From the IMG/VR virus record IMGVR_UViG_3300044212_000089: a DNA stretch of 64,000 bases; one strand, written 5' to 3'. Shown here one piece after another: positions 1 through 64,000 of the stretch (position 1 is its first letter; each line of letters opens with the position of its first letter). A program made the translations under genes and the position numbers. This DNA comes from an uncultured virus (IMG/VR IMGVR_UViG_3300044212_000089). Lineage: Duplodnaviria; Heunggongvirae; Uroviricota; Caudoviricetes. The notes beneath the pieces were generated by a model. That model had not been told where the DNA came from, made no database searches, and worked only from the letters and a program-made list of their open reading frames with translations.

Positions 1-1011
1 AGCATTCCCGTCGAGGGCAATGACCTGGCGAATATCTATGCGATGCGCGGCCGGGATTGGGCCATCAAGCTCAAGGCGGCCACGGTCAATCCGGACATCA
101 ACGACGTGGTGATTATCGGGGCGGGCTACATCGGCATTGAAGCCGCCGAGGTGTTCGTCAAGGCGGGCAAGCGCGTTACCGTCATCGAGATGCAGCCTAG
201 AGTGCTGGCCGCATATCTGGATTCCGAGTTCACCGATATCCTCGCCGACACGCTCAGCGAGCATGGCATCACGCCGGCCACCGGTCAGCGTGTGCAGCGT
301 TTCGAAGGTGCTGATGGCAAGATTGCGCGAGTCATCACCGATAAGGCAACATATCCGGCGGATCTGGTCATCGAGTCGGCCGGCGTGCGCGCCAACACCG
401 ATTGGCTTGACGGCGTGGTGGAACGCGACGAGCATGGATTGATCGTCGTGGACGATCATCAGGCGACGAGCGTGGCCGATATCTATGCGGTCGGCGACGC
501 CACCGAAGTCCGTTTCGCCCCGACCGGCGGCAAGGCGCATATCGCGCTGGCCACCAATGCTCGCAGGCAAGGCAGAATCGCCGCGCGGAACGCGCTCGGC
601 GAAGACGTATCGTTCACCCCGGTATCCGGTTCGTCGGCGCTGTCCATGTTCGAGTACAAGTTCGCTTCCACCGGCATCAAGGAGTACACGGCCTCGGATT
701 ACGGCGTCACCGCGAAATCCGTCTTCGTCGGAGACCTCTACCGTCCGCCATTCGTTCCTGACAGCGCAGGCAACGCCCCCGTCTACTTCAAGCTGACCTA
801 CGCGCCCGAAGACGGCCGTGTGCTCGGCGCCCAGATCATGAGCACCCAGAACGTCACCGCCAACATCAACGCAATCTCGCTCGCCATCCAGCTGCACGCA
901 ACCGTGCAAGACCTGGCCTACGCCGACTTCTTCTTCCAGCCAGGCCTCAACCGCCCTTGGAATGTCATCAACGTTGCCGCGCAGCAGGCGGCGCGAGGGA
1001 TTGGGAGGTGA
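1..1011 (+). CDS. nox: FAD-dependent NADH oxidase/peroxidase family protein (5' end outside window)
   Basis: GAGYIGxE NAD-binding motif, IYAVGDA, ALATNARRQG, and C-terminal ADFFFQP typical of Nox/Npx enzymes. Confidence 0.85.
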   Translation, partial: SIPVEGNDLANIYAMRGRDWAIKLKAATVNPDINDVVIIGAGYIGIEAAEVFVKAGKRVTVIEMQPRVLAAYLDSEFTDILADTLSEHGITPATGQRVQRFEGADGKIARVITDKATYPADLVIESAGVRANTDWLDGVVERDEHGLIVVDDHQATSVADIYAVGDATEVRFAPTGGKAHIALATNARRQGRIAARNALGEDVSFTPVSGSSALSMFEYKFASTGIKEYTASDYGVTAKSVFVGDLYRPPFVPDSAGNAPVYFKLTYAPEDGRVLGAQIMSTQNVTANINAISLAIQLHATVQDLAYADFFFQPGLNRPWNVINVAAQQAARGIGR

Positions 1012-1462
1012 GTTTGGGGTGGTTTGGGCAGTAAGATTAGTGCTGCCCTGTGCTGATGTTTGTCATTGCGTTTACGGGGAGACTGTGCTGTAGAGCGGTG
1101 TGCGTTGTGAACGTACGGTTTTGCCAAAATAGTAAGCGTAAAGACGCACCGCAAAATGATGACGCCGTGCTGTGTTGCTGGGGCCGACTGGGTTTGCCCT
1201 CGGTTCTGGAGACGCTGCGCGGCGCACTCGTTATGATGATGACTCGAGTATCGAGTTTGCGAATACAGGCGAATATTACCTATGGTATTGATTTCCCCAC
1301 CAAGAAAGAAATTGTTCAGCAGTCTCACCATTATGGCTTGGGTCGAAAGCGCAATCGTCTGAGACCATTACTCCATCTGTTGCTCCGGCCAGTGCAGCCA
1401 TGACGAAGCCATATCCAATGGTGTGATGTCAGCTGTGTATGGTTTCTGACTTGTTGTTTTGA

Positions 1463-2200
1463 TCAGTTGTCTAACGTGATTACGGATGGTTCTTGGAGTG
1501 ATGCCAACACCGGTATTGGTACAGTTGGGACACTCAAGTCGGGGTTTGAGAGATTTTTAGCTTGATCGTCGAAGAAGATATGAGGCCGAAGCTTGTTGAG
1601 GATTGGGGTTTTTATCAATTCCTCTGAGGAAGAAAGCGCCATCAACTGTTAATCCCCAGATTCCAAGATGTTCAGTGCACGTTCATCGGCAGGAGCGTTG
1701 CGCACGGTCACTAAGGAGACTTGTGGGCGAGGAGAGTCTTTTGCCTCTTGAGTTCTTAGCTGGGATTGTTCACCCTGCTGAATCGCATTGATGCTTCGTA
1801 AGAGCTTGGCAAGCGGTCTCACCGGAATTGGATCCTCCTTCGATTCCTTCTTGCGGTTCTGGTATATCTGGATTGCCTCAGCAGGATGGCTTTTTAAGGC
1901 TTCTTGATAGACCATATCTGATGAGCTGTCGGCTAGAACGCCGTCAAAATCGAATGCGATGTGTAGCTCATTGCCGGTATCGGAAAACAGATTATCGATG
2001 TGATGCACTAGATCGGCTGGGAATCCTGTGTTGCACAACACTGTTAACATCATTCCGATTTGCGGACAAAAAATAGTGCCACGTTGAATTCAGTACTTGT
2101 TATATCTTGTCTTGATGCCACGGGTGCCTTGCCTGCGGTAGTATGTGAGACGATTAAATACGTGGGTAGGCCGGACGCATGTTCTATCGGACCATACGTC
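1463..2200 (-). pseudogene. Frameshifted 5'-nucleotidase (HAD-type) remnant
   Basis: HIAFDFDGVLAD, RNAPADERAL and LRPHIFFDDQ lie in different frames; the linking WGLTVDGAFFLRGIDK segment is out of frame. 5' boundary approximate. Confidence 0.75.
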
Positions 2201-2222
2201 GAAAGGATGAAGGCAAAATTCA

Positions 2223-2915
2223 TTGAACAAGCAGCAGCTCGCATCGAAAATCTGGGAATCAGCCAACAAAATGCGCTCCACCATTGAAGCCAACGACTAT
2301 AAGGACTATATCCTTGGCTTCATGTTCTACAAGTATCTTTCCACAAAAGAACTGTCGTTCATGCGCGCCAACGGCGCAACAGACCAGGAGATACGTGGAG
2401 TTCTCAACGAGAAGGATGCTACCGTGGTGAATTATGTGCAGAGTAGCATTGGGTACTTCATTGCATACGATCACTTGTTCACCACATGGGTTTCCACGGG
2501 CAGCGATTTCGACATCGCTAACGTGCGTGACGCGCTTTCGGCCTTTTCCCGGCTCATCGGTAGGCAGCATAAGAAGGTCTTCGACGGCATTTTCGACACA
2601 TTGCAGACCGGGTTGTCGAAGCTGGGTACTTCCGCTGCGGCACAGACCAAGGCGGCACGTGACCTTATTTATCTTATTGATGACATCCCTATGGATGGCT
2701 CGGATGATTACGATGTGCTTGGCTTCATCTACGAATATCTCATCTCGAATTTCGCCGCGAACGCGGGCAAGAAGGCCGGAGAGTTTTATACGCCGCATGA
2801 GGTGTCGGTGCTGATGAGCCAGATTGTGGCGAACCATCTCAAAGACCGCGATCACATCGAGATATATGAAAACAAGACGCAAAATTGGATACCATTTAAC
2901 GTTGCCTGTGCCTAG
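2223..2915 (+). pseudogene. hsdM: Type I RM methyltransferase, N-terminal half, cut by the prophage at codon 216
   Basis: MNKQQLASKIWESAN, YKDYILG and GEFYTP present; ends IEIY just before the expected DPxxGSG motif, then 15 phage-derived codons. Confidence 0.9.
2845..2894. other. attL (core GA at 2868-2869; phage arm 2870-2894)
   Basis: Arm AAACAAGACGCAAAATTGGATACCA is an imperfect inverted repeat (16/25) of the arm at 59615-59639. Confidence 0.85.
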
Positions 2916-3025
2916 TGGTGTCGGTTTTGATTTAGAGGTGTCGCTTTGAATGTCGGCTGTTCTGGCTGGCTTTTTTATTTTAGCAAGGTTCTTTTCTAAA
3001 ATCTGAAAGAAAAGTGAAAAAGTGC

Positions 3026-3057
3026 TTGACGGGGACAAAGTCCCTACTTGCTATATT
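3026..3057 (+). promoter_or_regulatory. MerR-type promoter with dyad operator in the spacer
   Basis: TTGACG-20 bp-TATATT with GGGAC-aaa-GTCCC at 3032-3044, directly upstream of a MerR gene. Confidence 0.7.
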
Positions 3058-3081
3058 GAGATCAGAAAGGAGGTCGACGAT

Positions 3082-3771
3082 ATGAGGCCAAAGGAAATAC
3101 AGAAGAAGCTGGGAATCAATGCTGATCGGATTAAGCTGTTTAAAAGAGAAGGCGTCTTTACACCGGAGAATCCCCCTTCTGGGAATCGCGGGACAGATTA
3201 TACGGAGTCTGACTTCAAGAACCTTCAGTTTCTTGTGGTGCTTACCAAAATGGGTTTGACTTGTAGCGATATACGAAAAATGCAAGAAGGCGATTGCACA
3301 CTTGAAGAAGCAGTCAATTATCGTAAAAACCAGATAGAAGCCGATATGGAGAAGAAACGCAATGCACTGACATTGTTATCAGATCTGCTCCAGAATCAAG
3401 AACAATTTGAAACATTCCATACTGAGCACTATTGGGACATTATCACAGAGAGAGAATCCAAGGGCGAGGAATTTATCGACGTCGAGGATATGTATGGATA
3501 CAGTTCGGTGTCGCTTATTCGCACTGTCAAATGTCCGTATTGCGGAGATGAATCAGAGATTGATCTTGAGGATTATGAGACCGGTACAAGCAGCTACGAT
3601 AATGAAATAGGTATGGGCGAGGATATGGTGTATGAATTCGACACGGAAGATAATCTTGAATGCCTTAAGTGTGGTAGGAAATTTCGGATATCAGGCTGGA
3701 TCAGGGAATATCCAATGGGAGCTTACGATTCAGAAGATATCAAAGTTGATGAATTAGCAGATGATGACTGA
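3082..3771 (+). CDS. MerR-family regulator with C-terminal zinc ribbon
   Basis: N-terminal MerR-like HTH and coiled coil; CPYCG...CLKCG; RBS AAAGGAGG before ATG 3082. Confidence 0.75.
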   Translation: MRPKEIQKKLGINADRIKLFKREGVFTPENPPSGNRGTDYTESDFKNLQFLVVLTKMGLTCSDIRKMQEGDCTLEEAVNYRKNQIEADMEKKRNALTLLSDLLQNQEQFETFHTEHYWDIITERESKGEEFIDVEDMYGYSSVSLIRTVKCPYCGDESEIDLEDYETGTSSYDNEIGMGEDMVYEFDTEDNLECLKCGRKFRISGWIREYPMGAYDSEDIKVDELADDD

Positions 3772-3823
3772 TCAGCTCAAAATCATAGATGAGCAAATAT
3801 TAATGCAAAAGGAGGAACCGACT

Positions 3824-4444
3824 ATGGCAGTTGTACAAGAAGCATTTGACATTCCTGCTGATATCATGACCAAATTGTTGACTGGCGAATATCGTAGGAT
3901 CGGTGGAGTAGTAAGACATGCTGTCGGGCCGCGCAAGGGGCAGATTGTAAAGCATTTGGACCCTGTGGATTTGAAAGAAGCCGAGCAAGCGCAGAGTCTC
4001 GGGACACAGGCTATGAATTTTGCAAAGAAGAATAAGAGAGGATTGATCATCGGTGGCTTGATTACTGGCGCACTCGTAGTGGGTGGAGTTGTCTATCACG
4101 TGATAAAAAATCATGAACCAGCTGTTGTAGCTCATTTCAGAGAATCTTTGCGTACATATATTGACGAGATCAGGGTAGGGAACTTAGATATCGATACTAT
4201 AGAGACTTTGATGGCAGCATTGAATGAGTTGAAACATCATAAGAATTACGAGAAATTTAAATTCGAACTATCTACACAGGAGTTGGATGTCCTTGTAGGA
4301 AGGATTTATGAGTATACCATTAGATTAGCTGAAAATAACAAAGTCGAGCTTACAGAACAAGAACTCAGCAGGACAGACAATTCGATTTTGAACCTGCAGA
4401 ATTATTTACAAACACAAAAACGTATATTCGAAAAAGTGGCTTAA
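3824..4444 (+). CDS. Hypothetical protein with one hydrophobic segment
   Basis: AT-rich ORF; AGGAGG before ATG 3824 (alternative start 3761); GLIIGGLITGALVVGGVVY. Confidence 0.7.
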   Translation: MAVVQEAFDIPADIMTKLLTGEYRRIGGVVRHAVGPRKGQIVKHLDPVDLKEAEQAQSLGTQAMNFAKKNKRGLIIGGLITGALVVGGVVYHVIKNHEPAVVAHFRESLRTYIDEIRVGNLDIDTIETLMAALNELKHHKNYEKFKFELSTQELDVLVGRIYEYTIRLAENNKVELTEQELSRTDNSILNLQNYLQTQKRIFEKVA

Positions 4445-4449
4445 TGATT

Positions 4450-4485
4450 AGCGCCTCCCTCAATGTCTGAATTGAAGGAGGCGTT
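4450..4485. terminator. Hairpin between convergent genes
   Basis: AGCGCCTCCCTCAAT...ATTGAAGGAGGCGTT inverted repeat. Confidence 0.65.
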
Positions 4486-4502
4486 ATTCTAAGTATTTAC
4501 TG

Positions 4503-6086
4503 CTATGCTTTGATTTCCTGTCCGTTCCGGAAGGTCACGCGTATGTCGTCCTTGGCATGGACGGTGAGATGGTCGACCAGTCCGTTGAAGGCGTCGACGG
4601 AGAATTCCGTCAGGGTGCCGGGCGTTTTCTCGAATGCCTTGAGGAAGTCCTCGACACCGGCTTTCCGGGACTGCGTTTCCTGTATCCTGTCGCTCAGCTC
4701 AGTGATTTCCTTCTTGATCTTGTCGTACCGGGCGGAAAGGTCGTCGTAGCGTTTCTGGTAGTCGGTCTGGTCGAGCGCGGTGTGGGCGTTCTCCGTGATG
4801 TTCTGTTGGACGGCGTCGGCGACGATCTGCGCGTCCTCGATCAGACGCTCGCGTTTCTGCTCCATCTCGTTGGTCTGGAAGAGCAGTCCAAGCATCTCCT
4901 TGCCGTTGGAGATGACCTCGGCTTTCGAGGCGAGGAGCTTGTTCGCGGCTGACAGGAAGGCGGCCTTCACCTCGTCGTCCGTCAAGGCAGGTGTTCTGCA
5001 TTTCTCCCCGTGGTCGTACTTGTGGTTGCAGTGCCAGATGACCTTACGGTATTTGTCGTTCGAGTGCCAGACCTTCGAGCCGTAGAAGGAGCCGCACTCT
5101 CCGCACCGGATCTTGCTGGAGAACTGGTGTACGCCGCTGTGGTATTTCTTCCCCTTGCCGCGGTTCTCCATCTCGCGCTGGACCATGTCGAAGGTCTCCG
5201 GAGGGATGATGGCCTCGTGGTCGCCCTCCACGTAGTATTGCGGGATCTCGCCCTCGTTGACCTTCGTCTTCTTCGTCAGGTAGTCGACGGTGTAGGACTT
5301 CTGCAATAGGGCGTCGCCCTTGTATTTCTCGTTGGAGAGGATGGATCTGACGGTGCTGATGCTCCAATTGTTCTTGCCGCCCGGCGTCTTGATGCCGTCC
5401 GCGGCCAGCTTCTTGGCGATCCCGTTGTAGGTCATGCCCTGAAGGAACATTCGGTAAATGCGTTTCACGGTCTCGGCTTCCTTCTCGTTTAGGACGAGTT
5501 CCCCGTTCGGGCCGCGGTCGTATCCGAGGAACCGGTTGAACGGGACCGTCACCTTGCCGTCCGCGAAACGTTTCCGCTGGCCCCAGGTGCAGTTCTCCGA
5601 AATGCTGCGGGATTCCTCCTGCGCGAGGGAGCTCATGATCGTGATGAGAAGCTCGCCCTTGCCGTCGAACGTCCAGATGTTCTCCTTCTCAAAATAGCAC
5701 TCGACGCCATGATCCTTGAGCTTGCGGATCGTGGTCAGGCTGTCCACGGTGTTTCTGGCGAATCGGCTGACGGACTTGGTGACGATGAGGTCGATCTTTC
5801 CGTCGAGGGCGTCCTCGACCATGCTCTGGAAGCCAATACGCTTCTTGATGCCGGTTCCGCTGATTCCCTCGTCCGTGTAGACGTTCACGAACTCCCAGTC
5901 GTCACGGGATTTGATGTAGTTCGTGTAGTAGTCGATCTGCGCCTCGTAGCTGGTGAACTGGTCGTCATGGTCGGTCGAGACGCGGGCGTATCCGGCGACC
6001 CTGCGTTTTTTCTTCTCGGTGATGGGAGTGGAGGAAAAGCGCGTACGGGACGCCGGGATCGTGGTCACTTTCTTTTGCTGTCCCAA
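4503..6086 (-). CDS. Large serine recombinase
   Basis: YARVST catalytic motif, SRFARN, recombinase domain, CGECG zinc ribbon, coiled coil. Confidence 0.95.
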   Translation of the reverse strand: MGQQKKVTTIPASRTRFSSTPITEKKKRRVAGYARVSTDHDDQFTSYEAQIDYYTNYIKSRDDWEFVNVYTDEGISGTGIKKRIGFQSMVEDALDGKIDLIVTKSVSRFARNTVDSLTTIRKLKDHGVECYFEKENIWTFDGKGELLITIMSSLAQEESRSISENCTWGQRKRFADGKVTVPFNRFLGYDRGPNGELVLNEKEAETVKRIYRMFLQGMTYNGIAKKLAADGIKTPGGKNNWSISTVRSILSNEKYKGDALLQKSYTVDYLTKKTKVNEGEIPQYYVEGDHEAIIPPETFDMVQREMENRGKGKKYHSGVHQFSSKIRCGECGSFYGSKVWHSNDKYRKVIWHCNHKYDHGEKCRTPALTDDEVKAAFLSAANKLLASKAEVISNGKEMLGLLFQTNEMEQKRERLIEDAQIVADAVQQNITENAHTALDQTDYQKRYDDLSARYDKIKKEITELSDRIQETQSRKAGVEDFLKAFEKTPGTLTEFSVDAFNGLVDHLTVHAKDDIRVTFRNGQEIKA

Positions 6087-7858
6087 TGTTTCTCACTCCT
6101 TGTTTTCTTCGTACTTTCGCTGGTTTTCTGCCTGCGTTCCGGCGTGAGGCTATCCCGGATGGCTTTGGTCTGCTTTTCGCGGCGCTCGTCCGTCCATGGG
6201 ATGCCTTCCTTACGGAATTCGTAGTCGCGTTTGACAGTCGAGCCATCTTTGAGATGGAATGTAAGATGCGTCAGCCCACGGACCGAGATGAAGTCGATGC
6301 GTTCCTTGAATGCTTCCTCGCCGAATTCCTCAAGACCCAGCACCTGTGCGATGATTTCCTTCAGATGATCCTCACGCAGGCTTTTCCCGGGATGCGTTTT
6401 CTTGTCGGCGCATGACCAGTAGGCGTTTTTATGTCCGTCTGCCATGGTCGTGGTCTGCTTGCGGTAGTTGCAGTCGCATTCCTCGCATCGGATCTTCGTG
6501 GTGAAGCAGGTGATGTCGCTGCGGGTCGTCGGATGCCGTTTCCTGTATTCGGAGGCTCTTTTCCTGTGAGCGTCCGTCCAGCTTTCCTTTTTCGCGTTCC
6601 GGTACCAGTGGTGTTCAAGAGTGCTTCCGTCCGTGAACTCGAAGATCATGGTCCCGGCCTCGGGTATGGTGATCTGCTTCACGCGTTCACTGAAGGCATC
6701 CTCGTCGAATTCCGGTGTTCCGAGCATCCGGGCGCATTCCTCTTTCAGTACGTCCTCGCGGATGGTTCCGCTCTTGCAATACGGGCAGTTGTTCCTTTTA
6801 TGGGAGGTGCAGGCCCAGAAGGTATATTTCTCGCTGAGCAGGCTCATCTTTGCACGGTTTGTTCTTGTGGAACGGACGAAGCTCCGTCCGCACAGTCCGC
6901 ATTTGATTTTCGTGGAGAAGCAGTTGAGCGTGAGCGCTTTGTTGCCAAAGCAGCCGAGCTCCCTGCGCCGTGCCATCTCAGCCTGTACATAGTCGAATGT
7001 CTCTTTGTCGATGATGGCGGGATGCGTGTTCTCCACGTAGTATTGCTGCAGCTCGCCGTGGTTCTTCTTGACCTTTCCGGTGATGGGATCGGAGACGTAT
7101 TCCTTCTGGTAGAGCATGTTGCCGGTATAGGTGACGTTCGTGAGGATCAGCTTCAGGTTGGAATCCACCCAGCGGTAGCCGCCTCTGGTTTTGATGCCTT
7201 CGGCGGCGAACTCCTTCTCTGTTTCCTGCCGGGATTTCCCGTCAAGGAAGTTCTGGTAGATGCGTCGCACGATCGCGGCCTCCTCAGGGACGATGACCAT
7301 CTCGTCACCTTCCCAGCGGTAGCCGTACACGTTCATATGGCCGTTGGCGTATGGAATGCCTGCCTGCATGCGCTTTCGGATGCCCCATTTCACATTGGTG
7401 GAGATGCTCTCGGATTCGGATTGTGCGAACGAGGCGAGCAGTGTCATCATGACCTCGCCGTCGCCGGACAGCGAATTGATGTGTTCCTTCTCGAACCGAA
7501 CCTCGATGCCCAGGTCCTTGAGATGCCGGACGGTCTCCAGAAGGTCGACCGTGTTCCGGGCGAACCGCGATATGCTCTTGGTGAGGACGATGTCGATCTT
7601 CCCGGCCTCGCAGTCCTCGAGCATTCTCTGGAATTCCGGGCGTCTCGCCGTGCCGGTGCCGCTGATGCCTTCATCGGCGTAGACGCCTGCGTATCGCCAT
7701 TCCGGGTTCTTCTGGGTCAGCTCCGAGTAATAGCTTATCTGCGCGGAGAGGGAGTGGTGAAGCCGTTCGGTCTCCATGGACACGCGGGCGTATGCCGCCA
7801 CCTTTTTCCGCGCCGGAAGAGCCTTGACCTTTGGCTCTATCTTTGTGATTTTCGGCAT
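6065..7858 (-). CDS. Large serine recombinase with duplicated C-terminal zinc-ribbon module
   Basis: YARVSM, SRFARN; two CF(S/T)TKIxCxxC modules. Confidence 0.93.
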   Translation of the reverse strand: MPKITKIEPKVKALPARKKVAAYARVSMETERLHHSLSAQISYYSELTQKNPEWRYAGVYADEGISGTGTARRPEFQRMLEDCEAGKIDIVLTKSISRFARNTVDLLETVRHLKDLGIEVRFEKEHINSLSGDGEVMMTLLASFAQSESESISTNVKWGIRKRMQAGIPYANGHMNVYGYRWEGDEMVIVPEEAAIVRRIYQNFLDGKSRQETEKEFAAEGIKTRGGYRWVDSNLKLILTNVTYTGNMLYQKEYVSDPITGKVKKNHGELQQYYVENTHPAIIDKETFDYVQAEMARRRELGCFGNKALTLNCFSTKIKCGLCGRSFVRSTRTNRAKMSLLSEKYTFWACTSHKRNNCPYCKSGTIREDVLKEECARMLGTPEFDEDAFSERVKQITIPEAGTMIFEFTDGSTLEHHWYRNAKKESWTDAHRKRASEYRKRHPTTRSDITCFTTKIRCEECDCNYRKQTTTMADGHKNAYWSCADKKTHPGKSLREDHLKEIIAQVLGLEEFGEEAFKERIDFISVRGLTHLTFHLKDGSTVKRDYEFRKEGIPWTDERREKQTKAIRDSLTPERRQKTSESTKKTRSEKHWDSKRK

Positions 7859-7886
7859 GGTATCACTCCTTTCGTCTCGTCCATAT

Positions 7887-7913
7887 ATCACTCTGAAACA
7901 GACACATAGCAAG
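7887..7913 (-). promoter_or_regulatory. Repeated phage promoter-like motif, class A (CTTGCTA-N12-AGAGTGAT)
   Basis: One of four copies with identical boxes and spacing; upstream of the recombinases. Confidence 0.7.
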
Positions 7914-7915
7914 TG

Positions 7916-8080
7916 CTACCGGGGTGACAGTGTGCCGATCACCGGGCTGTATTTCTCGCGCATTCTGGCATCGATGACCGCGTATTCCTCCTCGGTGACG
8001 AGCCCCTGCCCCAGCATCGCGCGGAACATCTCCATGCTGGCCTGATAGAGTTTTTCGCGTTCGAACTGCTCGTCAGTCAT
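7916..8080 (-). CDS. Small SHOCT-like protein preceding the recombinases
   Basis: MTDEQFEREKLYQ...GLVTEEEY; start overlaps the upstream stop. Confidence 0.75.
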   Translation of the reverse strand: MTDEQFEREKLYQASMEMFRAMLGQGLVTEEEYAVIDARMREKYSPVIGTLSPR

Positions 8081-8495
8081 GCCCGTCACCCCCTTTGAAC
8101 CGGTCCTGGATGTAGCAGGCGTGGGAGCAGTACTTGCGGTGGCGGTTTCCATAGGCCGTGAAGGGTTTCCCGCAGCAGGCGCAGGTGAATGTGTAGAACG
8201 CCTTCCTGTTGATGTCGCCGGGGTGGCTGTTCCACCATCTGAGGCGGCAGGCGTCGGAGCAGAACCTCGCTTCCTTCCGACCGGGTCGCTGCGTGAGAGG
8301 TTTCCCGCAGCATTGGCAGTATGACTGGCCCGGCGTGTTTCCTCCATCGGGATCGGCGAGCCTTCCGGCGAGGTCGTTTCGTCTGCAGTAGGCCGATACC
8401 TGGCTTTTGGTGAGCCCGAGCGCACGGGCTATCGCGGCATATCCGTGTCCTTCTTTGCGGAGGCTGCGTATTTGTTCTTTTTGCTCTGTGTTCAT
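8073..8495 (-). CDS. HTH plus Cys-rich zinc-finger protein
   Basis: GYAAIARALGL HTH; CQCCG, FCSDAC, CACCG, YCSHAC; RBS GGAGG. Confidence 0.8.
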   Translation of the reverse strand: MNTEQKEQIRSLRKEGHGYAAIARALGLTKSQVSAYCRRNDLAGRLADPDGGNTPGQSYCQCCGKPLTQRPGRKEARFCSDACRLRWWNSHPGDINRKAFYTFTCACCGKPFTAYGNRHRKYCSHACYIQDRFKGGDGHD

Positions 8496-8550
8496 GAAAA
8501 CACCTCCCGTCGCTTTCCACTGGAGAAAGGGCCGGGGTGTGAGCGGAAAC

Positions 8551-8592
8551 AAAAAGGCCCGCAGGCATTCCGACGAGGGAACGCCTGCGGGC
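8551..8592 (-). terminator. Intrinsic terminator after lysin
   Basis: GCCCGCAGGC stem followed by a T-run on the minus strand. Confidence 0.75.
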
Positions 8593-8608
8593 GTACGGGT
8601 GTGGATGG

Positions 8609-9577
8609 TCATTTCACGCGGATCTTCCAGCCGACCTGGATGAGGTTCACGTTCCTGATGAGCGAGCTGTTGAGCTTCTGGATGGCAGAGACGCTTGTGC
8701 CGTACTTGCTTGCGATGGCCGAGAGCGTGTCGCCGCGCTTCACCGTGTGGTAGGCGGCGGATGGCTTGGCGGCGGATGCTCCTAGCTTCTCGTTGACCTT
8801 TGCCTGCACGGCGTTGTAGTCGTATCCGGCGGCGGTGAGCCTGTTCCTTCGGTCGTCTCCGTTTCCCCATTTCCCGGCGATCACCTCGGAGGCGATCTCG
8901 TCCACGGACTTCTTCGCGGGCGTTGCCGCCGGGGTGCCGCCGGTCGTCGTGCCTTTCGCGTATCCGTTGAAGCCGCCGTTCTTGATCGCAGACGGGTAGT
9001 CCACGTAGGACAGGTCCATGTCGACGTTTCCGCTGATGCCGCTTACGCGTCCAGTGGAGGAATACTGCCAGATGCCGTAGGATCCGGCGTACGTGCATTT
9101 CGAGGCGTACTGCGCGACCCAGTGGGTGTATGCGGTGAGCTTGGAGTCGTCCATCCTCTCGCGGAACCCGGAATTTGTGGAGCCGTAGATGCCGACGAAG
9201 TATCCGGCGGCCTCCATCGTCTCGCAGAAGGCGATCGCCGCCTCCGTGATCCCGGCCTTCGCCGAGGCGGGCTGCGCCTCGTTGTCCATGAAGACCGGGT
9301 ATTCGAGCTGCTTGCCTGTGAGGAGCTGGATGAACCTTTCGGCGTCCGCTTTCCCGGCGGTGGCGTTTACGCATTTCGGGCCGACGAAGTAGTAGGCCCC
9401 GACCGCGATGCCGTTCGTCTTTGCGTCCTTGTAGTTGGCCTCCCATTTGCTGTCCGTGTAGAATCCGTCATCCGAGCCTCCGGCCTTGATGATGGCGAAC
9501 TGGACGCCGGACGCCTTTGCCTTCGCCCAGTCGATGTTTCCCTGCCAGTGGCTTACGTCGATTCCTTTGATGGCCAT
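8609..9577 (-). CDS. Endolysin: GH25 muramidase, Cpl-7-like repeat and LysM
   Basis: GIDVSHWQG, VDMD; EVIAGKWGNGDDR; HTVKRGDTLSAIA. Confidence 0.93.
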   Translation of the reverse strand: MAIKGIDVSHWQGNIDWAKAKASGVQFAIIKAGGSDDGFYTDSKWEANYKDAKTNGIAVGAYYFVGPKCVNATAGKADAERFIQLLTGKQLEYPVFMDNEAQPASAKAGITEAAIAFCETMEAAGYFVGIYGSTNSGFRERMDDSKLTAYTHWVAQYASKCTYAGSYGIWQYSSTGRVSGISGNVDMDLSYVDYPSAIKNGGFNGYAKGTTTGGTPAATPAKKSVDEIASEVIAGKWGNGDDRRNRLTAAGYDYNAVQAKVNEKLGASAAKPSAAYHTVKRGDTLSAIASKYGTSVSAIQKLNSSLIRNVNLIQVGWKIRVK

Positions 9578-9578
9578 G

Positions 9579-9992
9579 TTATTGTTCCTCCTTGTCGTTT
9601 CTGTCGTGCAGTTGTTCCAGTGCGTTTTTGAGCTTCTCCGGTATCGGAAGGCCGAGGTGTGCGGCGTTCTCGGTGAGGGAGAGCCCTTCGTTCGAGATGT
9701 AGAAGAAGATGGCCGCCGTCCTCAGGACCCCTTCGTGGCCGAGCACGTGGATGTCGAGGATGTTGGCGATGCCGACCAGGATGAAGATCAGCATTTTGCG
9801 GTAGATCCCTTTGAATCCGACGGCGCTTGAGAGCTTCCTGTCGGAGATGGCGCACAGCACGCCGGTGATGTAGTCGCAGACCACGAAGATGATGAGCGCG
9901 ATGAGTAGCCCGTCGCAGCCTCCGAGGAAGTAGCCGAGCCATCCGCCGATTCCGGCGAAGATGAGCTGGATGATTGACCAGAATTCCTTCAT
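9579..9992 (-). CDS. Phage holin
   Basis: Hydrophobic segments, DYITG and NEGLSLTEN; directly upstream of the lysin. Confidence 0.9.
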   Translation of the reverse strand: MKEFWSIIQLIFAGIGGWLGYFLGGCDGLLIALIIFVVCDYITGVLCAISDRKLSSAVGFKGIYRKMLIFILVGIANILDIHVLGHEGVLRTAAIFFYISNEGLSLTENAAHLGLPIPEKLKNALEQLHDRNDKEEQ

Positions 9993-10020
9993 GTGTAGAC
10001 CTCCTTTGAAAATTGGCATG

Positions 10021-10052
10021 AAAAAAGGCCGTCCGCGCGGTCGCGGGCAGCC
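10021..10052 (-). terminator. Possible terminator between GH18 gene and holin
   Basis: GC-rich hairpin plus T6 on the minus strand. Confidence 0.55.
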
Positions 10053-10076
10053 ATGGGTGCTGGTATCCGTGTTCCG

Positions 10077-12551
10077 TTATCCGGTTTGCCTTGGGAGCGC
10101 CTCCCAGAGCCTCAGGTCCTCCTGTCCGAGGGACCAGATCGCGATCCCGCGGAGCCTCCACCGGTAGGCCGCCTGATTCGCCCAGTAGACGAGCGAGTCC
10201 ACGTCCTGGTAGTAGAGGATCGAGAATCCGTCCGCGTCCCCGAGGAACAGGCGTGACAGCCAGATGTTGATGTCCCGTGGCGTGACGGTAATCGTGTAGT
10301 CGCTTCCGCATTCGAGGGCGAGCTGCGCCGAGTGGTAGAACTCGTAGTCCATGGAGATGGATTCGCTTCTCGTGGCGGGTTCCTCCACGTCGGAGGTCAG
10401 CGTGAACACCTGGAACTCGTCGTCCCATGTGCAGTCCGTGCGGCCGATCCTGCCATACTGCGTTGCGGTGCCGTCCGGGAATGTGACGTCGAAGCGCTCG
10501 TATGGCTCGTAGGTCCATGCGTCGCCCATGCGCAGAAGCTCGCACACGGTCCGGTTGTCGCTCTGGTATCCTGCCTCGCCGCCGGTGAATCCGCTGGTGC
10601 TCACGGTGAAGCGGAGCGTGGAGGACGCGCCGGAATAGACGCGCACCGTGTTTCCCCGGATCCGCATCTCGATGGTGTACATCGTGGGGGCGATCCGAAG
10701 ATCGGCCGACCGTGTCTGGCTGATGTTCTGGCCGTAGCTTCCGAGTTTCGTGCTGCCGTCCCAGAGTTCCACGGCCTGCGTGTCATAGTCGAGGCAGCAG
10801 AACAGGCTTCCGCAGAAGACCCCGGCGCGTCCGGTGCTTCCGGAGGGGAACGCGAGGCGCGCCCGAAGGTGGATGTCGCGGAAGCCGTCGTAGTTCCATG
10901 CGAATTTCCCTCTTCCGTCAAGCTGCGAGTAGACGCGCTCCTCGGAGTGGTCGTCCTCCCGCCAGATCTTCCACGAGCCGGACAGGGTCTGCCAGTAGCC
11001 GGTGTCGAGCATGCCGTAGTCCTCGAAGTCCGCGTACCAGATGAGGGCGGAGTCGGGTTTCCTGCGGAGCACCTCGGCCGTGAGCTTGAAGCCTTTGTCC
11101 GGTTGGCATTCGTTCCCGTTAACGTCGATGAGCTTCCGGGGAGAGAGCGTGAAGGACGCGGACCCGGCGGACGGCGCTTCGGAAAAAGCGGAGCAGACGC
11201 GGAACCCGTGGAACTGCACGCCCTTCACGTCGACCGACACCGTGATGGTGTGCGACCCGGCGGAAAGCGTGATCCCGTTCGCGAGGCTCGCCCAGAAGGT
11301 GCTTCTCCAGTATGGCCACCACAGGCGGGACTCCGCGAAATGTTTCCTGGTTCCGTCGATCGACACGTAGATGCCGTTCTTGTCCCAGAAGGGATAGCAG
11401 AGGCGCACCGCGATGTCGTAGGTTCCGGAGGACGGGACGGTGAAGCGGTAGGCCGCGCTCCCCGCGTCGCCCATGACGGCGATGCCGTTTTCGCTGGAGA
11501 CGATGCCCGTGTGGCTGTCCGGCGTCCCGTCGTGGTCCGCGTAGATTGTGCCGAACGTGGCTTTCTGCTGCTTGCCGTAGGCGGTCAGGTAATGATGCCG
11601 GTTGTAGGTGCCGTTCAGCTGCGGGTACTCGTAGCTTGTGGCGTCGCGGCCTTCCATGAAGTCGTAGACCTGCGGGAAGGCGTAGGGCACCTTGTTGTAG
11701 TCGTCCCAGTACGCGAGGATCGGGATGAACGGCTGCGGCGGCTTGTCGTCCGTGAAATTGTACTTGCCGGTCATCCAGTTCTTCGCCGCGTAGTAGGTGT
11801 TGGACACGCCCCGGTAGGTGTTGCCGAGGTTCTCCGGCGTGTCGTGGATCTGCCAGTTCCATCCGTAGGCGGGAAGCCCCATGAACACCTTGTCCGGTGT
11901 CATGACGCGGGATGCGTAGTCGTAGATGCCGTCCAGCCAGTCCTTCGGGGACACGGGCCCGGGGGCGGAGCCCGCCCATGCCATGCCGTAGCTCATGATG
12001 GCCGCCGTGTCGCAGTACGGGCTCAGGTCCGCGTAGACGCACCAGTTCTCGCCGCCGACCGAGCCGTTCACCGAGTCCATGCCGGGAAGGCAGATGTTGA
12101 CCTTCTTCGTGCTGTCATAGGCTTTGACCGTGTTCCAGATGTTCCGGAACATGGCGGTGGACTTGGCGTGCGTGGAGTAGTCGCCGCCCCGTTCGAGGTC
12201 GATGTCCACGCCCGCGCACCACGGGTATTTCTCCATGATCCGGACAAGCTCAGTCAGGAACTTGTCCTGCGCGCCATCCGTGTTCTCCCGGAGCGCGGTG
12301 AACACGCTGGATGTCCCGTCGTTCCGGACGGTCAGGAGCCAGGTGATGTGCGGATACCTGTTCACATAGGTGAGCATGCCGCTGATCGCCACGCCGGATT
12401 CCGTGATCGTCCCGGTCGCGTCCACCTTGAAGGAAAAGAGGCCGACCTGTGACAGGCGGTCCCCGTAGTTCTTCAGTGCGGTGTGCATCCTCGTGTTTCC
12501 CATGAACGTCCACACCATGCATTTGCGGCCTTTGAGTACATCCAGGCTCAT
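10077..12551 (-). CDS. GH18 glycoside hydrolase with large inserted beta-rich domains
   Basis: GVDIDLE (DxDxE), IMSYG, C-terminal GIAIWSLGQED. Confidence 0.85.
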   Translation of the reverse strand: MSLDVLKGRKCMVWTFMGNTRMHTALKNYGDRLSQVGLFSFKVDATGTITESGVAISGMLTYVNRYPHITWLLTVRNDGTSSVFTALRENTDGAQDKFLTELVRIMEKYPWCAGVDIDLERGGDYSTHAKSTAMFRNIWNTVKAYDSTKKVNICLPGMDSVNGSVGGENWCVYADLSPYCDTAAIMSYGMAWAGSAPGPVSPKDWLDGIYDYASRVMTPDKVFMGLPAYGWNWQIHDTPENLGNTYRGVSNTYYAAKNWMTGKYNFTDDKPPQPFIPILAYWDDYNKVPYAFPQVYDFMEGRDATSYEYPQLNGTYNRHHYLTAYGKQQKATFGTIYADHDGTPDSHTGIVSSENGIAVMGDAGSAAYRFTVPSSGTYDIAVRLCYPFWDKNGIYVSIDGTRKHFAESRLWWPYWRSTFWASLANGITLSAGSHTITVSVDVKGVQFHGFRVCSAFSEAPSAGSASFTLSPRKLIDVNGNECQPDKGFKLTAEVLRRKPDSALIWYADFEDYGMLDTGYWQTLSGSWKIWREDDHSEERVYSQLDGRGKFAWNYDGFRDIHLRARLAFPSGSTGRAGVFCGSLFCCLDYDTQAVELWDGSTKLGSYGQNISQTRSADLRIAPTMYTIEMRIRGNTVRVYSGASSTLRFTVSTSGFTGGEAGYQSDNRTVCELLRMGDAWTYEPYERFDVTFPDGTATQYGRIGRTDCTWDDEFQVFTLTSDVEEPATRSESISMDYEFYHSAQLALECGSDYTITVTPRDINIWLSRLFLGDADGFSILYYQDVDSLVYWANQAAYRWRLRGIAIWSLGQEDLRLWEALPRQTG

Positions 12552-13129
12552 ATCTGATCGCCGTCCTCCATTTCCCGGAACTCCACGTAGAGCCGTGCCG
12601 ATTTCCTGTCCTCGACCGTCACCGGATGCTTGCTGTCCCCGGCGGCGGAGTACTGGAAGAACCCGTCCTTCGAGGAGGACTCGCCGTTCTTCAGGCACTC
12701 GCGCGACGATGCGAGAAGGGAGAGCCTGTCACCGGCGGCCGCCGCGTCGGCGAAGGTCGCCTTGTGCGCTCCCGCTCCAAGGGAGAGGCTGATGCTTCCG
12801 GCCTTCATGTCCTGATTGGGCGTGATCTTCCAGTCGAGCCCCGTGCTGGTCCTGCCGAGGTTGAAGACGATGCAGGTCATGCTCCCGCGGACGATGCCGT
12901 TGTAGAAGCGTTTCCCGGAGACCGCGTATCCGTCGCCGGTCGCATAGGCCTTCTGGAGGGTCCCGGTGTTGGCGGCGTATCCGGAGAGGCGGTCTCCTTC
13001 CTGCAGCATGAGGTCGGTGAACCAGACCGTCCCCGTGCAGTCCTTCACCAGCGGTTTCACGGTGATTGAGACGATGCGCTTCTTTTCCTTTTTCGCGACG
13101 GTTTCCATGAACCTTGTGAATACCGGCAT
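12548..13129 (-). CDS. Phage tail-associated hypothetical protein
   Basis: Coupled ORF in tail cluster; DCTGTVWFTDLMLQEG resembles the neighbouring small ORF. Confidence 0.75.
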   Translation of the reverse strand: MPVFTRFMETVAKKEKKRIVSITVKPLVKDCTGTVWFTDLMLQEGDRLSGYAANTGTLQKAYATGDGYAVSGKRFYNGIVRGSMTCIVFNLGRTSTGLDWKITPNQDMKAGSISLSLGAGAHKATFADAAAAGDRLSLLASSRECLKNGESSSKDGFFQYSAAGDSKHPVTVEDRKSARLYVEFREMEDGDQI

Positions 13130-13131
13130 GA

Positions 13132-13326
13132 TCACTCACCGTCCTCGGTCCACTTGATCTCGCTGACATGCCCGACCCAGCCGGTCGCGATGGAGCCTCC
13201 CTGAAGGAGCATGTCGGTGATGGTGACGGTCCCGGTGCAGTCGGTCACGCAGACGCGGACCCGTATCTTGCCGACATGTCCGTTCTGCGGGGAGACCGCC
13301 TGCGCCACATGTGAGAATGAAGCCAT
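13132..13326 (-). CDS. Small tail-associated protein
   Basis: RBS AAGGAGG; DCTGTVTITDMLLQGG. Confidence 0.7.
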   Translation of the reverse strand: MASFSHVAQAVSPQNGHVGKIRVRVCVTDCTGTVTITDMLLQGGSIATGWVGHVSEIKWTEDGE

Positions 13327-13339
13327 TTGGGCACCTCCT

Positions 13340-14713
13340 TTACATCAGGTCGATCAACCGTGTCTCCGTCGTCCCGTCCTCGTATTCGAAGGTGACCTCC
13401 ACGCCGACCTGCCCGCTTTCGCCCATCGTGAGATCGTCCGACGCGATCTGGCAGGAGAACGTGTAGCTGTCCCGGTTCGCCGGGGTCACGGTCTGCGTCA
13501 GGCTTTTCGTGGTGCCGAGCGCGCCTTCGCATTTGAAGGAGGCCGTCCCGGAGACGCCGTTCTTCGTATCCACCTCGAATCCGGAGTTCTCCCAGTAGGA
13601 GAGGTCGGAGTCGGCTCGGGAGTTCTTCAGATGATTGAACGGCACCAGGTCCTGCATTTCCTGGCTGTCGACGAGATTCGCCCCGGCGAGCGTGTCGGCG
13701 GCGGCGTCCCACTGCGAGGAGGAGTCGCCGAGCTCCCGGAGAGTGGTCGACAGTTCGAGGACGGTGTTCCACGGTTCGCGCAGGTTGTACTCCCGGCGCA
13801 CGATCCTTGTCTTGATGGAAAGGCCCAGCTCGTCGTCCTTCACGGTCACGATGTCACCGAGCTTCCATCTCTCGTGCCCGTAGCCGGTGAGGACGGAGAG
13901 GTCCATCGCGTTCAGCACATAGGAGACGCGCGGGCTGGCGTAGTCGGCGAGACGCATGCTGGCGTACTCCAGCATCTGGTACGGGTTCGTGAAGTTCGAG
14001 CAGTCGAGCGTGGATATGCGGGTCTCGTCCGTGTACGTGGTGTCCTCGACGTACTCCTTGCCGTCATTGATGGACGCGAAGGTCATGCCGTCCTTGCCGT
14101 AGGCGTAGAGCCGTGTGATGAGGCTCTGCGTGTCGATGACGCGCTTGATGGACTTCATGTTCTTCCTGTAGCAGAAGAGCGCGCCGGAGTCCGTGCCGCT
14201 GAAGGCCAGAAGGCTCACGGTCCTGTTCCTGTTGTCGAAGATGAGGTCGCCTCCGTGGAGGTCCTGCACCTTCCTCAGGACCGCGAGGGCGTTTTTCTCC
14301 GTGGAAGTCCAGGTGCGCTTCGTGCGGACGTTGACGGTTCCGAGCGTCCAGCCGGTGTCCTTAAGCGCGTAGGCCATCGGGACGTCCGCCGTGTCCGCGT
14401 TGAAGGTCTGCTCCGTTTTCTTCACGGAGAACCCGAGGTCGTAGAACGCGGCCTCGGCGTACACGGAGGTGATGGCGGTGCCCTGCTCGCTCTTCTCGTC
14501 CGTGATCGTGCGGATGCGGTAGGTGTCGCCGCCGACGGAGACCTGTTTCTCGTTTTCGAGATGCTGCCGCTTGACGTCGCGGAACGGGAGGTTGAATTCC
14601 AGCGTGTCGATGCCGTTGATCTCGCCGGTGACGATGATGTCGTAGGCGTTTTCGAGCACGGCCTCCGTGTTGTCGTCGCTGTCAAGGACGACGAGGTTTG
14701 TCTGGTCTGCCAT
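13340..14713 (-). CDS. Tail spike / Tal-like minor structural protein
   Basis: Follows the distal tail gene; YRKNMKSIKR...TRLYAYG pattern. Confidence 0.8.
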   Translation of the reverse strand: MADQTNLVVLDSDDNTEAVLENAYDIIVTGEINGIDTLEFNLPFRDVKRQHLENEKQVSVGGDTYRIRTITDEKSEQGTAITSVYAEAAFYDLGFSVKKTEQTFNADTADVPMAYALKDTGWTLGTVNVRTKRTWTSTEKNALAVLRKVQDLHGGDLIFDNRNRTVSLLAFSGTDSGALFCYRKNMKSIKRVIDTQSLITRLYAYGKDGMTFASINDGKEYVEDTTYTDETRISTLDCSNFTNPYQMLEYASMRLADYASPRVSYVLNAMDLSVLTGYGHERWKLGDIVTVKDDELGLSIKTRIVRREYNLREPWNTVLELSTTLRELGDSSSQWDAAADTLAGANLVDSQEMQDLVPFNHLKNSRADSDLSYWENSGFEVDTKNGVSGTASFKCEGALGTTKSLTQTVTPANRDSYTFSCQIASDDLTMGESGQVGVEVTFEYEDGTTETRLIDLM

Positions 14714-14719
14714 TTTGCG

Positions 14720-16624
14720 TCACCTCCATCTGCTTCGTGCGTTGATGACGAGTCTTTTGAATGCCGATTCCCCCGGAACGGACAGGCTGATCCCCTTGAG
14801 TGTCGGGGTTTTGCCTGTGTCGGTTGTCGTGAGCGTGAGCCGGAAGCGGATGTATTGCCCCGCCGCGGACTTGACGCTTCCGTCATCCCCGGGCGTCGCC
14901 CAGTCGCTCCAGGTCGCAAGGTCGTCCGATGTCGAGGTCTCGATGCTGATCCCGGTCCCGTCCGGCAGGTCCGCGTCCACGGAGGCAAGGCAGGTGCCTT
15001 CGATCCCGTAGGCGATGGCCGCGGTGGTGAGCGTCCCGGACGATGGGTATGCGCCGCTCGTGGCTTTCAGGGTCACGGCGTTTTCGGTCGTGAGCCCGTC
15101 CACGCTGGCGTCGGAGTCCGCGGCGTTCGCTGACAGGGATTCCCTGAGCCACAGGGAGATGTCGTCCGCGGTGAGGCTGGAGTCGCAGTCGAGGAACCAG
15201 TCGTCGAAGTTCCCCGCGTACCAGTAGGAGTCGGCGTGCATGCCCCAGACGAGATCCGCCGTGCAGGACGCGTTGAGCGTCCCGGTGAAGCCGAGGACGT
15301 CGGACTGCCAGACCGCGCCGGTGCTCCGGCTGCCGAGGATGTACTGGGCGGTCTTGGCAACCGGCTTGATGAGGCAGGCGATGAAATACCAGGCGGCGTT
15401 CTCCAGCGTGAAGGACGGCGTCACGGACTGGTCGAGGATCAGCGTGCCGGTCGAATCGTAGAGCATGATCCTCGGTTTTCCGGACAGGAGCGACAGGTAG
15501 AGGATCGGCTGGCCCGGGCCGTAGCGCGTGTTGAAAAGCGGGCAGAACGTGTTTCCGACCGAGTAGGTGGTCGGCATGAACCATCCGCCGACGGCGATCG
15601 TTTCGCCGAGCGTCTGGAAGATCGTGCCGTCGTTCGTGACCTTGAGGTAGGTCCTCTCGGTCGACGGGTCGTTGATGTTCATCCGGAAGGATCGTCCGAG
15701 ATGCCCGGTCGGAAGGCTTGCGGTCGTTCCGCTCCAGCCGCTGATCACCGCGCTCCGGCTTTTGCCGGAGGAGTCCGCAAGGCTCGTATTCGAGTCAGGT
15801 TCGGATTCGTTGAACCGCCACAGGCCGTCTGCTCCCCATGGGGATGGCACCTGTCCGGTGAACGCGTCCTGCGTGTTCATCTGCTTCACGACCTTCGTCG
15901 TGCTGCTGTCCGCGTCGACCGCGAGCGTGTTCTCCCCGGCCTTGAGCTTCGGGAAGTCCAGGCTGTCGATGAGCGGAAGGCCGTTCCGGAGCGTGTTCCC
16001 GTCCGCGTCCGTGACCTTTGCCGTCATGAGCGAGGAGTCGATCACGAGGATCTCGTCCTTGGTGAGCCTTCCGCTTATTTCGAGCGCCTTGCCGTTTGTG
16101 GTGATGATAGCCTTTTTGTCCTTCGTGAGCTCCGCCGAGAGGGAGTAGACCGGGAGGGAGTCCGCGTTCCCGAGGCTCCGGCTTACCATGAAGGTGCCGG
16201 GCTCGGTGAACCCGTAGGTCTCGTCCGCCTCGGCGTAGGCGTACGGGTCCGGGCACAGGAACGTGAGGTCGAAGGTGCAGGAGTTCCGCACAGCCTTGTC
16301 GAAGGAGAATCCGCCTTCGAGCCTTGCCCGGTATACGCGTCCGGGCTCTTTGTCGAGGATGAGGTCCTTGAGGCCGCTATCCGGGTTCAGCCATGCGATG
16401 ATCTCGTCCTTACGTGCGAGGAACTCCTCGTCGGATCTGCCCGGCGGGATGAAACAGGAGATCTCGATCTTTCGTTCTCCGATGGTCTCCCCGAAGTCGA
16501 ACACGCCCTCGCGTCCCGGGACGGTGACCGTGTTATTGGTGAAGTCCGGCATCCTGTTTTCCTTCGTCTGCCGTGTGGCAAGGCCGAAGCTCTGGGATGT
16601 CCGTCCGTTGAATCTGAATCCCAT
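14720..16624 (-). CDS. Distal tail protein (Dit) with LamG/ConA-like extension
   Basis: MGFRFNG, VPGREG and FLCPDPYAY Dit signature; GLWRFNE...WYFIA...GNFDD domain. Confidence 0.8.
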   Translation of the reverse strand: MGFRFNGRTSQSFGLATRQTKENRMPDFTNNTVTVPGREGVFDFGETIGERKIEISCFIPPGRSDEEFLARKDEIIAWLNPDSGLKDLILDKEPGRVYRARLEGGFSFDKAVRNSCTFDLTFLCPDPYAYAEADETYGFTEPGTFMVSRSLGNADSLPVYSLSAELTKDKKAIITTNGKALEISGRLTKDEILVIDSSLMTAKVTDADGNTLRNGLPLIDSLDFPKLKAGENTLAVDADSSTTKVVKQMNTQDAFTGQVPSPWGADGLWRFNESEPDSNTSLADSSGKSRSAVISGWSGTTASLPTGHLGRSFRMNINDPSTERTYLKVTNDGTIFQTLGETIAVGGWFMPTTYSVGNTFCPLFNTRYGPGQPILYLSLLSGKPRIMLYDSTGTLILDQSVTPSFTLENAAWYFIACLIKPVAKTAQYILGSRSTGAVWQSDVLGFTGTLNASCTADLVWGMHADSYWYAGNFDDWFLDCDSSLTADDISLWLRESLSANAADSDASVDGLTTENAVTLKATSGAYPSSGTLTTAAIAYGIEGTCLASVDADLPDGTGISIETSTSDDLATWSDWATPGDDGSVKSAAGQYIRFRLTLTTTDTGKTPTLKGISLSVPGESAFKRLVINARSRWR

Positions 16625-19342
16625 TTAGATCACCGTTCCTTTCGCGCGGCGGCTTCCCACGAGCAGGGTGTTGAGCTGCTGGGAGATTTTCCGGATATCG
16701 TCATCGTTCCGTACGCTCATCGTCTCGATGTTGATGAGAGGGCCGTTGTTGCCCGTGGAGGCATCGCTCACGGCGTCGCGAATCATGGAGCGAAGGGGGC
16801 CTGTGCCGACGACGGCCTCGTCCCCGGCCTCGCCTCCGCCAAGAAGCGTGCCGTTCGACTGTCCGAAGATCGTCGCGTCCTTCAGGATCATGCCGCCTTC
16901 CATCGCCTTCTTGTACCAGGAGACGGAGAAGTGCGGGATGCTCGGCGGGTTCAGGCTAAAGCTTCCGGTTATGGAGAAGTGCGGGAGCTTGATCTTCGGC
17001 AGGCTCCACTTGAAGTTGAAGACATTCTCGAGCTTTCCGACGATCCCGGAGACGAAGCTCCAGATGCCGTTGAACACGGAGGAGAACGTGCCCTTGATGC
17101 CGTTCAGGATCCCGGAGATCGTGCTCTTGATCGTATTGAACGCTCCGGTGATGCCGCTCTTCATCGTGTTCACGACAGCCATCACGGCCGACTTGATGCC
17201 GTTCCAGATCGAGGTCACGACGGACTTCACGCCATAGAGGATGGTGCTGGTCGCGGTCCCGATGGCGTTCCATGCCGTGGAAACGGCGGTGCCGATCGCG
17301 CCCGCGACGGTGGTGATCACGGTCCTGATCGCGTTCCATATGGTGCTGACCACGGCCTGGATGGCTGTGAGAACCGTCGTGATGACTGTCTTGTAGATAT
17401 TGAAGTAGGTCGTCACCACGGTCTGGATCGCCGTGAATATGGTCGTGAGGAACGATGTGATGCCGTTCCAGATGGTCTGGATCACGGTGCTGATCGCGTT
17501 CATGACCGTTTCGACGACGGTCCTGATTCCGTTCCATGCGCCGGAGAGGAATGTGCCGATTCCCGTCACGGCGGTGGTGAACACGCTGGTGATCGCCGTC
17601 CAGATCGTCGTGAAGAAGTCCTTGATCGCCGTGAACACCGTGACCGCGACCTGCTGGATGTTGTCCCAGAGGCCGGTCCAGAAGTCCCGGAAGCTCTCGC
17701 AGTTGTTCCACAGGTAGACGAACGCGGCGACGAGAAGCCCGATGGCGGTGATGACGAGGCCGATCGGGTTCGCCGCCATGGTCGCGTTGAGCCCGGTCAT
17801 GACGGTCTTCACCGCGGTGATCGCCGAGGTGACCTTCGGGATGACGGTGAGGATCGTCCCCACCGATGTGATCAGCTTTCCGACGATGATGAGCACGGGT
17901 CCAACGGCCGCGGCGACGAGCGCGATCTTCACGATGGTCTCCTGAACGGGGCCGGGGATGGTGTTCCAGACGTCCGCGAACCTCTGGAGCGCTGCGGAAA
18001 TGTCCTGCAGGACTGGCTGGAGGACGGTTGCGAGGCTGTTTCCGATGTCCGCCCCGACTTCCTTCAGGGAGTTCAGGGTCATCTGGAACTGGTCGATCGG
18101 GTCGAGCGTCTCGTTGAAGGTGTTCTCCACGCTGCCGGAGAAGTCGCCGAGCGTGCCGGACAGGTCGTCGAGGTTGAGTTTCCCGCTCTGCACGGCGTTG
18201 TAGATGGACGCGCCCGCCTTGCTTCCGAACAGGTCGTAGGCAGCCTGCAGCTTCTCGGTGTCCGACTTGTTGGAGTTCATCGTGTCGGAGAAGCCCTTGA
18301 GCGCCTCGTCGAGGGTCATGCCGTCGTCCGCGGCGTTTTTCATGGCCTTCTTGAGACCGGCCATCGCCGTGGAGGTGTCAAGGCCGGACATCTCGACCAT
18401 GCCCATGAATCCGGCGGCCTGCTGGGCGGTGAGTCCCATCTCCTTGAACTGCGCGGCGTTCTGCGAGAGGTCGTTCGCCAGCGTGTCCATGGAGATTCCG
18501 GTCGCCTGCCCGGTGGTGTTGAGCGCGTCGAGGAGGTCGCCCGCGTCGTCCGTGGACTGCCCGAAGGCGTTCAGGACGGAGGAGACATTGTCGACGGAGG
18601 TGGACACGTCCGTGTCATTGAGCTGCGCGAACTTGATGAACTTTCCGGACAGGTCCTCCAATGCCTGCCCGGTGAGCCCGAACCTCGTGTTGACCTCTCC
18701 GACGGCGGCGCCCGCGGTCTCGAAGTCCGTCGGGATCCGGGTCGCGAGGTTCTTGACACTCTGCTGCATGTCCTCGAGCGCCTGCCCGGACGCGCCGGTT
18801 TTCTGCGTCACGATGTCGAGCCCGGAATCCACCTCGCCGAACGCGGCAAGGGAGGCCGCGCCGATCGCTGTGATGGGCGCGGTCACGCCCTTGGAGAGGG
18901 ACTCCCCGACGCCACTGATCTTGCCGCCGACCTCCTGCATCTTGGAGCCGGTCTCCTTCAGGGTTGCGGAGATGGAGGAGTCGGTGTCCTTCGCTTCCTT
19001 TTCGAGGTTCTTGAGCTCCTGTTCGGTGGCGATGATCTCGCGCTGCCATGCGTCGTACTGCTCCTGCGTGACGCTGCCGTTCCCGAGGCCCTCGTCCATC
19101 TGGTCCTGCACGGACTTGAGCTGTGTGAGCTTGTCCTTGGTCTCCGCCACCGCCTGCGAGAGGAGCTTCTGCTTCTGGGCGATGAGCTCGGAGTTGGTCG
19201 GGTCGAGCTTCAGGAGCTTGTTCACGTCCTTGAGCTGGGACTGGGTGTTTCGGATCTCCTTGTTGACGCCGGACAGCGCCTTCGAAAGACCGGTCGTATC
19301 GCCGCCGATCTCGACCGTGATGCCTTTGATTCTGTCAGCCAT
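16625..19342 (-). CDS. Tail tape measure protein
   Basis: 905 aa; RIKGITVEIGGDT start; periodic W/F repeats. Confidence 0.93.
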   Translation of the reverse strand: MADRIKGITVEIGGDTTGLSKALSGVNKEIRNTQSQLKDVNKLLKLDPTNSELIAQKQKLLSQAVAETKDKLTQLKSVQDQMDEGLGNGSVTQEQYDAWQREIIATEQELKNLEKEAKDTDSSISATLKETGSKMQEVGGKISGVGESLSKGVTAPITAIGAASLAAFGEVDSGLDIVTQKTGASGQALEDMQQSVKNLATRIPTDFETAGAAVGEVNTRFGLTGQALEDLSGKFIKFAQLNDTDVSTSVDNVSSVLNAFGQSTDDAGDLLDALNTTGQATGISMDTLANDLSQNAAQFKEMGLTAQQAAGFMGMVEMSGLDTSTAMAGLKKAMKNAADDGMTLDEALKGFSDTMNSNKSDTEKLQAAYDLFGSKAGASIYNAVQSGKLNLDDLSGTLGDFSGSVENTFNETLDPIDQFQMTLNSLKEVGADIGNSLATVLQPVLQDISAALQRFADVWNTIPGPVQETIVKIALVAAAVGPVLIIVGKLITSVGTILTVIPKVTSAITAVKTVMTGLNATMAANPIGLVITAIGLLVAAFVYLWNNCESFRDFWTGLWDNIQQVAVTVFTAIKDFFTTIWTAITSVFTTAVTGIGTFLSGAWNGIRTVVETVMNAISTVIQTIWNGITSFLTTIFTAIQTVVTTYFNIYKTVITTVLTAIQAVVSTIWNAIRTVITTVAGAIGTAVSTAWNAIGTATSTILYGVKSVVTSIWNGIKSAVMAVVNTMKSGITGAFNTIKSTISGILNGIKGTFSSVFNGIWSFVSGIVGKLENVFNFKWSLPKIKLPHFSITGSFSLNPPSIPHFSVSWYKKAMEGGMILKDATIFGQSNGTLLGGGEAGDEAVVGTGPLRSMIRDAVSDASTGNNGPLINIETMSVRNDDDIRKISQQLNTLLVGSRRAKGTVI

Positions 19343-19357
19343 ACGTAGCCTCCTTCC

Positions 19358-19522
19358 TTAGAATCTGTCCATCATTTCCTGTGTCGCGATTTCCGGGTAG
19401 TCCCAGTCGTCGTTGCTCATCTCCGCGTACATGTCGTTGACGGTGCCGATCGTCAGGAGGTCGAGCTCCGAGATGGAAAGCCCGATCTGCACGCAGCGGA
19501 GCAGGAAGAGCGGGGTCGTCAT
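19358..19522 (-). CDS. Tail assembly chaperone C-terminal (T) frame; not in the ORF track
   Basis: MTTPLFLLRCVQIGLS...QEMMDRF, in the -1 frame after the A8 slippery run. Confidence 0.75.
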   Translation of the reverse strand: MTTPLFLLRCVQIGLSISELDLLTIGTVNDMYAEMSNDDWDYPEIATQEMMDRF

Positions 19523-19896
19523 TTCCCGCTCTGTCGCATGCCGTTTTTTTTAACGGCCACCTCCTGCTCCGTGTTGAGCCCCCACAGCTCGATGATCTGC
19601 GGCAGGATCTCGTAGATCGAGAACGTGCCGAACTCGTCCAGCCATTCCTCCGGAGTGTCCGGAACGGTCTTGTCCGCGTGCTTCGCCATGAGCCACGCGA
19701 TGTTCTCGAACAGCTCGAGGCTGAACGTGTCAAGGCTGGAGTTCTCGGCGTCGCTTTCGTCGATGCCTTTCTGCAGCTCGCTCAGGTCGCGGTAGATGTC
19801 CCTGTGGAACTTGTTCCGGTAGAGCCTCGGGATCGCGGCGGACGCGCGGAACGTCACCTGCCTGCCGTCAACTTCTATTGTCTTTGTCACTGCCAT
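19519..19896 (-). CDS. Tail assembly chaperone (G)
   Basis: Between major tail and tape measure genes; ends VKKNG over GTT AAA AAA AAC. Confidence 0.85.
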   Translation of the reverse strand: MAVTKTIEVDGRQVTFRASAAIPRLYRNKFHRDIYRDLSELQKGIDESDAENSSLDTFSLELFENIAWLMAKHADKTVPDTPEEWLDEFGTFSIYEILPQIIELWGLNTEQEVAVKKNGMRQSGK

Positions 19897-19907
19897 GTGT
19901 TCTCACC

Positions 19908-20525
19908 TCACTCGCTCGTGCCGCTCGTGGACGAGGAACCCGTGGATGAGGATGCCGCGGTCGACGACGGCTCGTAGACCTTGTCGTACCATGCGTCGTA
20001 CACGGCGTCGGTGGTGTTCGTGCCGGTCTTGACCTTCACGAGCCCGGACGGGAGCGGGGACACGGTGAGGGAAAGGGTCTCCGTTTGCACGTCCGTGGAG
20101 TCCTCCTTCGTGGAGCCGGACACGGACGGGCGGGTCGCCGAGCAGTAGTACATGCAGTGGCGGATCTTCCGCTGGTCGCCGGAGAACTCGAAGAGGAGAG
20201 CGAAATGCTCCGGCTCCACGTCCTTGTTCTCGGCGATGACGCCATTGGCGTCCTCCGTCTCGTGCATCACGTCCGTGAGGAAGCTCTCCGGGATGAGGGC
20301 GAGCTCGAAGTCGCCGGAATACCCGTTGTTGTTCGAGACCATGTAGTACACGGAGTCGTCCGCGTAGAACGGGTCGTTGTCGCCCTCCGCGTCAAGGGAG
20401 AGCGATACCGCGCCGGGCATGGCGACGGGCGTGCCGAACGTGACCGTACCGTCCTCGGCGAGCGTCGCGATCGCGTAATGGCAGTTCCTGAGGCCGAACT
20501 TGACCTTGTTTCTCTTGTTAGCCAT
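19908..20525 (-). CDS. Major tail protein (phi13-like)
   Basis: KVKFGL, FYADD, FALLFEF motifs. Confidence 0.9.
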   Translation of the reverse strand: MANKRNKVKFGLRNCHYAIATLAEDGTVTFGTPVAMPGAVSLSLDAEGDNDPFYADDSVYYMVSNNNGYSGDFELALIPESFLTDVMHETEDANGVIAENKDVEPEHFALLFEFSGDQRKIRHCMYYCSATRPSVSGSTKEDSTDVQTETLSLTVSPLPSGLVKVKTGTNTTDAVYDAWYDKVYEPSSTAASSSTGSSSTSGTSE

Positions 20526-20530
20526 ATCTG

Positions 20531-20857
20531 TTAACCTCCTATGATCTGTGTCTGGTACAGGACCTCGTACATCCGCTCATCCGCGATCCACACCTCCGAT
20601 TTCTCGAAGGGGAGCTCATGCGCGGCGAGGATGCCCTCGATCCGGGTCTCCATCTCGGGGTCCTTCCTGTCCGTGTAGAGCTCGATGCTGAGCTCGTCGA
20701 TCTTCTGGAAGACCGCATCGTCAGCGAACAGGTTGTCGCTTCCCGGGAACAGGAAGCAGATGAAGGGCGGGTCCGGGGACTCGCCCTCGGCGAAATGGTC
20801 GTAGGCGACGGGAAGCACGGTCTCCTCGATCATCGCTTTCGTTTCCTCGAATGTCAT
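20531..20857 (-). CDS. Tail terminator-like protein
   Basis: Position; IELYTDRKD motif. Confidence 0.75.
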   Translation of the reverse strand: MTFEETKAMIEETVLPVAYDHFAEGESPDPPFICFLFPGSDNLFADDAVFQKIDELSIELYTDRKDPEMETRIEGILAAHELPFEKSEVWIADERMYEVLYQTQIIGG

Positions 20858-20863
20858 GGGATG

Positions 20864-21244
20864 TCATCCTTTCAGCTTGCTTTCGATGGTCTCGGCGAGC
20901 TTCTCGTTGCCGCGCTGCTCGGCGCTTGCGATATGCGGCCTTGCGGCGACCCTTCCGCCGCCTCGCTTGGCGTGCCCGTGTTCGAGCAGGTGGGCGATCT
21001 GGTAGCGGTTCCTCGAATGCACGACGAGGTCGATGGATTCGGAGTCCTCGTGGACGTTCTTCACGGACCATGATTTCTTGTATTTCCCCGTGTCCACCGG
21101 GGCGCTGTCCTGGATGTCCTTGCGGACGGATTTCGCCGTTTCCTTCACGGCGTCCTTCAGGTCGTCCGCCGCGATGCCCGCGTATTTCCCGAGCTCCGCC
21201 ATGATGGCGGAGTCCATGTCGTCGATCGATGTGTTTCTGCTCAT
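20864..21244 (-). CDS. HK97 gp10 family protein
   Basis: APVDTGKY, HLLEHGH, RPHI. Confidence 0.85.
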   Translation of the reverse strand: MSRNTSIDDMDSAIMAELGKYAGIAADDLKDAVKETAKSVRKDIQDSAPVDTGKYKKSWSVKNVHEDSESIDLVVHSRNRYQIAHLLEHGHAKRGGGRVAARPHIASAEQRGNEKLAETIESKLKG

Positions 21245-21573
21245 GTGTCCTTCTCCAGCCTGCAGTTGAATTTGATCGAGTTGCGTTTGTATCCCATCGG
21301 GTTCACGTAGATGATGTTGTAAGTCTTGCCCTCGGCGAGGATCCTGTACTTTGTGGATTCGACCACGGCGAGCTCGGAGCACCAGCGGCAGGTGAAGTCA
21401 AGGGACTCCTCGGGGCTGATGATCTCTCCGGCCGACTCGGAGCCGCTCTGCGTGCCGATTGTGGCGTGGCATGTGAAGTAGTCCGTCCATCTGGCGGCGT
21501 GGTTTCCGTATTTGTCGACCGTGACCGTGTTCTTCTGGAAGGTCACGGGGACACGGAGGGCGGCGATGTTCAT
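21241..21573 (-). CDS. Head closure / head-tail adaptor
   Basis: Position, size and DKYGN...W pattern. Confidence 0.8.
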   Translation of the reverse strand: MNIAALRVPVTFQKNTVTVDKYGNHAARWTDYFTCHATIGTQSGSESAGEIISPEESLDFTCRWCSELAVVESTKYRILAEGKTYNIIYVNPMGYKRNSIKFNCRLEKDT

Positions 21574-21860
21574 CAGAAGTCCTCCTTCCTGACGCCGAAG
21601 AGCAGCGCGCGGAGCGTGAGGTTCAGCTGGCTGTGGTTCGCCTCCTCACGGTGCTCGTAGAGATACGCCACGGTGTAGAGGATGGCGATGCGCATGCGGA
21701 TGAGGATTTTCTCCTCGCCTGACTCCCACTCCTCGTCGGAGAAACGGGCGATGTCCTGCACGATGCCTGTTGCGGATGCGATGAGATGTGTGATCAGCTC
21801 GTCCTCGTCGGAGGAACTGACCCTGAGATAGGTTTTCGCTTCGTCAAGCGTCACTTCCAT
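21573..21860 (-). CDS. Head-tail connector (gp6-like)
   Basis: VTLDEAKTYLRV...YLYEHRE. Confidence 0.88.
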   Translation of the reverse strand: MEVTLDEAKTYLRVSSSDEDELITHLIASATGIVQDIARFSDEEWESGEEKILIRMRIAILYTVAYLYEHREEANHSQLNLTLRALLFGVRKEDF

Positions 21861-21873
21861 AAGGCACCTCCAT

Positions 21874-21913
21874 AAAAAAGACGGACACCTCCGGGAGAAC
21901 CGGAGATGCCCGT
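21874..21913 (-). terminator. Terminator after capsid gene
   Basis: Hairpin plus T6 on the minus strand. Confidence 0.6.
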
Positions 21914-21932
21914 GTGATGGTCAGCACGCGGA

Positions 21933-23138
21933 TCAGGCGGATGCCTTGACGGAAAGGCCGCGCACGGCCTCCGGCAGGATGAGCTTGCCGTCGACCCTTT
22001 CGGAGGCGAGGAAGCCGATCTGCCCGTTAGCCGCGTACAGCTCGGACAGGCGCTTGAAGGAGCGTCCCTGGCGGTCGGCGATCCAGTAGTAGGAGAAGTC
22101 GCCGAACAGGATCGGCACGTTCCCGGCCGCCAGTTCCGGCGCGTAGATGCTCGTCCTGTACGGGCGGTTGAGGATGGTGTCCGGCTGGCCTGCGACCACG
22201 CTCGGCTGCCAGATGTAATTTCCGTTGCCGTCCTTGATCTTGCGCAGCGCCTTGACGGTGGAGTCGTTCAGGATCCACACCGCGCGGTTGCGGTACACGC
22301 TTCTCAGGGAGTGGAACACGTCCATGATCTGGTCGAAGGTGAGGCTCGTGTTCGCGATCTCCGTGGTCGCCCCGTCGGTCGCCTTGACCTTGGTGAAGAC
22401 GCCCTCCGGCTTCTTCTGGCCGTCGCCGACGAGGAACGCCTCCTCCTCGGCGGCACCGATTCGGCGTGCGAACTCGGTGGAGATGTAGCTCTCGAGGTCG
22501 AAGACGGAGTCGTTCATCAGCTCCTCGGACACCTTGATGGCGGTGCCGAGCTTGTACGCGGAGAGCGTGATCTGGTCGAAGGTCTCGTCGGATTCCGGGT
22601 ACAGGCCGTTCTCCTCCATCCAGCTCGCCGTCCCGTGGGATGCGACGATCGGGATGGTGTGCGTCCCGCTGTCGGTCTGGATGACGTGGGCGAGGGAGCG
22701 GAAGAAGTTCTCGTCGGTCAGCGCCTGCACGAGCTGCCTCTCGTATTCGTCCGGGACGAGGTAGCCGCCGTTCGCGTCGGTCCCGGCCTCGAGGACGTTC
22801 TTGACGTCGTACCAGTTGCGCTTGCGGATGCTGTCCCAGAACGCGGTCTTGTACGCCTTGGACGCGATGCCCGGCTTGTCGTCCGGCTCGTCCTTTGCTC
22901 CCGGTTTCCCGGTGAGCGGCGCGGAGGTCGGCTGGGAGAGCATCCTGTCGATCTGCTCCTGACGCTGCAGGCGTTCGATGTCGTGCGTGAGGTCAGTGAC
23001 CTCCTTTTCCATCCTGTCATAGGTGGCGGCGTCCTCCGCGGACACGTTGCCGCCGCCCGTGGAGTGGGTGTCGAGGAAGTTCTTCGCGGCGTCCCACGCC
23101 TTGGCTCTTTTTTCCATAAGGTCCATGATCCTGGTCAT
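21933..23138 (-). CDS. Major capsid protein, HK97 family
   Basis: GGYLVP, VSEELMND, GNYIWQP, FGDFSYY. Confidence 0.95.
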   Translation of the reverse strand: MTRIMDLMEKRAKAWDAAKNFLDTHSTGGGNVSAEDAATYDRMEKEVTDLTHDIERLQRQEQIDRMLSQPTSAPLTGKPGAKDEPDDKPGIASKAYKTAFWDSIRKRNWYDVKNVLEAGTDANGGYLVPDEYERQLVQALTDENFFRSLAHVIQTDSGTHTIPIVASHGTASWMEENGLYPESDETFDQITLSAYKLGTAIKVSEELMNDSVFDLESYISTEFARRIGAAEEEAFLVGDGQKKPEGVFTKVKATDGATTEIANTSLTFDQIMDVFHSLRSVYRNRAVWILNDSTVKALRKIKDGNGNYIWQPSVVAGQPDTILNRPYRTSIYAPELAAGNVPILFGDFSYYWIADRQGRSFKRLSELYAANGQIGFLASERVDGKLILPEAVRGLSVKASA

Positions 23139-23159
23139 TTCAGATTCCTCCGTTTCGTT

Positions 23160-23912
23160 TCAGTGGCTGAGAAGCGACAGGCGCTTCTGTAGGTCTGCGG
23201 CCTTGACGGCCGGTTTCGTGTCTTTCTGCGCGGGTGCGCGCTTCGGGATGAGCTTGGAAAGAAGCGAGTCGGTGACGGCCTTCCGCGAGAAAAGCATCCC
23301 GGCCTCCGTGCCGCCCTCCGTATCCGTGCCGTCCTCCTCGGCTGGCCCGGTGCCGTCCGCGAAGAGGATCTCGTCGGCGAATCCGAGCTTCTTCGCCTCC
23401 CTGGCGTTCATCCAGGTCTCGGCGTCCATGAGCTTCGAGATCTTGTTCCGGGACAGCCCGGACTTGAGCTCGTAGGCGTTCATGATGCTTTCCTTGACCT
23501 CGGAGAGCATGTCGATGGCTTTCTGCATTTCCTCGCTGTCGCCGATCGCGATGGTCGCGGGGTTGTGGACCATGAGCATCGCGACGGGGCTCATGCAGAC
23601 CTTTGTCCCGGCCATCGCGATGACGGATGCGGCGGATGCCGCAAGCGCGTCGATCTTGACGGTCACGTCGTACGGGTAGTCCATCAGCATGTTGTAGATC
23701 TGCGCGGCTGCGAAGACGTCCCCGCCGGGTGAGTTGATCCAGAGGGTGATGCCGCCCTTGCCGGAGTTGAGCTCGTCCTTGAAGGCCCGTGGGGTGATCT
23801 CGTCGCCGTACCAGGTCTCATCGGAGATCTCCCCGTCGAGGTAGAGCGTGCGGTCGGATCCGAAGCCGTCCGGGGTCTCGTTTCGCGCCCATCGCCAGAA
23901 TTTTCTTGTCAT
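23160..23912 (-). CDS. ClpP-like head maturation protease
   Basis: INSPGGDV, AASAAS, MVHNP, ETWM. Confidence 0.93.
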   Translation of the reverse strand: MTRKFWRWARNETPDGFGSDRTLYLDGEISDETWYGDEITPRAFKDELNSGKGGITLWINSPGGDVFAAAQIYNMLMDYPYDVTVKIDALAASAASVIAMAGTKVCMSPVAMLMVHNPATIAIGDSEEMQKAIDMLSEVKESIMNAYELKSGLSRNKISKLMDAETWMNAREAKKLGFADEILFADGTGPAEEDGTDTEGGTEAGMLFSRKAVTDSLLSKLIPKRAPAQKDTKPAVKAADLQKRLSLLSH

Positions 23913-25249
23913 AGGGGTTTCCTCCTTCCCCGGAGCCGGTCATCGGACTCCGATTGTTCCTGTGGTTCCTCTGCCTGTTCTTCCTGTGTTTCGCCTTGTG
24001 CCTCCGTTTCACCTGGTGCCGAGGCCGCGAAGATTCCGGCGTCCTCGAGCTTGGTCATGTTGCCGTTGATGAGGTACAGGTCGCCGCCTTCCTCGGCCGG
24101 GATGCGGTCGAGGTTCTCGAGCTCGCGGATGTCGTTCGCGCTCATCCAGCCGTTCTGGCGTGCGGTGGCGTATCCGTTCATGCGGCTCTGGTAGTCGCCT
24201 CTGAGAAGCCCGTCCACATTGAATTTGAAGAAGTATTCCTTCTTCTCCTCGGGCCGGAGGAGCGCCCTCCGCATGGACTGCTCCCAGCGGGAGACCCACG
24301 GGTCGAGCGTGTATTTCACGAATTCCAGCGATTGCTGCTCGATGTTGCTGAACGAGCTTTTCTCAAGGTCGCCGATCATGTGCGGCGGGATGCGGAAGAT
24401 CCTCGCGATCTCGTCGATCTGGAATTTCCTCGTCTCGAGGAACTGCGCCTGCTCCGGTGAGATAGAGATCGGCGTGTATTTCATGCCTTCCTCGAGGACC
24501 GCCACCTTGTTGGAGTTGGCGGAGCCGCCGAAGGCCGTGTTCCAGCTTTCCCGGACCCGCTCCGGGTCCTTCACCACGCCGGGGTGCTCGAGGATCCCGC
24601 CGGGCGTCGCACCGTTGGCGAAGAACTTCGCGCCGTACTCCTCGCAGGCGATCGCCATGCCGATCGAGTTTTTCGCCATTGCGATCGGCGAGTAGCCGAC
24701 GAGCCCGTCGAAGCCGAGACCCGGGATGTGGAGCACGTCATACGGCGAAAGTCTGACTAGGCTCCCGGTCATCGTGTGCGCCTCGTCCTGCGAGGTCTGG
24801 TATTCGTAGTAGAGCTGCCCGTTCTCGTCCCGGTCGACGGTCATGCGGTTCGGCATGAGCGGGTAGAGCGCTATGACCTCGCCTTTGCCGTTTCGGATGA
24901 TCTGCGCGTAGGCGTTGCCCCACAGGAGCAGGTGCGTCATGAGCGTTTCCCGGAAGACAAAGCTCGTCATCTCGGGGTTCGGCTCGTCGTGCAAAAGCTC
25001 GTAGAGCGGGTGGCCGATGGCTTTTTCCTTGCTGCCGTTTTCCGTGTAGCGGTACAGGTGCAGTGGCAGTCCCGCGATCGCCTCGGACAGGATCCGGACG
25101 CAGGAGTAGACCGCCGTCATCTGCATGGCGGAGCGTTCCGTCACCGTCTTGCCGGAGGTGGTCCCTCCGAAGAAGAAGCGGTAGCTGCTTGCGGCGGTGG
25201 AGTCCTTTGGCTTGTCGCGGCTTTTGAATATTCCTCTGAATATGCCCAT
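23909..25249 (-). CDS. Portal protein, HK97 family
   Basis: LLLWGNAY, GYSPI, IARIFRIPP, SNIEQQ. Confidence 0.95.
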   Translation of the reverse strand: MGIFRGIFKSRDKPKDSTAASSYRFFFGGTTSGKTVTERSAMQMTAVYSCVRILSEAIAGLPLHLYRYTENGSKEKAIGHPLYELLHDEPNPEMTSFVFRETLMTHLLLWGNAYAQIIRNGKGEVIALYPLMPNRMTVDRDENGQLYYEYQTSQDEAHTMTGSLVRLSPYDVLHIPGLGFDGLVGYSPIAMAKNSIGMAIACEEYGAKFFANGATPGGILEHPGVVKDPERVRESWNTAFGGSANSNKVAVLEEGMKYTPISISPEQAQFLETRKFQIDEIARIFRIPPHMIGDLEKSSFSNIEQQSLEFVKYTLDPWVSRWEQSMRRALLRPEEKKEYFFKFNVDGLLRGDYQSRMNGYATARQNGWMSANDIRELENLDRIPAEEGGDLYLINGNMTKLEDAGIFAASAPGETEAQGETQEEQAEEPQEQSESDDRLRGRRKPL

Positions 25250-25269
25250 GGGCTTGTCCTCCGTGTGTT

Positions 25270-26877
25270 TCAGATGAAAAGGATGCCGCGGCTGTCATAG
25301 ACGGACTCGGCATTGTCGTTTCCCATGCGGATCGCGCGGTCGAGGGCCATGATGGTGGCGATCGCGCCGTCGATCTTCTCCGTGGATTTCTCCTTGTCGG
25401 CCTTGATGTTCCCGGCGGGGTCGGTGCGGATGTAGATGTTGTCCATCATCCAGCGGAGGACCGGATGCCCGCCGTGCGCGATGCGCCTCTCAAGGACGAG
25501 CTTCATGAGCTCCTTGGTGGGCGGGCTCATGTCCTTGAAGCCCTGTCCGAACGGGATGACGGTGAAACCCATGCCTTCGAGGTTCTGCACCATCTGGACG
25601 GCTCCCCACCGGTCGAACGCGATCTCGCGGATGTTGAACCGCTCGTCTAAGCGTTCGATGAACTTCTCGATGTAGCCGTAGTGGATGACGTTCCCCTCCG
25701 TGGTCTGCAGGACGCCCTGTCTCTCCCACAGGTCGTAGGGGACGTGGTCGCGGCGGACCCGGAGGTCGAGCGTGTCTTCGGGCACCCAGAAGTACGGGAG
25801 CACCGCATACCTGTCGTCCTCGTCCTGCGGCGGGAACACGAGGACGAAGGCGGTGATGTCGGTCGTACTGGAAAGGTCGAGCCCGCCGTAGCAGACGCGG
25901 CCCTCGAGGTCGTCCTCGTTCACCGGATAGTCGCAGGCATCCCATTTGTCCATCGGCATCCAGCGGACGGACTGCTTCACCCACTGGTTGAGGCGGAGCT
26001 GCCGGAAGGCGTTCTCCTCGCCGGGGTTCTGCTTCGCGCTCTCGCAGGCTGCCTTGACCTTGTCGATGCCGACCGTGATGCCCAGGCTCGGGTTCGCCTT
26101 CCTCCAGACCTCCGGGTCCGTCCAGTCCTCGGATTCGTCCGCTCCGAAGATGACCGGGTAGAACGTCGGATCGTGCTTCCTGCCGTTCATGATGTCGAGC
26201 GCCTTCTCATGCTGCTCGTAGCAGATGGAGTGCGTGTCGTTCCCGGCGGTGGTGATGAGGAAGAACAACGGCTGCATCCTCGCGTCGCCGGATCCCTTGG
26301 TCATGACGTCGAAGAGCTTGCGGTTCGGCTGCGTGTGCAGCTCGTCGAAGATGACGCCGTGCGTGTTGAACCCGTGCTTGTTCGCGACATCCGCGGACAG
26401 CACCTGGTAGAAGCTGTGCGTCGGCAGGTATTCGAGGCGCTTCTGCGATTCGAGGATCTTCACGCGCTTTGAGAGCGCAGGGCAGAAGCGGACCATGTCG
26501 ACCGCGACGTCGAACACGATCTTGGCCTGGTTCCGGTCGGCGGCGCAGCCGTACACCTCGGCGCGCTCCTCGTTGTCCCCGCAGGTCAGGAGCAGCGCGA
26601 TCGCCGCGGCAAGCTCGCTCTTTCCCTGTTTCTTCGGGATCTCCACGTAGGCGGTGTTGAACTGCCGGTAGCCGTTCTCCTTGATCACGCCGAACAGGTC
26701 GCGGACGATCTGCTCCTGCCAGTCGATGAGCTCGAACGACTTCCCGGCCCACGTGCCCTTGGTGTGGCAGAGTTGCTCGATGAAGAGCACCGCGTAGTCC
26801 GCGAGCGTCTCGTCGTAGCGGGAGGTCGGTTCCATGAACCTCGTCGTCCTGTAATCCTTGAGCTTTCGAATCGCCAA
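25270..26877 (-). CDS. terL: Terminase large subunit
   Basis: PKKQGKS Walker A, IFDELH, GLDLS, KIDG; TTG start after AAGGAGG. Confidence 0.95.
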   Translation of the reverse strand: MAIRKLKDYRTTRFMEPTSRYDETLADYAVLFIEQLCHTKGTWAGKSFELIDWQEQIVRDLFGVIKENGYRQFNTAYVEIPKKQGKSELAAAIALLLTCGDNEERAEVYGCAADRNQAKIVFDVAVDMVRFCPALSKRVKILESQKRLEYLPTHSFYQVLSADVANKHGFNTHGVIFDELHTQPNRKLFDVMTKGSGDARMQPLFFLITTAGNDTHSICYEQHEKALDIMNGRKHDPTFYPVIFGADESEDWTDPEVWRKANPSLGITVGIDKVKAACESAKQNPGEENAFRQLRLNQWVKQSVRWMPMDKWDACDYPVNEDDLEGRVCYGGLDLSSTTDITAFVLVFPPQDEDDRYAVLPYFWVPEDTLDLRVRRDHVPYDLWERQGVLQTTEGNVIHYGYIEKFIERLDERFNIREIAFDRWGAVQMVQNLEGMGFTVIPFGQGFKDMSPPTKELMKLVLERRIAHGGHPVLRWMMDNIYIRTDPAGNIKADKEKSTEKIDGAIATIMALDRAIRMGNDNAESVYDSRGILFI

Positions 26878-26901
26878 TGGGTGTCCGCCTCCTTTTTTGG
26901 C

Positions 26902-26927
26902 AAAAGAAAAGACCGCCTGGGCGGTCT
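26902..26927 (-). terminator. Hairpin/terminator closing the small-gene cluster
   Basis: AGACCGCC-tg-GGCGGTCT plus T-runs on the minus strand. Confidence 0.65.
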
Positions 26928-27002
26928 GCGAAAAATCTATTCGGCACGAGAGCAAGAGCCTTGTCGGCTCTGCTTTCGGGACGTCCGGAATCCGGATGGT
27001 TG

Positions 27003-27230
27003 TTAGTTGTACTGCTTCAGGAGAGCCGCGTAGGCAAGCTGGCTTGCCTCGTCCTCGGGTTCGATGTCCCAGCCGCGGTCGTAGTTCAGGGTGGTCCTGC
27101 CGCCGACCCGGAGCTCCATCTTCGAGATGCGGCCTCCGTCGATCCCGTAATCCTCGGAAGGCTCCGCGTAGTGCTTCATCCAGTATTTCACGCTTGTCCC
27201 GTCGATCAGAAGCGTTCCTTCGTCCCACAT
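27003..27230 (-). CDS. Small conserved phage protein
   Basis: RBS GGAGG; YGIDGGRISK...NYDRGWD. Confidence 0.8.
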   Translation of the reverse strand: MWDEGTLLIDGTSVKYWMKHYAEPSEDYGIDGGRISKMELRVGGRTTLNYDRGWDIEPEDEASQLAYAALLKQYN

Positions 27231-27278
27231 AGTCGTACCCTCCGTTTGCTGTGCTTTTCCCTTTCGGTGTGTACATAT

Positions 27279-27305
27279 ATCACTCTGGACGCCCGTGATA
27301 GCAAG
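27279..27305 (-). promoter_or_regulatory. Class A promoter-like motif
   Basis: CTTGCTA-N12-AGAGTGAT. Confidence 0.7.
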
Positions 27306-27366
27306 TCGTTTCCGGAGAATATATGTGACGATCCCGCGGCGGTTTCGTCTCGGCGGATTGTGTGGT

Positions 27367-27837
27367 CTACAGCTGGAATTCGATGCCGTTGCGGCGTTCG
27401 GGTTCCTTGCTTCCGAAGCGGTGGTCGTCCGCGCGCGTCACCGTCCTGAGGCCTGTCATCCTGCATCCGCGGGCCCTCAGTCCGTAGATGCCGTCCATGA
27501 GCGCCGTGCTCTGGTCGGTCACCACGATCGTGGTGATGCCCGCGTCCCTCAGCGTGGCGGTGAAGTCGGCGAGCTCATTCTCCCGTGGGAGATCCTCGAC
27601 TTCGAATGCGTCAGCGCCTCGTTTCAGGCTCCGGTCGTAGGCGGTGAGGGCCTTCACCGCGCCTTGCGTGAACGGGTACGGGAACTTGGCCTTCTCGCGT
27701 TCGTCGAAGGCTTTCACGCCGTCCCAGTCGTCCGCATCGATCATGGCCTCGCGGTCTTTTTCCCGGATGGCCTTCGCCTGGTTGTAGGCGATCGCCGTTT
27801 CCCGCATTTCCTCGAGTCTGCTGTTCGTTTTCATCAT
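27367..27837 (-). CDS. Hypothetical phage protein
   Basis: RBS GGAGG; acidic/helical ORF with its own promoter motif. Confidence 0.75.
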   Translation of the reverse strand: MMKTNSRLEEMRETAIAYNQAKAIREKDREAMIDADDWDGVKAFDEREKAKFPYPFTQGAVKALTAYDRSLKRGADAFEVEDLPRENELADFTATLRDAGITTIVVTDQSTALMDGIYGLRARGCRMTGLRTVTRADDHRFGSKEPERRNGIEFQL

Positions 27838-27896
27838 GTGTTCCTCCGGTTTTCGCTTGTTTACTTGGTTTTCTGTGCCTTTCGGCATGTCTATAC

Positions 27897-27923
27897 ATCA
27901 CTCTTTCGAGGGTATATAGCAAG
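27897..27923 (-). promoter_or_regulatory. Class A promoter-like motif
   Basis: CTTGCTA-N12-AGAGTGAT. Confidence 0.7.
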
Positions 27924-27964
27924 TCAATTCGGCCAGATAATTTGATAACTTTCTGTGTCTGAAA

Positions 27965-28150
27965 TCAGGATTCTCCGGTTTCGCCGGTCAGGATGAAATG
28001 CACGTATTCCTTCCTGTGCTCCTCGATGAAAATCACCAGCTCGTAATAGTTCCGGTCGAAGGCGAGCCGCTGCACACGGGGCAGGTCGAACATGTTTGCA
28101 AGTCCGGTGTCTCGGATTGCGAGAATCTGTTCCTTGATTTTCTCGTCCAT
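27965..28150 (-). CDS. DUF5049-like small protein
   Basis: IKEQILAIRDTG..NMFD...YVHFILTG. Confidence 0.8.
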   Translation of the reverse strand: MDEKIKEQILAIRDTGLANMFDLPRVQRLAFDRNYYELVIFIEEHRKEYVHFILTGETGES

Positions 28151-28151
28151 G

Positions 28152-28376
28152 TCAGTCCACCACCTTCCGCACGATGTCCTCGCCGTAGATCACGTTCAGG
28201 CCGCTTCCGTCGTCCCAGTGGACGAGGAGGCTCCCCGTGTCGTCGACGCCGTGGACGGTTCCTTTTGTCCCGATGGGCGGTGCCTGGACGTCGTCCATCC
28301 GCACGAGCTCCACGCGGGTGCCGTCCGGATATGTTTTGCGGAGCAGCTCAAGCTGCCAGGGTTGGATCATCCTCAT
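28152..28376 (-). CDS. DUF4314-like small protein
   Basis: YPDGTRVELVRMDD...VDDTG...WDDGS. Confidence 0.82.
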   Translation of the reverse strand: MRMIQPWQLELLRKTYPDGTRVELVRMDDVQAPPIGTKGTVHGVDDTGSLLVHWDDGSGLNVIYGEDIVRKVVD

Positions 28377-29110
28377 GCCTGCGCCACCGTTTCCACGGCG
28401 GTTTCCTTTTCCGGAGCGCCGTTCTTCCAGCTGGAGTTCCCGGAGAGGTTCTTCAGGAGGATCCTGCGGCTTTCCTTGTACTCGGATCCGATGAATCCGA
28501 GGCGGAGCAGGAAGCAGCGGAAGGCGTACTTTTCGTTTGCTGCCGGTGTTTCCTTGCTGCTGGTGCGCCTGAGCTCCTTCGAGAGCTTGCAGAGCAGGGA
28601 TATGAACTCGGCGTAGGCTTTCGCCTCGGCGGCTTCCGGCATTTTGGTGAACCATGGGAATGCGATGCGGTCCTCCTTGATCTCGAACCGCAGGTCGTCA
28701 ACGCCGAGCGCCTTCCTGATGAGGCTTCCTTTGGCCTCGAGGATGTTCGTGAGGTTTCCGACCGCCGCCTTGTCCAGCGGGATCTCGACCGTGAGGCCGG
28801 TGCCTTCAGGCTCCGGTGCGGTTTCCTCCGGGTCCTCGGGCTCCTCCCCGGCGTCGGGCTCGGGCTCCGCGGCCTCCTGCGGCCCCGCTTCGAATCCCGC
28901 GTCCGCGAGGGCCTTGAGGACCTTTTCGGTTTCCTCGCCGTCCGCCTCGGCGTCCCATTCGAGCGTTCCGGTCTTGGTGACCGTGTAGCCGCCGATCTCG
29001 AAATTGCAGGTCGGCATGTACTTGTATTCCGCCTTGGCCCCGGTGGTGCCTGAGATGACCTTGACCAGTTCCTTGCGCCGTGCGCCTGTCACGTTGTAGT
29101 TGATTCGCAT
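28373..29110 (-). CDS. Conserved phage protein of unknown function (often annotated 'virulence-related')
   Basis: RKELVKVI...NEKYAFRCFLLRLGFIG. Confidence 0.8.
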   Translation of the reverse strand: MRINYNVTGARRKELVKVISGTTGAKAEYKYMPTCNFEIGGYTVTKTGTLEWDAEADGEETEKVLKALADAGFEAGPQEAAEPEPDAGEEPEDPEETAPEPEGTGLTVEIPLDKAAVGNLTNILEAKGSLIRKALGVDDLRFEIKEDRIAFPWFTKMPEAAEAKAYAEFISLLCKLSKELRRTSSKETPAANEKYAFRCFLLRLGFIGSEYKESRRILLKNLSGNSSWKNGAPEKETAVETVAQA

Positions 29111-29163
29111 TGTGCTTGCCTCCGTTTCCTATGGTGTTTTCCTGCCTTTCGGCATGTCCATAC

Positions 29164-29190
29164 ATCACTCTTTCCGGCCGTGATAGCAAG
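29164..29190 (-). promoter_or_regulatory. Class A promoter-like motif
   Basis: CTTGCTA-N12-AGAGTGAT. Confidence 0.7.
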
Positions 29191-29265
29191 CGGATCCGGG
29201 GTATTTCCCGAGCGGAATATCCGACGATTATCCGAGAGGAGAACTGTGCTTGGCGCACAGGGGAA

Positions 29266-30525
29266 TCAGCCCATGTCCGGCGGCCCGACCTCCTTCACGA
29301 GATCGGCATACTGGAGCCTCTTGCCATCCCGGACGACGGACACGTTCTGCGGATCGCCGGTGTCCTCCACGTAGCGGCGGAGGATGACCGACGCGTATTT
29401 CGGGTCGAGCTCCATCGTCATGCAGGTGCGGTTCAGCTGCTCGCAGGCCATGAGCGTGGAGCCGGAGCCGCCGAAGGTATCAAGGACGATGGCGTTCTCC
29501 TGCGTGGAGTTCCGGATCGGGTAGCCGAGCAGGTCGAGCGGCTTGCTGGTCGGATGGTCCTTGTTGCGTTTCGGCTTGTCGAAATTCCAGATGGTCGTCT
29601 CGGAGCGTCCCGCGTACCACGGGTGCCTGCCGTTCTGGAGGAATCCGTACAGGACCGGCTCGTGCTGCCACTGGTAGTCGGAGCGGCCGAGCACGAGGCT
29701 GTTCTTCACCCAGATGCACACGCCCGCGAGATGGAATCCCGCGTCGACGAACGCGCGCCGGAAGGTGAGCCCCTCGGTGTCGGCATGGAAGCAGTAGGCG
29801 GCCCCGCCTTTCTCGAGGTGGTCCGCCATATTCTTGAACGCGGAGAGCAGGAAGTTGTAGAATTCCTCGCCCTTGAGGCCGTCGTTCCGGATGGTCAGCC
29901 CGTCCGACGCCTTGAAGGAGACGCCGTACGGCGGGTCGGTCAGGACGAGGTTCGCGCGTTTGCCGTCCATGAGTGTGGTTACATCTTCCGGCTTGGTTGC
30001 GTCGCCGCACATCAGGCGGTGCCTTCCGACCGTCCACACGTCGCCGGGCTCGACGAACGAAGCCTTCTCCAAGGCGGCCGTCAGGTCGAAGACGTCATCC
30101 TCGATGCCGGTGCCGTCGCTTCCGTTCAGGAGCTTCTCGAGCTCCTTGTCGTCAAAGCCGAGGAGCGACAGGTCGAAGGACTGATCCTTGAGGTCGGTCA
30201 GTTCGACGGAGAGCATGTCCTCGTCCCATCCGGCGTTCAGGGCGAGCTGGTTGTCGGCGAGGATGTATGCGCGTTTCTGCGCCTCGGTGAGGTCCTCGGC
30301 GAACACGCAAGGGACGGTCCTGTAGCCTTCCTCGCGGGCGGCCATGATCCTACCGTGGCCGACGAGGATGTTGTAGTCTTGGTCGATGACCGCCGGGGAG
30401 ACGAATCCGAACTCGCGGAGGGATGCACGAAGCTGCGCGATCTGCTCCTTCGAGTGCGTCCGTGCGTTCCTCGCATACGGCACCAGTCTGTCGAGCGGCA
30501 CCTGTTCCAGTCTTTGTGTGTTCAT
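29266..30525 (-). CDS. ParB-like domain fused to N4/N6 DNA methyltransferase
   Basis: YARNARTH...GHGR...ADN; TDPPY; HPTSKP; LDTFGGSGST. Confidence 0.92.
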   Translation of the reverse strand: MNTQRLEQVPLDRLVPYARNARTHSKEQIAQLRASLREFGFVSPAVIDQDYNILVGHGRIMAAREEGYRTVPCVFAEDLTEAQKRAYILADNQLALNAGWDEDMLSVELTDLKDQSFDLSLLGFDDKELEKLLNGSDGTGIEDDVFDLTAALEKASFVEPGDVWTVGRHRLMCGDATKPEDVTTLMDGKRANLVLTDPPYGVSFKASDGLTIRNDGLKGEEFYNFLLSAFKNMADHLEKGGAAYCFHADTEGLTFRRAFVDAGFHLAGVCIWVKNSLVLGRSDYQWQHEPVLYGFLQNGRHPWYAGRSETTIWNFDKPKRNKDHPTSKPLDLLGYPIRNSTQENAIVLDTFGGSGSTLMACEQLNRTCMTMELDPKYASVILRRYVEDTGDPQNVSVVRDGKRLQYADLVKEVGPPDMG

Positions 30526-30528
30526 GTC

Positions 30529-31080
30529 CTACAGTCCCTTTCTTGCGCGGAGCAGCCGTTCCATCACGTCGTCCTGCACGTCCGCGCCGTTGTAATCCGT
30601 CAGGCAGTTCTCCTTCACGACCTGGTAGATCTGGTACCAGAGCTGGTTGGCCTGCTTCATGTAGTTCTGCGACATCGTGACGAACGGGGACGCGATGGGC
30701 TTCCCGCTGGTCGGATGCTTGGAGAGCATCGAGTAGCGGGAGATCGCGTGCTCGCACTGGATCCACCGGGCGACGCTCATCGCATACTGGTCGATGAGCT
30801 GCCGGGAGACGAGCTTCTCGCAGCCGAGGCCCGCGAGCCACTCCCAGGTCTCCTTGAACACGTCCGCCGCGCACAGGTCGATGCCGCTTTGCTGTTTCTC
30901 GAGCATGTAGTCACGCGGGTCCGGCGCTTCGCGCCCCTCCATGTCCGGAGGCTCAGGGAGGTCCATGATCCGAAGCTTCCTGCCGCCGGGGTTCCCCGCG
31001 TCGATTTTTTCCTTGATCGCTTTGCTCGGGCGTCCCTGCCCGAAACGCTGACCGCCTCTGGCAGTTCCGTCCTTCGCCAT
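30529..31080 (-). CDS. terS: Terminase small subunit, P27 family
   Basis: MAKDGT.RGG, GNPGGR, HPTSGKPIASP, DDVMERLL. Confidence 0.85.
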   Translation of the reverse strand: MAKDGTARGGQRFGQGRPSKAIKEKIDAGNPGGRKLRIMDLPEPPDMEGREAPDPRDYMLEKQQSGIDLCAADVFKETWEWLAGLGCEKLVSRQLIDQYAMSVARWIQCEHAISRYSMLSKHPTSGKPIASPFVTMSQNYMKQANQLWYQIYQVVKENCLTDYNGADVQDDVMERLLRARKGL

Positions 31081-31109
31081 GAAATATCCGCTCCTTCGAA
31101 GCCCGCGCG

Positions 31110-31199
31110 GGGCTATTCCTCGTTTGTTTTCGCTTTTTTCGCACGGAAGACCCCGCGCCGTTTTCCGCAGCGCCGCCTCGTAGAGATTTCAACCGCCCC
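31110..31199 (-). other. Putative cos/packaging region
   Basis: Non-coding gap between HNH and terS, where HNH-P27 TerS phages usually have cos; exact cut site not identifiable. Confidence 0.45.
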
Positions 31200-31384
31200 T
31201 GATAGGTACCCCGAAAATTGGACAGCCATTGATTGAAATTCGGTAATGAGGAATCAAAACACCGAACAGAAAAGAGAGTCGGAAATCAAATATTCGGACA
31301 GATATGAAATCCCGCAGCCAATGGCTGGACAGATTATGGTATAATATCCGTGATTGATTTTCGCCCTCGGAAAAGGAGAAAACA

Positions 31385-31909
31385 ATGGCTAAAGACGGTA
31401 CCAATCGCGGCGGAGCCAGACCAGGAGCCGGTCGCAAAAAGAAAACTGGTGAAGGTGTGTACGAACACGTTACCTTCACCGCAGAGCAACTAAAAGAACT
31501 CACGGATTCACCTCATGTATCAAGCGTCTCCAGCAAGTCGGTTTCATACACGAAAGCTTTCAAGACGGTGGCGTGGCAAAGATACTGCGACGGCATCGAC
31601 CCGATACAGATATTCGCAGATGCCGGATTGAACACTGAAACGCTTGGAAGGGCTCGTATTCTCGGCTTTTTCAAACTTCTGCGGGAAGCAAAAGCCAAAG
31701 GGCTTTCGTTTACTGAGGGGAACGAGCCGTATCCAAGCGATGCGGAAAAGGCAGGCTCGTTCCCAACACCACCAAGGAGAGCTAACCGAGGGCGTCCTCC
31801 CGTCATGACCGACACGGAGATAAACAAGCTCGCCACGAAGGTGGCGTATATGTCGCAGGAGCTGGAGTTTCTAAAAAAAATTATCTTAGCGGAGAAGAAG
31901 GAGAAATAG
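31385..31909 (+). CDS. IS3 OrfA with TerS-like N-terminus
   Basis: Ends QELEFLKK over A8 (31873-31880); the -1 frame is open into OrfB. Confidence 0.85.
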   Translation: MAKDGTNRGGARPGAGRKKKTGEGVYEHVTFTAEQLKELTDSPHVSSVSSKSVSYTKAFKTVAWQRYCDGIDPIQIFADAGLNTETLGRARILGFFKLLREAKAKGLSFTEGNEPYPSDAEKAGSFPTPPRRANRGRPPVMTDTEINKLATKVAYMSQELEFLKKIILAEKKEK

Positions 31910-31911
31910 TC

Positions 31912-32970
31912 ATGTACATGAATGGCTCTCCCAAAATTCGCTACGAGATAATCGCTAAGACAATTGAACGGGATGATAACCTGCTGAACATTTCATACCT
32001 GTGCGAACTTGCCGGCGTTTCTCGCTCCGGCTTCTACTACTGGCAAGGTGGAGAACATTACCGTCTGGCGGCAGAAGAACAAGATAGAAAGGATTTTGAG
32101 CTTGTACTTGCCGCATTCCAGTACCGTGGTTATGCAAAAGGAGCGCGAGGCATTCACATGAGGCTTCTGCATCAGGACCCACCCGTGAGAATGAATCCGA
32201 AGAAGATTCGCCGCCTGATGAAGGGATTTCATCTCGTGTGTCCTGTTCGGAAGGTGAATCCGTATCGCTTGCAGGCCAAGAGGCTTCAGGAAAACCGTAT
32301 AGCGCCGAATATACTCAACAGACAGTTTAAGGCATATGGGCCGCGTACAGTGCTGCTGACGGACATTACATATATTCCGCGCTATTCACACCATGAGCCA
32401 AAGGTCAAATATTCCTATGTGTGCGTCATTATGGACGCATTCACAAAAGAGGTGCTCGCCTGCGTGTGCAGTCCATCCTGTGAGACGGATTTTGTTTTGG
32501 ATGCCGTGAACCAACTCATGGAAAAGCATGGTGCAGAACTAAACACGGACGTTCTTATCCATTCGGATCAGGGCTGCCAGTATACAAGCTCAAGGTTTGT
32601 GACCATATTAAGCGATTATGGTTTGAGACAATCCATGTCTCGTCGGGGCAACTGCTGGGATAACGCTCCGCAGGAAAGTCTATTCGGTCATATGAAGGAT
32701 GAAATCCGCACAAACGCCACGGACGGGCACGATAAGATTGAGCGCAAGGTCTTGGAATGGGTCGATTATTACAACAACGAAAGATACCAATGGAGCCTTG
32801 CAAAGCTGTCTCCGGCGGAGTACTACCACTTCGTAACTACGGGCGAATATACGCTGCCGCTTGACAGCAACGGGGGCTCTGCCCCCGAACCCCCGGAGTT
32901 TAACGCTTTTGTTTCCAAGGAAGGCAGAGAAAAAGACGAAGCCGAAGCTCCGCCTTCCCCGCAAACCTGA
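31912..32970 (+). CDS. IS3 OrfB DDE transposase
   Basis: GVSRSGFY, TDITY, HSDQGCQY, SRRGNCWDNAPQES. Confidence 0.95.
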   Translation: MYMNGSPKIRYEIIAKTIERDDNLLNISYLCELAGVSRSGFYYWQGGEHYRLAAEEQDRKDFELVLAAFQYRGYAKGARGIHMRLLHQDPPVRMNPKKIRRLMKGFHLVCPVRKVNPYRLQAKRLQENRIAPNILNRQFKAYGPRTVLLTDITYIPRYSHHEPKVKYSYVCVIMDAFTKEVLACVCSPSCETDFVLDAVNQLMEKHGAELNTDVLIHSDQGCQYTSSRFVTILSDYGLRQSMSRRGNCWDNAPQESLFGHMKDEIRTNATDGHDKIERKVLEWVDYYNNERYQWSLAKLSPAEYYHFVTTGEYTLPLDSNGGSAPEPPEFNAFVSKEGREKDEAEAPPSPQT

Positions 32971-33113
32971 CAGACCGCTCGGGTCGCTCTCCAGCGTTGC
33001 CCTATCCTGTATGTCAGTAAAGCAGGTAAATTATACCACGAGACTACCGCACAAACTCGCTCCGAGATTTCAAACAATCTCACGTTGTCCGAATTATGGG
33101 GAGCACTTCACCC

Positions 33114-33467
33114 CTACCGGTCGCCGCGCTCTTTATGTATCTTCTCGTGACACGACCTGCACAGGCTCATGAGGTTGCTCTCGTCGTTCGTGCCGCCTTC
33201 CGACAGGGGAACAATGTGGTGGACTTCCTCGACCGCAACGTAACGTCCTTGCTTCAGGCACATCTCGCAGAGAGGATGCTTGTGGACGTAGCGTGTGCGG
33301 ATGCGCTGCCAGGAGCGTCCGTATCGTTTGCCGGTCGAGTAGCCGCGCGTGAACTTCTCGTAGTGCTTCTCCATCAGAGCCTTGTGCTCCGGGCAGTACT
33401 GTTCGCCGTCCTCGCACAGGTTCGGGCAGCCCTGATAGCGGCAGGGCCGTTTCGGTTTCATTGGCAT
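33114..33467 (-). CDS. Packaging-associated HNH endonuclease
   Basis: PLCEMC...VHHIVP...NLMSLCRSCH. Confidence 0.92.
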   Translation of the reverse strand: MPMKPKRPCRYQGCPNLCEDGEQYCPEHKALMEKHYEKFTRGYSTGKRYGRSWQRIRTRYVHKHPLCEMCLKQGRYVAVEEVHHIVPLSEGGTNDESNLMSLCRSCHEKIHKERGDR

Positions 33468-33580
33468 AGCGTTTGCCGCCTCCCTTCGGGCATAAGAAAA
33501 GCCCTGCGGGCGCGGTGCTCGCAAGGCTTCGTGGTTCTTCTTATGGTTTTCGCTATTGTAAGGATAACACAGAAGGCGTC

Positions 33581-33616
33581 TGCCATTCTGTGCCAAAGTG
33601 TGCCAAACCGTGCCAA
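33581..33616 (-). repeat. Four TGCCA boxes with exact 10-bp period; likely late-activator site
   Basis: TGCCA at 33581, 33591, 33601 and 33611. Confidence 0.8.
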
Positions 33617-33621
33617 CTTTT

Positions 33622-34035
33622 CTAATCCGGCATTGTGAAGTTCTGAAGTGCCGATCCGTGGATGCGGTGTACGGTGCGGAGGCTGACGTTCAGCATGCTG
33701 GCGATCTCCTCCCATGTGCAGTTGTCGATGTACCGGTAGCGGAGAACCAGCTGCTCCTCGGGATCAGCCAGCAGGTCGATACGCGCGTTGATCTCGTCCC
33801 GCAGCGTAATGAGCTGCGCCACCTTCTTCTCCACGTCGGCCTGTATCTCGTCGATCTTGTGGAGGCAGGTGACGAAGTGCGCGTCGCTTGGCGTGTTCGG
33901 GTTCCTCGGCATGCCGTCGTAGCGCATGCCGCTGACGCTGGTGGACATTTCCCTCCAGTAGTCGATCTCCCGGAGCCGCGAGTGGATCAGCGCATCCAGG
34001 TGCTTGGCCTGATTCAGATATTGCTTCGGAGTCAT
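33622..34035 (-). CDS. ArpU/RinA-like late transcriptional activator
   Basis: KQYLNQ...VLRYRYI...WEEIA...TVHRIHGSAL; last gene before the packaging module. Confidence 0.8.
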   Translation of the reverse strand: MTPKQYLNQAKHLDALIHSRLREIDYWREMSTSVSGMRYDGMPRNPNTPSDAHFVTCLHKIDEIQADVEKKVAQLITLRDEINARIDLLADPEEQLVLRYRYIDNCTWEEIASMLNVSLRTVHRIHGSALQNFTMPD

Positions 34036-34253
34036 CTCATCACCTCCTCGTTGAGCTTTTTTATCAGCATCTCGCCGTCAACCGTCGTCAGCGCCTGATA
34101 CCACTGGGACCGGAAGAACCGTTCGACGGATTCCTTCTCCGTTTGCGCGGCCTTGTTCCGCGGGTTCATGCGCAGGGCCTTCAGTGCTGTCCGGTAGTCG
34201 CGGACAGCCTGCAGGATGACGGCGTTGGCGAGATTCTCGTAGGGGTCGTTCAT
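34032..34253 (-). CDS. Small conserved phage protein
   Basis: YENLANAVILQAVRDYR...ERFFRSQW. Confidence 0.8.
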   Translation of the reverse strand: MNDPYENLANAVILQAVRDYRTALKALRMNPRNKAAQTEKESVERFFRSQWYQALTTVDGEMLIKKLNEEVMR

Positions 34254-35602
34254 CGCATCACCGCCTTCACCGCAGCGATAAGCGCTGACTGCGTCTTGTC
34301 CTTGCGTTTCAAGGCGTTGAGGATCTGCCCGTCAATGGTGCTCGCAGTGACGATGTGCTGGATGACGACGGTCCGGCTTTTCTGGCCTTGCCGCCAGAGC
34401 CTTGCGTTCGTCTGCTGGTAGAGCTCCAATGACCACGTGAGGCCGAACCAGACAAGCGTCGATCCGCCGGACTGCAGGTTGAGCCCGTGACCGGCGGAGG
34501 CCGGGTGGATGACTGCTACAGGAATATTGCCCGCATTCCAGTCATCGATGTCCTGCGACGACTTGATCTCCCGGACGTCGAACCGTCTGCGGATTCTCTC
34601 CAGATCGTGCCGGAACCAGTAGGCGACAAGCAGCGGCTTCCCGTTCGCGGCCTCGATGATGTCCTCCAAGGCGTCGAGCTTCCGGTCATGGAATTCGATG
34701 ATCTTCCCGTCGTCGGAGTAGATCGCGCCGTTTGCAAGCTGAGAGAGCTTCCCGGTAAGCGTTGCCGCGTTCGCTGCGGTGATCTCGTCGCCGTGAAGTT
34801 CCAGCACCAGATCGTTCTTCAGCTCCTCGTACCGTTTGCGCTCCTCGGCGGACAGCTGCACCTCGTACTGCGTGGAGATGAGCTCCGGCATCTTCAGATG
34901 ATCGGTCGACTTCATGGAAATCGTGATATCCGAGATTTTCCGGTAGATCGCGTCCTCTGCATACGGCAGCGGCTTGTAGGAGTAGATGATCTCGCCGTTG
35001 CGCTTGTCGGGCATGAAGTAGGCCGTCCGGTACTGGGTGATGAAGCGTCCGAGACGTTCTCCCTTGTCCAGCACCTTGAACTCCGCCCACAGATCCATCA
35101 ATCCGTTGCTTGATGGCGTGCCGGTGAGGCCGATGATCCGCTTCACCTTGGGCCTGACCTTCATCAGGGCGCGGAACCGCTTTGACTTGTGGTTCTTGAA
35201 GGAGGAGAGCTCGTCCAATACCACCATGTCGTAGGTGAAGGGAATGCCGGAGTCGTCGATCAGCCATCCAAGGTTCTCCCGGTTGATGATCGTAATATCC
35301 GCCTGTTGCATGAGTGCCGCCTTGCGTTCCCGTGCGGTTCCGACTGCAACGGCGTAGGTGAGACCGGAGAGGTGCTCCCATTTCCTGATTTCAGCGGGCC
35401 AGGTGTCGCGGGCCACTCGAAGAGGCGCGACTACGAGAATCCGGCTGACCTCGAAGCTGTCAAACAGAAGGTCGACGGCAGCAGTCAGCGTGATGATGGT
35501 TTTCCCAAGACCGCAATCAAGGAAGATGGCAGCTGTGTTGTGAGTCTCGATATAGGAGACGCAGTATTTCTGGTAGGAATGAAGGTCACTTAGTTTTTGC
35601 AT
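34250..35602 (-). CDS. SNF2-like phage helicase
   Basis: GLGKT, DELSSFK, LTGTP, GHGLNLQ, QTNARLWRQGQ. Confidence 0.93.
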   Translation of the reverse strand: MQKLSDLHSYQKYCVSYIETHNTAAIFLDCGLGKTIITLTAAVDLLFDSFEVSRILVVAPLRVARDTWPAEIRKWEHLSGLTYAVAVGTARERKAALMQQADITIINRENLGWLIDDSGIPFTYDMVVLDELSSFKNHKSKRFRALMKVRPKVKRIIGLTGTPSSNGLMDLWAEFKVLDKGERLGRFITQYRTAYFMPDKRNGEIIYSYKPLPYAEDAIYRKISDITISMKSTDHLKMPELISTQYEVQLSAEERKRYEELKNDLVLELHGDEITAANAATLTGKLSQLANGAIYSDDGKIIEFHDRKLDALEDIIEAANGKPLLVAYWFRHDLERIRRRFDVREIKSSQDIDDWNAGNIPVAVIHPASAGHGLNLQSGGSTLVWFGLTWSLELYQQTNARLWRQGQKSRTVVIQHIVTASTIDGQILNALKRKDKTQSALIAAVKAVMR

Positions 35603-36098
35603 TTTCTTCGGCCTCCATTTCTTTTATCTGCTTGATGAACCATCTCAATTCGCTGTGGTGGTGAGCGTGTGCACTTTGCGACGGAAAAACGACCAGATTC
35701 TCGGGAGAATTGTTGTATCGGTTTCCGTCACGATGGTGTACGACTTCTCCGGGCATCAATGACCTTCCAAGCATCTGTTCAGCTACGACGCGATGTGCGG
35801 CGAGTCCATGGATTTTGGAATAACCGTCGCATCTGCCTTTTCCGAGGCGGGATTCTCTGAGTTTCTCCTTGGTCTCAGGCGTCATACGATCCGGGTTGAG
35901 TTCCTCGTTTAGCTTTGTTATGTGCTGGCTTATGTTAGTGAAGTCCTTGAGGCTGGCATAGCCGTCTGGGTTCTTCGCTTTGCTGCTGAAATCCGCGAGG
36001 CATTGTCTGCTGCAGAAGTGGTGCTTCTTGCCTTTAAGCTGGGCTGAATCTCGGAAGAATTCACGTCCGCACCAATCACAGACTATTTTCAATTTCAT
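35586..36098 (-). CDS. Free-standing HNH homing-type endonuclease
   Basis: CDWCG...FCSRQC; HRVVAE...VHHRDGNRYNNSPENL. Confidence 0.85.
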   Translation of the reverse strand: MKLKIVCDWCGREFFRDSAQLKGKKHHFCSRQCLADFSSKAKNPDGYASLKDFTNISQHITKLNEELNPDRMTPETKEKLRESRLGKGRCDGYSKIHGLAAHRVVAEQMLGRSLMPGEVVHHRDGNRYNNSPENLVVFPSQSAHAHHHSELRWFIKQIKEMEAEENAKTK

Positions 36099-36363
36099 CT
36101 ATCACACCTCCGATCTGTTCTGGATTGTCGATGACATAGACGCGGAATCCGAGTTTCCGCAGGAGTCGGTGCCGTGCATATTGCAGTCTTCTTGGCTTCT
36201 TTCCGGGTGCCTTGAGCTCTGCGAAGGCGATGCGTGCGCCGGGCAGCAGGATGATCCGGTCCGGCATCCCGTCGAAGCCGGGTGAGACGAACTTCGGCGC
36301 GATGCCGCCGCGGCGCTTCACCTCGCTGGCGAGTTTCTGCTCGATCTGCTTTTCACTTCTCAT
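36076..36363 (-). CDS. VRR-NUC domain nuclease
   Basis: GMPDRI...FAELKAPG. Confidence 0.9.
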   Translation of the reverse strand: MRSEKQIEQKLASEVKRRGGIAPKFVSPGFDGMPDRIILLPGARIAFAELKAPGKKPRRLQYARHRLLRKLGFRVYVIDNPEQIGGVIDEIENSL

Positions 36364-36917
36364 GGTTTCACCTCCGGAACCGGGTCGGCCAGGTTGAATG
36401 CGGCGTAGGCTGCGGAGAGGAAGTCGGTGATCGGCTTTCCCTTGTATGTCCAGACGCACTGGCCGTTGTATTTGACGCCGAGGCGCTCCGGGTTGTGGCG
36501 GCTGCGCCCGATGAGGATCTGCTCTCCGTGGTAGGTGAGACTCCAGCCGTTTGTCGTCCTTGTCCATTTGCGTTTCGGGAAGCTGCGTTTCCGCTTGGAG
36601 CGGTTTCTCATCAGCCGTTCGCGGTCCTTGGCGGCGAGGATGTCGCCTTCCATGATTCCGGCGCAGATGCAGCCGACGGATACATCCTCGAAGTAGTCCG
36701 GGTGCGTCATGACGTGAACGTAGCGGACCTTGGTGCAGCCGCACAGCTCGCATGCGTGGAGCGGTGCGTTCCAGTCGTCATCACGTACGTCGTAGATCTC
36801 CTTGCATGTCCATCCGGAGAACGGTGCTCCCCAGCTGCGTAGTGTCTTCTGGCAGCGGGCGAGATAGCTTTTGTCCTTTAGGCCGTCAATGCCTAAGACT
36901 TGTCCTGAATTGTTCAT
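36360..36917 (-). CDS. Cys-rich hypothetical protein
   Basis: CELCGC...VGCICAG; RBS GGAGG; coupled to the VRR-NUC gene. Confidence 0.7.
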   Translation of the reverse strand: MNNSGQVLGIDGLKDKSYLARCQKTLRSWGAPFSGWTCKEIYDVRDDDWNAPLHACELCGCTKVRYVHVMTHPDYFEDVSVGCICAGIMEGDILAAKDRERLMRNRSKRKRSFPKRKWTRTTNGWSLTYHGEQILIGRSRHNPERLGVKYNGQCVWTYKGKPITDFLSAAYAAFNLADPVPEVKP

Positions 36918-36954
36918 GGTGTTAAAACCTCCGTGCTTTCAACGTTTTTGAGGC

Positions 36955-37160
36955 TTTGTCCCTTTTGTCGCTTTTGTCCCTCTATCCGTATTTCCATATG
37001 GTTTTGTAGAAGAATTGATAATAAATAAATAAGTCTTTTTTGCTTTTTATAGGGGTTCGGACAAAAGGGACAAAACCCTGAAAGCCGCATGGATGCTGAT
37101 GTTTTCGTGTCCCTGAACCTGTCCTGAAGGTCAGGACAGGCATAGGACGAAATGACAAAA
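36955..37160. repeat. Candidate replication origin
   Basis: TTTGTC x3 at 9-bp period, AT-rich core, then inverted GACAAAA copies. Confidence 0.55.
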
Positions 37161-37161
37161 C

Positions 37162-39414
37162 TCACTTGTGCTCCTTCAGCCACGGATTGACGGCGTACTT
37201 GGGAAGCGGCGGTCTGCCTGTGCCGGAATACTTCTGAGGCTTCTGCGCGATGTACCCGTAGTCCTCAAGGAAGTCCAGCACTGGCTGGATGGAGTCGACC
37301 GTCTTGAAGGTGCGGCACATGCGCATCGCGGCACGCCTGTCGAAAGCGGTGAGCTTCCGCTCCTTGATGCGCTGCAGGATCATGTCCGCATTCCGGTACA
37401 TCGCATCCTCCGGCAGCACGGAGTACGCGGCCTGCGCGTGGTTCAGGAAGTAGCGGCCCAGCCGGATAGCGTCCGCCATCGTCTTGCCGGAGACCGTCAA
37501 CGCGCCGTGGGTGTCAAGGAAGTCGTGGCTCTGGTAGGTGCCAGCCCGGCAGAGGAGGCCGGACATGCGCAGCACGTTGCCGACGAGCTTTCCTGCCCAG
37601 TCGGCCATCTCTGCATAATCGGTCGTAAGCTTGGGCTCCAGCCAGTTCGCAAACGACTCAAGCTCAGAGTCCGCTTCCGGCGAGAGCGTTATAATCTGCG
37701 GCTTCGCCGGGTACTCGTCGTCCAGCAGGTTTACGACCAGACGCTCGTAGGCACGGTAGATGCCGTCGGTCACGGCCTCGCTCCGGTACCTGCGGCTTCC
37801 CACACTCGAGACCGGCATGCTGTAGAGGAACCTTGCGGTGAGGCCTCGTCCGCGGAAGGTCGTGTTGCTGAGGACAGCGGATACGACGTTCGGCTGCGCC
37901 ATCAGGAGGATGGTGAGCGCCGGGTCCATGATGCTTTCGCTGTCCCTGCCAATACGGTCGACGCGGATCGTGTCTCCCGAGTAGCCCTTGAGCATGACGT
38001 CGATGTTCACGTTCCGCGTGTAGATGCCGGAGAGCGTGTCGAAGATGCCGCCCTCACTGGAGATCAGCGAGGCGTGGCCGTGGTTGCTGGCGATGACGGA
38101 GACGAGCTTCTCGGTCGTAATATCATCCACATACAATTGCAGCGGATTCACTTCCTCGAAGTCGGCGACCTCCTGCGCGATGCGCTCAAGCTCCTCCGGA
38201 TCGGCGTTGCCCTTGGCGACCTTCTCCTCGAGGGCCTTCTGCCTGCGTTCCAGTACGCGCTTCTGCATGCGCCCGGCCTCGACCGCCGCGGCATTGGTCT
38301 TGTTGTATTCGACCTCGTAGTCGTTGACAGGCTGCAGCATCAGATGCAGCACCGAGGACTTCCTCTCCGAAGGCGGCGCAATCACGATCACATACGTGTT
38401 CAAGGGTTCCATCCAGTCGGACTTGCCCTGTATCCGGTACTTCTTCTGAAGACAGGTTGAGAGAACGGATATTGCGATCGAGCCCGCCATGTCGACGCTG
38501 GTCTGCGTGCTTTCCGCGACGGCGCGAACGTAGTCGGCTATTGAAGCTGGCAGGGCGTCGACCGGGAAGGGTGCCATCGTGTACCGTGAGAACGGCAGCG
38601 GCTCGTCCCAGCCGGGATTCGGATTGTTGTATTCCTGCGGGTTCACGTAGCCGGGCTGGCTTGCGATCTTCGCATAGTATTTCTGTGCGCTTCTCCAGAT
38701 GTGGTTCAGCTCCTCCGTGGAGAGCGGCGGCTGGCATTTCTCCGCTTCCGTGAAATACGCGTTCTTGGATTCCTCTGAATCGCCATAGCGTTTCATGGAG
38801 CGTACTGCCCAGTGGAACATCGTGTTGTTCCGGCTGCCCTCCGGAATCGTGGCCTGCTTCTCGTAGCCGCCCGGCATGTCCCTGTCGAACTCGTCGCCGA
38901 ACAGGAAGTCCGTGAGCGTCTTGCCTCCGGGATGGAACTCGACCTCCGGGTTCCTTGTCCCGTAGAGGAAGCGTGCCGCGTCGAGCGCATTCCCGTCCAA
39001 GTAGGGGAATATGTCGTGTAGGAGCTGCTTCAATGCGGCATACGCTTCGTAGTTTGAGATCGGGTCGATCTGGAAGAAGATGTGGAAGCGCGGCCTTGCG
39101 GATTTGCCGTCCTTGGGCCGGTTGTTGTGGCGGCTGTAGTGGACGGCGAAGAACACGCCGGGCAGCGCCGCCTCGATATCCCTTGGCGTCTTCCAGTCCG
39201 CCGGGTTCTCTGAGTGGTCGTTGTCGCAGTCGACCGGCAGGCAGTCCGAGGAGATGAAGTTCTCGTTGCCGCGGTAGTTGTTCCTGTACTTGGCGCACAC
39301 GTGGTCGTGCGAGACGGCTTTCCTGAAGCTCGCCTCGTCGGTGACCTGGACTAGGTGCGGGTAGGTGCAGTTGGATTCCTGCTGGTAGGCGTCGGACGTA
39401 TAGATGGTGAACAT
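37162..39414 (-). CDS. Primase-like N-terminus, PriCT and DUF3987/YfjI-type helicase
   Basis: DCDND, SRHN, RFHIFF; IPEGSRN; PSERKS; SSEGG; GLTARF. Confidence 0.8.
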   Translation of the reverse strand: MFTIYTSDAYQQESNCTYPHLVQVTDEASFRKAVSHDHVCAKYRNNYRGNENFISSDCLPVDCDNDHSENPADWKTPRDIEAALPGVFFAVHYSRHNNRPKDGKSARPRFHIFFQIDPISNYEAYAALKQLLHDIFPYLDGNALDAARFLYGTRNPEVEFHPGGKTLTDFLFGDEFDRDMPGGYEKQATIPEGSRNNTMFHWAVRSMKRYGDSEESKNAYFTEAEKCQPPLSTEELNHIWRSAQKYYAKIASQPGYVNPQEYNNPNPGWDEPLPFSRYTMAPFPVDALPASIADYVRAVAESTQTSVDMAGSIAISVLSTCLQKKYRIQGKSDWMEPLNTYVIVIAPPSERKSSVLHLMLQPVNDYEVEYNKTNAAAVEAGRMQKRVLERRQKALEEKVAKGNADPEELERIAQEVADFEEVNPLQLYVDDITTEKLVSVIASNHGHASLISSEGGIFDTLSGIYTRNVNIDVMLKGYSGDTIRVDRIGRDSESIMDPALTILLMAQPNVVSAVLSNTTFRGRGLTARFLYSMPVSSVGSRRYRSEAVTDGIYRAYERLVVNLLDDEYPAKPQIITLSPEADSELESFANWLEPKLTTDYAEMADWAGKLVGNVLRMSGLLCRAGTYQSHDFLDTHGALTVSGKTMADAIRLGRYFLNHAQAAYSVLPEDAMYRNADMILQRIKERKLTAFDRRAAMRMCRTFKTVDSIQPVLDFLEDYGYIAQKPQKYSGTGRPPLPKYAVNPWLKEHK

Positions 39415-39836
39415 CAGTCGTACACCTCCTTCAGATCCTCCGTGAAGTAGCGGAGGCGATGGCCTTTCCATCTGGCTCGCCGGATCTCCGCAGCCATGCC
39501 GCGAGAAATGTGTCTTCCGAACACCCAGACCTCCGTACACTTGCTCATCAGCGCATTGCCGAAGAACAATCCGAGCTCACGCTCAGTCGGATCGGTGTCG
39601 TCAAGGAACTGCGGAAACAGCAGATGCGGCGCAATCGGAATGTATCCCTGTTCGACTGCGAACCGGCAGTAGCGGCGTGCGGCCTCCACGTTGTGTTTGA
39701 TGTCTCCTGCGTATGGCGAGCAGACGTAGATGATGGGCCGGAACGCGCGGAGCGCCTTGCGTTCCGCCATTTCGATGCGGCTCAAGGCCTCGCAGCATGT
39801 CGGGTCCGGATAGCCCTCAAAGTTTCTGTAATCCAA
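39414..39836 (-). CDS. Conserved phage protein (DUF4406 / nucleoside deoxyribosyltransferase-like fold)
   Basis: YVCSPYAG, PIAPHL, EVWVFG, SRGMAAE. Confidence 0.75.
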   Translation of the reverse strand: MDYRNFEGYPDPTCCEALSRIEMAERKALRAFRPIIYVCSPYAGDIKHNVEAARRYCRFAVEQGYIPIAPHLLFPQFLDDTDPTERELGLFFGNALMSKCTEVWVFGRHISRGMAAEIRRARWKGHRLRYFTEDLKEVYD

Positions 39837-39895
39837 ACCGGTATCCTCCTTTCAAAAATTCAGGCGGACAAAACAAAGCGGCCCGCCTCTACTTC

Positions 39896-39926
39896 CCACT
39901 GGAGGAGACGGACCGCTTTTGACGAA
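39896..39926 (-). promoter_or_regulatory. Class B promoter-like motif (TTCGTCAAAA-N12-CTCCAGTGG)
   Basis: Same boxes and spacing as 44433-44463. Confidence 0.65.
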
Positions 39927-39932
39927 ACAGAT

Positions 39933-41930
39933 TCAGTCTTTCTTATAGAAATCGCAGACGTAACCGTCCGCGCGGAGCACCAGACCGTCCGCCCACGCAG
40001 GGACGCGTCCCATCTGCTCGCACAAGGTGTCAAGCGATACGCGCGGATCGGCTTCGATAACCAGCTCGTCGTGGATATGCATGCAGACGTCGCAATGACG
40101 GAGCATCTTCATCGAATTGCACAGAATGTCGCGGCTTGTGGCCTGCACGATGTTCTCCACGAACTTCGGGCCGTACGATTCGAGGCGTTCCCATTTCTTC
40201 GTGCCGCCCACGCCCTCATAGGTGATGCACTCGCCGCCGAAACGGTTCATGCCGACCTTCGGCTTCACATAGGCGAGGTTCCGCCCGGAGGGCAGGGTGA
40301 TGAACAGCATGCCCGCCTGCCAGAAGAAGGCGAGCCTGCCGAGCCGGGTGGTTTTGTGGTTTTTCACGGCAGCCATGACGGCCTTGTCGACGTCCCACCA
40401 GAACTTCACGATCTGCTGGTTCGCGTCACGCCATGAGGAGACGATGTCCGGAAGCTCATCCTCCGACAGGCCCATTTCGAGTGCGCCCATCGCCTTCAAA
40501 GCGCCGGTCGAGCCGCCGTAGCCGCACGCCAGTTCAGCGATCTTGCCCTTGGCGCGAAGCTCGCCGTTTACGCCGTGCTTGACGACCGGCTTGTGGAACA
40601 TGCGTCTTGCCGTCGAGCAGTAGATGTCCTCGCCGTTCGCGAACGCGTCGGACTTCCATTTTTCGCCTGCGTACCATGCGATGACGCGTGCCTCGATGGC
40701 GGAGAAGTCCGCCACGTAGAACCGGCAGCCGTCCTTCGGAATGAAGGCAGTGCGGATAAGCTGGCTGAGTGTGTCCGGGACATCCTCGTAGATCATCTTC
40801 ACGGCCTCGTAGTCGCCGGACTTCACAAGCGCCCTTGCAGCATCCAGGTCAGGCAGATGGTTCTGCGGCAGATTCTGAAGCTGGATGAGCCGTCCGGCCC
40901 AGCGGCCTGTGCGATTCGCGCCGTAGAACATGAACATGCCGCGAGCACGGCTATCGGAGCATACGGCGCGCTGCATGGTCTGGTATTTCTTCACGCTGGA
41001 TTTCGCAAGCTGCTGCCGGAGTTCCAGCACTTCGGTGAGTTCAGGTGGCGCGGTTTTGAGCAGGGCTGTCACTGCTTTTTTGCCGAGGCTGTCGACCTCC
41101 ATGCCGTTGTCGGAGAGCCACTGCTTCATCTGCTGGACGCTGTTCGGATTCTCCAGATTCGTAATCGCCTGCATCTTCTCTGTCAGCTCGCTGCGGGAGC
41201 GGGTGTCCATGTCGATGGCCTTCTCCACGAGATCCATGTCGATGCGCACGCCTCGGTCGTTGATCTCCTGGTCGATGTGGTACTCGTCCCACACGAAGTC
41301 CGGCACCGGGAAGCTCCGCAGTTTCCTTTGGATCATCATCTCGACCTCGACGTCGCGCTGGTTGTACTTCTTGAATGTCGCCCATTTGCCGGGATCATCC
41401 GATGGCAGGTTCCGAGTGCGTCCGCCGTTCGCCTTGGTGGGTGCGCAGGGGACGGAGAAGTATTTGATGAGGGCCTTGCCTTCATCCATCTTCTGGTCGG
41501 CAAGCTGCAGGACTGCGCCGACGCCTTTCAAGCTGAGAGGGAGTCCCATTGTCGCCGCCCAGACCATCGAGCAGCGCCAGCCCTCCGGATTCAGGAACCG
41601 GGCATGCTCCAATGACAGCGGATGATTGTCATGGAACGGGTCAAGGCCCCGGCCCATGTCCCGCAGGTAGCGCGACAGGCAGACGCGTTCGAAGTTTGCG
41701 TTAAATGCCCATTTGAGAACCGTGTCATCGGTCAGCGCGTCGAGGATGTCCTCCGGGATCTTTTCACCGCAGGCAAGGTCGACGACTTTAACCGGGCCTC
41801 CGTCCACGCTGTAGCCGAACAGGAGAATCTCGAAGGCAGGCGAACTGCAATAGCGATAAACGCCGCATTTGCCAAGATCGACGTCGCTGAACGTCTCGAT
41901 ATCTATGCTGATTGTCTTCACATTTTTCAC
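39933..41930 (-). CDS. Phage DNA polymerase, family A
   Basis: DIET exonuclease motif, RTGRW, DFSAIEAR, GKIAELACGYG, HIHDE. Confidence 0.95.
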   Translation of the reverse strand: MKNVKTISIDIETFSDVDLGKCGVYRYCSSPAFEILLFGYSVDGGPVKVVDLACGEKIPEDILDALTDDTVLKWAFNANFERVCLSRYLRDMGRGLDPFHDNHPLSLEHARFLNPEGWRCSMVWAATMGLPLSLKGVGAVLQLADQKMDEGKALIKYFSVPCAPTKANGGRTRNLPSDDPGKWATFKKYNQRDVEVEMMIQRKLRSFPVPDFVWDEYHIDQEINDRGVRIDMDLVEKAIDMDTRSRSELTEKMQAITNLENPNSVQQMKQWLSDNGMEVDSLGKKAVTALLKTAPPELTEVLELRQQLAKSSVKKYQTMQRAVCSDSRARGMFMFYGANRTGRWAGRLIQLQNLPQNHLPDLDAARALVKSGDYEAVKMIYEDVPDTLSQLIRTAFIPKDGCRFYVADFSAIEARVIAWYAGEKWKSDAFANGEDIYCSTARRMFHKPVVKHGVNGELRAKGKIAELACGYGGSTGALKAMGALEMGLSEDELPDIVSSWRDANQQIVKFWWDVDKAVMAAVKNHKTTRLGRLAFFWQAGMLFITLPSGRNLAYVKPKVGMNRFGGECITYEGVGGTKKWERLESYGPKFVENIVQATSRDILCNSMKMLRHCDVCMHIHDELVIEADPRVSLDTLCEQMGRVPAWADGLVLRADGYVCDFYKKD

Positions 41931-41999
41931 CTCAATTCACGAATAAGGCGGCAGGGAGATAGGTCCCTGCCGCCCGCCAACAGCTTTATGTTCTGTGGA

Positions 42000-42197
42000 T
42001 TAGCTGCGATGCGCTTCGAGTTCCTTCATGCGGCGCTCGTGGTACTCCTTGTCGCGCTCCTCCTGATGGAGCCTGAGTTCCTTGTCCTCCCGGTAGGAGC
42101 GGGCGCTCGTGACCGAGATGATGATCAGGAGCGCGATGCCGCTGAGGCCGAGCAGGTCGTAGATGATGCAGAGAATCATGTTCATGATGGTTTCCAT
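42000..42197 (-). CDS. Small membrane protein
   Basis: RBS GGAGG; hydrophobic N-terminus, charged tail. Confidence 0.65.
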   Translation of the reverse strand: METIMNMILCIIYDLLGLSGIALLIIISVTSARSYREDKELRLHQEERDKEYHERRMKELEAHRS

Positions 42198-42209
42198 TGG
42201 CTTGCCTCC

Positions 42210-42785
42210 TTAGTTCAGGAAATCGTCGTCGTTGTCGGTTGTGAAATCCGCGAAGTCGGATTCTGCGCTGGCCTTGCTGCCGAGCGGCTCGCCATCACGG
42301 ATCTTCTGCAGGTTGTTCAGGCCGCAGGCGATGCCGCGGTTCCCGGAGGAGTTGAACGCGTAGAACGTGATGCTGGCTCTGCCGTACACGCCGGAGTACA
42401 CCTCGCTGCGGGAAAGAATCGGATTCAGGTCCGCGTCCACGATGCCCGGAGCGGTCGTTGCGTTCGCATTCACGAAGTAGGAGCCGCGGTAGGCCTCGTC
42501 GTCCGGACGCTCCGCGTCGCCGTCACGAAGCGGCGTCTTGATCACGGACAGCGCGGGAACGGACTTGCTGTTGCCCTTGAGCTTGGCTTCGCCCTCCTTA
42601 TAGGCAGCCTCGATGGCGGCCTTGACCTTGGCGACCGTCACGGTGTCGGACTTCGGGATGATGAGGCTTACGCTGTATTTCGGGGTTCCGCCGTTGATTG
42701 ACTTCGGCTCCCAGACGTTCGCGTAGGACCAGCGGGTGTTCGGTCCAGTGATGACTTTCATCGGGTTAGCGATTCTTCTACTCAT
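42210..42785 (-). CDS. DUF2815 ssDNA-binding protein
   Basis: RWSYANVWEP, PLRDGD, YSGVY; acidic tail DDDFLN. Confidence 0.88.
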   Translation of the reverse strand: MSRRIANPMKVITGPNTRWSYANVWEPKSINGGTPKYSVSLIIPKSDTVTVAKVKAAIEAAYKEGEAKLKGNSKSVPALSVIKTPLRDGDAERPDDEAYRGSYFVNANATTAPGIVDADLNPILSRSEVYSGVYGRASITFYAFNSSGNRGIACGLNNLQKIRDGEPLGSKASAESDFADFTTDNDDDFLN

Positions 42786-43920
42786 GATCTTTTTCCTCCT
42801 TGAAATCGTTTTTTGCTGTGTTCATGGCCGGGCGCTTGTCGCTGTCCGGCACGAGTGTTGGCTTGCCCTGCGGTTTTTCGATATATGCCGACAGGAGTTC
42901 ATCGAATCGGGATTTGCCGAGAAGCCTCTGCATGGCCGTGATGCCGAGGAGCTTCCTCTCGTACGGGTCGTATCCGGCGTCGGTGACCGCCTTGGCGACG
43001 GATGCCTCGCTGGTGTATTTGCGGACGGATCGTCCCTCGACCAGTTTGAAGCCGTGCCATTCCTTACCGGAAAGCGCCTGCTGGAGCGCGTACTCCTTGA
43101 TGTCGGACGCCCACGAGACCAGACCGTCCACCTTGGAGAGGACAATCTCGATCTCCGTGTCAGAGAGCTCCGGCGGGAGCTTGAAATCGTGCTGCGCGAG
43201 CTTCAGGTACTCCTCGGCCCGGGCGCGGCAGATGCTCTTCGCCTTGCAGAACCGGCACCAGTCGCCGCAGGAGAATTCTCCCTTGCCGTCCCACGCAAGA
43301 TCCGCGGCGGGCTTCAGGACCTCTGCGGCCCAGGTGAGAAGATCCGTTTTCGGAATCCCCCATTCGCTGATGTTTGCGCGTCTCGGCTGGTAGATATGCA
43401 GCGCGACGTCAGTGATGTCGTAGATGCCGTCGAAAAGCTCCAAGGCACCCAGCGAGTAGCATTTGAGCTGCGGATTGTCCTCCGCCGACACGGCGATGCC
43501 GGTGCCGTACTTCAGATCGATGATCCGGAGCGTGCCGTCCGCGATGATCAGCGCATCGGATGTGCCGAAGCCCTGTCTCACCCAGCGGGAGTAGTCCACG
43601 CGCTGCTCGACCAGAACAACCGGATCAGAGCAGGCCTCTTTTGCGGCCTCGACCTTTTCCAGTACGTAGCTGACATAGCCGTCTGTTGCTTCCTCCATCT
43701 CCTCGTTGTAGAAGGCGAGGTCCTCGGTCGGGTCCTGTGCCGGGTAGCCGAGCGCCTTGCGGAGCTTGTATTCGGCGAGCGCGTGAGCGCAGGTGCCTTC
43801 CAGTGCGTAGTCGCTTCCTTTGTCCTCGAATCCCTCGCTAAGCCGTACCGACGGCGGGCAGTGAATCCACCGGTCGGAGCTTGATGCGGAGAGGACCGCA
43901 TGCTGTCTTTCAGAATTCAT
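42778..43920 (-). CDS. DUF2800 PD-(D/E)xK nuclease
   Basis: HAVLSASS..W..CPPS, FGTSD, IDLKYG, WCRFC. Confidence 0.88.
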   Translation of the reverse strand: MNSERQHAVLSASSSDRWIHCPPSVRLSEGFEDKGSDYALEGTCAHALAEYKLRKALGYPAQDPTEDLAFYNEEMEEATDGYVSYVLEKVEAAKEACSDPVVLVEQRVDYSRWVRQGFGTSDALIIADGTLRIIDLKYGTGIAVSAEDNPQLKCYSLGALELFDGIYDITDVALHIYQPRRANISEWGIPKTDLLTWAAEVLKPAADLAWDGKGEFSCGDWCRFCKAKSICRARAEEYLKLAQHDFKLPPELSDTEIEIVLSKVDGLVSWASDIKEYALQQALSGKEWHGFKLVEGRSVRKYTSEASVAKAVTDAGYDPYERKLLGITAMQRLLGKSRFDELLSAYIEKPQGKPTLVPDSDKRPAMNTAKNDFKEEKDHE

Positions 43921-44242
43921 TGAGTCCCTCCACATCAAAGAGCAGGGCCTCGTAGTCCTTCGGATCGACAGCCGACAGCTTGCTCGCACCGTACTTGTGG
44001 AGCAGCTCGCGGATCTGCGCCGTATAGCCTGCGCGCGACCGTTCGGCGAGAACCTTCCTCACATCCTCCAGCTTCAGCTCCTTCTTCGGCTCAGGCTCGG
44101 CCTGCGTCTCTTCAGGCTGCGGAGCGGGTCCCTCGTCGTTGCCGGAGAACTGCTGGTAGAGCCAGTCGGCCGCGCTGTTAATAGCAGCGGCGGCATCGCG
44201 CAGTTCCTTGATGGTCTGATCCATTTCTGCCATTTTTGACAT
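43910..44242 (-). CDS. Conserved phage replication-module protein
   Basis: LEDVRKVLA...KYGASKLS. Confidence 0.8.
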   Translation of the reverse strand: MSKMAEMDQTIKELRDAAAAINSAADWLYQQFSGNDEGPAPQPEETQAEPEPKKELKLEDVRKVLAERSRAGYTAQIRELLHKYGASKLSAVDPKDYEALLFDVEGLNEF

Positions 44243-44384
44243 TCTCTTTGCCTCCTTCCAATGGTTGTCTGTCTGCGGCAAGGATCGAGAGGTTCCTTGC
44301 CAGTCTTGCGGATACATGGCTTATCGCGATAAGAACGGCGATAACCTCGGTGTCCGCGGGACTTCTGTTGCGTGTCGTGTTCAT
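44178..44384 (-). CDS. Small hypothetical protein
   Basis: RBS GGAGG; LIAISHVSARLARNL. Confidence 0.55.
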   Translation of the reverse strand: MNTTRNRSPADTEVIAVLIAISHVSARLARNLSILAADRQPLEGGKENVKNGRNGSDHQGTARCRRCY

Positions 44385-44432
44385 CACGTTTCCTCCAATC
44401 CGGAGCATCTGTTTTCGTGCTCCTTACACTTC

Positions 44433-44463
44433 CCACTGGAGGCGGGCGGGCCGTTTTGACGAA
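44433..44463 (-). promoter_or_regulatory. Class B promoter-like motif
   Basis: TTCGTCAAAA-N12-CTCCAGTGG at the head of the replication operon. Confidence 0.65.
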
Positions 44464-44482
44464 GGGAAAAGAAGAATTTCAG

Positions 44483-44518
44483 AAAAAAGCTCCGGCCACC
44501 ACGATGGGCAGCCGGAGC
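44483..44518 (-). terminator. Terminator after the sigma-like gene
   Basis: GCTCCGGC...GCCGGAGC plus T6. Confidence 0.7.
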
Positions 44519-44525
44519 CGCATGA

Positions 44526-45026
44526 TTAGAACCAGTCGGGGAACTCCTGAGACAGCTTCCCCTCGGCCTTCTTCAGACGGGACAGGAACGTCGTGCGCTT
44601 GATGCCGACGATGTCGGCGATGGCCTCGTCGGAGAGGCCTTCCTCGCGGAGCTCTCCGATACGCTTGGCCTCCGGCATGAGCTCCTGCAGACGCTCGAAC
44701 AGCTGGTCCAGCTCCGCCTTCTCGGAAAGCACCTCTTCAATAAGAGGAGCGCCGTCCGGAACGTAATCGGCGAGCGTTCCTTCGCCGTCAGGCAGTGGAT
44801 CGTCAAGAGAGACGGTCGTGTTGTTGCGGAATTCGCAGTCGAGGCAGTTGCCGTCGCACAGCCACCATTTGCTGCGCGGGCAGAAGCACTCGCCGCGATA
44901 CTGCATGCGTTTCCTCAGCGCCGTGCGCCAGCGGTCGTACTCGCGATACTGGTCCTCCGGGATCTCGTACCACTGCTTGGTGGTCTTGTCGTAGATGCGT
45001 TTACTCTGATTGTCATTGGTTTTCAT
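44526..45026 (-). CDS. Sigma-70 region-4-like phage regulator with Cys motif
   Basis: CFCP...CDGNCLDC; SLD; GLSDEAIADIVGIKRTTF HTH. Confidence 0.8.
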   Translation of the reverse strand: MKTNDNQSKRIYDKTTKQWYEIPEDQYREYDRWRTALRKRMQYRGECFCPRSKWWLCDGNCLDCEFRNNTTVSLDDPLPDGEGTLADYVPDGAPLIEEVLSEKAELDQLFERLQELMPEAKRIGELREEGLSDEAIADIVGIKRTTFLSRLKKAEGKLSQEFPDWF

Positions 45027-45068
45027 GCGCGATACCTCCGTTCGCTTCTCCCGAACCGGAGGCCGCAC

Positions 45069-45133
45069 AAAAAAGGAGCGTGACAGGCCAGACGGAACGG
45101 GAATTAACTCGTTTCGTTCGGCCAGCCACGCTC
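45069..45133 (-). terminator. Long leader hairpin with T-tail (attenuator-like)
   Basis: GAGCGTGGCTGGCC...GGCCTGTCACGCTC followed by T6, upstream of the sigma-like gene. Confidence 0.65.
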
Positions 45134-45316
45134 GTAGACTGGTTTTTTATTCATTTGTGACCGCTACAACTGCTCGAGCCACCTCTGTGCACCGGGGTGA
45201 ACGGCTATGGCGGTGAGCCTTTTAACGCCTTGCTCAGGGCAAATCCGAACCTCCTAACATATGGAGCTCTGCGGGCTGTTTTGTAGCCCTTTTTCGATAT
45301 GTTTCATAGGAGATTC

Positions 45317-45508
45317 TCAGTTGTCGTTAATCATCAGCTCCAGATCGCCGAACACTTCCTCGTAATAGGAAGGGCAGAGATCGTCGAAGCAGGTCGCGTC
45401 GTAGCGCTGAAACACGCCATCGACAGCTGCCTCTCCGTAGATGGAGCAGACCTGGTCAGCATCGTTCTCGATATTGATGCGCCACATTTCTCTATCGTCG
45501 TGAGTCAC
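45317..45508 (-). CDS. Small acidic hypothetical protein
   Basis: RBS GGAGGTG; first gene of the leftward unit. Confidence 0.65.
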   Translation of the reverse strand: MTHDDREMWRINIENDADQVCSIYGEAAVDGVFQRYDATCFDDLCPSYYEEVFGDLELMINDN

Positions 45509-45681
45509 TGTCTCACCTCCATTTGTTTGCCTGTATTTGTCGATTCATGTATGTTTGACGCTTCTGAAATCTGATACTGTTGATTTGTTTATAAAGAACT
45601 CGTATAATTAATTCCAGAGGTCTGTCTTTTGTTGTCTTCAGGGCCCGTTCGATCAACTGACCTTATTGTCGAATGACAGTT

Positions 45682-45742
45682 AGGTCCTGAAAAAGGGAGG
45701 CACGCAGCAAATCAGGTCTTGCAGGTCCTGAATCAGGTCCTG
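45682..45742. repeat. Operator-like direct repeats (C)AGGTCYTG x4
   Basis: Copies at 45682, 45713, 45722 and 45734 in the divergent intergenic region. Confidence 0.7.
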
Positions 45743-45747
45743 AGGAG

Positions 45748-46605
45748 GTGATCAGTATTAAGAGCAACGAATTTCTCAATAAGCTGTATGGCTTTTTAGA
45801 TAATCAGCGGAATCAAGGAACCTATATCATCGAGTTCTTCAATGCTGCTGGAAGCCATTATTTTGTGATGCCTCTTGCATATAAGAACAGGACAAATGAA
45901 GCTCTTGAAGGCGAGAGGCATTATGCCAAGGACAGACCGCTCATCCCGGAAATAAAGGAGTCGTTCCCGAATCCGATTAACCTGGATGGGCTTGCTGCAT
46001 TCATTGACAAGAACCTGCCCGCCAACAAGCTCACAGCCTGCATGGCGGAGTTCGGAATTCCTTCTGGAGCGCAACTGGACAAGGCCAAGTTCGCTCATGC
46101 TCTTGCAGCACAGTTCAGTCTGTTCGTGACAACTCCCGGTGACGACGTTGACAACGCAGTCTGGGAGATGTATCAGACGCTTCTGGCAGGGCAACCGATA
46201 TCTGCAGATGACATAAGCGGCCCTCGGTATGCTGGCGATGATGTTATGGTTGAATTCGGCGGCAGGCGTCATGAAGCGGACTGCTATGAGATCATTCACC
46301 ACGAATGGAAATTACAGAACTGTGGAACATGTGAATGGCATGACCGGAAGCTGGTTCTGGCGAATCAGACAGAAATACATCCTCGGCCGGCTCAGACCGT
46401 TATTCCGGTACCGGATACAGGGCCGGGCGAATTTACAAAAATAGCCACAGACATAGATGTCCGTGGCTTCGAGGGAAACTTCGAATGCAAGTGGGAAATG
46501 CAGGATGCTGATGGAGAGAACTGCTTTCCGAATAAGCGGTGGGATTTCAATATAAGGATTCAGGTGACGTTCCATACGTCGGACGAAGGAGACACGCGTG
46601 GATAA
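45748..46605 (+). CDS. Putative regulator with C-terminal NBR1-like Ig (FW) domain
   Basis: WKLQNCGTCEW...PDTGPGE...KWEMQDADG..CFP. Confidence 0.65.
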   Translation: MISIKSNEFLNKLYGFLDNQRNQGTYIIEFFNAAGSHYFVMPLAYKNRTNEALEGERHYAKDRPLIPEIKESFPNPINLDGLAAFIDKNLPANKLTACMAEFGIPSGAQLDKAKFAHALAAQFSLFVTTPGDDVDNAVWEMYQTLLAGQPISADDISGPRYAGDDVMVEFGGRRHEADCYEIIHHEWKLQNCGTCEWHDRKLVLANQTEIHPRPAQTVIPVPDTGPGEFTKIATDIDVRGFEGNFECKWEMQDADGENCFPNKRWDFNIRIQVTFHTSDEGDTRG

Positions 46606-46813
46606 GAATATAGAAAAATGGTCAACGATGAAGGAAGTGCAGGAATACCTCGGGGTAGGCCGCGAAAGCATCATGCAATGGATCAACAAGCGCAACATGC
46701 CTGCATACAAAGTCGGGCGACTTTGGAAATTCAAACTGAGCGAAGTCGATGACTGGATTCGCTCCGGCGGAGCTGCCGAAGAAAACAGCGAAAAGGAAAA
46801 CAAGGAAAACTGA
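46598..46813 (+). CDS. Excisionase-like HTH protein
   Basis: EVQEYLGV...MPAYKVGRLWKF. Confidence 0.88.
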   Translation: MDKNIEKWSTMKEVQEYLGVGRESIMQWINKRNMPAYKVGRLWKFKLSEVDDWIRSGGAAEENSEKENKEN

Positions 46814-46903
46814 TCGGCGAAGTCCAGACTATTGGATAGCCGGTAATTCATAATAAATGAAAAAGGCCGCTGCGAAGAAACAGCGGTACGAAGGAGAAAA
46901 TCA

Positions 46904-48910
46904 ATGGACAATCAGGAGTACAACTCGATAGTCAGCTTTATATGGGGAATCGCAGACGACTGCCTGCGCGACGTCTATGTCCGCGGCAAATACCGTGACG
47001 TTATTCTGCCGATGACGGTCATCCGCCGCCTTGATGCAATGCTGGAAGGGACGAAGGAAGCCGTTCTTACCATGAAGAAGCAGTTGGACACCGCCAAGAT
47101 CGATAACCAGTGGCCTGCGCTCTGCAACACTGCCGGACAGGCGTTCTGCAATGCCTCGCCATTCCTTTTAAAGGATCTGACGAGCCGCTCGAAGAAGCAG
47201 ACACTTGAAGCGGACTTCAAGGCATACCTGGACGGCTTCTCTCCGAACGTTCAGGAGATCCTCGACAAATTCAAGTTCCGCGACCAGATCAAGACGATGG
47301 TAGACGCGGACATTCTTGGCGCGGTCATCGACAAGTTCACATCATCGGATATCAACCTCAGCCCGAATCCTGTTTATAAGGACGCGGAGAAAAAGATCGT
47401 GAAGCTGCCGGGACTCGATAACCACGGCATGGGAACGATCTTCGAGGAGTTAATCCGCCGATTTAACGAAGAAAACAATGAGGAAGCCGGAGAACACTGG
47501 ACACCGAGGGACGTTGTCGAGCTCATGGCTGACCTTGCTTTCTATCCCGTTGAAGACCAGATCAAAGATGCAACATACTCCTGCTATGACGGTGCCTGTG
47601 GCACAGGAGGAATGCTTACGGTTGCTCAGGCGCGACTCCTGACACTCGCGGGCCGTCGCGGAAAGAATGTCTCTATTCACCTGTTTGGTCAGGAGGTCCA
47701 GCCGGAAACGTACGCCATCTGCAAAGCTGACATGCTGCTCAAGGGCGATGGCGAGGAAGCCGAACACATCTTCTATGGCTCAACGCTATCGCTGGATGGG
47801 AATCCGTCGCGGCAGTTCGACTTCATGCTTTCCAATCCACCGTATGGGAAAAGCTGGAAAACAGATGCAGACAAGATGGGTGGCAAGAGTGAAATCCTTG
47901 ACACTCGTTTCAATGCATACCTTCCCGGCGGTGAGGAGCTAAAGATGATCCCGCGCACAAGCGACGGACAGCTTCTCTTCCTGCTTAACAATGTATCCAA
48001 GATGAAAACCGACACAGAACTCGGGAGCCGCATCATCGAAGTACATAACGGCTCATCCCTGTTCACGGGCGATGCAGGAAGCGGTGAAAGCAATGCTCGC
48101 CGGTATATGATCGAGCGTGATCTGGTAGAGGCCATCATCGCATTGCCTGACAACATGTTCTACAACACAGGCATTGGCACATACATTTGGGTGCTTTCCA
48201 ATAAGAAGGAAGAACGCCGCAAAGGCAAGATTCAGCTCATCGACGCGACAAATATGAAGTCCTCGCTGCGCAAGAACATGGGCAATAAGAACTGCGAATT
48301 CACGCCGGAAATCCGTAAGGAAATTGTCCGCATCTTCCTCGACATGGAGGAAAGCGACGTAAGCATGATATTCGATAACAGTGAGTTCGGCTACTGGAAT
48401 GTAACTGTCGAGCGCCCGCTGCGCCTGCGCGTATTCCCGGAACGAGAAATCCCGGAAGATACGTTCAAGAAGCAGTCAGAGCTTGATGCAGTTCGTGAGG
48501 CCATCGCCAAGATTCCTGCGGGAACGCCGCTTGACGATTGGGACGCTTTTGCCAAGGCGACAAAGCTCAAAAAGACGCAGCTCAAGAAGATCCGTCCGTT
48601 TATCACGGAAACTGATCCACATGCAAAAGAGGTTGAAGGCGAATCCGATCCGAACCTCCGCGACTCGGAAAACATTCCGTTCAACTACGATGGTGGGATC
48701 GATGCATTCATCGAAAAGGAAATCAAGCCATATGCACCGGACGCCTACGTGGATGAAAGCAAGACAAAGATCGGCTACGAGATCAGCTTCACGAAGTACT
48801 TCTACAAGCCGGTGCAACTCCGTGATATGAAAGACATCCTTGCCTCGCTTGAGGAGCTCGAAAAGGAGTCTGATGGGGTCATGGATGAGATCGTGGAGGG
48901 ACTGGAGTAA
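46904..48910 (+). CDS. hsdM: Type I RM methyltransferase subunit
   Basis: GEHWTP, YDGACGTGG, SNPPYG. Confidence 0.95.
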   Translation: MDNQEYNSIVSFIWGIADDCLRDVYVRGKYRDVILPMTVIRRLDAMLEGTKEAVLTMKKQLDTAKIDNQWPALCNTAGQAFCNASPFLLKDLTSRSKKQTLEADFKAYLDGFSPNVQEILDKFKFRDQIKTMVDADILGAVIDKFTSSDINLSPNPVYKDAEKKIVKLPGLDNHGMGTIFEELIRRFNEENNEEAGEHWTPRDVVELMADLAFYPVEDQIKDATYSCYDGACGTGGMLTVAQARLLTLAGRRGKNVSIHLFGQEVQPETYAICKADMLLKGDGEEAEHIFYGSTLSLDGNPSRQFDFMLSNPPYGKSWKTDADKMGGKSEILDTRFNAYLPGGEELKMIPRTSDGQLLFLLNNVSKMKTDTELGSRIIEVHNGSSLFTGDAGSGESNARRYMIERDLVEAIIALPDNMFYNTGIGTYIWVLSNKKEERRKGKIQLIDATNMKSSLRKNMGNKNCEFTPEIRKEIVRIFLDMEESDVSMIFDNSEFGYWNVTVERPLRLRVFPEREIPEDTFKKQSELDAVREAIAKIPAGTPLDDWDAFAKATKLKKTQLKKIRPFITETDPHAKEVEGESDPNLRDSENIPFNYDGGIDAFIEKEIKPYAPDAYVDESKTKIGYEISFTKYFYKPVQLRDMKDILASLEELEKESDGVMDEIVEGLE

Positions 48911-50292
48911 TGGTTGAATACGAATCTTATAAGAGTTCGTTCTATGATTGGCTGGGGAAGATTCCTTCTCATTGGGAAGAAAAGTTTTTAGAGCAAACTG
49001 CCTCAGAAAAATGTGACAAGAATATTGGCAATACAGTTACTCAAGTTTTGTCTTTAAGTTATGGAGAAATCAAGAAAAAAGGCGATTTAAACAAAGGACT
49101 GATTGCACGAGATTTGTCGACATATCAAATAATAGCCCCAGGCAATATTGTCATGCGCCTTACAGATTTGCAGAATGATCATAAAAGCCTGCGTACTGGT
49201 CTGGTAAAGGACGACGGAATTATTACGGCGGCGTATTTGTGTCTGGCTCCGAGAATCAGTTCGGAATATCTCCATTATTTGCTCCACGCTTATGATGTAA
49301 AGAAAGTTTTCTACGGTATGGGTGGCGGCGTTCGGCAATCTATAGGTTTTAAGGATATACGGCACATGTATATTCCTGTTCCTCCCCGCGCCGAGCAGGA
49401 TCAGATTGTGCGCTTCCTCGATTGGAAAGTCTCTGAGATCAACAAGCTGATCGGAATCCGCCGGAAGGAGATACAGGAACTGCGGGCCTTGAAATCAGCT
49501 GTCATCAACTCCGCAATTACAAGAGGCATTGATGCAAATGTGGCCATGAAAAGGACAGGCGTTTATTATCTGCCTGAAGTTCCCGCTTCATGGAAAGTAA
49601 CAAAGCTAAAGAGAATATGCAAAGTTGGCGCATCGATTAATGATCTGATAAGGGAGCATTCAGATCAGGACGAGGTGGTTTTCTTGCCTATGGAAAATAT
49701 TTCAGAAGATGGCGAGATCGATTGCTCAATAAAGCAGCCTATTGCCAAAGTAAAAACTGGTTTCTCATCTTTTGCGAAAAATGATGTTGTAGTGGCAAAG
49801 ATCACACCATGCTTTGAGAATGGCAAGGGTGCTTGTCTTGATAAACTTGAATCCGATATTGGGTACGGTACGACAGAACTGTTTAACTTAAGAGCTGGGA
49901 ATGACGTCCTTCCAGAGTATCTGTATTTCATTACAATGACTAAGCTGTTCCGCATTCTCGGAGAAGGTCAAATGACTGGGTCAGCGGGTCAAAAAAGGGT
50001 GCCTGCGGATTTTATCAGGGATTTCACTATAGGCCTGCCGCCCATAGATGAACAGCAGGAAATTGTCGATTACATTCGCTCCGAGAAGGGACGGATTAAC
50101 AGACTTATAGCAACTAAGCATGAACAGCTAAGGGCTCTGACGGAATTTAAGTCTTCTGTTGTATCAGATGCTGTCACCGGAAAAATCGATGTCCGAAATG
50201 TCACTGTTCCTGAGTATGAACACGTAGATGACATCGTTGACGATGATTCGGAGAATAACGAAGAAACAGAGACCGACGGAGAGGAGGCTTGA
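48910..50292 (+). CDS. hsdS: Type I RM specificity subunit
   Basis: Two TRDs; PP..EQ..I conserved helices; AVTGKIDVR. Confidence 0.93.
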   Translation: MVEYESYKSSFYDWLGKIPSHWEEKFLEQTASEKCDKNIGNTVTQVLSLSYGEIKKKGDLNKGLIARDLSTYQIIAPGNIVMRLTDLQNDHKSLRTGLVKDDGIITAAYLCLAPRISSEYLHYLLHAYDVKKVFYGMGGGVRQSIGFKDIRHMYIPVPPRAEQDQIVRFLDWKVSEINKLIGIRRKEIQELRALKSAVINSAITRGIDANVAMKRTGVYYLPEVPASWKVTKLKRICKVGASINDLIREHSDQDEVVFLPMENISEDGEIDCSIKQPIAKVKTGFSSFAKNDVVVAKITPCFENGKGACLDKLESDIGYGTTELFNLRAGNDVLPEYLYFITMTKLFRILGEGQMTGSAGQKRVPADFIRDFTIGLPPIDEQQEIVDYIRSEKGRINRLIATKHEQLRALTEFKSSVVSDAVTGKIDVRNVTVPEYEHVDDIVDDDSENNEETETDGEEA

Positions 50293-50294
50293 TC

Positions 50295-53200
50295 ATGGCT
50301 TTTACGGATAAAACCGAGAGGGGATTTGAGACGATCATCGTGAACTGGCTCGTGGAGCAGAATGGCTACGAGCAGGGAACGAATGACGACTACAGTAAGG
50401 AATACGCCGTAGACGAAACCCGCCTCTTCCGGTTCCTGAATGATACGCAGCCGAGGGAAATGGCAAAGCTTGGTGTAAATAACAGCGATCAGAAGAAGCG
50501 GCAGTTCCTAAACCGCCTTTCCGGAGAGATTGCCAAGCGCGGCATTATTGATGTGTTGCGAAACGGTGTGAAAGCGTATCCGGCTGACCTCATCATGTTC
50601 TACTTCACGCCGACTGAGAACAACGAGAAGTCGAAGCAGATGTTTGAAAAGAATATCTTCAGTGTGACACGGCAGCTTCGCTATTCCATCGACGCTTCAA
50701 AGCTCGCACTCGACCTTTGCCTGTTCATCAACGGTCTTCCGGTCGTCACGATTGAGCTCAAGAATCATTTCACTGGTCAGTCGACAGCAGATGCCGTTGA
50801 GCAGTATAAGGAAGATCGCGATCCGCGGGACACGATGTTCTCGTTCAAACGGTGCATGGTGCATTTCGCAGTCGATGACCAGACCGTCATGTTCTGCACG
50901 AAGCTTGCTGGTAAAGACAGCTGGTTCCTGCCATTCAACAAGGGCTATAACGATGGCGCGGGCAATCCGCCGAATCCGGACGGCATCATGACAGACTATC
51001 TGTGGAAGGACATTCTGACGAAGTGGAAGCTCTCCCGCATTATCGAGAATTACGCTCAGGTCGTCGTTGACGAAGATCCGGACACGAAGAAGAAAACCGT
51101 GAAACAGATCTGGCCACGCTACCATCAGCTGGACTGCGTGGAGAAGCTGCTCACAGATGTGAAACAAAACGGTGTCGGTAAGCGCTATCTCATCCAGCAC
51201 AGTGCAGGCTCCGGAAAGTCGAATTCTATCGCATGGCTTGCTCATCAGCTGATTGGATTGGAACAAGACGGCCATCCCATGATCGATTCCGTTATCGTCG
51301 TCACCGACCGCAGGATTCTGGACAAGCAGATCCGCGATACCATCAAGCAGTTCATGCAGGTGAAAAACACGGTCGTTTGGGCACAGCATTCCGGAGACCT
51401 GAAAAAGGCAATCCAGGATGGCAAGCGGATCATTATAACCACGGTTGAGAAGTTCCCGTACATCTCGCAGGAAATCGGTCAGGAACATATCAATAATCAT
51501 TTTGCCATTATCATCGATGAGGCACACTCAGGCCAGAGCGGGCGCAATTCCGCGAATATGAATCTGGCGCTTTCCGGCATGGCTTCAGACAACGAAATGG
51601 ACAATGAAGACAAGATCAATGCGATTGTCGAGGGCCGGAAGCTCGTAAAGACCGCGAGCTATTTTGCGTTCACCGCGACCCCAAAGAACAAGACCGAGGA
51701 GGTTTTCGGAACGCCATATGAAGAGGATGGCGAAATCAAGCACAGGCCTTTCCATGTTTACACCATGAAGCAGGCCATTCAGGAAGGCTTCATCCTTGAC
51801 GTCTTGAAGAACTATACGGCGATCGACAGCTGGTACAAGATTGCCAAGAAGGTCGAGGACGATCCGATGTTCGACAAGAAGCGCGCCCAGAAAAAACTGC
51901 GTTCCTTTGTCGAGGGGAATCCGGATGTCATCGCCAAGAAGGCTGCCATGATGGTGGATCACTTCCATGAGCAGATCATCGCTAAGAAGAAGCTGAACGG
52001 AAAGTCCCGCGCAATGGTGGTGACCGCGAGCATCCCACGCTGCATCGAGACCTACTATGCCATCAACAAGTGCCTTGCAGACAGACATAGTCCGTACAAG
52101 GCGATTATCGCTTTCTCCGGCGAGTGCAAATACAACGGACAGGAACCTGCCCTGACGTCGGCAGGACTGAACGGGTTCCCGGACGCCAAGATCCCGAAGG
52201 AGTTCAAGAAAGATCCGTATCGTCTTCTGGTAGTTGCAGACATGTTCCAGACCGGATTTGATGAGCCACTTCTGCAGACCATGTACGTGGATAAGCCGCT
52301 TTATGACATTGCGGCAGTGCAGACGCTTTCCCGTCTGAACCGCGCGGCTCCCGGGAAGGACGAAGTCTATGTGCTGGACTTTGCAAACAAGACATCGACG
52401 ATTCAGGACGCCTTCTCGAAGTTCTACAGGACAACGATACTGTCTGGAGAGACTGATCCGAACAAGCTTTACGACCTGATCACGCTCATGGAGAGCTATC
52501 AGGTATATGACGCTGACGATGTAGAGCACGTAGTTGATTTGTTCCTTGGCGGAGCTGAGAGAGACAGGCTTGATCCGTTGCTTGATCCGTGCGTGGCTAC
52601 CTACAACGAACTCGAAACGGACGATCAGATCAAGTTCAAGAGCGCAGCAAAGTCATTTGTCCGTACATACGGTTTCCTTGGTTCCATTCTTCCCTATGGG
52701 AATGTGGACTGGGAAAAGTTGTCGATCTTCCTGAATCTGCTAATACCGAAACTTCCGTCACCTCGTGAGGATGATTTGTCAGAGGGCATTTTGTCTACGA
52801 TTGATCTGGACAGTTATCGGAATGAAGCACAGGAGGCCGTGGCCATAAAACTGGAGGACGAGGAGGCCGAGATTGCTCCGGTCCCTGCCGGAAAGGTCGG
52901 CCATAACGTTGAGCCGGAACTTGATCCGCTTTCCAAGATCATCATGGATTTCAACGATATGTTCGGAAACATCCAGTGGAATGACGCTGATAACGTACAG
53001 CGCCAGATCCTCCAGATTCCGGCGATGGTTTCTCGTGACGAGAAATACCAGAATGCCATGAAGAATTCTGATGAGCAGGAAGCCCGAACAGAAAGCGAGC
53101 GCGCCCTGCAGAAGGTCATCTTCTCCATCATGGCGGACAACATGGAGCTCTTTAAGCAGTTTCAGGACAATCCGTCGTTCAAGAAGTGGCTTACGAATAT

Positions 53201-53390
53201 GGTATTCAACATGACGTACAACAAGGAGGGGAAACCGTATGAAGCACCAGACGATTTGGATTCTCCGAAAGTCGCCAGCGACAATTTCACAAGCTATCGA
53301 TATCCAACAGAAGCGCCAAGAAGCGGAATGATGGTAGCCGATGGCAAAGTAACGTTCGGTGAAAAGAAGGACAGCGATTCTAAAAAGTAG
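50295..53390 (+). CDS. hsdR: Type I RM restriction subunit
   Basis: D...IELK, HSAGSGKS, DEAH, FTATP, QTGFD, QTLSRLNR. Confidence 0.95.
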   Translation: MAFTDKTERGFETIIVNWLVEQNGYEQGTNDDYSKEYAVDETRLFRFLNDTQPREMAKLGVNNSDQKKRQFLNRLSGEIAKRGIIDVLRNGVKAYPADLIMFYFTPTENNEKSKQMFEKNIFSVTRQLRYSIDASKLALDLCLFINGLPVVTIELKNHFTGQSTADAVEQYKEDRDPRDTMFSFKRCMVHFAVDDQTVMFCTKLAGKDSWFLPFNKGYNDGAGNPPNPDGIMTDYLWKDILTKWKLSRIIENYAQVVVDEDPDTKKKTVKQIWPRYHQLDCVEKLLTDVKQNGVGKRYLIQHSAGSGKSNSIAWLAHQLIGLEQDGHPMIDSVIVVTDRRILDKQIRDTIKQFMQVKNTVVWAQHSGDLKKAIQDGKRIIITTVEKFPYISQEIGQEHINNHFAIIIDEAHSGQSGRNSANMNLALSGMASDNEMDNEDKINAIVEGRKLVKTASYFAFTATPKNKTEEVFGTPYEEDGEIKHRPFHVYTMKQAIQEGFILDVLKNYTAIDSWYKIAKKVEDDPMFDKKRAQKKLRSFVEGNPDVIAKKAAMMVDHFHEQIIAKKKLNGKSRAMVVTASIPRCIETYYAINKCLADRHSPYKAIIAFSGECKYNGQEPALTSAGLNGFPDAKIPKEFKKDPYRLLVVADMFQTGFDEPLLQTMYVDKPLYDIAAVQTLSRLNRAAPGKDEVYVLDFANKTSTIQDAFSKFYRTTILSGETDPNKLYDLITLMESYQVYDADDVEHVVDLFLGGAERDRLDPLLDPCVATYNELETDDQIKFKSAAKSFVRTYGFLGSILPYGNVDWEKLSIFLNLLIPKLPSPREDDLSEGILSTIDLDSYRNEAQEAVAIKLEDEEAEIAPVPAGKVGHNVEPELDPLSKIIMDFNDMFGNIQWNDADNVQRQILQIPAMVSRDEKYQNAMKNSDEQEARTESERALQKVIFSIMADNMELFKQFQDNPSFKKWLTNMVFNMTYNKEGKPYEAPDDLDSPKVASDNFTSYRYPTEAPRSGMMVADGKVTFGEKKDSDSKK

Positions 53391-53419
53391 ACAGACGCAA
53401 ATGAAGGGAGGCAGCAAGC

Positions 53420-54349
53420 GTGGAGTTATCCAAAACTGTAAAGGACAAGACATTCGATGATTACTTTACAGAGGTGGAGCATTCCGAGACGATCAGCGGA
53501 ATGGTACGCCCTGGTTCTCTGCGCCTTTTTTGCCTCAACGTCAGAAACGGAAACATCAAATCATCCGATCTTGAGAAATTTACCATGCTCAACATCGGGC
53601 AGTATGTGTTCTCTCGGGCAAAGCAGGAGAACTATCGGAATACAGGCAATTTCGACCTTGTGACACAGCAAGCCCTGAGAGCCATGAGAAAAAGCGCCAA
53701 GGCTCGAGACATTGATGCAGGAGAAACGCTCGGCGAGATCATGGTCTATGCTGTCATGGAAGAAAAGCTTAATGCTCATAAGCTCCTCAGCAAAATCGAA
53801 CTCAGCGCAGATGCTGCGCAGTATGCGAGCGAGGCCGACGGCATTCATTTCCTGTGCAGGGACGGCAAAACGATCCTCTCCAATCAGATGGTATTCGGTG
53901 CGTCGAGCGTCACTGGAGACATCAAGGACGCCATTGACATCGCTTTTGAGAAGATATCTCGTATTGCAAATCACGAGGATGAAGAGCTGCTTCTCGTAGA
54001 GAAAACAGCACTTGATCGCTTCTATGAAGAAGACGACCTGAAAGTCCTGACCAGCTACGTTATCCCGGAGGAGCACAAAAACGCTGCCTACGGTACATCC
54101 TTCGGAGTGTTCCTCGGATATTCTCTTGGCCTGATCCCGGACGGCTATGACGATGACCAGTTCCGGGACCGCATGCATAAGAAAATGATTCGCGACATCA
54201 ACGCGCACGAAGAATACATAGCTCAAAAGATACGCGATGCAAAACTGCAGAATCACTCGTTCTATTTCTTCACGTTGCCTCTTAATCAGGCCAGGGAGGA
54301 AAGTGACTTGATCATGCAGCATGTTCTGGAAGGAGATGTCGACCTATGA
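53420..54349 (+). CDS. hamA: DUF1837 / Hachiman HamA-like protein
   Basis: LGEIMVY..ME..L..KL.SKIEL...DGIH; coupled to a downstream helicase. Confidence 0.7.
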   Translation: MELSKTVKDKTFDDYFTEVEHSETISGMVRPGSLRLFCLNVRNGNIKSSDLEKFTMLNIGQYVFSRAKQENYRNTGNFDLVTQQALRAMRKSAKARDIDAGETLGEIMVYAVMEEKLNAHKLLSKIELSADAAQYASEADGIHFLCRDGKTILSNQMVFGASSVTGDIKDAIDIAFEKISRIANHEDEELLLVEKTALDRFYEEDDLKVLTSYVIPEEHKNAAYGTSFGVFLGYSLGLIPDGYDDDQFRDRMHKKMIRDINAHEEYIAQKIRDAKLQNHSFYFFTLPLNQAREESDLIMQHVLEGDVDL

Positions 54350-57079
54350 CCGTTGAAAAGAGAACACTTGGGTCGGTCATCTTCGCCGGCATCGACAGCA
54401 ATCCATACCTTGGAACACTGTATGCTCGGCTTCTGAAAGGCTATGGCTTGAGTCTCTTCAACTTGAATCAACGAAGCTCGACGGAGTTGTTCAACGCCAA
54501 GGAGAAAACCGACATTTTACGGTTTGCCGACATTCTCTCCAAGTCGAATGATCCAGAGAAGGCAGACGCGCACAAGATATGGGCTCAGGAAATAGCCATA
54601 CTGATGCATGAGATGTATCCGCAGGATTCGCTCGTCAACCTTTACGCCGGAGACGTTTTCTCAAGCGTCGGTAACCACAAGGGACTCGAGCTTGTAAACA
54701 AGGACTATTCTGAGCCGCATGCACTGGAAGAAATTTTCGCACAGTTCAGAGGCGATTACCTCACTATCCCCGCGGAACCTAGCCAGCGGTTCTTCGGAGA
54801 ACAGAAGAACGCCTATGACCATCTGACGGACGACTGCTTTAGCTACTCCGCGCCCACTTCGATGGGAAAATCCTTCATTATGAGGATGTTCATCAAGGAC
54901 GAGATCATGCACGGGGCCCAGAAGAACTATGCGCTCATCGTCCCTACCAAGGCGCTGATAAACGAAGTCCGGGCAAAAGTCATAGACGATCTTGGCGGAG
55001 AAAAGAATACAGAGAAGGTCAACTACCTGAAGCTCCATAACTACAGCGTGGTGACAGCAGCAAGCGACATAGCTCTAGAGGACGATAACCGGAACTTCAT
55101 CCTTGTCATGACGCCGGAGAGACTTCTTTACCTTCTGATAGCGAAGCCTCGCTTTGACCTGGATTATCTGTTCATCGACGAGGCCCACAAACTTTCAGGC
55201 AAGAACAGTCGAGCGCCTTTCTACTACAAAGTAGTCGACAAGCTCGTGCATCGCCAGAAGAAACCGCACTTCATCTTCGCATCGCCGAACATACCGAATC
55301 CGCAGGTCTATCTGAGATTGATGCTCAATGCGGAGGAAGGCGATGAAGACGCTCTTGCAATCACATACTCGCCGGTTGTTCAGATCAAATTTCTTGTTGA
55401 TCTGAAGAAAGGACGAATCGAGGTTTATAACGACCACGCACTTGAAGATCAGTGCCGAATACTTCTCGCCAATGTGCGCGGCAGCGGTATTGAAGTGAAT
55501 GACTTCCTGCTGGCTATCGAAACACAGAACAGGAAACTTTCCAAGGAAAAGCGTAAGCAGAGCATCGTTTACTACAACGGACGAGACAAGGCCATAAGGG
55601 CCGCCCACTCCTTCTATGAGCGGATAAAACCGAATGGCCCGAGAAATGATCCGCTTCTTGAGGCCTTGTCAAAGGACATTCAGGAAGAAGTCCATCAATG
55701 GTACTACCTCGCAGAAATGGTACGTTATGGCATTGCTTACCACATCGGTTATCTTCCGGCATCAATAAGGGCACGGATCGAGGAGCTTTTTAAATCCGGG
55801 AACATCACGGTAATGTTCTGTACCAGTACGCTGTTGGAGGGCGTCAATCTCCCGGCGGACAATCTGTTCATCATGGAGAACAAGATATTCCTCAGCGAGA
55901 TGAATACCATTGATTTCCGTAATCTCATAGGCCGAGTGGGCAGGATCAGCTTCAACCTCTTTGGGAATGTCTACTTTGTAGCGGAACGCAACAGCAAGAT
56001 AACGACAGATGACTATGTACGTATGCTTGGGCAGGAAATTCCAGAGCAGTCGCTTTCTATTGCTACTGATCCGAATGTGCTCAAGAAGGTCGAGAAACAG
56101 TATGTCGCCGATATTCTCAAAAGCGGGAAGTCGGAAATACCACGCCGTGTGAACGCTGATGGCAAAGCTATGCAGAGCGAGGAATCCTATGAGATGATGC
56201 GCAGATTCGCGACTATTCTTCAGGGAGACATTGTTCACGAGCGGGATACGCTGGTGCGTCGTGAATTCAAAGACTTCTTGACGCCAGCCGATGAGGAGTT
56301 CATCCGGGATACCTTCAAAGACGCCGAAGTCAAGCCTGATGACGACATCAATACGTCGGTAGATCAGACAACAAGCCTTATTGCAGCTATCCGAAGGGAG
56401 CGAAACCCGCTGCGTTATCCAGATCTTGTTGATGGGAAGTTCGTATATGACGATGTGCTTGCTTTTCTCGACGAACTTGCAGAAGTGTTCAACTGGGAGG
56501 AGTACGAGGCCGGTACGCTCGGAAAACCATCACTGCGCAGATGGTACGCCGTGATCCTCTGCCAGTGGATGGACGGCGGCGGGTTGAAGTTCATCATGGA
56601 CAGGGCTCTTGAATACCATCAGAACCACCCATACCCATTCTGGATCAACAAGCATGGGTCTCCGATAACGTACAATTACCTTTCCGACGAGCCATCACAA
56701 TGCCGTATTCGGAGACACGCTTGAGGTTATTGAGAACATCATCCTTTACAGCATTTCGAACTATTTCCTTCGATTCTCCAACGAGTACAGGAAAATCAGA
56801 GGAGACGAGGCACTCAACCGGAACGATTGGTATGAATACGTGGAATTCGGTACGACGAATCCGCTGACGATCCTGCTGCAGCGCAGCGGCTTTTCCAGAG
56901 AATCCGCTCGCTACATAAAAGAGCACCACGAGTATGTCATAAGGGACGGTAGCACAGGCCAGCTGAAACTTAGCCCTGCTCTTGCTCGGTGTGGTAATAC
57001 GGATGTACGTAATGAAGTCATATACATACGGCAGAACTCACCGGAGATTTTTGAAGCCGATAATAATGATGAGGGATAA
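54346..57079 (+). pseudogene. hamB: Hachiman HamB-like SF2 helicase, frameshifted near 56684
   Basis: APTSMGKS, DEAH, STLLEGVNLPA, NLIGRVGR; reading continues in the +1 frame (HHNAVFGDTLEVIE...EFGTTN) to 57079. Confidence 0.75.
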
Positions 57080-57084
57080 AGACT

Positions 57085-59439
57085 ATGCAGAAAATTGACA
57101 AAACAGACACGCTCAAAACAATCCTGAGTGGTCGCAAGTACACCGTCGATTATTTCCAGCGGGAATACCGGTGGGGGCAGAAGCAGATCGAGCAGATGCT
57201 CGCCGACTTCCAGAGCACATTTGAGGAATTTTATGATCCGGATGATCATGATACGCCGGAAGAAGTCATGAACTATGGCTTTTACTATATGGGATGCATT
57301 ATCTGTACTGGCGGTTCCGTAAAGAAAATCATCGATGGCCAGCAGCGTCTGACCTCGCTAACACTTCTCATCATCTATCTGAACAACCTGCAAAAAGAAA
57401 CTGTCAAGGATGAGAATCTCCTTGTCCCGCTGGATGACATGATCTATTCAAAGGCTTTCAGTAAGAAGAGCTTCAATATCGATGTGGCTGACCGTGGAAC
57501 TTGCATGCAGGCTCTATTGCAAAAAGATGAGACTTATGTGCCAGTGAATGAGAGCTCACAGAATATGCTTGACCGGTATCAGGACATAGAGGACATCTTC
57601 CCTGACGAGCTGAAGGAGGAAGCGCTTCCTTACTTTATTAACTGGCTGATAGAGAAGGTCCTCCTTCTGGAGATCGACACACCGTCTGACGACGAAGCAC
57701 ACACGATTTTCCTGACAATGAATGACCGAGGCCTGAGTCTGAACAGCGCCGAGATGATGAAGGCTTACATCATCCAGCAGGTTGAAGAAGCTGACCGCAT
57801 TGAGGTAAATCGGAAGTGGCAGGACAACATCAACCGTATCAAGAACGCTTCTTCTTACGATACGAGCGGCATGGTGAATACGCAGGACGTTGAATTCATC
57901 TCTATCTGGCTTCGCGCAAAATATGCCAATTCCCTGCGAGATACCAAGCGCGGCGCTAAAGATGAGGATTACGAACTTCTCGGCGACAAGTTCCATACCT
58001 GGGTACGCAACAACGCCCGGACGGCGATGGGCCTTGTAAAGCCGAAGGACTACAAGGAATTTGTTCTCACTGAAATGACACGTGTCACTGATATCTATCT
58101 TCGGATGAAAGGCTATGGCAGCAAGCTGACGCCCGGATATGAAGAGGTCTTCTACAATGCAAACCGCGACCTGACCTACCAGACCATGCTTGCCATCGCT
58201 GCCATTAAAAATGACGACACGGACGACATCGTACAGAAGAAAATACAGATGACCGCAAAGTTCGTGGACGACTTTGCCACCATCCGAATCCTGAATTTCA
58301 AGAAGGTTAACTGGAACACGAATAAGTATTTGCTGTTTCATGCGATGCAGGATATCCGCAATGAGGACTGTAAGACGATCGGCATGGTCTATGTCCGTAC
58401 ACTCCGCCGTATGGACGTGACCGTCGAGGGAATCACCAGGTTCAGTCTGAACCGGTTCTCCGGACGTTACATGCTTCACATCCTCGCGCGCTTCACTTCC
58501 TATGTGAATGTGCTGATGGGCAATCCGTCGCATTTCGAGGAGTACGTTGACCGCAAGCGTCAGGGAAACACTTACGATATTGAGCATATCCTTCCGGACA
58601 AGTACGAGGACTACGAGGACAGCTTCACCGACTACGAGGATTTCGAATCCACCAGGAATCAGATCGGAAACCTGATCCTGCTCACCCGAGACAAGAACAG
58701 AAGCTATCAGGCAATGAAATACTCCGAGAAGGTCCAGAAGTACATGGGAGACAACATCCTTGCTCAGGCGTTGAACGACACAGCTTACACGAACAATCCG
58801 AAATTCCTCACGGTCGTTAACGAGTACGGCTTTCATGCGATTCCTGACTTCAGTAAGCAAAGCATCGCAGACCGGGCTGAGATCTATCTGAGAATGGCAA
58901 GTGACATCTGGAATCCGGATGCCATTAAGGAAATCGTTGGTGGATGGGCCGATGACGATGAGAAGGACTTCTTCAAGAACGAGAAGGGCCGTGAATTTAC
59001 AGTCGGCTATGCAGAAAGAAGCTGGCCAGACGCGCTGAAATACGGATTCCTGTCCGCGAACCTTGGCGGCAGCGGGAAATCTATTTATAACGTTCAGGTC
59101 GGAGACACGGTTTATTGCCATATCGCTGGATATGGCTTTGTAGGTATTGGCGAATGCACATCAACCGCTGTGCCGATGAAGAACTTCAAGGTGATGGTCG
59201 ACGGCACTTCAACTCCTGTTGCAGACGCGCCGTGGGAATCCGAGGAATCCAAGGAGAAACTCGATCCCAACAAGGAAGTATTTATCGGAGTTGCATGGAA
59301 GAAATATGTGACGGATATTAATGGTGGCTACTGGGAGAAGGGAATGACGACAGTCCCGCTTGTAGCCTACATGCTTAATGATAAGACGACGCATCAGAAG
59401 GTCAGAGATCATTTCGGATACACCGACAGTGCCGATTAA
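57085..59439 (+). CDS. DUF262/DUF1524 GmrSD-like nuclease with extra C-terminal domain
   Basis: FQREYRW, IDGQQRLT, MNDRG, IEHILP, IGNLILL. Confidence 0.88.
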   Translation: MQKIDKTDTLKTILSGRKYTVDYFQREYRWGQKQIEQMLADFQSTFEEFYDPDDHDTPEEVMNYGFYYMGCIICTGGSVKKIIDGQQRLTSLTLLIIYLNNLQKETVKDENLLVPLDDMIYSKAFSKKSFNIDVADRGTCMQALLQKDETYVPVNESSQNMLDRYQDIEDIFPDELKEEALPYFINWLIEKVLLLEIDTPSDDEAHTIFLTMNDRGLSLNSAEMMKAYIIQQVEEADRIEVNRKWQDNINRIKNASSYDTSGMVNTQDVEFISIWLRAKYANSLRDTKRGAKDEDYELLGDKFHTWVRNNARTAMGLVKPKDYKEFVLTEMTRVTDIYLRMKGYGSKLTPGYEEVFYNANRDLTYQTMLAIAAIKNDDTDDIVQKKIQMTAKFVDDFATIRILNFKKVNWNTNKYLLFHAMQDIRNEDCKTIGMVYVRTLRRMDVTVEGITRFSLNRFSGRYMLHILARFTSYVNVLMGNPSHFEEYVDRKRQGNTYDIEHILPDKYEDYEDSFTDYEDFESTRNQIGNLILLTRDKNRSYQAMKYSEKVQKYMGDNILAQALNDTAYTNNPKFLTVVNEYGFHAIPDFSKQSIADRAEIYLRMASDIWNPDAIKEIVGGWADDDEKDFFKNEKGREFTVGYAERSWPDALKYGFLSANLGGSGKSIYNVQVGDTVYCHIAGYGFVGIGECTSTAVPMKNFKVMVDGTSTPVADAPWESEESKEKLDPNKEVFIGVAWKKYVTDINGGYWEKGMTTVPLVAYMLNDKTTHQKVRDHFGYTDSAD

Positions 59440-59614
59440 ACCTTTCAACGATAGCCATACTTTTTAACGATTGCAGAATGGGGGTGTCGCTTTTGACCAC
59501 AGAAGCCACGGCAACATATACATACAGGGCCACAGACGCGATCCCGCTCTATGCCCTGAAAAGCAGAAAAGCCCAGAAACAGCATGGTTTCCGGGCTAAC
59601 AGCACGTACGGGCA

Positions 59615-59665
59615 TTGTATCAAAGATGAGGTCTTGATAGACCCTTGTTGCGGATCCGGCGCATT
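59615..59665. other. attR (phage arm 59615-59639; core GA at 59640-59641)
   Basis: TTGTATCAAAGATGAGGTCTTGATA mirrors the attL arm; followed by GAC CCT TGT TGC GGA TCC GGC. Confidence 0.85.
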
Positions 59666-60563
59666 TCTAGTAAGAGCTATGACTGATGCAATGGATGATT
59701 GCGACACAGATTTTGAACGCCGCCATGTCAAAGAACATCAAATTTATGGCATCGAATATGAAGAGGGCGCTTTCGGGCTTTCATCTACCAACATGCTTAT
59801 TCATGGAGATGGAAACAGTAATGTCGTTAAAGATTCCATGTTTAACAGAGGAGACTGGATTCGTAATAAAAATATAGACATCGTGCTTATGAATCCTCCT
59901 TATAATGCCACGAAGAATCAATGTGACCCAACTTATGTGAGGAAATGGAACTCCAAAAAGAAAGCTTCCGATCCCTCAAAAGGTTTCCACTATGTAGAGT
60001 GGGTAGCTCGACAGATCTCTACGAATGCAAAAGGAGGAGACGTTCCTACACATTGCCGTATGGCGGTGCTTCTTCCAATGCAATGCGCGATTGGTAATTC
60101 TACCGCAGTAAAAGATTTCAAAAAAAAGATGCTGAGCCATTATACCCTTGACGCCGTGTTTTCATTGCCAACAGAAGTATTTTATCCTGGTGCGTCAGCC
60201 GTTGCCTGCTGTATGATCTTTGACCTATCCCAAAAACATGAGCGAGCCGATCGAGACACTTTCTTCGGGTATTTTAAAAATGATGCTTTCATAAAACGAA
60301 AGGGAGTTGGACGTGTCGAGACGACGGATGAAAGCGGGAAAAGCAACTGGGAAGGAATTGAGCGAGAGTGGCTGTGGCTATATCGAAACAGATGTTCGAA
60401 ACCAGGTTTGTCAATTACCCATAAAGTGGGATGGGACGATGAATGGCTCGCCGAAGCATACATGCAAACCGATTACAGCACTCTTTCCATTTCTGATTTT
60501 CAACAAACAGTGAATGACTATGTAGCATACCTTGTGCAAGAAGGTAAAATTTATGAAGATTAA
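59640..60563 (+). pseudogene. C-terminal half of an N6-adenine methyltransferase, BcgIA-like
   Basis: Begins at DPCCGSG; IYGIE...NMLIHGDG, MNPPY, EWLAEAYMQTDY. Confidence 0.8.
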
Positions 60564-61053
60564 TATAGATGGATGGCTGGAATACACATTTGATTATCTT
60601 TTCCGCATCAAAAAGGGCAAGCGCCTTATCAAGGAGGATATGACTCCAGGGCCGTATAACTATTTAGGCGCGATAAGCTCAAATAACGGGGTGAGAGACC
60701 ATATTCTGGTAGAGACCAAATCGCTTTTCCCTGAAAACTGTATAACGGTTAATTACAATGGAAGCGTCGGAGAAGCCTTCTACCAGTCTGAGCCTTTCTG
60801 GCCATCTGACGACGTCAATATATTATACGCAAGAGATTGGTGGTCATTGGATCCCACACTTGCAATGTTCATAATCACCGTGATAAAGGCAAACAAATAT
60901 AAATTCGATTATGGTCGAAAGTGGACAGTAGAAAAAATGAAGGATTCAACCCTTTTACTGCCAAGTAAAAATGGAGAGCCGGATTGGGATGCAATGAGAG
61001 AAATAATTCAAGCGCTACATAATCAAAGATTCCTAGAACAATCAGTCTCTTAA
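60553..61053 (+). CDS. Single-TRD RM specificity subunit
   Basis: W....LFRIKKGKRL, NNGV, YNGSVG.AFYQ, YGRKW, LLP...GEPDW; overlaps the MTase stop. Confidence 0.8.
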   Translation: MKINIDGWLEYTFDYLFRIKKGKRLIKEDMTPGPYNYLGAISSNNGVRDHILVETKSLFPENCITVNYNGSVGEAFYQSEPFWPSDDVNILYARDWWSLDPTLAMFIITVIKANKYKFDYGRKWTVEKMKDSTLLLPSKNGEPDWDAMREIIQALHNQRFLEQSVS

Positions 61054-61115
61054 ATCTTTTGCGTGCAAAGTCATGATCTTGAATCATCTCATCACGGAGT
61101 TCTATACTCAAAGTC

Positions 61116-61400
61116 ATGGCTTTGCATGTACAGTTAAATAGTTATCCAGAATGTTTCAAAACTTCATCTGTAGATTCATAAAAGAGTCTCAACTATGTAT
61201 TCGGTAAAAATGGAAGCGGGAAAAGCGCTCTGGCAAAAGAGCTTATTGAACAAAATGGGAATGAATATAAAGCTTATTTATACGATGGATCAGATGGAGT
61301 CATCAAAGATAAAGAGGGAAAGGATAAAGCAGGGCTGAATTGCATCCTTCTCGGCAAAAAGAACGTCAAAATTGATGGGCTCATCGAAGAGCAACAGCAA
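61116..61400 (+). pseudogene. ABC/AAA_13-type ATPase N-terminal remnant; not in the ORF track
   Basis: ATG 61116, in-frame TAA 61179, then NYVFGKNGSGKS Walker A; truncated at a compositional shift. Confidence 0.6.
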
Positions 61401-61548
61401 TGTAGAGCCGCGAAAAAACGCCGAAAAACGCATACGGGTACTAGCCGGCGCATACGGCGCACATGTCATTTTCAGAGCAATAAAGTATCGATTCCGCTCT
61501 TCCTCGATGCACGGGCGGCATGCGTTCGCCCGACGCATATGCCCGTAT

Positions 61549-62922
61549 ATGACCTTCTCCCTCCATGAGTACCAGCAGGAGGCCGTGCGCTTCGCCTTCC
61601 GATCCTTCCGGGCCAACGGCGGCGCCGGCCTGTTCCTGGATATGGGCCTTGGCAAGACCCTGAGCTCGATTGCGGTCATGGACATCGCCCACAGGCTGGA
61701 TCCATCCCTGCGCTTCCTGGTCGTCGCCCCGCTCCTTCCCGCATGGCAGACATGGCCCGACGAGCTGGAGAAGTTCGGGGACCTGCACTCCCTCGATTTC
61801 AGCGTCGCCTGCGGGCGGCGCATGACGGCGAAGCGGCGCATGAAGGCCATCGACGCGGGCGCGACGGTGACCATCATCAACCGGGAGAACCTGAGCTGGC
61901 TGGACGATGCCATGCCGCGCAAGTGGCCGTGGCGGGCGCTGGTCATCGACGAGCTGAGCTCGTACAAGAGCGCGAACACGAAGTCGTTCCGCGTATTGAA
62001 GCGCCATCGCGGCGGCTTCGACTGGGTGCTCGGGCTGACCGGCACGCCCGCGCCCAAAGGCCTGCTCGACCTGTACTCGGAGCTCTATCTGATCGACGGC
62101 GGGCAGGCCCTGGGCTCGACCCTGACCTCCTACCGCAACCGCTGGTTCCATGCCACGCGCTGGAGCGGGGACACGGTGATCGAGCGCGAGCCGAACCCGG
62201 GCGCCTATCGCGAGATCATGGATGCGATATCCCCCTCGTGCCTCACGATGCTGGCGCGGGACAAGCTGCCGAATCTGCCCCGAACCGTGGTCGTCGACCG
62301 CATGCTGGACATGCCCGGCGCCACGCGGGACGCCTACGACGAGTTTCGCCGCGAGATGGTCGTCGACCTGGGCGACGGGGACGTGTCTGCGGCGAACGCC
62401 GCGGTGCTCACGAACAAGCTCACCCAGTTCACCGCCGGGTGCCTGTACCCCGACGCGCAGGAGAATCCGGACGGAGAGGTAGTCCATCTGGACGACGCGA
62501 AGCTCGACGAGCTGGCGCGCGTCATCGAAGAGAATCCAGGGGAGCCGGTGCTGGTGTTTTATCAGTTCCAGGATGAACTCAGGCGCCTGAGAGAGCGGTG
62601 GCCGAACCTCAAGACGGTGAAGGATGCCGGGGTGTCCGAGGCGTGGAACGCGGGCGAGGTGCCGCTGCTCGTCGCGCACCCCGAGAGCGCGAAGTACGGC
62701 CTCAATCTGCAGAAGGGGGGCCATATCGTCGTATGGCTGACTTTGACATGGAGCGCGGAGTCCTACGCGCAGTCGAACGCCCGGCTGGCCCGGCAGGGGC
62801 AGAGCCGCCCCGTGCAGATCGTTCGACTGATCGAGCGCGAGAGCGTGGATGAGAGGAAGCGGGATGTGCTGGCGGGGCGTGCGGCATTGGAGAGCGCCGT
62901 CATGGAGGAGCTGAAGAAGTGA
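61549..62922 (+). CDS. SNF2-like phage helicase of a second element
   Basis: LHEYQ, DMGLGKT, DELSSYK, LTGTP, GLNLQ, ARLARQGQ; very high GC. Confidence 0.9.
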   Translation: MTFSLHEYQQEAVRFAFRSFRANGGAGLFLDMGLGKTLSSIAVMDIAHRLDPSLRFLVVAPLLPAWQTWPDELEKFGDLHSLDFSVACGRRMTAKRRMKAIDAGATVTIINRENLSWLDDAMPRKWPWRALVIDELSSYKSANTKSFRVLKRHRGGFDWVLGLTGTPAPKGLLDLYSELYLIDGGQALGSTLTSYRNRWFHATRWSGDTVIEREPNPGAYREIMDAISPSCLTMLARDKLPNLPRTVVVDRMLDMPGATRDAYDEFRREMVVDLGDGDVSAANAAVLTNKLTQFTAGCLYPDAQENPDGEVVHLDDAKLDELARVIEENPGEPVLVFYQFQDELRRLRERWPNLKTVKDAGVSEAWNAGEVPLLVAHPESAKYGLNLQKGGHIVVWLTLTWSAESYAQSNARLARQGQSRPVQIVRLIERESVDERKRDVLAGRAALESAVMEELKK

Positions 62923-62990
62923 TGCGAGACGCATGAGACGCGCGCCGTCTCGCGCGGCCCGGAGGTCGCACGAATGACCGTGCTCGAATC

Positions 62991-63017
62991 GGCTGCGCCT
63001 TGCGCAGCCTCTTTTTT
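62991..63017 (+). terminator. Intrinsic terminator
   Basis: GGCTGCGC-ctt-GCGCAGCC followed by a T-run. Confidence 0.7.
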
Positions 63018-63035
63018 CGGAAAGGAAGAATAGAC

Positions 63036-63407
63036 ATGGCGACGACACGCTACGTCATGACCATTGACGCACCGGAGGACGACCTCGAAGAGGATTTGCG
63101 GGAAGACCGCGACCTCAGGGAGGCGGTATATGATGCGCTGCCCGAGAGCGCCCATGTCCATTTCGTCGAGAGCGATGCGACGCAGCGCCCTGATGCCGCA
63201 TGGTTCCACCGTCTGTGCGCGTGGATATGCGAGAGCGAGTTCGAGGAGCTCTCCGACAAGGCATGGGGATGGTTCGCGCTCGCTATCGACAGGAGGTGGA
63301 GCAACGCGGATCTATGGAAAGCCGTCTACCGCGCGGAGGGCCGTCCAGAGGAGGTCGTCGCCGAGCTGGATGGCTATATCGGCAAGCATGCGGGCGAGGT
63401 GTTCTGA
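63036..63407 (+). CDS. Hypothetical acidic protein
   Basis: RBS AAAGGAAG; GC3-rich codons. Confidence 0.65.
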   Translation: MATTRYVMTIDAPEDDLEEDLREDRDLREAVYDALPESAHVHFVESDATQRPDAAWFHRLCAWICESEFEELSDKAWGWFALAIDRRWSNADLWKAVYRAEGRPEEVVAELDGYIGKHAGEVF

Positions 63408-63472
63408 CGAAAGCGGGACGCATTCCTCGGGCATAAGGCATCGTCATCAGCTACGAAAAAGGGAAACGAACA

Positions 63473-64000
63473 ATGATAATCACGAAAACAGAGCAGATTC
63501 TCGACGAAATGCGCGATTTCGTGCGCGAATATTTCGAGGAAGGGCGAAAGCCCTACGTGCTGAGGGAGCTAGACCGAGGGAATGCCTCTGTTTTCTTCGA
63601 TATGCTCGGATTCTGGTTCCCCAGCCAGAAGGGCTTCGCCTCTTTCACGCCCACGAAACCCAGTCAGCTCTCGGCGGGCGACACTGTGGTGCTGAGGGAC
63701 GGCAACCGCTACAAGGTATCCGATCCGCATCCTGCATATGGGAAAGAGAATCATATCAGCGTCAACGGAATGGTGAATGTCGCGGACGTCCCTTTCTCGG
63801 ACATAGCCTACGCGCTTCGTCCGGTGCATCCGCTCCCGACCGAGGACGGGCTGTACGGAATCGACATCGAGGGCGACCGGCAGGTATTCCAGCGCACGGA
63901 CGGCGCGTGGCGCCGCCTCGTGGACTCGGATGGCGGAATGGATGGATTCATGTTCGACGACGAGAAGGATCTGGTGCACAAGCTGGGCGACGCGCGGCTC
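63473..64000 (+). CDS. Hypothetical protein, runs off the window
   Basis: MIITKTEQILDEMRDF..., open to 64000; purine-rich RBS. Confidence 0.6.
   Translation, partial: MIITKTEQILDEMRDFVREYFEEGRKPYVLRELDRGNASVFFDMLGFWFPSQKGFASFTPTKPSQLSAGDTVVLRDGNRYKVSDPHPAYGKENHISVNGMVNVADVPFSDIAYALRPVHPLPTEDGLYGIDIEGDRQVFQRTDGAWRRLVDSDGGMDGFMFDDEKDLVHKLGDARL

What the first reader, a model, noticed from the sequence alone, without database searches (positions are those of the whole stretch)
2223..60563. Prophage joins halves of two different methyltransferases at the SAM-binding motif; excision would build a chimeric MTase
Seen: the attL core GA (2868-69) follows ...HIEIY, and the attR core GA (59640-41) starts DPCCGSG. 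Rejoining is in frame (215+307 = 522 aa). From family knowledge: the left half is a type I HsdM (MNKQQLASKIW), while the right half has BcgIA-like signatures (NMLIHGDG, EWLAEAYMQTDY), is AT-richer and is followed by a BcgIB-like S gene. Neither missing half is in the window. Inference: an integrase that targets motif-I codons shared across MTase families can delete, rearrange or shuffle RM loci.
Basis: partly seen in the sequence, partly recalled or inferred. Interest (0 to 1): 0.85.

Follow-up and report, generated by a model that had tools for sequence, protein, structure and literature searches.

The report
Prophage flanked by two different methyltransferases
A 57-kb prophage that always inserts at the cofactor-binding motif of methyltransferase genes is flanked here by the front of one restriction-system gene and the back of a different one, so such phages may reshuffle bacterial defence genes, unless the join is an assembly error.

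Summary
A 56.8-kb siphovirus prophage (2868-59639) ends on both sides at a GA dinucleotide, and independent relatives end at the same bases. It carries two tandem large serine recombinases (LSRs) and defence cargo: a type I RM system, Hachiman and GmrSD.

The left flank (215 codons) is 99% identical to the start of an intact 862-aa type I HsdM (gene A). The right flank (307 codons) is 99.7% identical to the end of an intact 638-aa type IIG, BcgI-like enzyme (gene B). A and B share only about 21% identity, so the flanks come from two genes. No natural 522-aa fusion was found.

Phages with the same arm sit at this position in 22 of 30 distinct contexts, in HsdM, MmeI-family, BREX PglX, type III Mod and RlmL/THUMP genes. 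Two control insertions have matched halves.

The reciprocal junction proteins (B-front|phage, phage|A-back) exist in public data, one on a contig of the same length as the one holding this window's genes. My best reading is recombination between two related prophages at A and B (about 0.5). An assembly path error across two prophages is not excluded (about 0.33), and no reads were available.

This scan noted the same motif-targeting phage family earlier on other DNA. I found no paper describing it.

The parts
1..1011 (+). 3' part of an NADH-peroxidase-like gene, host flank at 62% GC
   Evidence: Pfam Pyr_redox_2/Pyr_redox_dim. The best named relatives are Bifidobacterium sp. MAG proteins at 81% and 73% identity.
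1649..2053 (-). 5'-nucleotidase fragment in a low-GC islet next to gene A
   Evidence: Pfam PF06189, profile positions 136-246 of 302 only. 1012-2222 is 48% GC.
2223..2867 (+). A-N: the first 215 codons of an 862-aa type I HsdM (gene A)
   Evidence: HsdM_N plus N6_Mtase positions 2-46. 99.1% identical to P0001 residues 1-215. P0001 passes TIGR00497 hsdM above the cut-off and matches PADLOC MTase_I end to end.
2868..2869 (.). attL crossover dinucleotide GA
   Evidence: G002 identity starts at 2868. Three different host flanks all abut GAAAACAAG.
2868..2950 (+). Phage left arm (P'). It adds 15 codons and a stop to A-N and holds two GGTGTCGSTTT motifs (2917-2927, 2937-2947).
   Evidence: The arm is conserved in G001, G002, G003 and 34 loci from the collections. 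Motif count is 3 in the window against 0.06 expected.
3022..4444 (+). MerR-family regulator (3022-3771) and a gene of unknown function (3761-4444)
   Evidence: Pfam MerR_1 for the first; no family for the second.
4503..6086 (-). Large serine recombinase 1 (527 aa)
   Evidence: Pfam Resolvase + Recombinase + Zn_ribbon_recom. YARVS motif. Its 90% cluster includes proteins named Bifidobacterium longum. Closest PDB entries are 3g13 and the SPbeta integrase 9dxh.
6065..7912 (-). Large serine recombinase 2 (615 aa), 44% identical to LSR1
   Evidence: Same three Pfam domains. The pair is conserved in G001 (84% and 86%), L086 and L088.
8073..31080 (-). Phage late genes: GH25/LysM lysin, tail genes, tape measure, HK97 capsid, ClpP protease, portal, TerL, ParB-methylase, TerS
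   Evidence: Pfam. 99.8% identical to G002 up to 27931 and 75-82% to G001.
31201..33110 (+). IS3-family insertion sequence inside the prophage, a simple insertion
   Evidence: Pfam HTH_Tnp_2, rve. Absent from G001; TG...CA ends and a CCCC target duplication.
34250..45068 (-). Phage early and replication genes: SNF2, HNH, primase DUF3987, PolA, ssDNA-binding protein, DUF2800 nuclease, Xre-like
   Evidence: Pfam. 98.3% identical to G001 over 33111-48921.
46904..53390 (+). Cargo: complete type I RM system (HsdM 668 aa, HsdS 460 aa, HsdR 1033 aa)
   Evidence: Pfam. Collinear in the G001 prophage except for the S gene, 48921-50164.
53420..56724 (+). Cargo: Hachiman (HamA plus helicase HamB). HamB is frameshifted here.
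   Evidence: Pfam HamA, DEAD/Helicase_C. A 1-bp insertion near 56689 gives 792 aa against 910 aa in G001.
57085..59439 (+). Cargo: GmrSD-type restriction enzyme
   Evidence: Pfam GmrSD_N and GmrSD_C. 99% identical in G001.
59478..59639 (+). Phage right arm (P). It holds an in-frame 54-codon leader that reads into B-C and a third GGTGTCGCTTT motif (59483-59493).
   Evidence: ORF 59478-60563. The leader frame is also open in G001 and G132, and in P0247. Motif.
59640..59641 (.). attR crossover dinucleotide GA, first two bases of the Asp codon of DPCCGSG
   Evidence: Similarity to G001 ends at 59644.
59640..60563 (+). B-C: the last 307 codons of a 638-aa type IIG (BcgI-like) REase-methyltransferase (gene B)
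   Evidence: N6_Mtase positions 46-243. 99.7% identical to P0255 residues 332-638. P0255 matches PADLOC REase_MTase_IIG.
60553..61053 (+). Half-size specificity subunit of gene B (166 aa)
   Evidence: Pfam Methylase_S. PADLOC Specificity_II positions 180-329 of 341. The same 166-aa length is seen beside intact B on other contigs.
61100..64000 (+). Second, distantly related phage-like region (SNF2 and others). It is the native neighbourhood of gene B.
   Evidence: The SNF2 is about 40% identical in amino acids to the prophage's SNF2. Its homologues share a 150,294-nt contig with intact B.

Best explanation
Positions 2868-59639 are a temperate siphovirus prophage. Its integration module is a conserved pair of large serine recombinases (LSRs) plus an attP with a GA core inside a perfect inverted repeat. 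It inserts at the GA of the Asp codon that opens the SAM-binding motif (hydrophobic residue | D-P-x-x-G-x-G) of methyltransferase genes. This splits the gene between strand beta-1 and the glycine loop.

Shown: here the left flank is the front of type I hsdM gene A and the right flank is the back of type IIG gene B. These are two unrelated members of the N6_Mtase superfamily.

Inferred: one integration cannot give mixed flanks. The arrangement most likely arose when two related prophages, one at motif I of A and one at motif I of B, in inverted orientation on the same replicon, underwent homologous recombination. That would exchange their flanks and invert the segment between them, leaving A-N|phage|B-C here and B-N|phage'|A-C elsewhere.

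Consequence (by geometry): integrase-mediated excision of this prophage would leave an in-frame 522-codon A-N::B-C hybrid gene.

Inferred from how these systems work: disrupting the methyltransferase disables type I, IIG, BREX and type III systems without leaving restriction unopposed, and the phage brings its own defence cargo.
For: Boundaries and core. Natural attP forms: L063 and L071.

Different genes:
- Left half is 99.1% identical to P0001 residues 1-215. Right half is 99.7% identical to P0255 residues 332-638.
- Left half has no match to B. Right half is about 21% identical to A.
- A is a type I HsdM and B a type IIG enzyme by HMM.

No natural fusion:
- Among proteins of 168-538 aa, the best match to the right half is 79% identical.
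- Neither 90% cluster holds a 522-aa member: 11 of 11 and 6 of 6 members were read.

Targeting:
- 22 of 30 distinct attL contexts lie in methyltransferase genes. 16 were HMM-tested (5 HsdM, 5 MmeI family, 4 PglX, 1 RlmL/THUMP, 1 type III Mod) and 6 were judged by eye.
- 7 of 11 attR-like contexts open with DPxxGxG.

Controls with matched halves:
- G001: both halves hit the same intact homologues with contiguous coordinates.
- G132: PglX profile 1-318 and 317-1209 on one strand, 61 kb apart.

The cargo belongs to the phage: the G001 prophage is collinear over 4504-59644.

Reciprocal junctions:
- P0253 is B residues 1-331 plus a left-arm tail. It is seen on a 209,659-nt contig, the same longest-contig length as the records of this window's own proteins.
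- P0247 is a right-arm leader plus A residues 216-862.

Mosaic phage: the left 25 kb is 99.8% identical to G002. The right 26 kb is 98-99% identical to G001, while the left part is only 75-82% identical to G001.

The right flank is B's native context.
Against: - No reads or long-read assembly could be examined, and the window's own assembly is not held. Physical linkage of A-N to B-C through one prophage therefore rests on a single assembled contig.
- The four junction types seen in public data are also exactly what two ordinary lysogens, or one unrearranged double lysogen, would give.
- P0247 lies on a different, 59,467-nt contig and may come from another strain.
- That P0253 lies on the same contig as the window is inferred from equal contig length, not seen directly.
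- Phage mosaicism is common and need not date from this event.
- 8 of 30 attL contexts and 4 of 11 attR-like contexts could not be assigned to a methyltransferase.
- Neither integrase activity nor activity of the hybrid was tested.
Confidence: 0.5

Rival explanations
1. Assembly path artefact, or a mixed population of two isomers. The organism, or two strains in one sample, carries two related prophages: one in A with both A halves and one in B with both B halves. The assembler crossed from one prophage to the other inside a stretch they share, giving a contig with mixed flanks.
For: - All four junction types exist in public data.
- The second left junction appears to lie on the same contig.
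- The prophage is a mosaic of a G002-like left part and a G001-like right part.
- Relatives of this phage occur in many hosts and contexts, so mixed samples are plausible.
- One MAG (G007) holds two left and two right arms on four contigs.
- No reads were available.
Against: - The only internal repeat that might invite a wrong join, the IS3 copy, is a clean insertion with a target duplication. The DNA on both sides of it is contiguous in G001.
- The window has no long internal repeats.
- A 57-kb prophage assembled straight through suggests that it was not a collapsed repeat.
- The left junction with LSR1 is also seen on separate Logan contigs of up to 18,400 nt.
Confidence: 0.33
2. Site-specific rather than homologous exchange. 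The integrase, with or without its directionality factor, recombined att sites of two different prophages or used a secondary site, and later events restored a whole prophage between A-N and B-C.
For: All junctions share the same GA core and similar arms, so sites of different prophages are chemically compatible.
Against: By the established rules of serine integrases, attL x attR exchange between two prophages gives a phage-free hybrid attB plus an attP. It does not give a complete prophage between mixed flanks, so several extra steps would be needed. None of this was tested here.
Confidence: 0.07
3. The phage integrated once into a hybrid A-N::B-C gene that already existed.
For: A hybrid site would still carry a usable attB, with A's left half-site, GA and B's right half-site.
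Against: No 522-aa or similar hybrid protein appears among the relatives of the right half at 168-538 aa, where the best hit is 79% identical. None appears in either 90% cluster. The front of B and the back of A are each found joined to phage arms, which this reading does not predict.
Confidence: 0.05
4. The two halves are one diverged gene, and this is an ordinary insertion.
For: The Pfam coordinates are complementary, 2-46 and 46-243.
Against: Each half is 99% or more identical to a different intact protein, of 862 aa and 638 aa. Those two proteins share only about 21% identity over about 219 residues.
Confidence: 0.01

Closest known systems
Streptococcal ICEs with triplets of serine integrases inserted in hsdM (Ambroset et al. 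2016, PMC4701971; passages read)
   Same: Mobile elements with several tandem large serine recombinase genes that disrupt the type I methyltransferase gene hsdM and leave direct repeats of only 2-8 bp.
   Different: Those are conjugative elements with three integrases, described as specific for hsdM, mutT or traG. In the passages I read there is no statement that the site is the SAM motif or that other methyltransferase families are hit. Here the element is a phage with a pair of integrases, at least five target families, and mixed flanks.
Multi-targeting large serine recombinases (Durrant et al. 2022, PMC10083194; passages read)
   Same: [quoted passage not shown]
   Different: Their multi-targeting clade is marked by DUF4368, which Pfam did not find in either LSR here. 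The word methyltransferase does not occur in the paper and methylase does not occur. It reports no enrichment of targets in or near defence genes.
Gene-splitting serine-integrase prophages such as SPbeta in spsM and A118 in comK (recalled; the SPbeta integrase structure 9dxh is a PDB hit)
   Same: A prophage sits inside a coding sequence at a 2-bp core, and excision restores an open frame.
   Different: Those have one fixed target gene, and excision restores the original gene. Here the targets are a protein motif shared by many families, and excision would create a new hybrid gene.
Chromosome inversions and deletions by recombination between resident prophages (recalled from work on Streptococcus pyogenes and E. 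coli O157; not read here)
   Same: Two similar prophages act as long repeats for homologous recombination.
   Different: Here both prophages would lie at the same codon position of paralogous genes, so the exchange produces in-frame hybrid genes.
SCCmec CcrA/CcrB recombinase pair (NCBIfam models are the best hits, below their cut-offs)
   Same: Two different large serine recombinases encoded side by side next to the attachment site.
   Different: Scores are far below the family cut-offs (148 against 900 bits), the target is not rlmH, and whether the two proteins act together here is untested.

Membership tests
Large serine recombinase (serine integrase) prophage | Integrase with Resolvase catalytic domain, Recombinase domain and zinc ribbon domain | tested here: met
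   Both 4503-6086 and 6065-7912 carry all three Pfam domains above their cut-offs. Both have the YARVS serine motif.
Large serine recombinase (serine integrase) prophage | Short att sites with a 2-bp crossover core and imperfect inverted symmetry, and no long direct repeats at the ends | tested here: met
   Only GA is shared by attL, attR, attP and the target. attP reads GTCTTG ATA GA AAA CAAGAC.
Large serine recombinase (serine integrase) prophage | A free attP form exists | tested here: met
   L063 and L071 join right-arm and left-arm sequence across GA. These are relatives, not this exact phage.
Large serine recombinase (serine integrase) prophage | Recombination directionality factor and demonstrated attP x attB activity | not testable with these tools
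   No directionality factor was identified. Biochemistry is needed.
Type I RM methyltransferase HsdM (left half, gene A) | HsdM_N domain followed by an N6_Mtase domain, and a match to the hsdM equivalog model | tested here: met
   The fragment has HsdM_N plus N6_Mtase positions 2-46. The intact allele P0001 scores 317 bits on TIGR00497 (cut-off 242.75) and matches PADLOC MTase_I over 1-857 of 857.
Type IIG / BcgI-like REase-methyltransferase with separate specificity subunit (right half, gene B) | Match to type IIG REase-MTase models, with an adjacent type II specificity subunit | tested here: met
   P0255 matches PADLOC REase_MTase_IIG (E 1.9e-51 and 5.1e-43). The S protein matches Specificity_II positions 180-329 of 341.
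Type IIG / BcgI-like REase-methyltransferase with separate specificity subunit (right half, gene B) | N-terminal nuclease domain and direct similarity to BcgI A and B subunits | not tested
   No Pfam family covers P0255 residues 1-296. A D...ExK-like string was seen only by eye. No BcgI sequence was compared; the resemblance in subunit sizes is recalled.
Multi-targeting LSR clade of Durrant et al. 2022 | [quoted passage not shown] | tested here: met
   At least five methyltransferase families flank the same left arm. Three target families (type I HsdM, MmeI-family, type IIG) are confirmed for elements carrying LSR pairs 51-100% identical to this one: window, G001, G002, L086, L088.
Multi-targeting LSR clade of Durrant et al. 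2022 | DUF4368 domain typical of that clade | tested here: not met
   Pfam reports only Resolvase, Recombinase and Zn_ribbon_recom for both LSRs.

The most novel reading that the evidence does not exclude
A widespread phage lineage uses a two-protein serine integrase to home in on the SAM-binding motif shared by the methyltransferases of type I, IIG, III and BREX defence systems. This disarms the host's methylation-based immunity and installs the phage's own. Because several such prophages can sit at the same codon of paralogous genes, recombination between them followed by excision swaps gene halves in frame. That would be a natural domain-shuffling engine producing new hybrid restriction-modification enzymes, and this window would be a caught intermediate.
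Probability: 0.25. Interest if true: 0.85.

Novelty: new variant of a known kind. Interest (0 to 1): 0.7.

Why it matters
If the join is real, it shows a concrete route by which phages rewire bacterial immunity:
- They knock out host restriction or BREX systems at a motif the host cannot easily change.
- They replace those systems with phage-borne defences.
- They create substrates that fuse halves of unrelated methyltransferases in frame.

That bears on how the great diversity of restriction-modification enzymes arises.

The integration module is also of practical interest. It is a serine integrase pair with readable attP and attB sites whose target is defined at the level of a protein motif.

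If the join is an assembly error, the lesson still matters. Promiscuous prophages that share arms are a trap for assemblers, and mixed flanks need confirmation by reads.

Tried and rejected
- **Own genome.** A search for the missing halves was impossible because the assembly is not held.
- **IS3 as the recombination or misassembly joint.** Rejected. It has a CCCC target duplication, and the flanking DNA is contiguous in G001.
- **Cargo island as a separate element, with the true attR near 45 kb.** Rejected. The G001 prophage is collinear through the cargo up to 59644.
- **G003 as a second chimeric case.** Its hsdM front has no matching back anywhere in that draft genome. However, it holds only an arm scar, with no integrase and no phage DNA within 80 kb, so it is a decayed remnant and not informative.
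- **Right-arm scans.** The 19-mer gave one viral hit, with a flank that is not a methyltransferase.
- **The 209,659-nt contig.** Neither it nor a second prophage joined to the front of B was found in the viral or metagenome scans.
- **Host identification by genome search.** 0 of 401 and 0 of 399 sampled genomes matched the left-flank protein at E <= 1e-80. 3 of 10 genomes of G001's family gave weak matches only.
- **Named records.** There was no plasmid match. The nearest named phages are Acutalibacteraceae phages at 78% identity over 11% of the query.
- **Literature.** Five searches found no paper describing phage integration at the SAM motif across methyltransferase families. PMC11318856 and PMC12934698 were checked by passages and did not bear on it.

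Full report
**1. The observation**

GA at 2868-2869 follows ...GAGATATAT (..HIEIY). GA at 59640-59641 opens GACCCTTGTTGCGGATCCGGC (DPCCGSG). ORF 2223-2915 is an HsdM front that runs 15 codons into foreign DNA. ORF 59478-60563 reads from foreign DNA into a methyltransferase back. Pfam puts the left piece at N6_Mtase profile positions 2-46, with HsdM_N before it, and the right piece at positions 46-243. The two pieces have 215 and 307 codons in the same frame.

Two independent relatives fix both boundaries to the base:
- Virus record G002 is 99.8% identical to the window from 2868 to 27931, but is preceded by a different gene.
- Genome G001 carries a collinear element whose similarity stops at 59644.

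The phage arms form a perfect inverted repeat around the core, GTCTTG ATA GA AAA CAAGAC. Two metagenome contigs (L063, L071) carry the uninterrupted right-arm/GA/left-arm junction, which is attP.

**2. What lies between the two GA cores**

The element is one prophage of 56.8 kb:
- A MerR-like gene, then two tandem large serine recombinases (LSRs) of 527 and 615 aa, 44% identical to each other. Both have the Resolvase, Recombinase and zinc-ribbon domains and a YARVS motif.
- Lysin, tail, capsid, portal and terminase genes.
- An IS3-family insertion.
- Replication genes.
- A 14-kb block at 49% GC holding a complete type I RM system, Hachiman and GmrSD.

The low-GC block is phage cargo, not a separate island. 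The G001 prophage is collinear with window 4504-59644. It is 75-82% identical over the left 26 kb and 98-99% over 33111-59644, apart from the specificity gene.

The IS3 copy (31201-33110) is a clean insertion with TG...CA ends and a CCCC duplication. The DNA on either side of it is contiguous in G001, so it is not a recombination or misassembly joint.

**3. The two flanks belong to different genes**

- The left half is 99.1% identical to residues 1-215 of P0001, an intact 862-aa protein that continues IEIY|DPTSGSGSLLL. P0001 passes the hsdM equivalog model above its cut-off and matches a PADLOC type I methyltransferase profile end to end.
- The right half is 99.7% identical to residues 332-638 of P0255, an intact 638-aa protein that reads ...NKNSRVL|DPCCGSG. 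PADLOC calls P0255 a type IIG restriction enzyme-methyltransferase.
- The 166-aa gene that follows matches the second half of a 341-position 'type II specificity subunit' profile.
- A and B align at only about 21% identity over about 219 residues. The left half has no match to B.
- Neither missing half is in the window.
- The right half is AT-richer, 42.9% against 50.4% GC.

Among proteins of 168-538 aa, the best match to the right half is 79% identical. Neither 90% cluster contains a 522-aa member; all 11 and all 6 members were read.

**4. Targeting of the motif is general**

The 19-base left arm occurs in 53 loci: 11 viral, 9 genome and 33 metagenome. Of these, 34 carry the extended arm, and the rest look like chance matches. 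With the window and G001, this gives 30 distinct integrated contexts:

| Target | Contexts |
|---|---|
| Type I HsdM | 8 |
| MmeI family | 7 |
| BREX PglX | 4 |
| RlmL/THUMP RNA methyltransferase | 2 |
| Type III Mod | 1 |
| Unassigned | 8 |

Sixteen of the 22 methyltransferase assignments were tested with profile models. Six rest on short flanks judged by eye.

The HsdM fronts all stop at N6_Mtase profile position 45-46. The exception is G001's front, which stops at position 53 and belongs to another subfamily.

On the right side, 7 of 11 arm-bearing contexts open with DPxxGxG. These are the window, G001, G132, L180, L031, L091 and P0247. The other four are L021, L099, L116 and L032.

Three further elements with diverged arms interrupt B-like genes at the same codon. 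Two of them carry the same LSR pair.

The right arm itself encodes ...KDEVLI before the core, which mimics the beta-1 strand. tblastn of B extends six residues into the arm.

My survey agrees with it independently.

**5. Ordinary insertions have matched halves**

- In G001, both flanks hit the same intact homologues with contiguous coordinates. The front aligns to subject residues 5-210 and the back starts at 210-211, at 50-61% identity.
- In provirus record G132, PglX profile positions 1-318 and 317-1209 lie on one strand, 61 kb apart.

The window is therefore the exception among the three cases where both flanks could be examined.

**6. Where the missing halves are**

Exact look-ups show that this window's proteins are recorded on a 209,659-nt contig. 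P0243 and P0265 differ from the window's proteins only by L instead of M at TTG starts.

- The cluster of the right ORF also contains P0253, which is B residues 1-331 joined to a left-arm tail (ENKTQNWIQFNVACA, one residue different from the window's arm). Its longest contig is also 209,659 nt.
- The cluster of the left ORF contains P0247, which is a variant right-arm leader joined to A residues 216-862, on a 59,467-nt contig.
- Intact B shares a 150,294-nt contig with close homologues of the window's right-flank SNF2 and 123-aa genes. The right flank is therefore B's native neighbourhood.

**7. Explanation**

A single attP x attB event cannot give mixed flanks. The simplest account is two related prophages, one at motif I of A and one at motif I of B, in inverted orientation on one replicon, followed by homologous recombination between them. 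This leaves A-N|phage|B-C, as in the window, and B-N|phage'|A-C.

It fits several observations:
- Both reciprocal junction proteins exist.
- The front of B, with its phage arm, is apparently on the same contig while the back of A is not. That is expected if the contig starts inside the second prophage.
- The window's phage is a mosaic.

The same data equally fit an unrearranged double lysogen, or two strains, whose two prophages were cross-joined by the assembler. Both isomers could also be present in a population. I could not obtain reads or the rest of the assembly.

I put real recombination at about 0.5 and an assembly path error at about 0.33. Integrase-mediated exchange and a pre-existing hybrid gene are minor alternatives.

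**8. Function (inferred)**

Cutting the gene between beta-1 and the glycine loop should abolish SAM binding. In type I, IIG/IIL, BREX and type III systems the methyltransferase is needed for target recognition or is fused to the nuclease. Disruption should therefore disable the whole system without leaving restriction unopposed. This follows from established knowledge of these systems and was not tested here.

The phage supplies its own type I RM, Hachiman and GmrSD, although the Hachiman helicase is frameshifted in this copy. Excision of this copy would by geometry create an in-frame 522-codon hybrid. The hybrid keeps A's N-terminal domain and FYTP motif and B's catalytic core, but lacks B's N-terminal 331 residues. 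Whether it would be active is unknown.

**9. Comparison and novelty**

- Serine-integrase elements in hsdM are known for streptococcal ICEs with integrase triplets (PMC4701971, passages).
- Multi-targeting LSRs are known (PMC10083194, passages). That paper does not mention methyltransferases, reports no enrichment near defence genes, and its multi-targeting clade carries DUF4368, which is absent here.
- Five literature searches found no description of phage integration at the SAM motif across methyltransferase families, or of mixed-flank prophages that would yield hybrid methyltransferases.

I rate this a new variant of a known kind.

The host is probably related to Bifidobacterium. The left-flank NADH peroxidase is 81% and 73% identical to Bifidobacterium sp. 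MAG proteins, and members of the LSR1 cluster are named B. longum. The host was not identified further.

Noticed in passing
window 2917-2927, 2937-2947, 59483-59493: The motif GGTGTCGSTTT occurs three times in the window, against 0.06 expected. All copies are on the + strand and lie within 160 bp of the two att cores. Similar copies sit beside the arms in G001, G003 and L086. It may be a binding site for an accessory protein such as a directionality factor or regulator.
   Followed up: partly
window 59478-59639: The phage right arm holds an ATG-started 54-codon leader that reads in frame into the captured methyltransferase back. The frame is also open in G001, G132 and P0247. The leader ends ...KDEVLI, mimicking the beta-1 strand, so a leader-fused C-terminal fragment might be expressed.
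   Followed up: partly
window about 56689 (gene 54346-56724): The Hachiman helicase gene has a 1-bp insertion relative to G001 (GACGAGCC against GACGACC). This truncates it to 792 aa instead of the 909-910 aa of most cluster members.
   Followed up: yes
window 31201-33110: An IS3-family element is inserted in the prophage between the small terminase gene and the replication module, with a CCCC target duplication. It is absent from G001.
   Followed up: yes
window 2868-59639 compared with G001 and G002: The prophage is a mosaic. 2868-27931 is 99.8% identical to virus record G002. 33111-59644 is 98-99% identical to the prophage of G001, whose left part is only 75-82% identical. G001's chromosome shows no similarity to the window's host flanks, so near-identical phage modules occur in unrelated hosts.
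   Followed up: partly
window 61100-64000: A second, distantly related phage-like region (SNF2 about 40% identical in amino acids to the prophage's SNF2) begins about 50 bp after the specificity gene. It accompanies intact gene B on another contig, so B sits next to an older phage remnant.
   Followed up: partly
L034/L048 (G003:C32, about 133,601): Eubacterium pyruvativorans carries an hsdM front joined to about 80 bp of the left arm, but there is no integrase or phage DNA within 80 kb and no matching hsdM back anywhere in the draft. This is a decayed scar showing that such sites suffer deletions.
   Followed up: yes
L022, L026, L031, L032 (G007): One metagenome-assembled genome holds two left arms and two right-arm-like ends on four contigs, with different flanks. 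This suggests two such prophages in one bin.
   Followed up: partly
L062: One context is a type III Mod gene cut after ...IKCIYI, where DPPY (the catalytic motif IV) would follow rather than motif I. The DNA target seems to be 'hydrophobic codons + GAYCC', whichever motif it encodes.
   Followed up: partly
window 48921-50164: The specificity gene of the cargo type I system is the only part of the right 26 kb that differs from G001. This is consistent with swapping of target-recognition domains.
   Followed up: no

Follow-up and report, generated by a model that had tools for sequence, protein, structure and literature searches.

An IS3-family insertion sequence with a small-terminase-like OrfA arm is specific for a conserved box between the HNH and terS genes of phages and satellites

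The window analyzed here is a 64,000-nucleotide stretch of DNA from an uncultured virus of the Caudoviricetes (IMG/VR record IMGVR_UViG_3300044212_000089). It carries an IS3-family insertion sequence (IS) that is specific, in both site and orientation, for a box between the HNH endonuclease gene and the small terminase gene, terS. Independent insertions occupy the same sequence in the same orientation, as is characteristic of a target-site-specific element, and the OrfA protein of the IS starts with an arm resembling the N terminus of the neighboring small terminase (TerS). We think it probable that the IS belongs to an active IS3-family lineage specialized on one conserved box before the P27-type terS genes of HK97-like phages and satellites. 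Phage genomes are usually considered to contain few ISs and to tolerate them poorly, according to the portion of PMC3429520 consulted. If our reading is true, an IS lineage homing to a phage packaging box would be a transposon specialized on viruses.

The IS is 1911 bp long between its mapped ends and lies antisense to the phage genes (Table 1). Its GC content is 0.42 to 0.55, compared to about 0.60 to 0.64 in the flanks. The inverted repeats are imperfect, are of the TG...CA type (TGATAGG... and ...CACTTCA), and are kept in related copies. The related genome G001 contains the uninterrupted site, with a single CCCC and continuous flanks. OrfB scored 243.1 bits against the NCBIfam model NF033516 transpos_IS3 (cutoff of 160) and matched Pfam HTH_21, rve (E value of 2.8e-18), rve_2, and rve_3. 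The element thus combines the features expected of the IS3 family: an rve transposase, orfA and orfB in a -1 frame relationship with an A-run, TG...CA repeats, and a short duplication with a known empty site. A preliminary description of this DNA had called the element an IS3, and the family model score, frame layout, inverted repeats, and 4-bp duplication all fit that assignment. The orfB frame is open from position 31852, across the A-run, and the A AAA AAA heptamer is likely a -1 frameshift site yielding OrfAB. A GGACAG-like word occurs in both subterminal direct repeats and also within both inverted repeats; the direct repeats may be transposase-binding sites. DNA searches of 101 related genomes detected no copy of the IS, returning short, weak matches only.

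The insertion left the HNH gene, the box, and terS undamaged. The left end of the IS is 119 bp from the start of terS, and the right target duplication shares one base with the HNH stop codon (33114-33116), which agrees with the earlier placement of the IS about 120 bp upstream of terS at the HNH stop. The HNH gene is 100% identical over 486 nt to that of G001. TerS scored 28.3 bits against Pfam PF05119 Terminase_4 (cutoff of 24.7), and its relatives match phrog_83, "terminase small subunit." Genes for terL, portal, protease, and capsid proteins follow downstream of terS.

Table 1. Positions of the IS, its target region, and neighboring phage genes in the window
Feature	Position	Strand	Evidence
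terL, HK97-like prophage (context)	25273..27276	-	Pfam TerL_ATPase, TerL_nuclease
ParB_N + N6_N4 DNA methylase gene, between terS and terL (context)	29266..30525	-	Domain search
terS, P27-type small terminase, 183 aa; arm codons 31021-31080	30529..31080	-	Pfam Terminase_4
Second conserved spacer block, GCGCCGTTTTCCGC on + strand	31155..31168	-	Kept in occupied and empty sites
Target box 1, phage strand GGGG-CGGTTG-AAATCTCTAC; intact on terS side of IS	31180..31199	-	26/33 IS copies; weight matrix
Left target duplication, 4 bp, CCCC	31196..31199		Sequence; G001 empty site
IS3-family IS	31200..33110	+	Mapped ends; empty site in G001
Left inverted repeat, begins TGATAGGTACCCCG...	31200..31227	+	Kept in related copies
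Pair of subterminal direct repeats (24 nt each; 71% alike)	31252..31307	+	Repeat search, sequence
TGGTATAAT, extended -10-like sequence upstream of orfA	31337..31345	+	Read from sequence by eye
orfA, 174 aa: arm aa 1-20, short linker, HTH_Tnp_2 domain aa 30-111	31385..31909	+	Pfam PF20310, E 1.1e-14
Arm codons of orfA, MAKDGTNRGGARPGAGRKKK	31385..31444	+	Comparison with TerS
Slippery A AAA AAA heptamer, orfA frame	31873..31879	+	Sequence; putative frameshift site
orfB, 352 aa, IS3-family DDE transposase, -1 frame relative to orfA	31912..32970	+	NCBIfam, Pfam
Right inverted repeat, ending ...GGGGAGCACTTCA	33083..33110	+	Kept in related copies
Right target duplication, 4 bp, CCCC; shares 1 nt with HNH stop codon	33111..33114		Sequence
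HNH endonuclease gene of prophage, last gene before packaging region	33114..33596	-	Pfam HNH PF01844, E 2e-15

Insertion sites were compared across 33 distinct events, after repeat sightings of one event had been merged; flanks were cut at the IS ends, and gene counts were limited to flanks of at least 400 bp. Of the 33 events, 26 have one and the same box in the left flank, together with a CCC(C/T) duplication. The box consensus covers roughly 20 nt and consists, on the phage strand, of a G-run, 4 to 6 nt, and AAATCTCTAC. In event L013 the box is degenerate, and six events (L093, L099, L189, L192, L193, and L210) have other or unresolved sites, with weak end mapping for L093, L099, and L210. 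Locus L350 has an HNH gene in its right flank and lacks the box in its left flank. Enrichment of HNH and terS in the flanks of homologous copies, which the preliminary description had proposed as a check, was clearly seen. The left flank contains a minus-strand terS gene in 18 of 24 events, with its start 108 to 136 bp from the IS in 14 of those 18, and the right flank contains a minus-strand HNH gene in 14 of 20 events, within 89 bp of the IS in 10 of those 14. The orientation never varied (terS left in 18/18, HNH right in 14/14).

A weight matrix was built from the box sequences. It matched 84 of 109 unique IS-free terS loci, 93 to 317 nt upstream of terS, and gave 6 matches elsewhere in 1.95 Mb. 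The box is a feature of the phages. We regard it as highly improbable that there is no real targeting and that the pattern reflects one old insertion inherited with a phage lineage or an artifact of locus collection. The loci were indeed gathered by their resemblance to OrfA, from collections with many phage contigs, and some events were seen twice before merging. However, IS copies that are 99.4 to 100% identical over 1500 nt adjoin terS genes that are unalignable or 65 to 68% identical, near-identical copies occur in unrelated phage or satellite backgrounds, and IS subtypes that are 65 to 97% identical in OrfA share one common insertion site. Empty sites are also in the majority (84 of 109), one of them with a 100% identical HNH flank, and genome and metagenome collections that were not selected for phages agree with this picture.

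Both inverted repeats of the IS contain an A/T tract beside GGGG/CCCC. Targeting of the box as an inverted-repeat-like sequence was considered and set aside because, by eye, the box shares just the A/T tract and the G/C run with the repeats, which is too weak a resemblance.

The N termini of OrfA (MAKDGTNRGGARPGAGRKKK) and TerS (MAKDGTARGGQRFGQGRPSK) are identical at 14 of the first 20 residues, reproducing the similarity reported in the preliminary description. The same codon is used at only 5 of these 14 residues, and 32 of 60 nt are identical, which bears out the earlier statement that this is not a fresh local duplication. BLASTP, run as a single comparison, aligned OrfA and TerS over residues 1 to 21 only (14/21 identical, E value of 1e-5). 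Profile-profile comparison of the two families likewise aligned only the 22 columns of the arm (probability of 96.7%, E value of 3.5e-10). OrfA has no Terminase_4 core, with no Terminase_4 match in Pfam and no PHROG match. The peptide proved to be a genuine small-terminase N-terminal arm, as had been claimed, and it is common to the P27-type TerS family; the likeness between OrfA and TerS is above chance, yet reflects a family-wide motif rather than a locus-specific one. The arm contains G-R-K or G-R-P following a glycine-rich stretch, where the canonical AT-hook has an R-G-R-P core in a basic context. Pfam did not report AT_hook at an E value of ≤0.01 for OrfA or TerS, a search in which motifs so short are easily filtered out.

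The arm is widespread among terminases. TerS has 2230 homologues, and the arm is present in 114 of 120 among the matches listed. About 140 loci match OrfA over amino acids 1 to 20 only, and these are TerS-like ORFs. In 79 of 81 phage matches, the arm core, GGARPGAGRK, falls inside residues 1 to 22; of 59 of these matches that were tested, 27 are annotated small terminases, belonging to at least six PHROG families. Five TerS-like ORFs are identical to the OrfA arm at 20/20 residues. At the nucleotide level, these identical arms share 46 to 49 of 60 nt, having diverged at synonymous sites, and thus bear no trace of recent transfer. DNA searches of phages with the IS gave a single type of match, 70 nt at the arm codons in terS of two Ruminococcus phages, with 78.6% identity.

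A search with OrfA found 160 homologues. The arm is present in 110 of 120 close homologues. Judged by the same sequence pattern, it is missing from 123 of 146 representatives that are more distantly related, and most of these begin to align at about OrfA residue 30. The preliminary description had noted that IS3 OrfA proteins normally begin with a helix-turn-helix (HTH). The wider relatives do begin directly with the HTH domain, and the arm is therefore an added, clade-specific extension of OrfA. Relatives without the arm had no terS, HNH, or box adjoining them at 9 viral loci and at 14 places in 9 of 399 genomes. Box targeting thus occurs in 26 of 33 arm-bearing events versus 0 of 23 arm-less loci. 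Because the arm-bearing clade is one lineage, the coincidence of arm and box targeting in effect counts as one evolutionary event. Arm subtypes of the IS and the adjacent TerS were also compared, and no consistent match emerged: the subtypes are alike at L212 and unlike at L016, L178, and L183.

In the reading that we favor, the target is the box just past the HNH gene, about 110 to 130 bp before terS, and the hosts would be HK97-like phages together with satellites that share the packaging region. The IS inserts at the G-run and always runs antisense to the phage genes. The position of the box between HNH and terS and its conservation suggest that it is part of the cos packaging signal. The arm of OrfA or OrfAB may help to position the transposase on the box, at its A-tract and G-run, via the minor groove, with the rest of OrfA supplying specificity. 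A role for the arm in targeting is suggested by its correlation with box use and by the precedent of HK97 TerS, whose basic N-terminal arm occupies the minor groove next to an A-tract, 15 to 29 bp from the cos cut, according to the portion of PMC11331095 consulted. The order HNH, cos, terS in HK97 parallels the order HNH, box, terS here, and the box in the window likewise combines a G-run with an A-tract. In contrast, the arm sequences differ, the TerS proteins have no sequence similarity, and arm-box binding is here a proposal. The site could act as a safe harbor that spreads the IS on phages and satellites, or insertion could instead cripple their packaging.

A more far-reaching version, which we put forward tentatively, is that a transposon lineage took over the TerS arm, finds the packaging signal with it, and has become a parasite specialized on the packaging regions of phages and satellites. 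Insertion would then be nucleotide exact between the HNH gene and a terminase-binding box. From there the IS might ride in virions from a neutral, end-of-genome harbor, or it might come to lie between the cos cut and the TerS site, thereby disarming prophages.

The IS may be box specific while the arm has no part in the choice. The arm would then be a basic, glycine-rich clamp of a generic kind, increasing nonspecific affinity for DNA or helping to bind the IS ends, the target would be picked by HTH_Tnp_2, another part of OrfAB, or DNA structure, and the likeness to TerS would be a common solution to holding DNA. We judge this unlikely, although several observations accord with it: the arm core heads other small phage ORFs as well as the small terminases of at least six PHROG families, 43 of 49 ORFs that carry the arm but are not of the P27 type have no box within 600 nt upstream, the IS adjoins TerS proteins with differing arms, identical arms have diverged at synonymous sites, and both inverted repeats have an A/T tract beside GGGG/CCCC. 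These points are weighed against the occurrence of arm and box targeting in the same OrfA clade and against an enrichment of box-like sequence before arm-bearing TerS of other families, where 8 of 46 regions score at least 10 compared to 1 and 0 in two control regions. In addition, the HK97 TerS arm makes a base contact in its recognition site, as stated in the consulted portion of PMC11331095. Since the core is generic, most arm-bearing ORFs of other families lack the box, and TerS arm variants occur beside the same IS, the arm alone cannot specify the site. The preliminary interpretation stands for the IS3 assignment, the arm, its status as an extension, and the HNH-terS enrichment; its proposals that the IS captured the arm from TerS, to which transfer the other way round and convergence are alternatives, and that the arm may target cos regions are hypothetical.

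Protein mimicry is a further alternative, and we consider it improbable. The arm would imitate the TerS N terminus and engage a protein of the phage or host, be it TerL, the HNH endonuclease, or one that bends DNA, so that the transposase is brought to cos during terminase assembly or packaging is poisoned as an anti-phage or inter-element weapon. The arm is the sole stretch common to OrfA and TerS, its conservation in TerS families that are otherwise unrelated could be that of a peptide binding a partner, and insertion takes place between the HNH gene and terS, all of which would accord with mimicry. However, the arm touches DNA, not protein, in the one solved TerS-DNA complex of this phage type, as far as the consulted portion of PMC11331095 describes it, and the sequence and orientation specificity and the nucleotide-exact insertion are more simply explained by the reading of DNA.

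The TerS of the window was also compared with solved structures. Sequence searches alone gave no match, and the best profile match was to an integrase fragment (E value of 0.1). An AF2 model of TerS had a mean pLDDT of 75, with low confidence in the arm region, and Foldseek searches with it returned nothing at an E value of ≤0.001. VIA-align of the model ranked HK97 TerS (8pop_A) third, with a Z score of 6.4, an rmsd of 4.4, and 109 aligned residues, tied with unrelated helical proteins.

Typical IS3 members such as IS911, IS2, and IS150 are shorter than 1911 bp and are mostly loose in target choice. The IS described here is like them in its orfA/orfB frames, A-run, rve transposase, TG...CA ends, and 4-bp duplication. 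It differs in that its OrfA is of the HTH_Tnp_2 (PF20310) type and has gained a terminase-type arm some 25 residues long, and in that it uses one target sequence in one orientation. IS1397 and ISKpn1 are IS3-family elements that insert into REP/BIME palindromes, which are chromosomal repeats of enterobacteria. The strict preference for a short, conserved, repeated noncoding sequence is shared with these elements, whereas the target here is a single-copy box in a phage or satellite packaging region, and we know of no terminase-like arm in the OrfA of IS1397 or ISKpn1. In Tn7, TnsD recognizes a conserved, must-keep sequence at attTn7, and insertion occurs adjacent to it in one orientation, leaving genes unbroken. 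This style of safe-harbor targeting resembles that of the IS; in contrast to Tn7, the transposase family and machinery are different, the host is a phage or satellite genome, and the recognized element is noncoding. Literature searches on ISs targeting cos and on PF20310 found nothing relevant among the matches listed, and the box word retrieved unrelated papers only from full-text literature. PMC8008629 proved to be unrelated in the portion consulted.

The IS was absent from all 33 GenBank phage records with related TerS, and no copy was found among deposited phages or plasmids. Its absence from the 33 records would fit nonviability of IS-bearing phages, or plain rarity. These records are mostly prophage derived; none starts at terS, and none represents a phage of the related-TerS family with mapped ends. 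If our favored reading is true, a safe harbor would guarantee the IS a target in each new phage and possibly a ride in the capsid. If the IS instead breaks packaging, it would provide a simple route to prophage domestication. The arm also offers a natural experiment on DNA reading by small terminases, as the same arm of 20 residues heads two otherwise unrelated proteins, one of which leaves a nucleotide-precise footprint of its action.

Satellites of the cos type, such as SaPIbov5, reportedly copy the cos site of the helper itself. Two small elements (L195 and L198), which carry a recombinase, a primase, and a capsid gene, have the same HNH-box region as the phages and are similar in this respect; the IS, unlike such satellites, has no box of its own and inserts beside one. 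The two-box spacer is a candidate cos signature that could help to annotate packaging sites and satellites in metagenomes. It occurs in phage records labelled Clostridia, Spirochaetes, Selenomonadales, and others, and also in proteobacterial-looking loci.

An active IS3-family element inserts with nucleotide precision and in a fixed orientation at a conserved 20-nt sequence (the box) carried by a family of phages and by satellites. The copy in the window lies in an HK97-like prophage that runs on the minus strand from ~45 kb down to ~8 kb (Pfam-type domain annotation; see the table) and appears as a 1911-bp element of lower G+C content, on the plus strand, between the HNH gene and the P27-type small terminase gene (terS). 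OrfB reaches 243 bits with the NCBIfam IS3 equivalog, for which the cutoff is 160. In G001, a related genome with an empty site, the same HNH gene (100%, 486 nt) continues directly into the spacer, with one CCCC only. The IS3 features, the flanking CCCC, and the single CCCC of G001 identify an IS3-family IS with a 4-bp duplication. They also bear out the placement in the preliminary description, with the IS 119 bp upstream of terS and the duplication touching the HNH stop codon.

Features of the insertion and of the surrounding prophage, in prophage gene order
Feature	Position	Strand	Remarks
Replication module (DUF2800/PD-(D/E)XK nuclease, family A DNA polymerase, DUF3987 primase)		-	First in prophage gene order
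SNF2 helicase and DUF1492/sigma-70 region 4 protein		-	Between replication module and HNH
HNH	33596-33114	-	Precedes the IS in prophage gene order
IS	31200-33110	+	1911 bp
CCCC target duplication	31196-31199 and 33111-33114		At both IS ends
Imperfect inverted repeats			IS ends; start TGATAGG, end CACTTCA
orfA	31385-31909	+	174 aa; Pfam HTH_Tnp_2 at residues 30-111
A AAA AAA heptamer	31873-31879	+	In orfA frame
orfB	31912-32970	+	352 aa; -1 frame, open from 31852
terS	31080-30529	-	After HNH
ParB_N-methylase	30525-29266	-	Between terS and terL
terL	27276-25273	-	Then portal, ClpP-type protease, HK97-type capsid, connector, tail genes, holin

Type I restriction-modification genes (HsdM-like N6_Mtase and HsdS specificity subunit) lie at 46904-50289, a few kilobases past the replication end of the prophage. 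Genes unrelated to packaging follow terS, sited before terL in the window. A ParB_N-N6/N4 methylase gene is found downstream of terS in the window and in L178 and L183 (L-numbers denote loci collected for comparison), and an S-adenosylmethionine synthetase gene lies beside a methylase gene downstream of terS in L018 (2733-5142) and L019 (1-1684), the latter locus including only the ParB_N end of the methylase.

Copies of the IS were gathered from viral, genome, and metagenome contigs with the full OrfA and with OrfA residues 21-174, a version lacking the N-terminal ~20 residues common to OrfA and TerS (the arm). IS ends were mapped by alignment of the window's inverted repeats, and loci with the same flanks and IS were merged, giving 33 distinct events, the window among them. 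OrfB always came next after OrfA. The left flank is shared by 26 of the 33 events and approximates (G)TAGAGATTTTGACCGCCCC; a CCC(C/T) duplication comes after it, and the right side often has TACCGG. In L013, the flank sequence is degenerate. Among events with at least 400 bp of the respective flank, terS lies left of the IS on the minus strand in 18 of 24 (108-136 bp from its start to the IS in 14, 233-809 bp in the other four), and HNH lies right of the IS on the minus strand in 14 of 20 (at a distance of ≤89 bp in ten, 511-572 bp in three, and 1909 bp in one). The orientation of the IS relative to these genes is constant, without exception. Tabulation of flanks, as suggested in the preliminary description, thus reveals enrichment for HNH and terS. 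Three arm-bearing copies found later comprise two canonical events, i.e., copies at the box (L349 and L351), and L350, which has HNH on the right and no box on the left. Six events lie elsewhere or at unplaced sites (L093, L099, L188/189, L192, L193, and L210, with weak end mapping for L093, L099, and L210); L189 is found among IS21-like and toxin-antitoxin genes. The box is present in L097 and L098, without terS or HNH nearby.

Copies of the IS with 99.4-100% identity over 1500 nt adjoin terS genes that are unalignable or just 65-68% identical (L013/L014/L183/L173, L016 versus L198, L018/L019/L097, L178 versus L201, and L194 versus L195), which excludes descent of the copies from a single old insertion. 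The same site is used by IS subtypes with OrfA 65-97% identical to that of the window. Satellite-like loci L195, L198, and L093 have a capsid gene together with a serine recombinase and/or primase gene (DUF3987, VapE-like or Pox_D5-like). In these small elements (L198, 5124-9145; L195, 38-4158; L093, 2723-8485), the HNH-box region or the IS lies beside the capsid gene; P27 terS is present in L195 and absent from L198 and L093. All three look like capsid-encoding phage satellites with the packaging region of the phages and insertions of the same IS.

The 26 canonical events have 23 unique 20-nt left flanks, from which a weight matrix was derived. Within 500 nt upstream of terS, it matches 84 of 109 unique IS-free terS loci, in the same orientation and 93-317 nt from the start codon; elsewhere it matches just 6 places (1.95 Mb, both strands). 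On the phage strand, the spacer has a G-run, often with a preceding C-run that makes it a short palindrome. In this first block (box 1), 4-6 nt after the G-run are followed by AAATCTCT(A/G); then come ~20 variable nt, a second block (of type AACGGGCG-GGGG-TCACGCG or GACCGGCG-CCCC-TCTCACGCAC), and an A-rich stretch. The IS enters at the G-run and duplicates it, leaving box 1 undivided on the terS side and the HNH stop codon in place. Records bearing the spacer are labeled Clostridia, Oscillospiraceae, Ruminococcus, Selenomonadales, Spirochaetes, Thermovenabulum, Desulfitobacteriia, and others. We infer that the box is part of the cos region, because it is sited between HNH and terS, as cos is in HK97-type phages, and because it is conserved across phages with proteins diverged to ~45-60% identity. 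Going from the insertion point toward HNH, the window and G001 are 100% identical over 486 nt (33111-33596). Toward terS (from 31107-31200), identity is 90% over 94 nt and then 73% over 323 nt, a drop that places a mosaic boundary between the two prophages at or beside the box.

Arm-bearing TerS genes of other PHROG families (L230, L297, L301, L241, and L277) are also preceded by a box-like sequence that shares the two-block layout. In these GC-rich contigs, the spacer consists of a G-run plus CAAATCTCT, then ...TCACGC(A/G)CAGAAAA. Of 46 unique non-P27 arm-bearing ORFs, 8 reach a score of 10 or more within 300 nt upstream, versus 1 for the opposite orientation of the same DNA and 0 for a downstream control (Wilcoxon P = 0.002 and 0.006). 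Most of these ORFs have no box: none was found for 43 of 49 when 600 nt upstream were searched at a score of 12. The two-block spacer may be a very widespread signature of cos regions.

Over their first 20 residues, OrfA and TerS of the window agree at 14 positions, with a common codon at only 5 of the 14; at the nucleotide level, 32 of 60 positions match. The BLASTP alignment of the two proteins is confined to residues 1-21 (E = 1e-5), and when the two families are compared profile to profile, the alignment covers just the 22 columns of the arm (probability of 96.7%, E = 3.5e-10). The pattern GG-x-R-x-G-x-G-R occurs near the N terminus in 110 of the 120 OrfA homologs listed (160 found), the remaining 10 being 3 one-residue variants and 7 N-terminal fragments; a MAKDGT-type start is seen in 37. 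Among TerS homologs, the arm pattern occurs in 114 of the 120 listed (2230 found), and 5 of the remaining 6 are one-residue variants. The small-terminase-like start ascribed to OrfA in the preliminary description is therefore upheld and family-wide, and the codon differences agree with its view that the peptide is not freshly duplicated. When loci were retrieved with OrfA, ~140 of 160 aligned over residues 1-20 only (85-100% identity) and encode TerS-like ORFs of 173-187 aa. Five of these have an arm 20/20 identical to that of OrfA with nucleotide agreement of just 46-49 of 60, which argues that the arm is old and kept by protein-level selection; codon and nucleotide comparison of OrfA with these five gave no sign of recent DNA transfer. 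No carrier of the IS was found among deposited phages or plasmids. The sole similarity of the IS DNA to deposited phages is a 70-nt match (78.6% identity) to two Ruminococcus phage records, H35 and H36, spanning the last 11 nt ahead of the orfA start and the arm codons; its counterpart is the terS starts of these phages.

The GGARPGAGRK core of the arm was back-translated to a degenerate DNA pattern and scanned on viral contigs, giving at least 117 stretches; 80 loci were fetched. Of the 81 core occurrences in them, 79 lie in a small ORF, ≤22 residues from its closest ATG upstream; the other two are that of L250, whose start is doubtful, and a second copy in L266. After exclusion of 22 near-duplicates by eye, 59 core-bearing ORFs were compared with PHROGs. 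Matches annotated as terminase small subunit were found for 27 (phrog_83, 641, 18735, 309, 57/141, and 2538); 12 match phrog_15261 alone, which has no annotated function and which five other proteins match alongside TerS families; 2 match phrog_38011; and 18, one of them an IS OrfA, have no PHROG match. Since the matches fall in several TerS families, the core is not specific to P27-type phages like that of the window and is, by sequence, a hallmark N-terminal arm of several small-terminase families.

Among 1.84 billion representatives, all of which were searched, OrfA has 549 relatives. The arm pattern is missing from 123 of the 146 newly listed, in agreement with the remark in the preliminary description that such OrfA proteins normally begin with an HTH; some of the 123 are fragments or have variant arms (e.g., proteins P0244, P0255, P0258, and P0274). 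Most are 125-170 aa long and start a few residues ahead of a conserved FT-x-E...NPY motif, with OrfA residue ~30 pairing with their own residue ~5, so the arm and a short linker are a clade-specific N-terminal extension on an arm-less OrfA family. Three relatives of 377-490 aa (P0242, P0250, and P0268) have 3-5 stretches matching OrfA, i.e., tandem HTH_Tnp_2 repeats in one chain.

A profile of 55 arm-less OrfA proteins found 26 loci on viral contigs: 13 already in the census, the new arm-bearing L349-L351, the arm-bearing variant L360, and 9 arm-less loci (L348 and L352-L359; L352 and L353 have the same OrfA, so perhaps 8 are distinct). None of the nine has P27 terS or this HNH in flanks of up to 4 kb, and the only box match, in L359, is weak (12.9) and on the opposite strand. 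Among 399 scored genomes of the class, 9 contain 14 arm-less copies, none with terS, HNH, or a box score of >10.5 within 1.5 kb; unrelated left flanks are seen for five copies in one genome, and one of these flanks resembles, by eye, the 3' end of a tRNA gene. Arm and box targeting go together, and because the arm-bearing proteins form a single clade, this is one evolutionary coincidence, not 26. In L360 (2196-3463), OrfA is short (~77 aa), with the arm MPSGGRRPGAGRKKK and a C-terminal frameshift region but seemingly without HTH_Tnp_2; an IS3-type OrfB (51% identical) comes next, and the start of the locus has a fragment of P27 TerS.

A study of HK97 (PMC11331095) describes small-terminase binding 15-29 bp from the cut, an N-terminal arm that occupies the minor groove next to a 9-bp A-tract with an arm arginine contacting a base, and stimulation of cutting by the HNH protein gp74. 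By analogy with HK97, P27-type terminases would use their arm, which is rich in glycine and arginine, to hold the spacer at its A-tract and G-run. On OrfA or OrfAB, this arm would carry the transposase there, and the HTH_Tnp_2 body and catalytic part would set the exact insertion point and orientation. A search for a sequence link between the TerS proteins of the window and HK97 found none. In comparison of a predicted fold of the window's TerS with solved structures, Foldseek gave no match at E ≤ 0.001, and VIA-align placed HK97 TerS third (Z of 6.4), on a par with helical proteins unrelated to it. Insertion could either leave packaging intact, as a safe harbor for hitchhiking, or uncouple the cut from the TerS site and cripple the prophage.

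It is quite possible that the arm is a generic DNA clamp and that specificity lies elsewhere: its core is common to terminases with presumably different sites, and the IS adjoins TerS proteins with other arm variants. The association of arm and box targeting fits delivery by the arm, counted once. Mimicry of TerS toward a protein partner would be a less economical reading. Vertical inheritance or a sampling artifact as the source of the IS pattern is contradicted by the near-identical copies beside dissimilar terS genes and by the box at most IS-free terS loci.

Target-specific IS3 members and safe-harbor transposons are already known, and the novelty lies in a site-specific IS3-family element with a terminase-type arm that is specialized on the phage packaging region. 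Literature searches found nothing relevant on an IS targeting a phage cos region, IS3 with cos, or PF20310, and the box word in no relevant paper. Two subterminal 24-nt repeats in the IS (31252-31307) have a GGACAG-like word in common with both inverted repeats. This word is absent from the target box, so binding of the IS ends and target recognition may involve different contacts.
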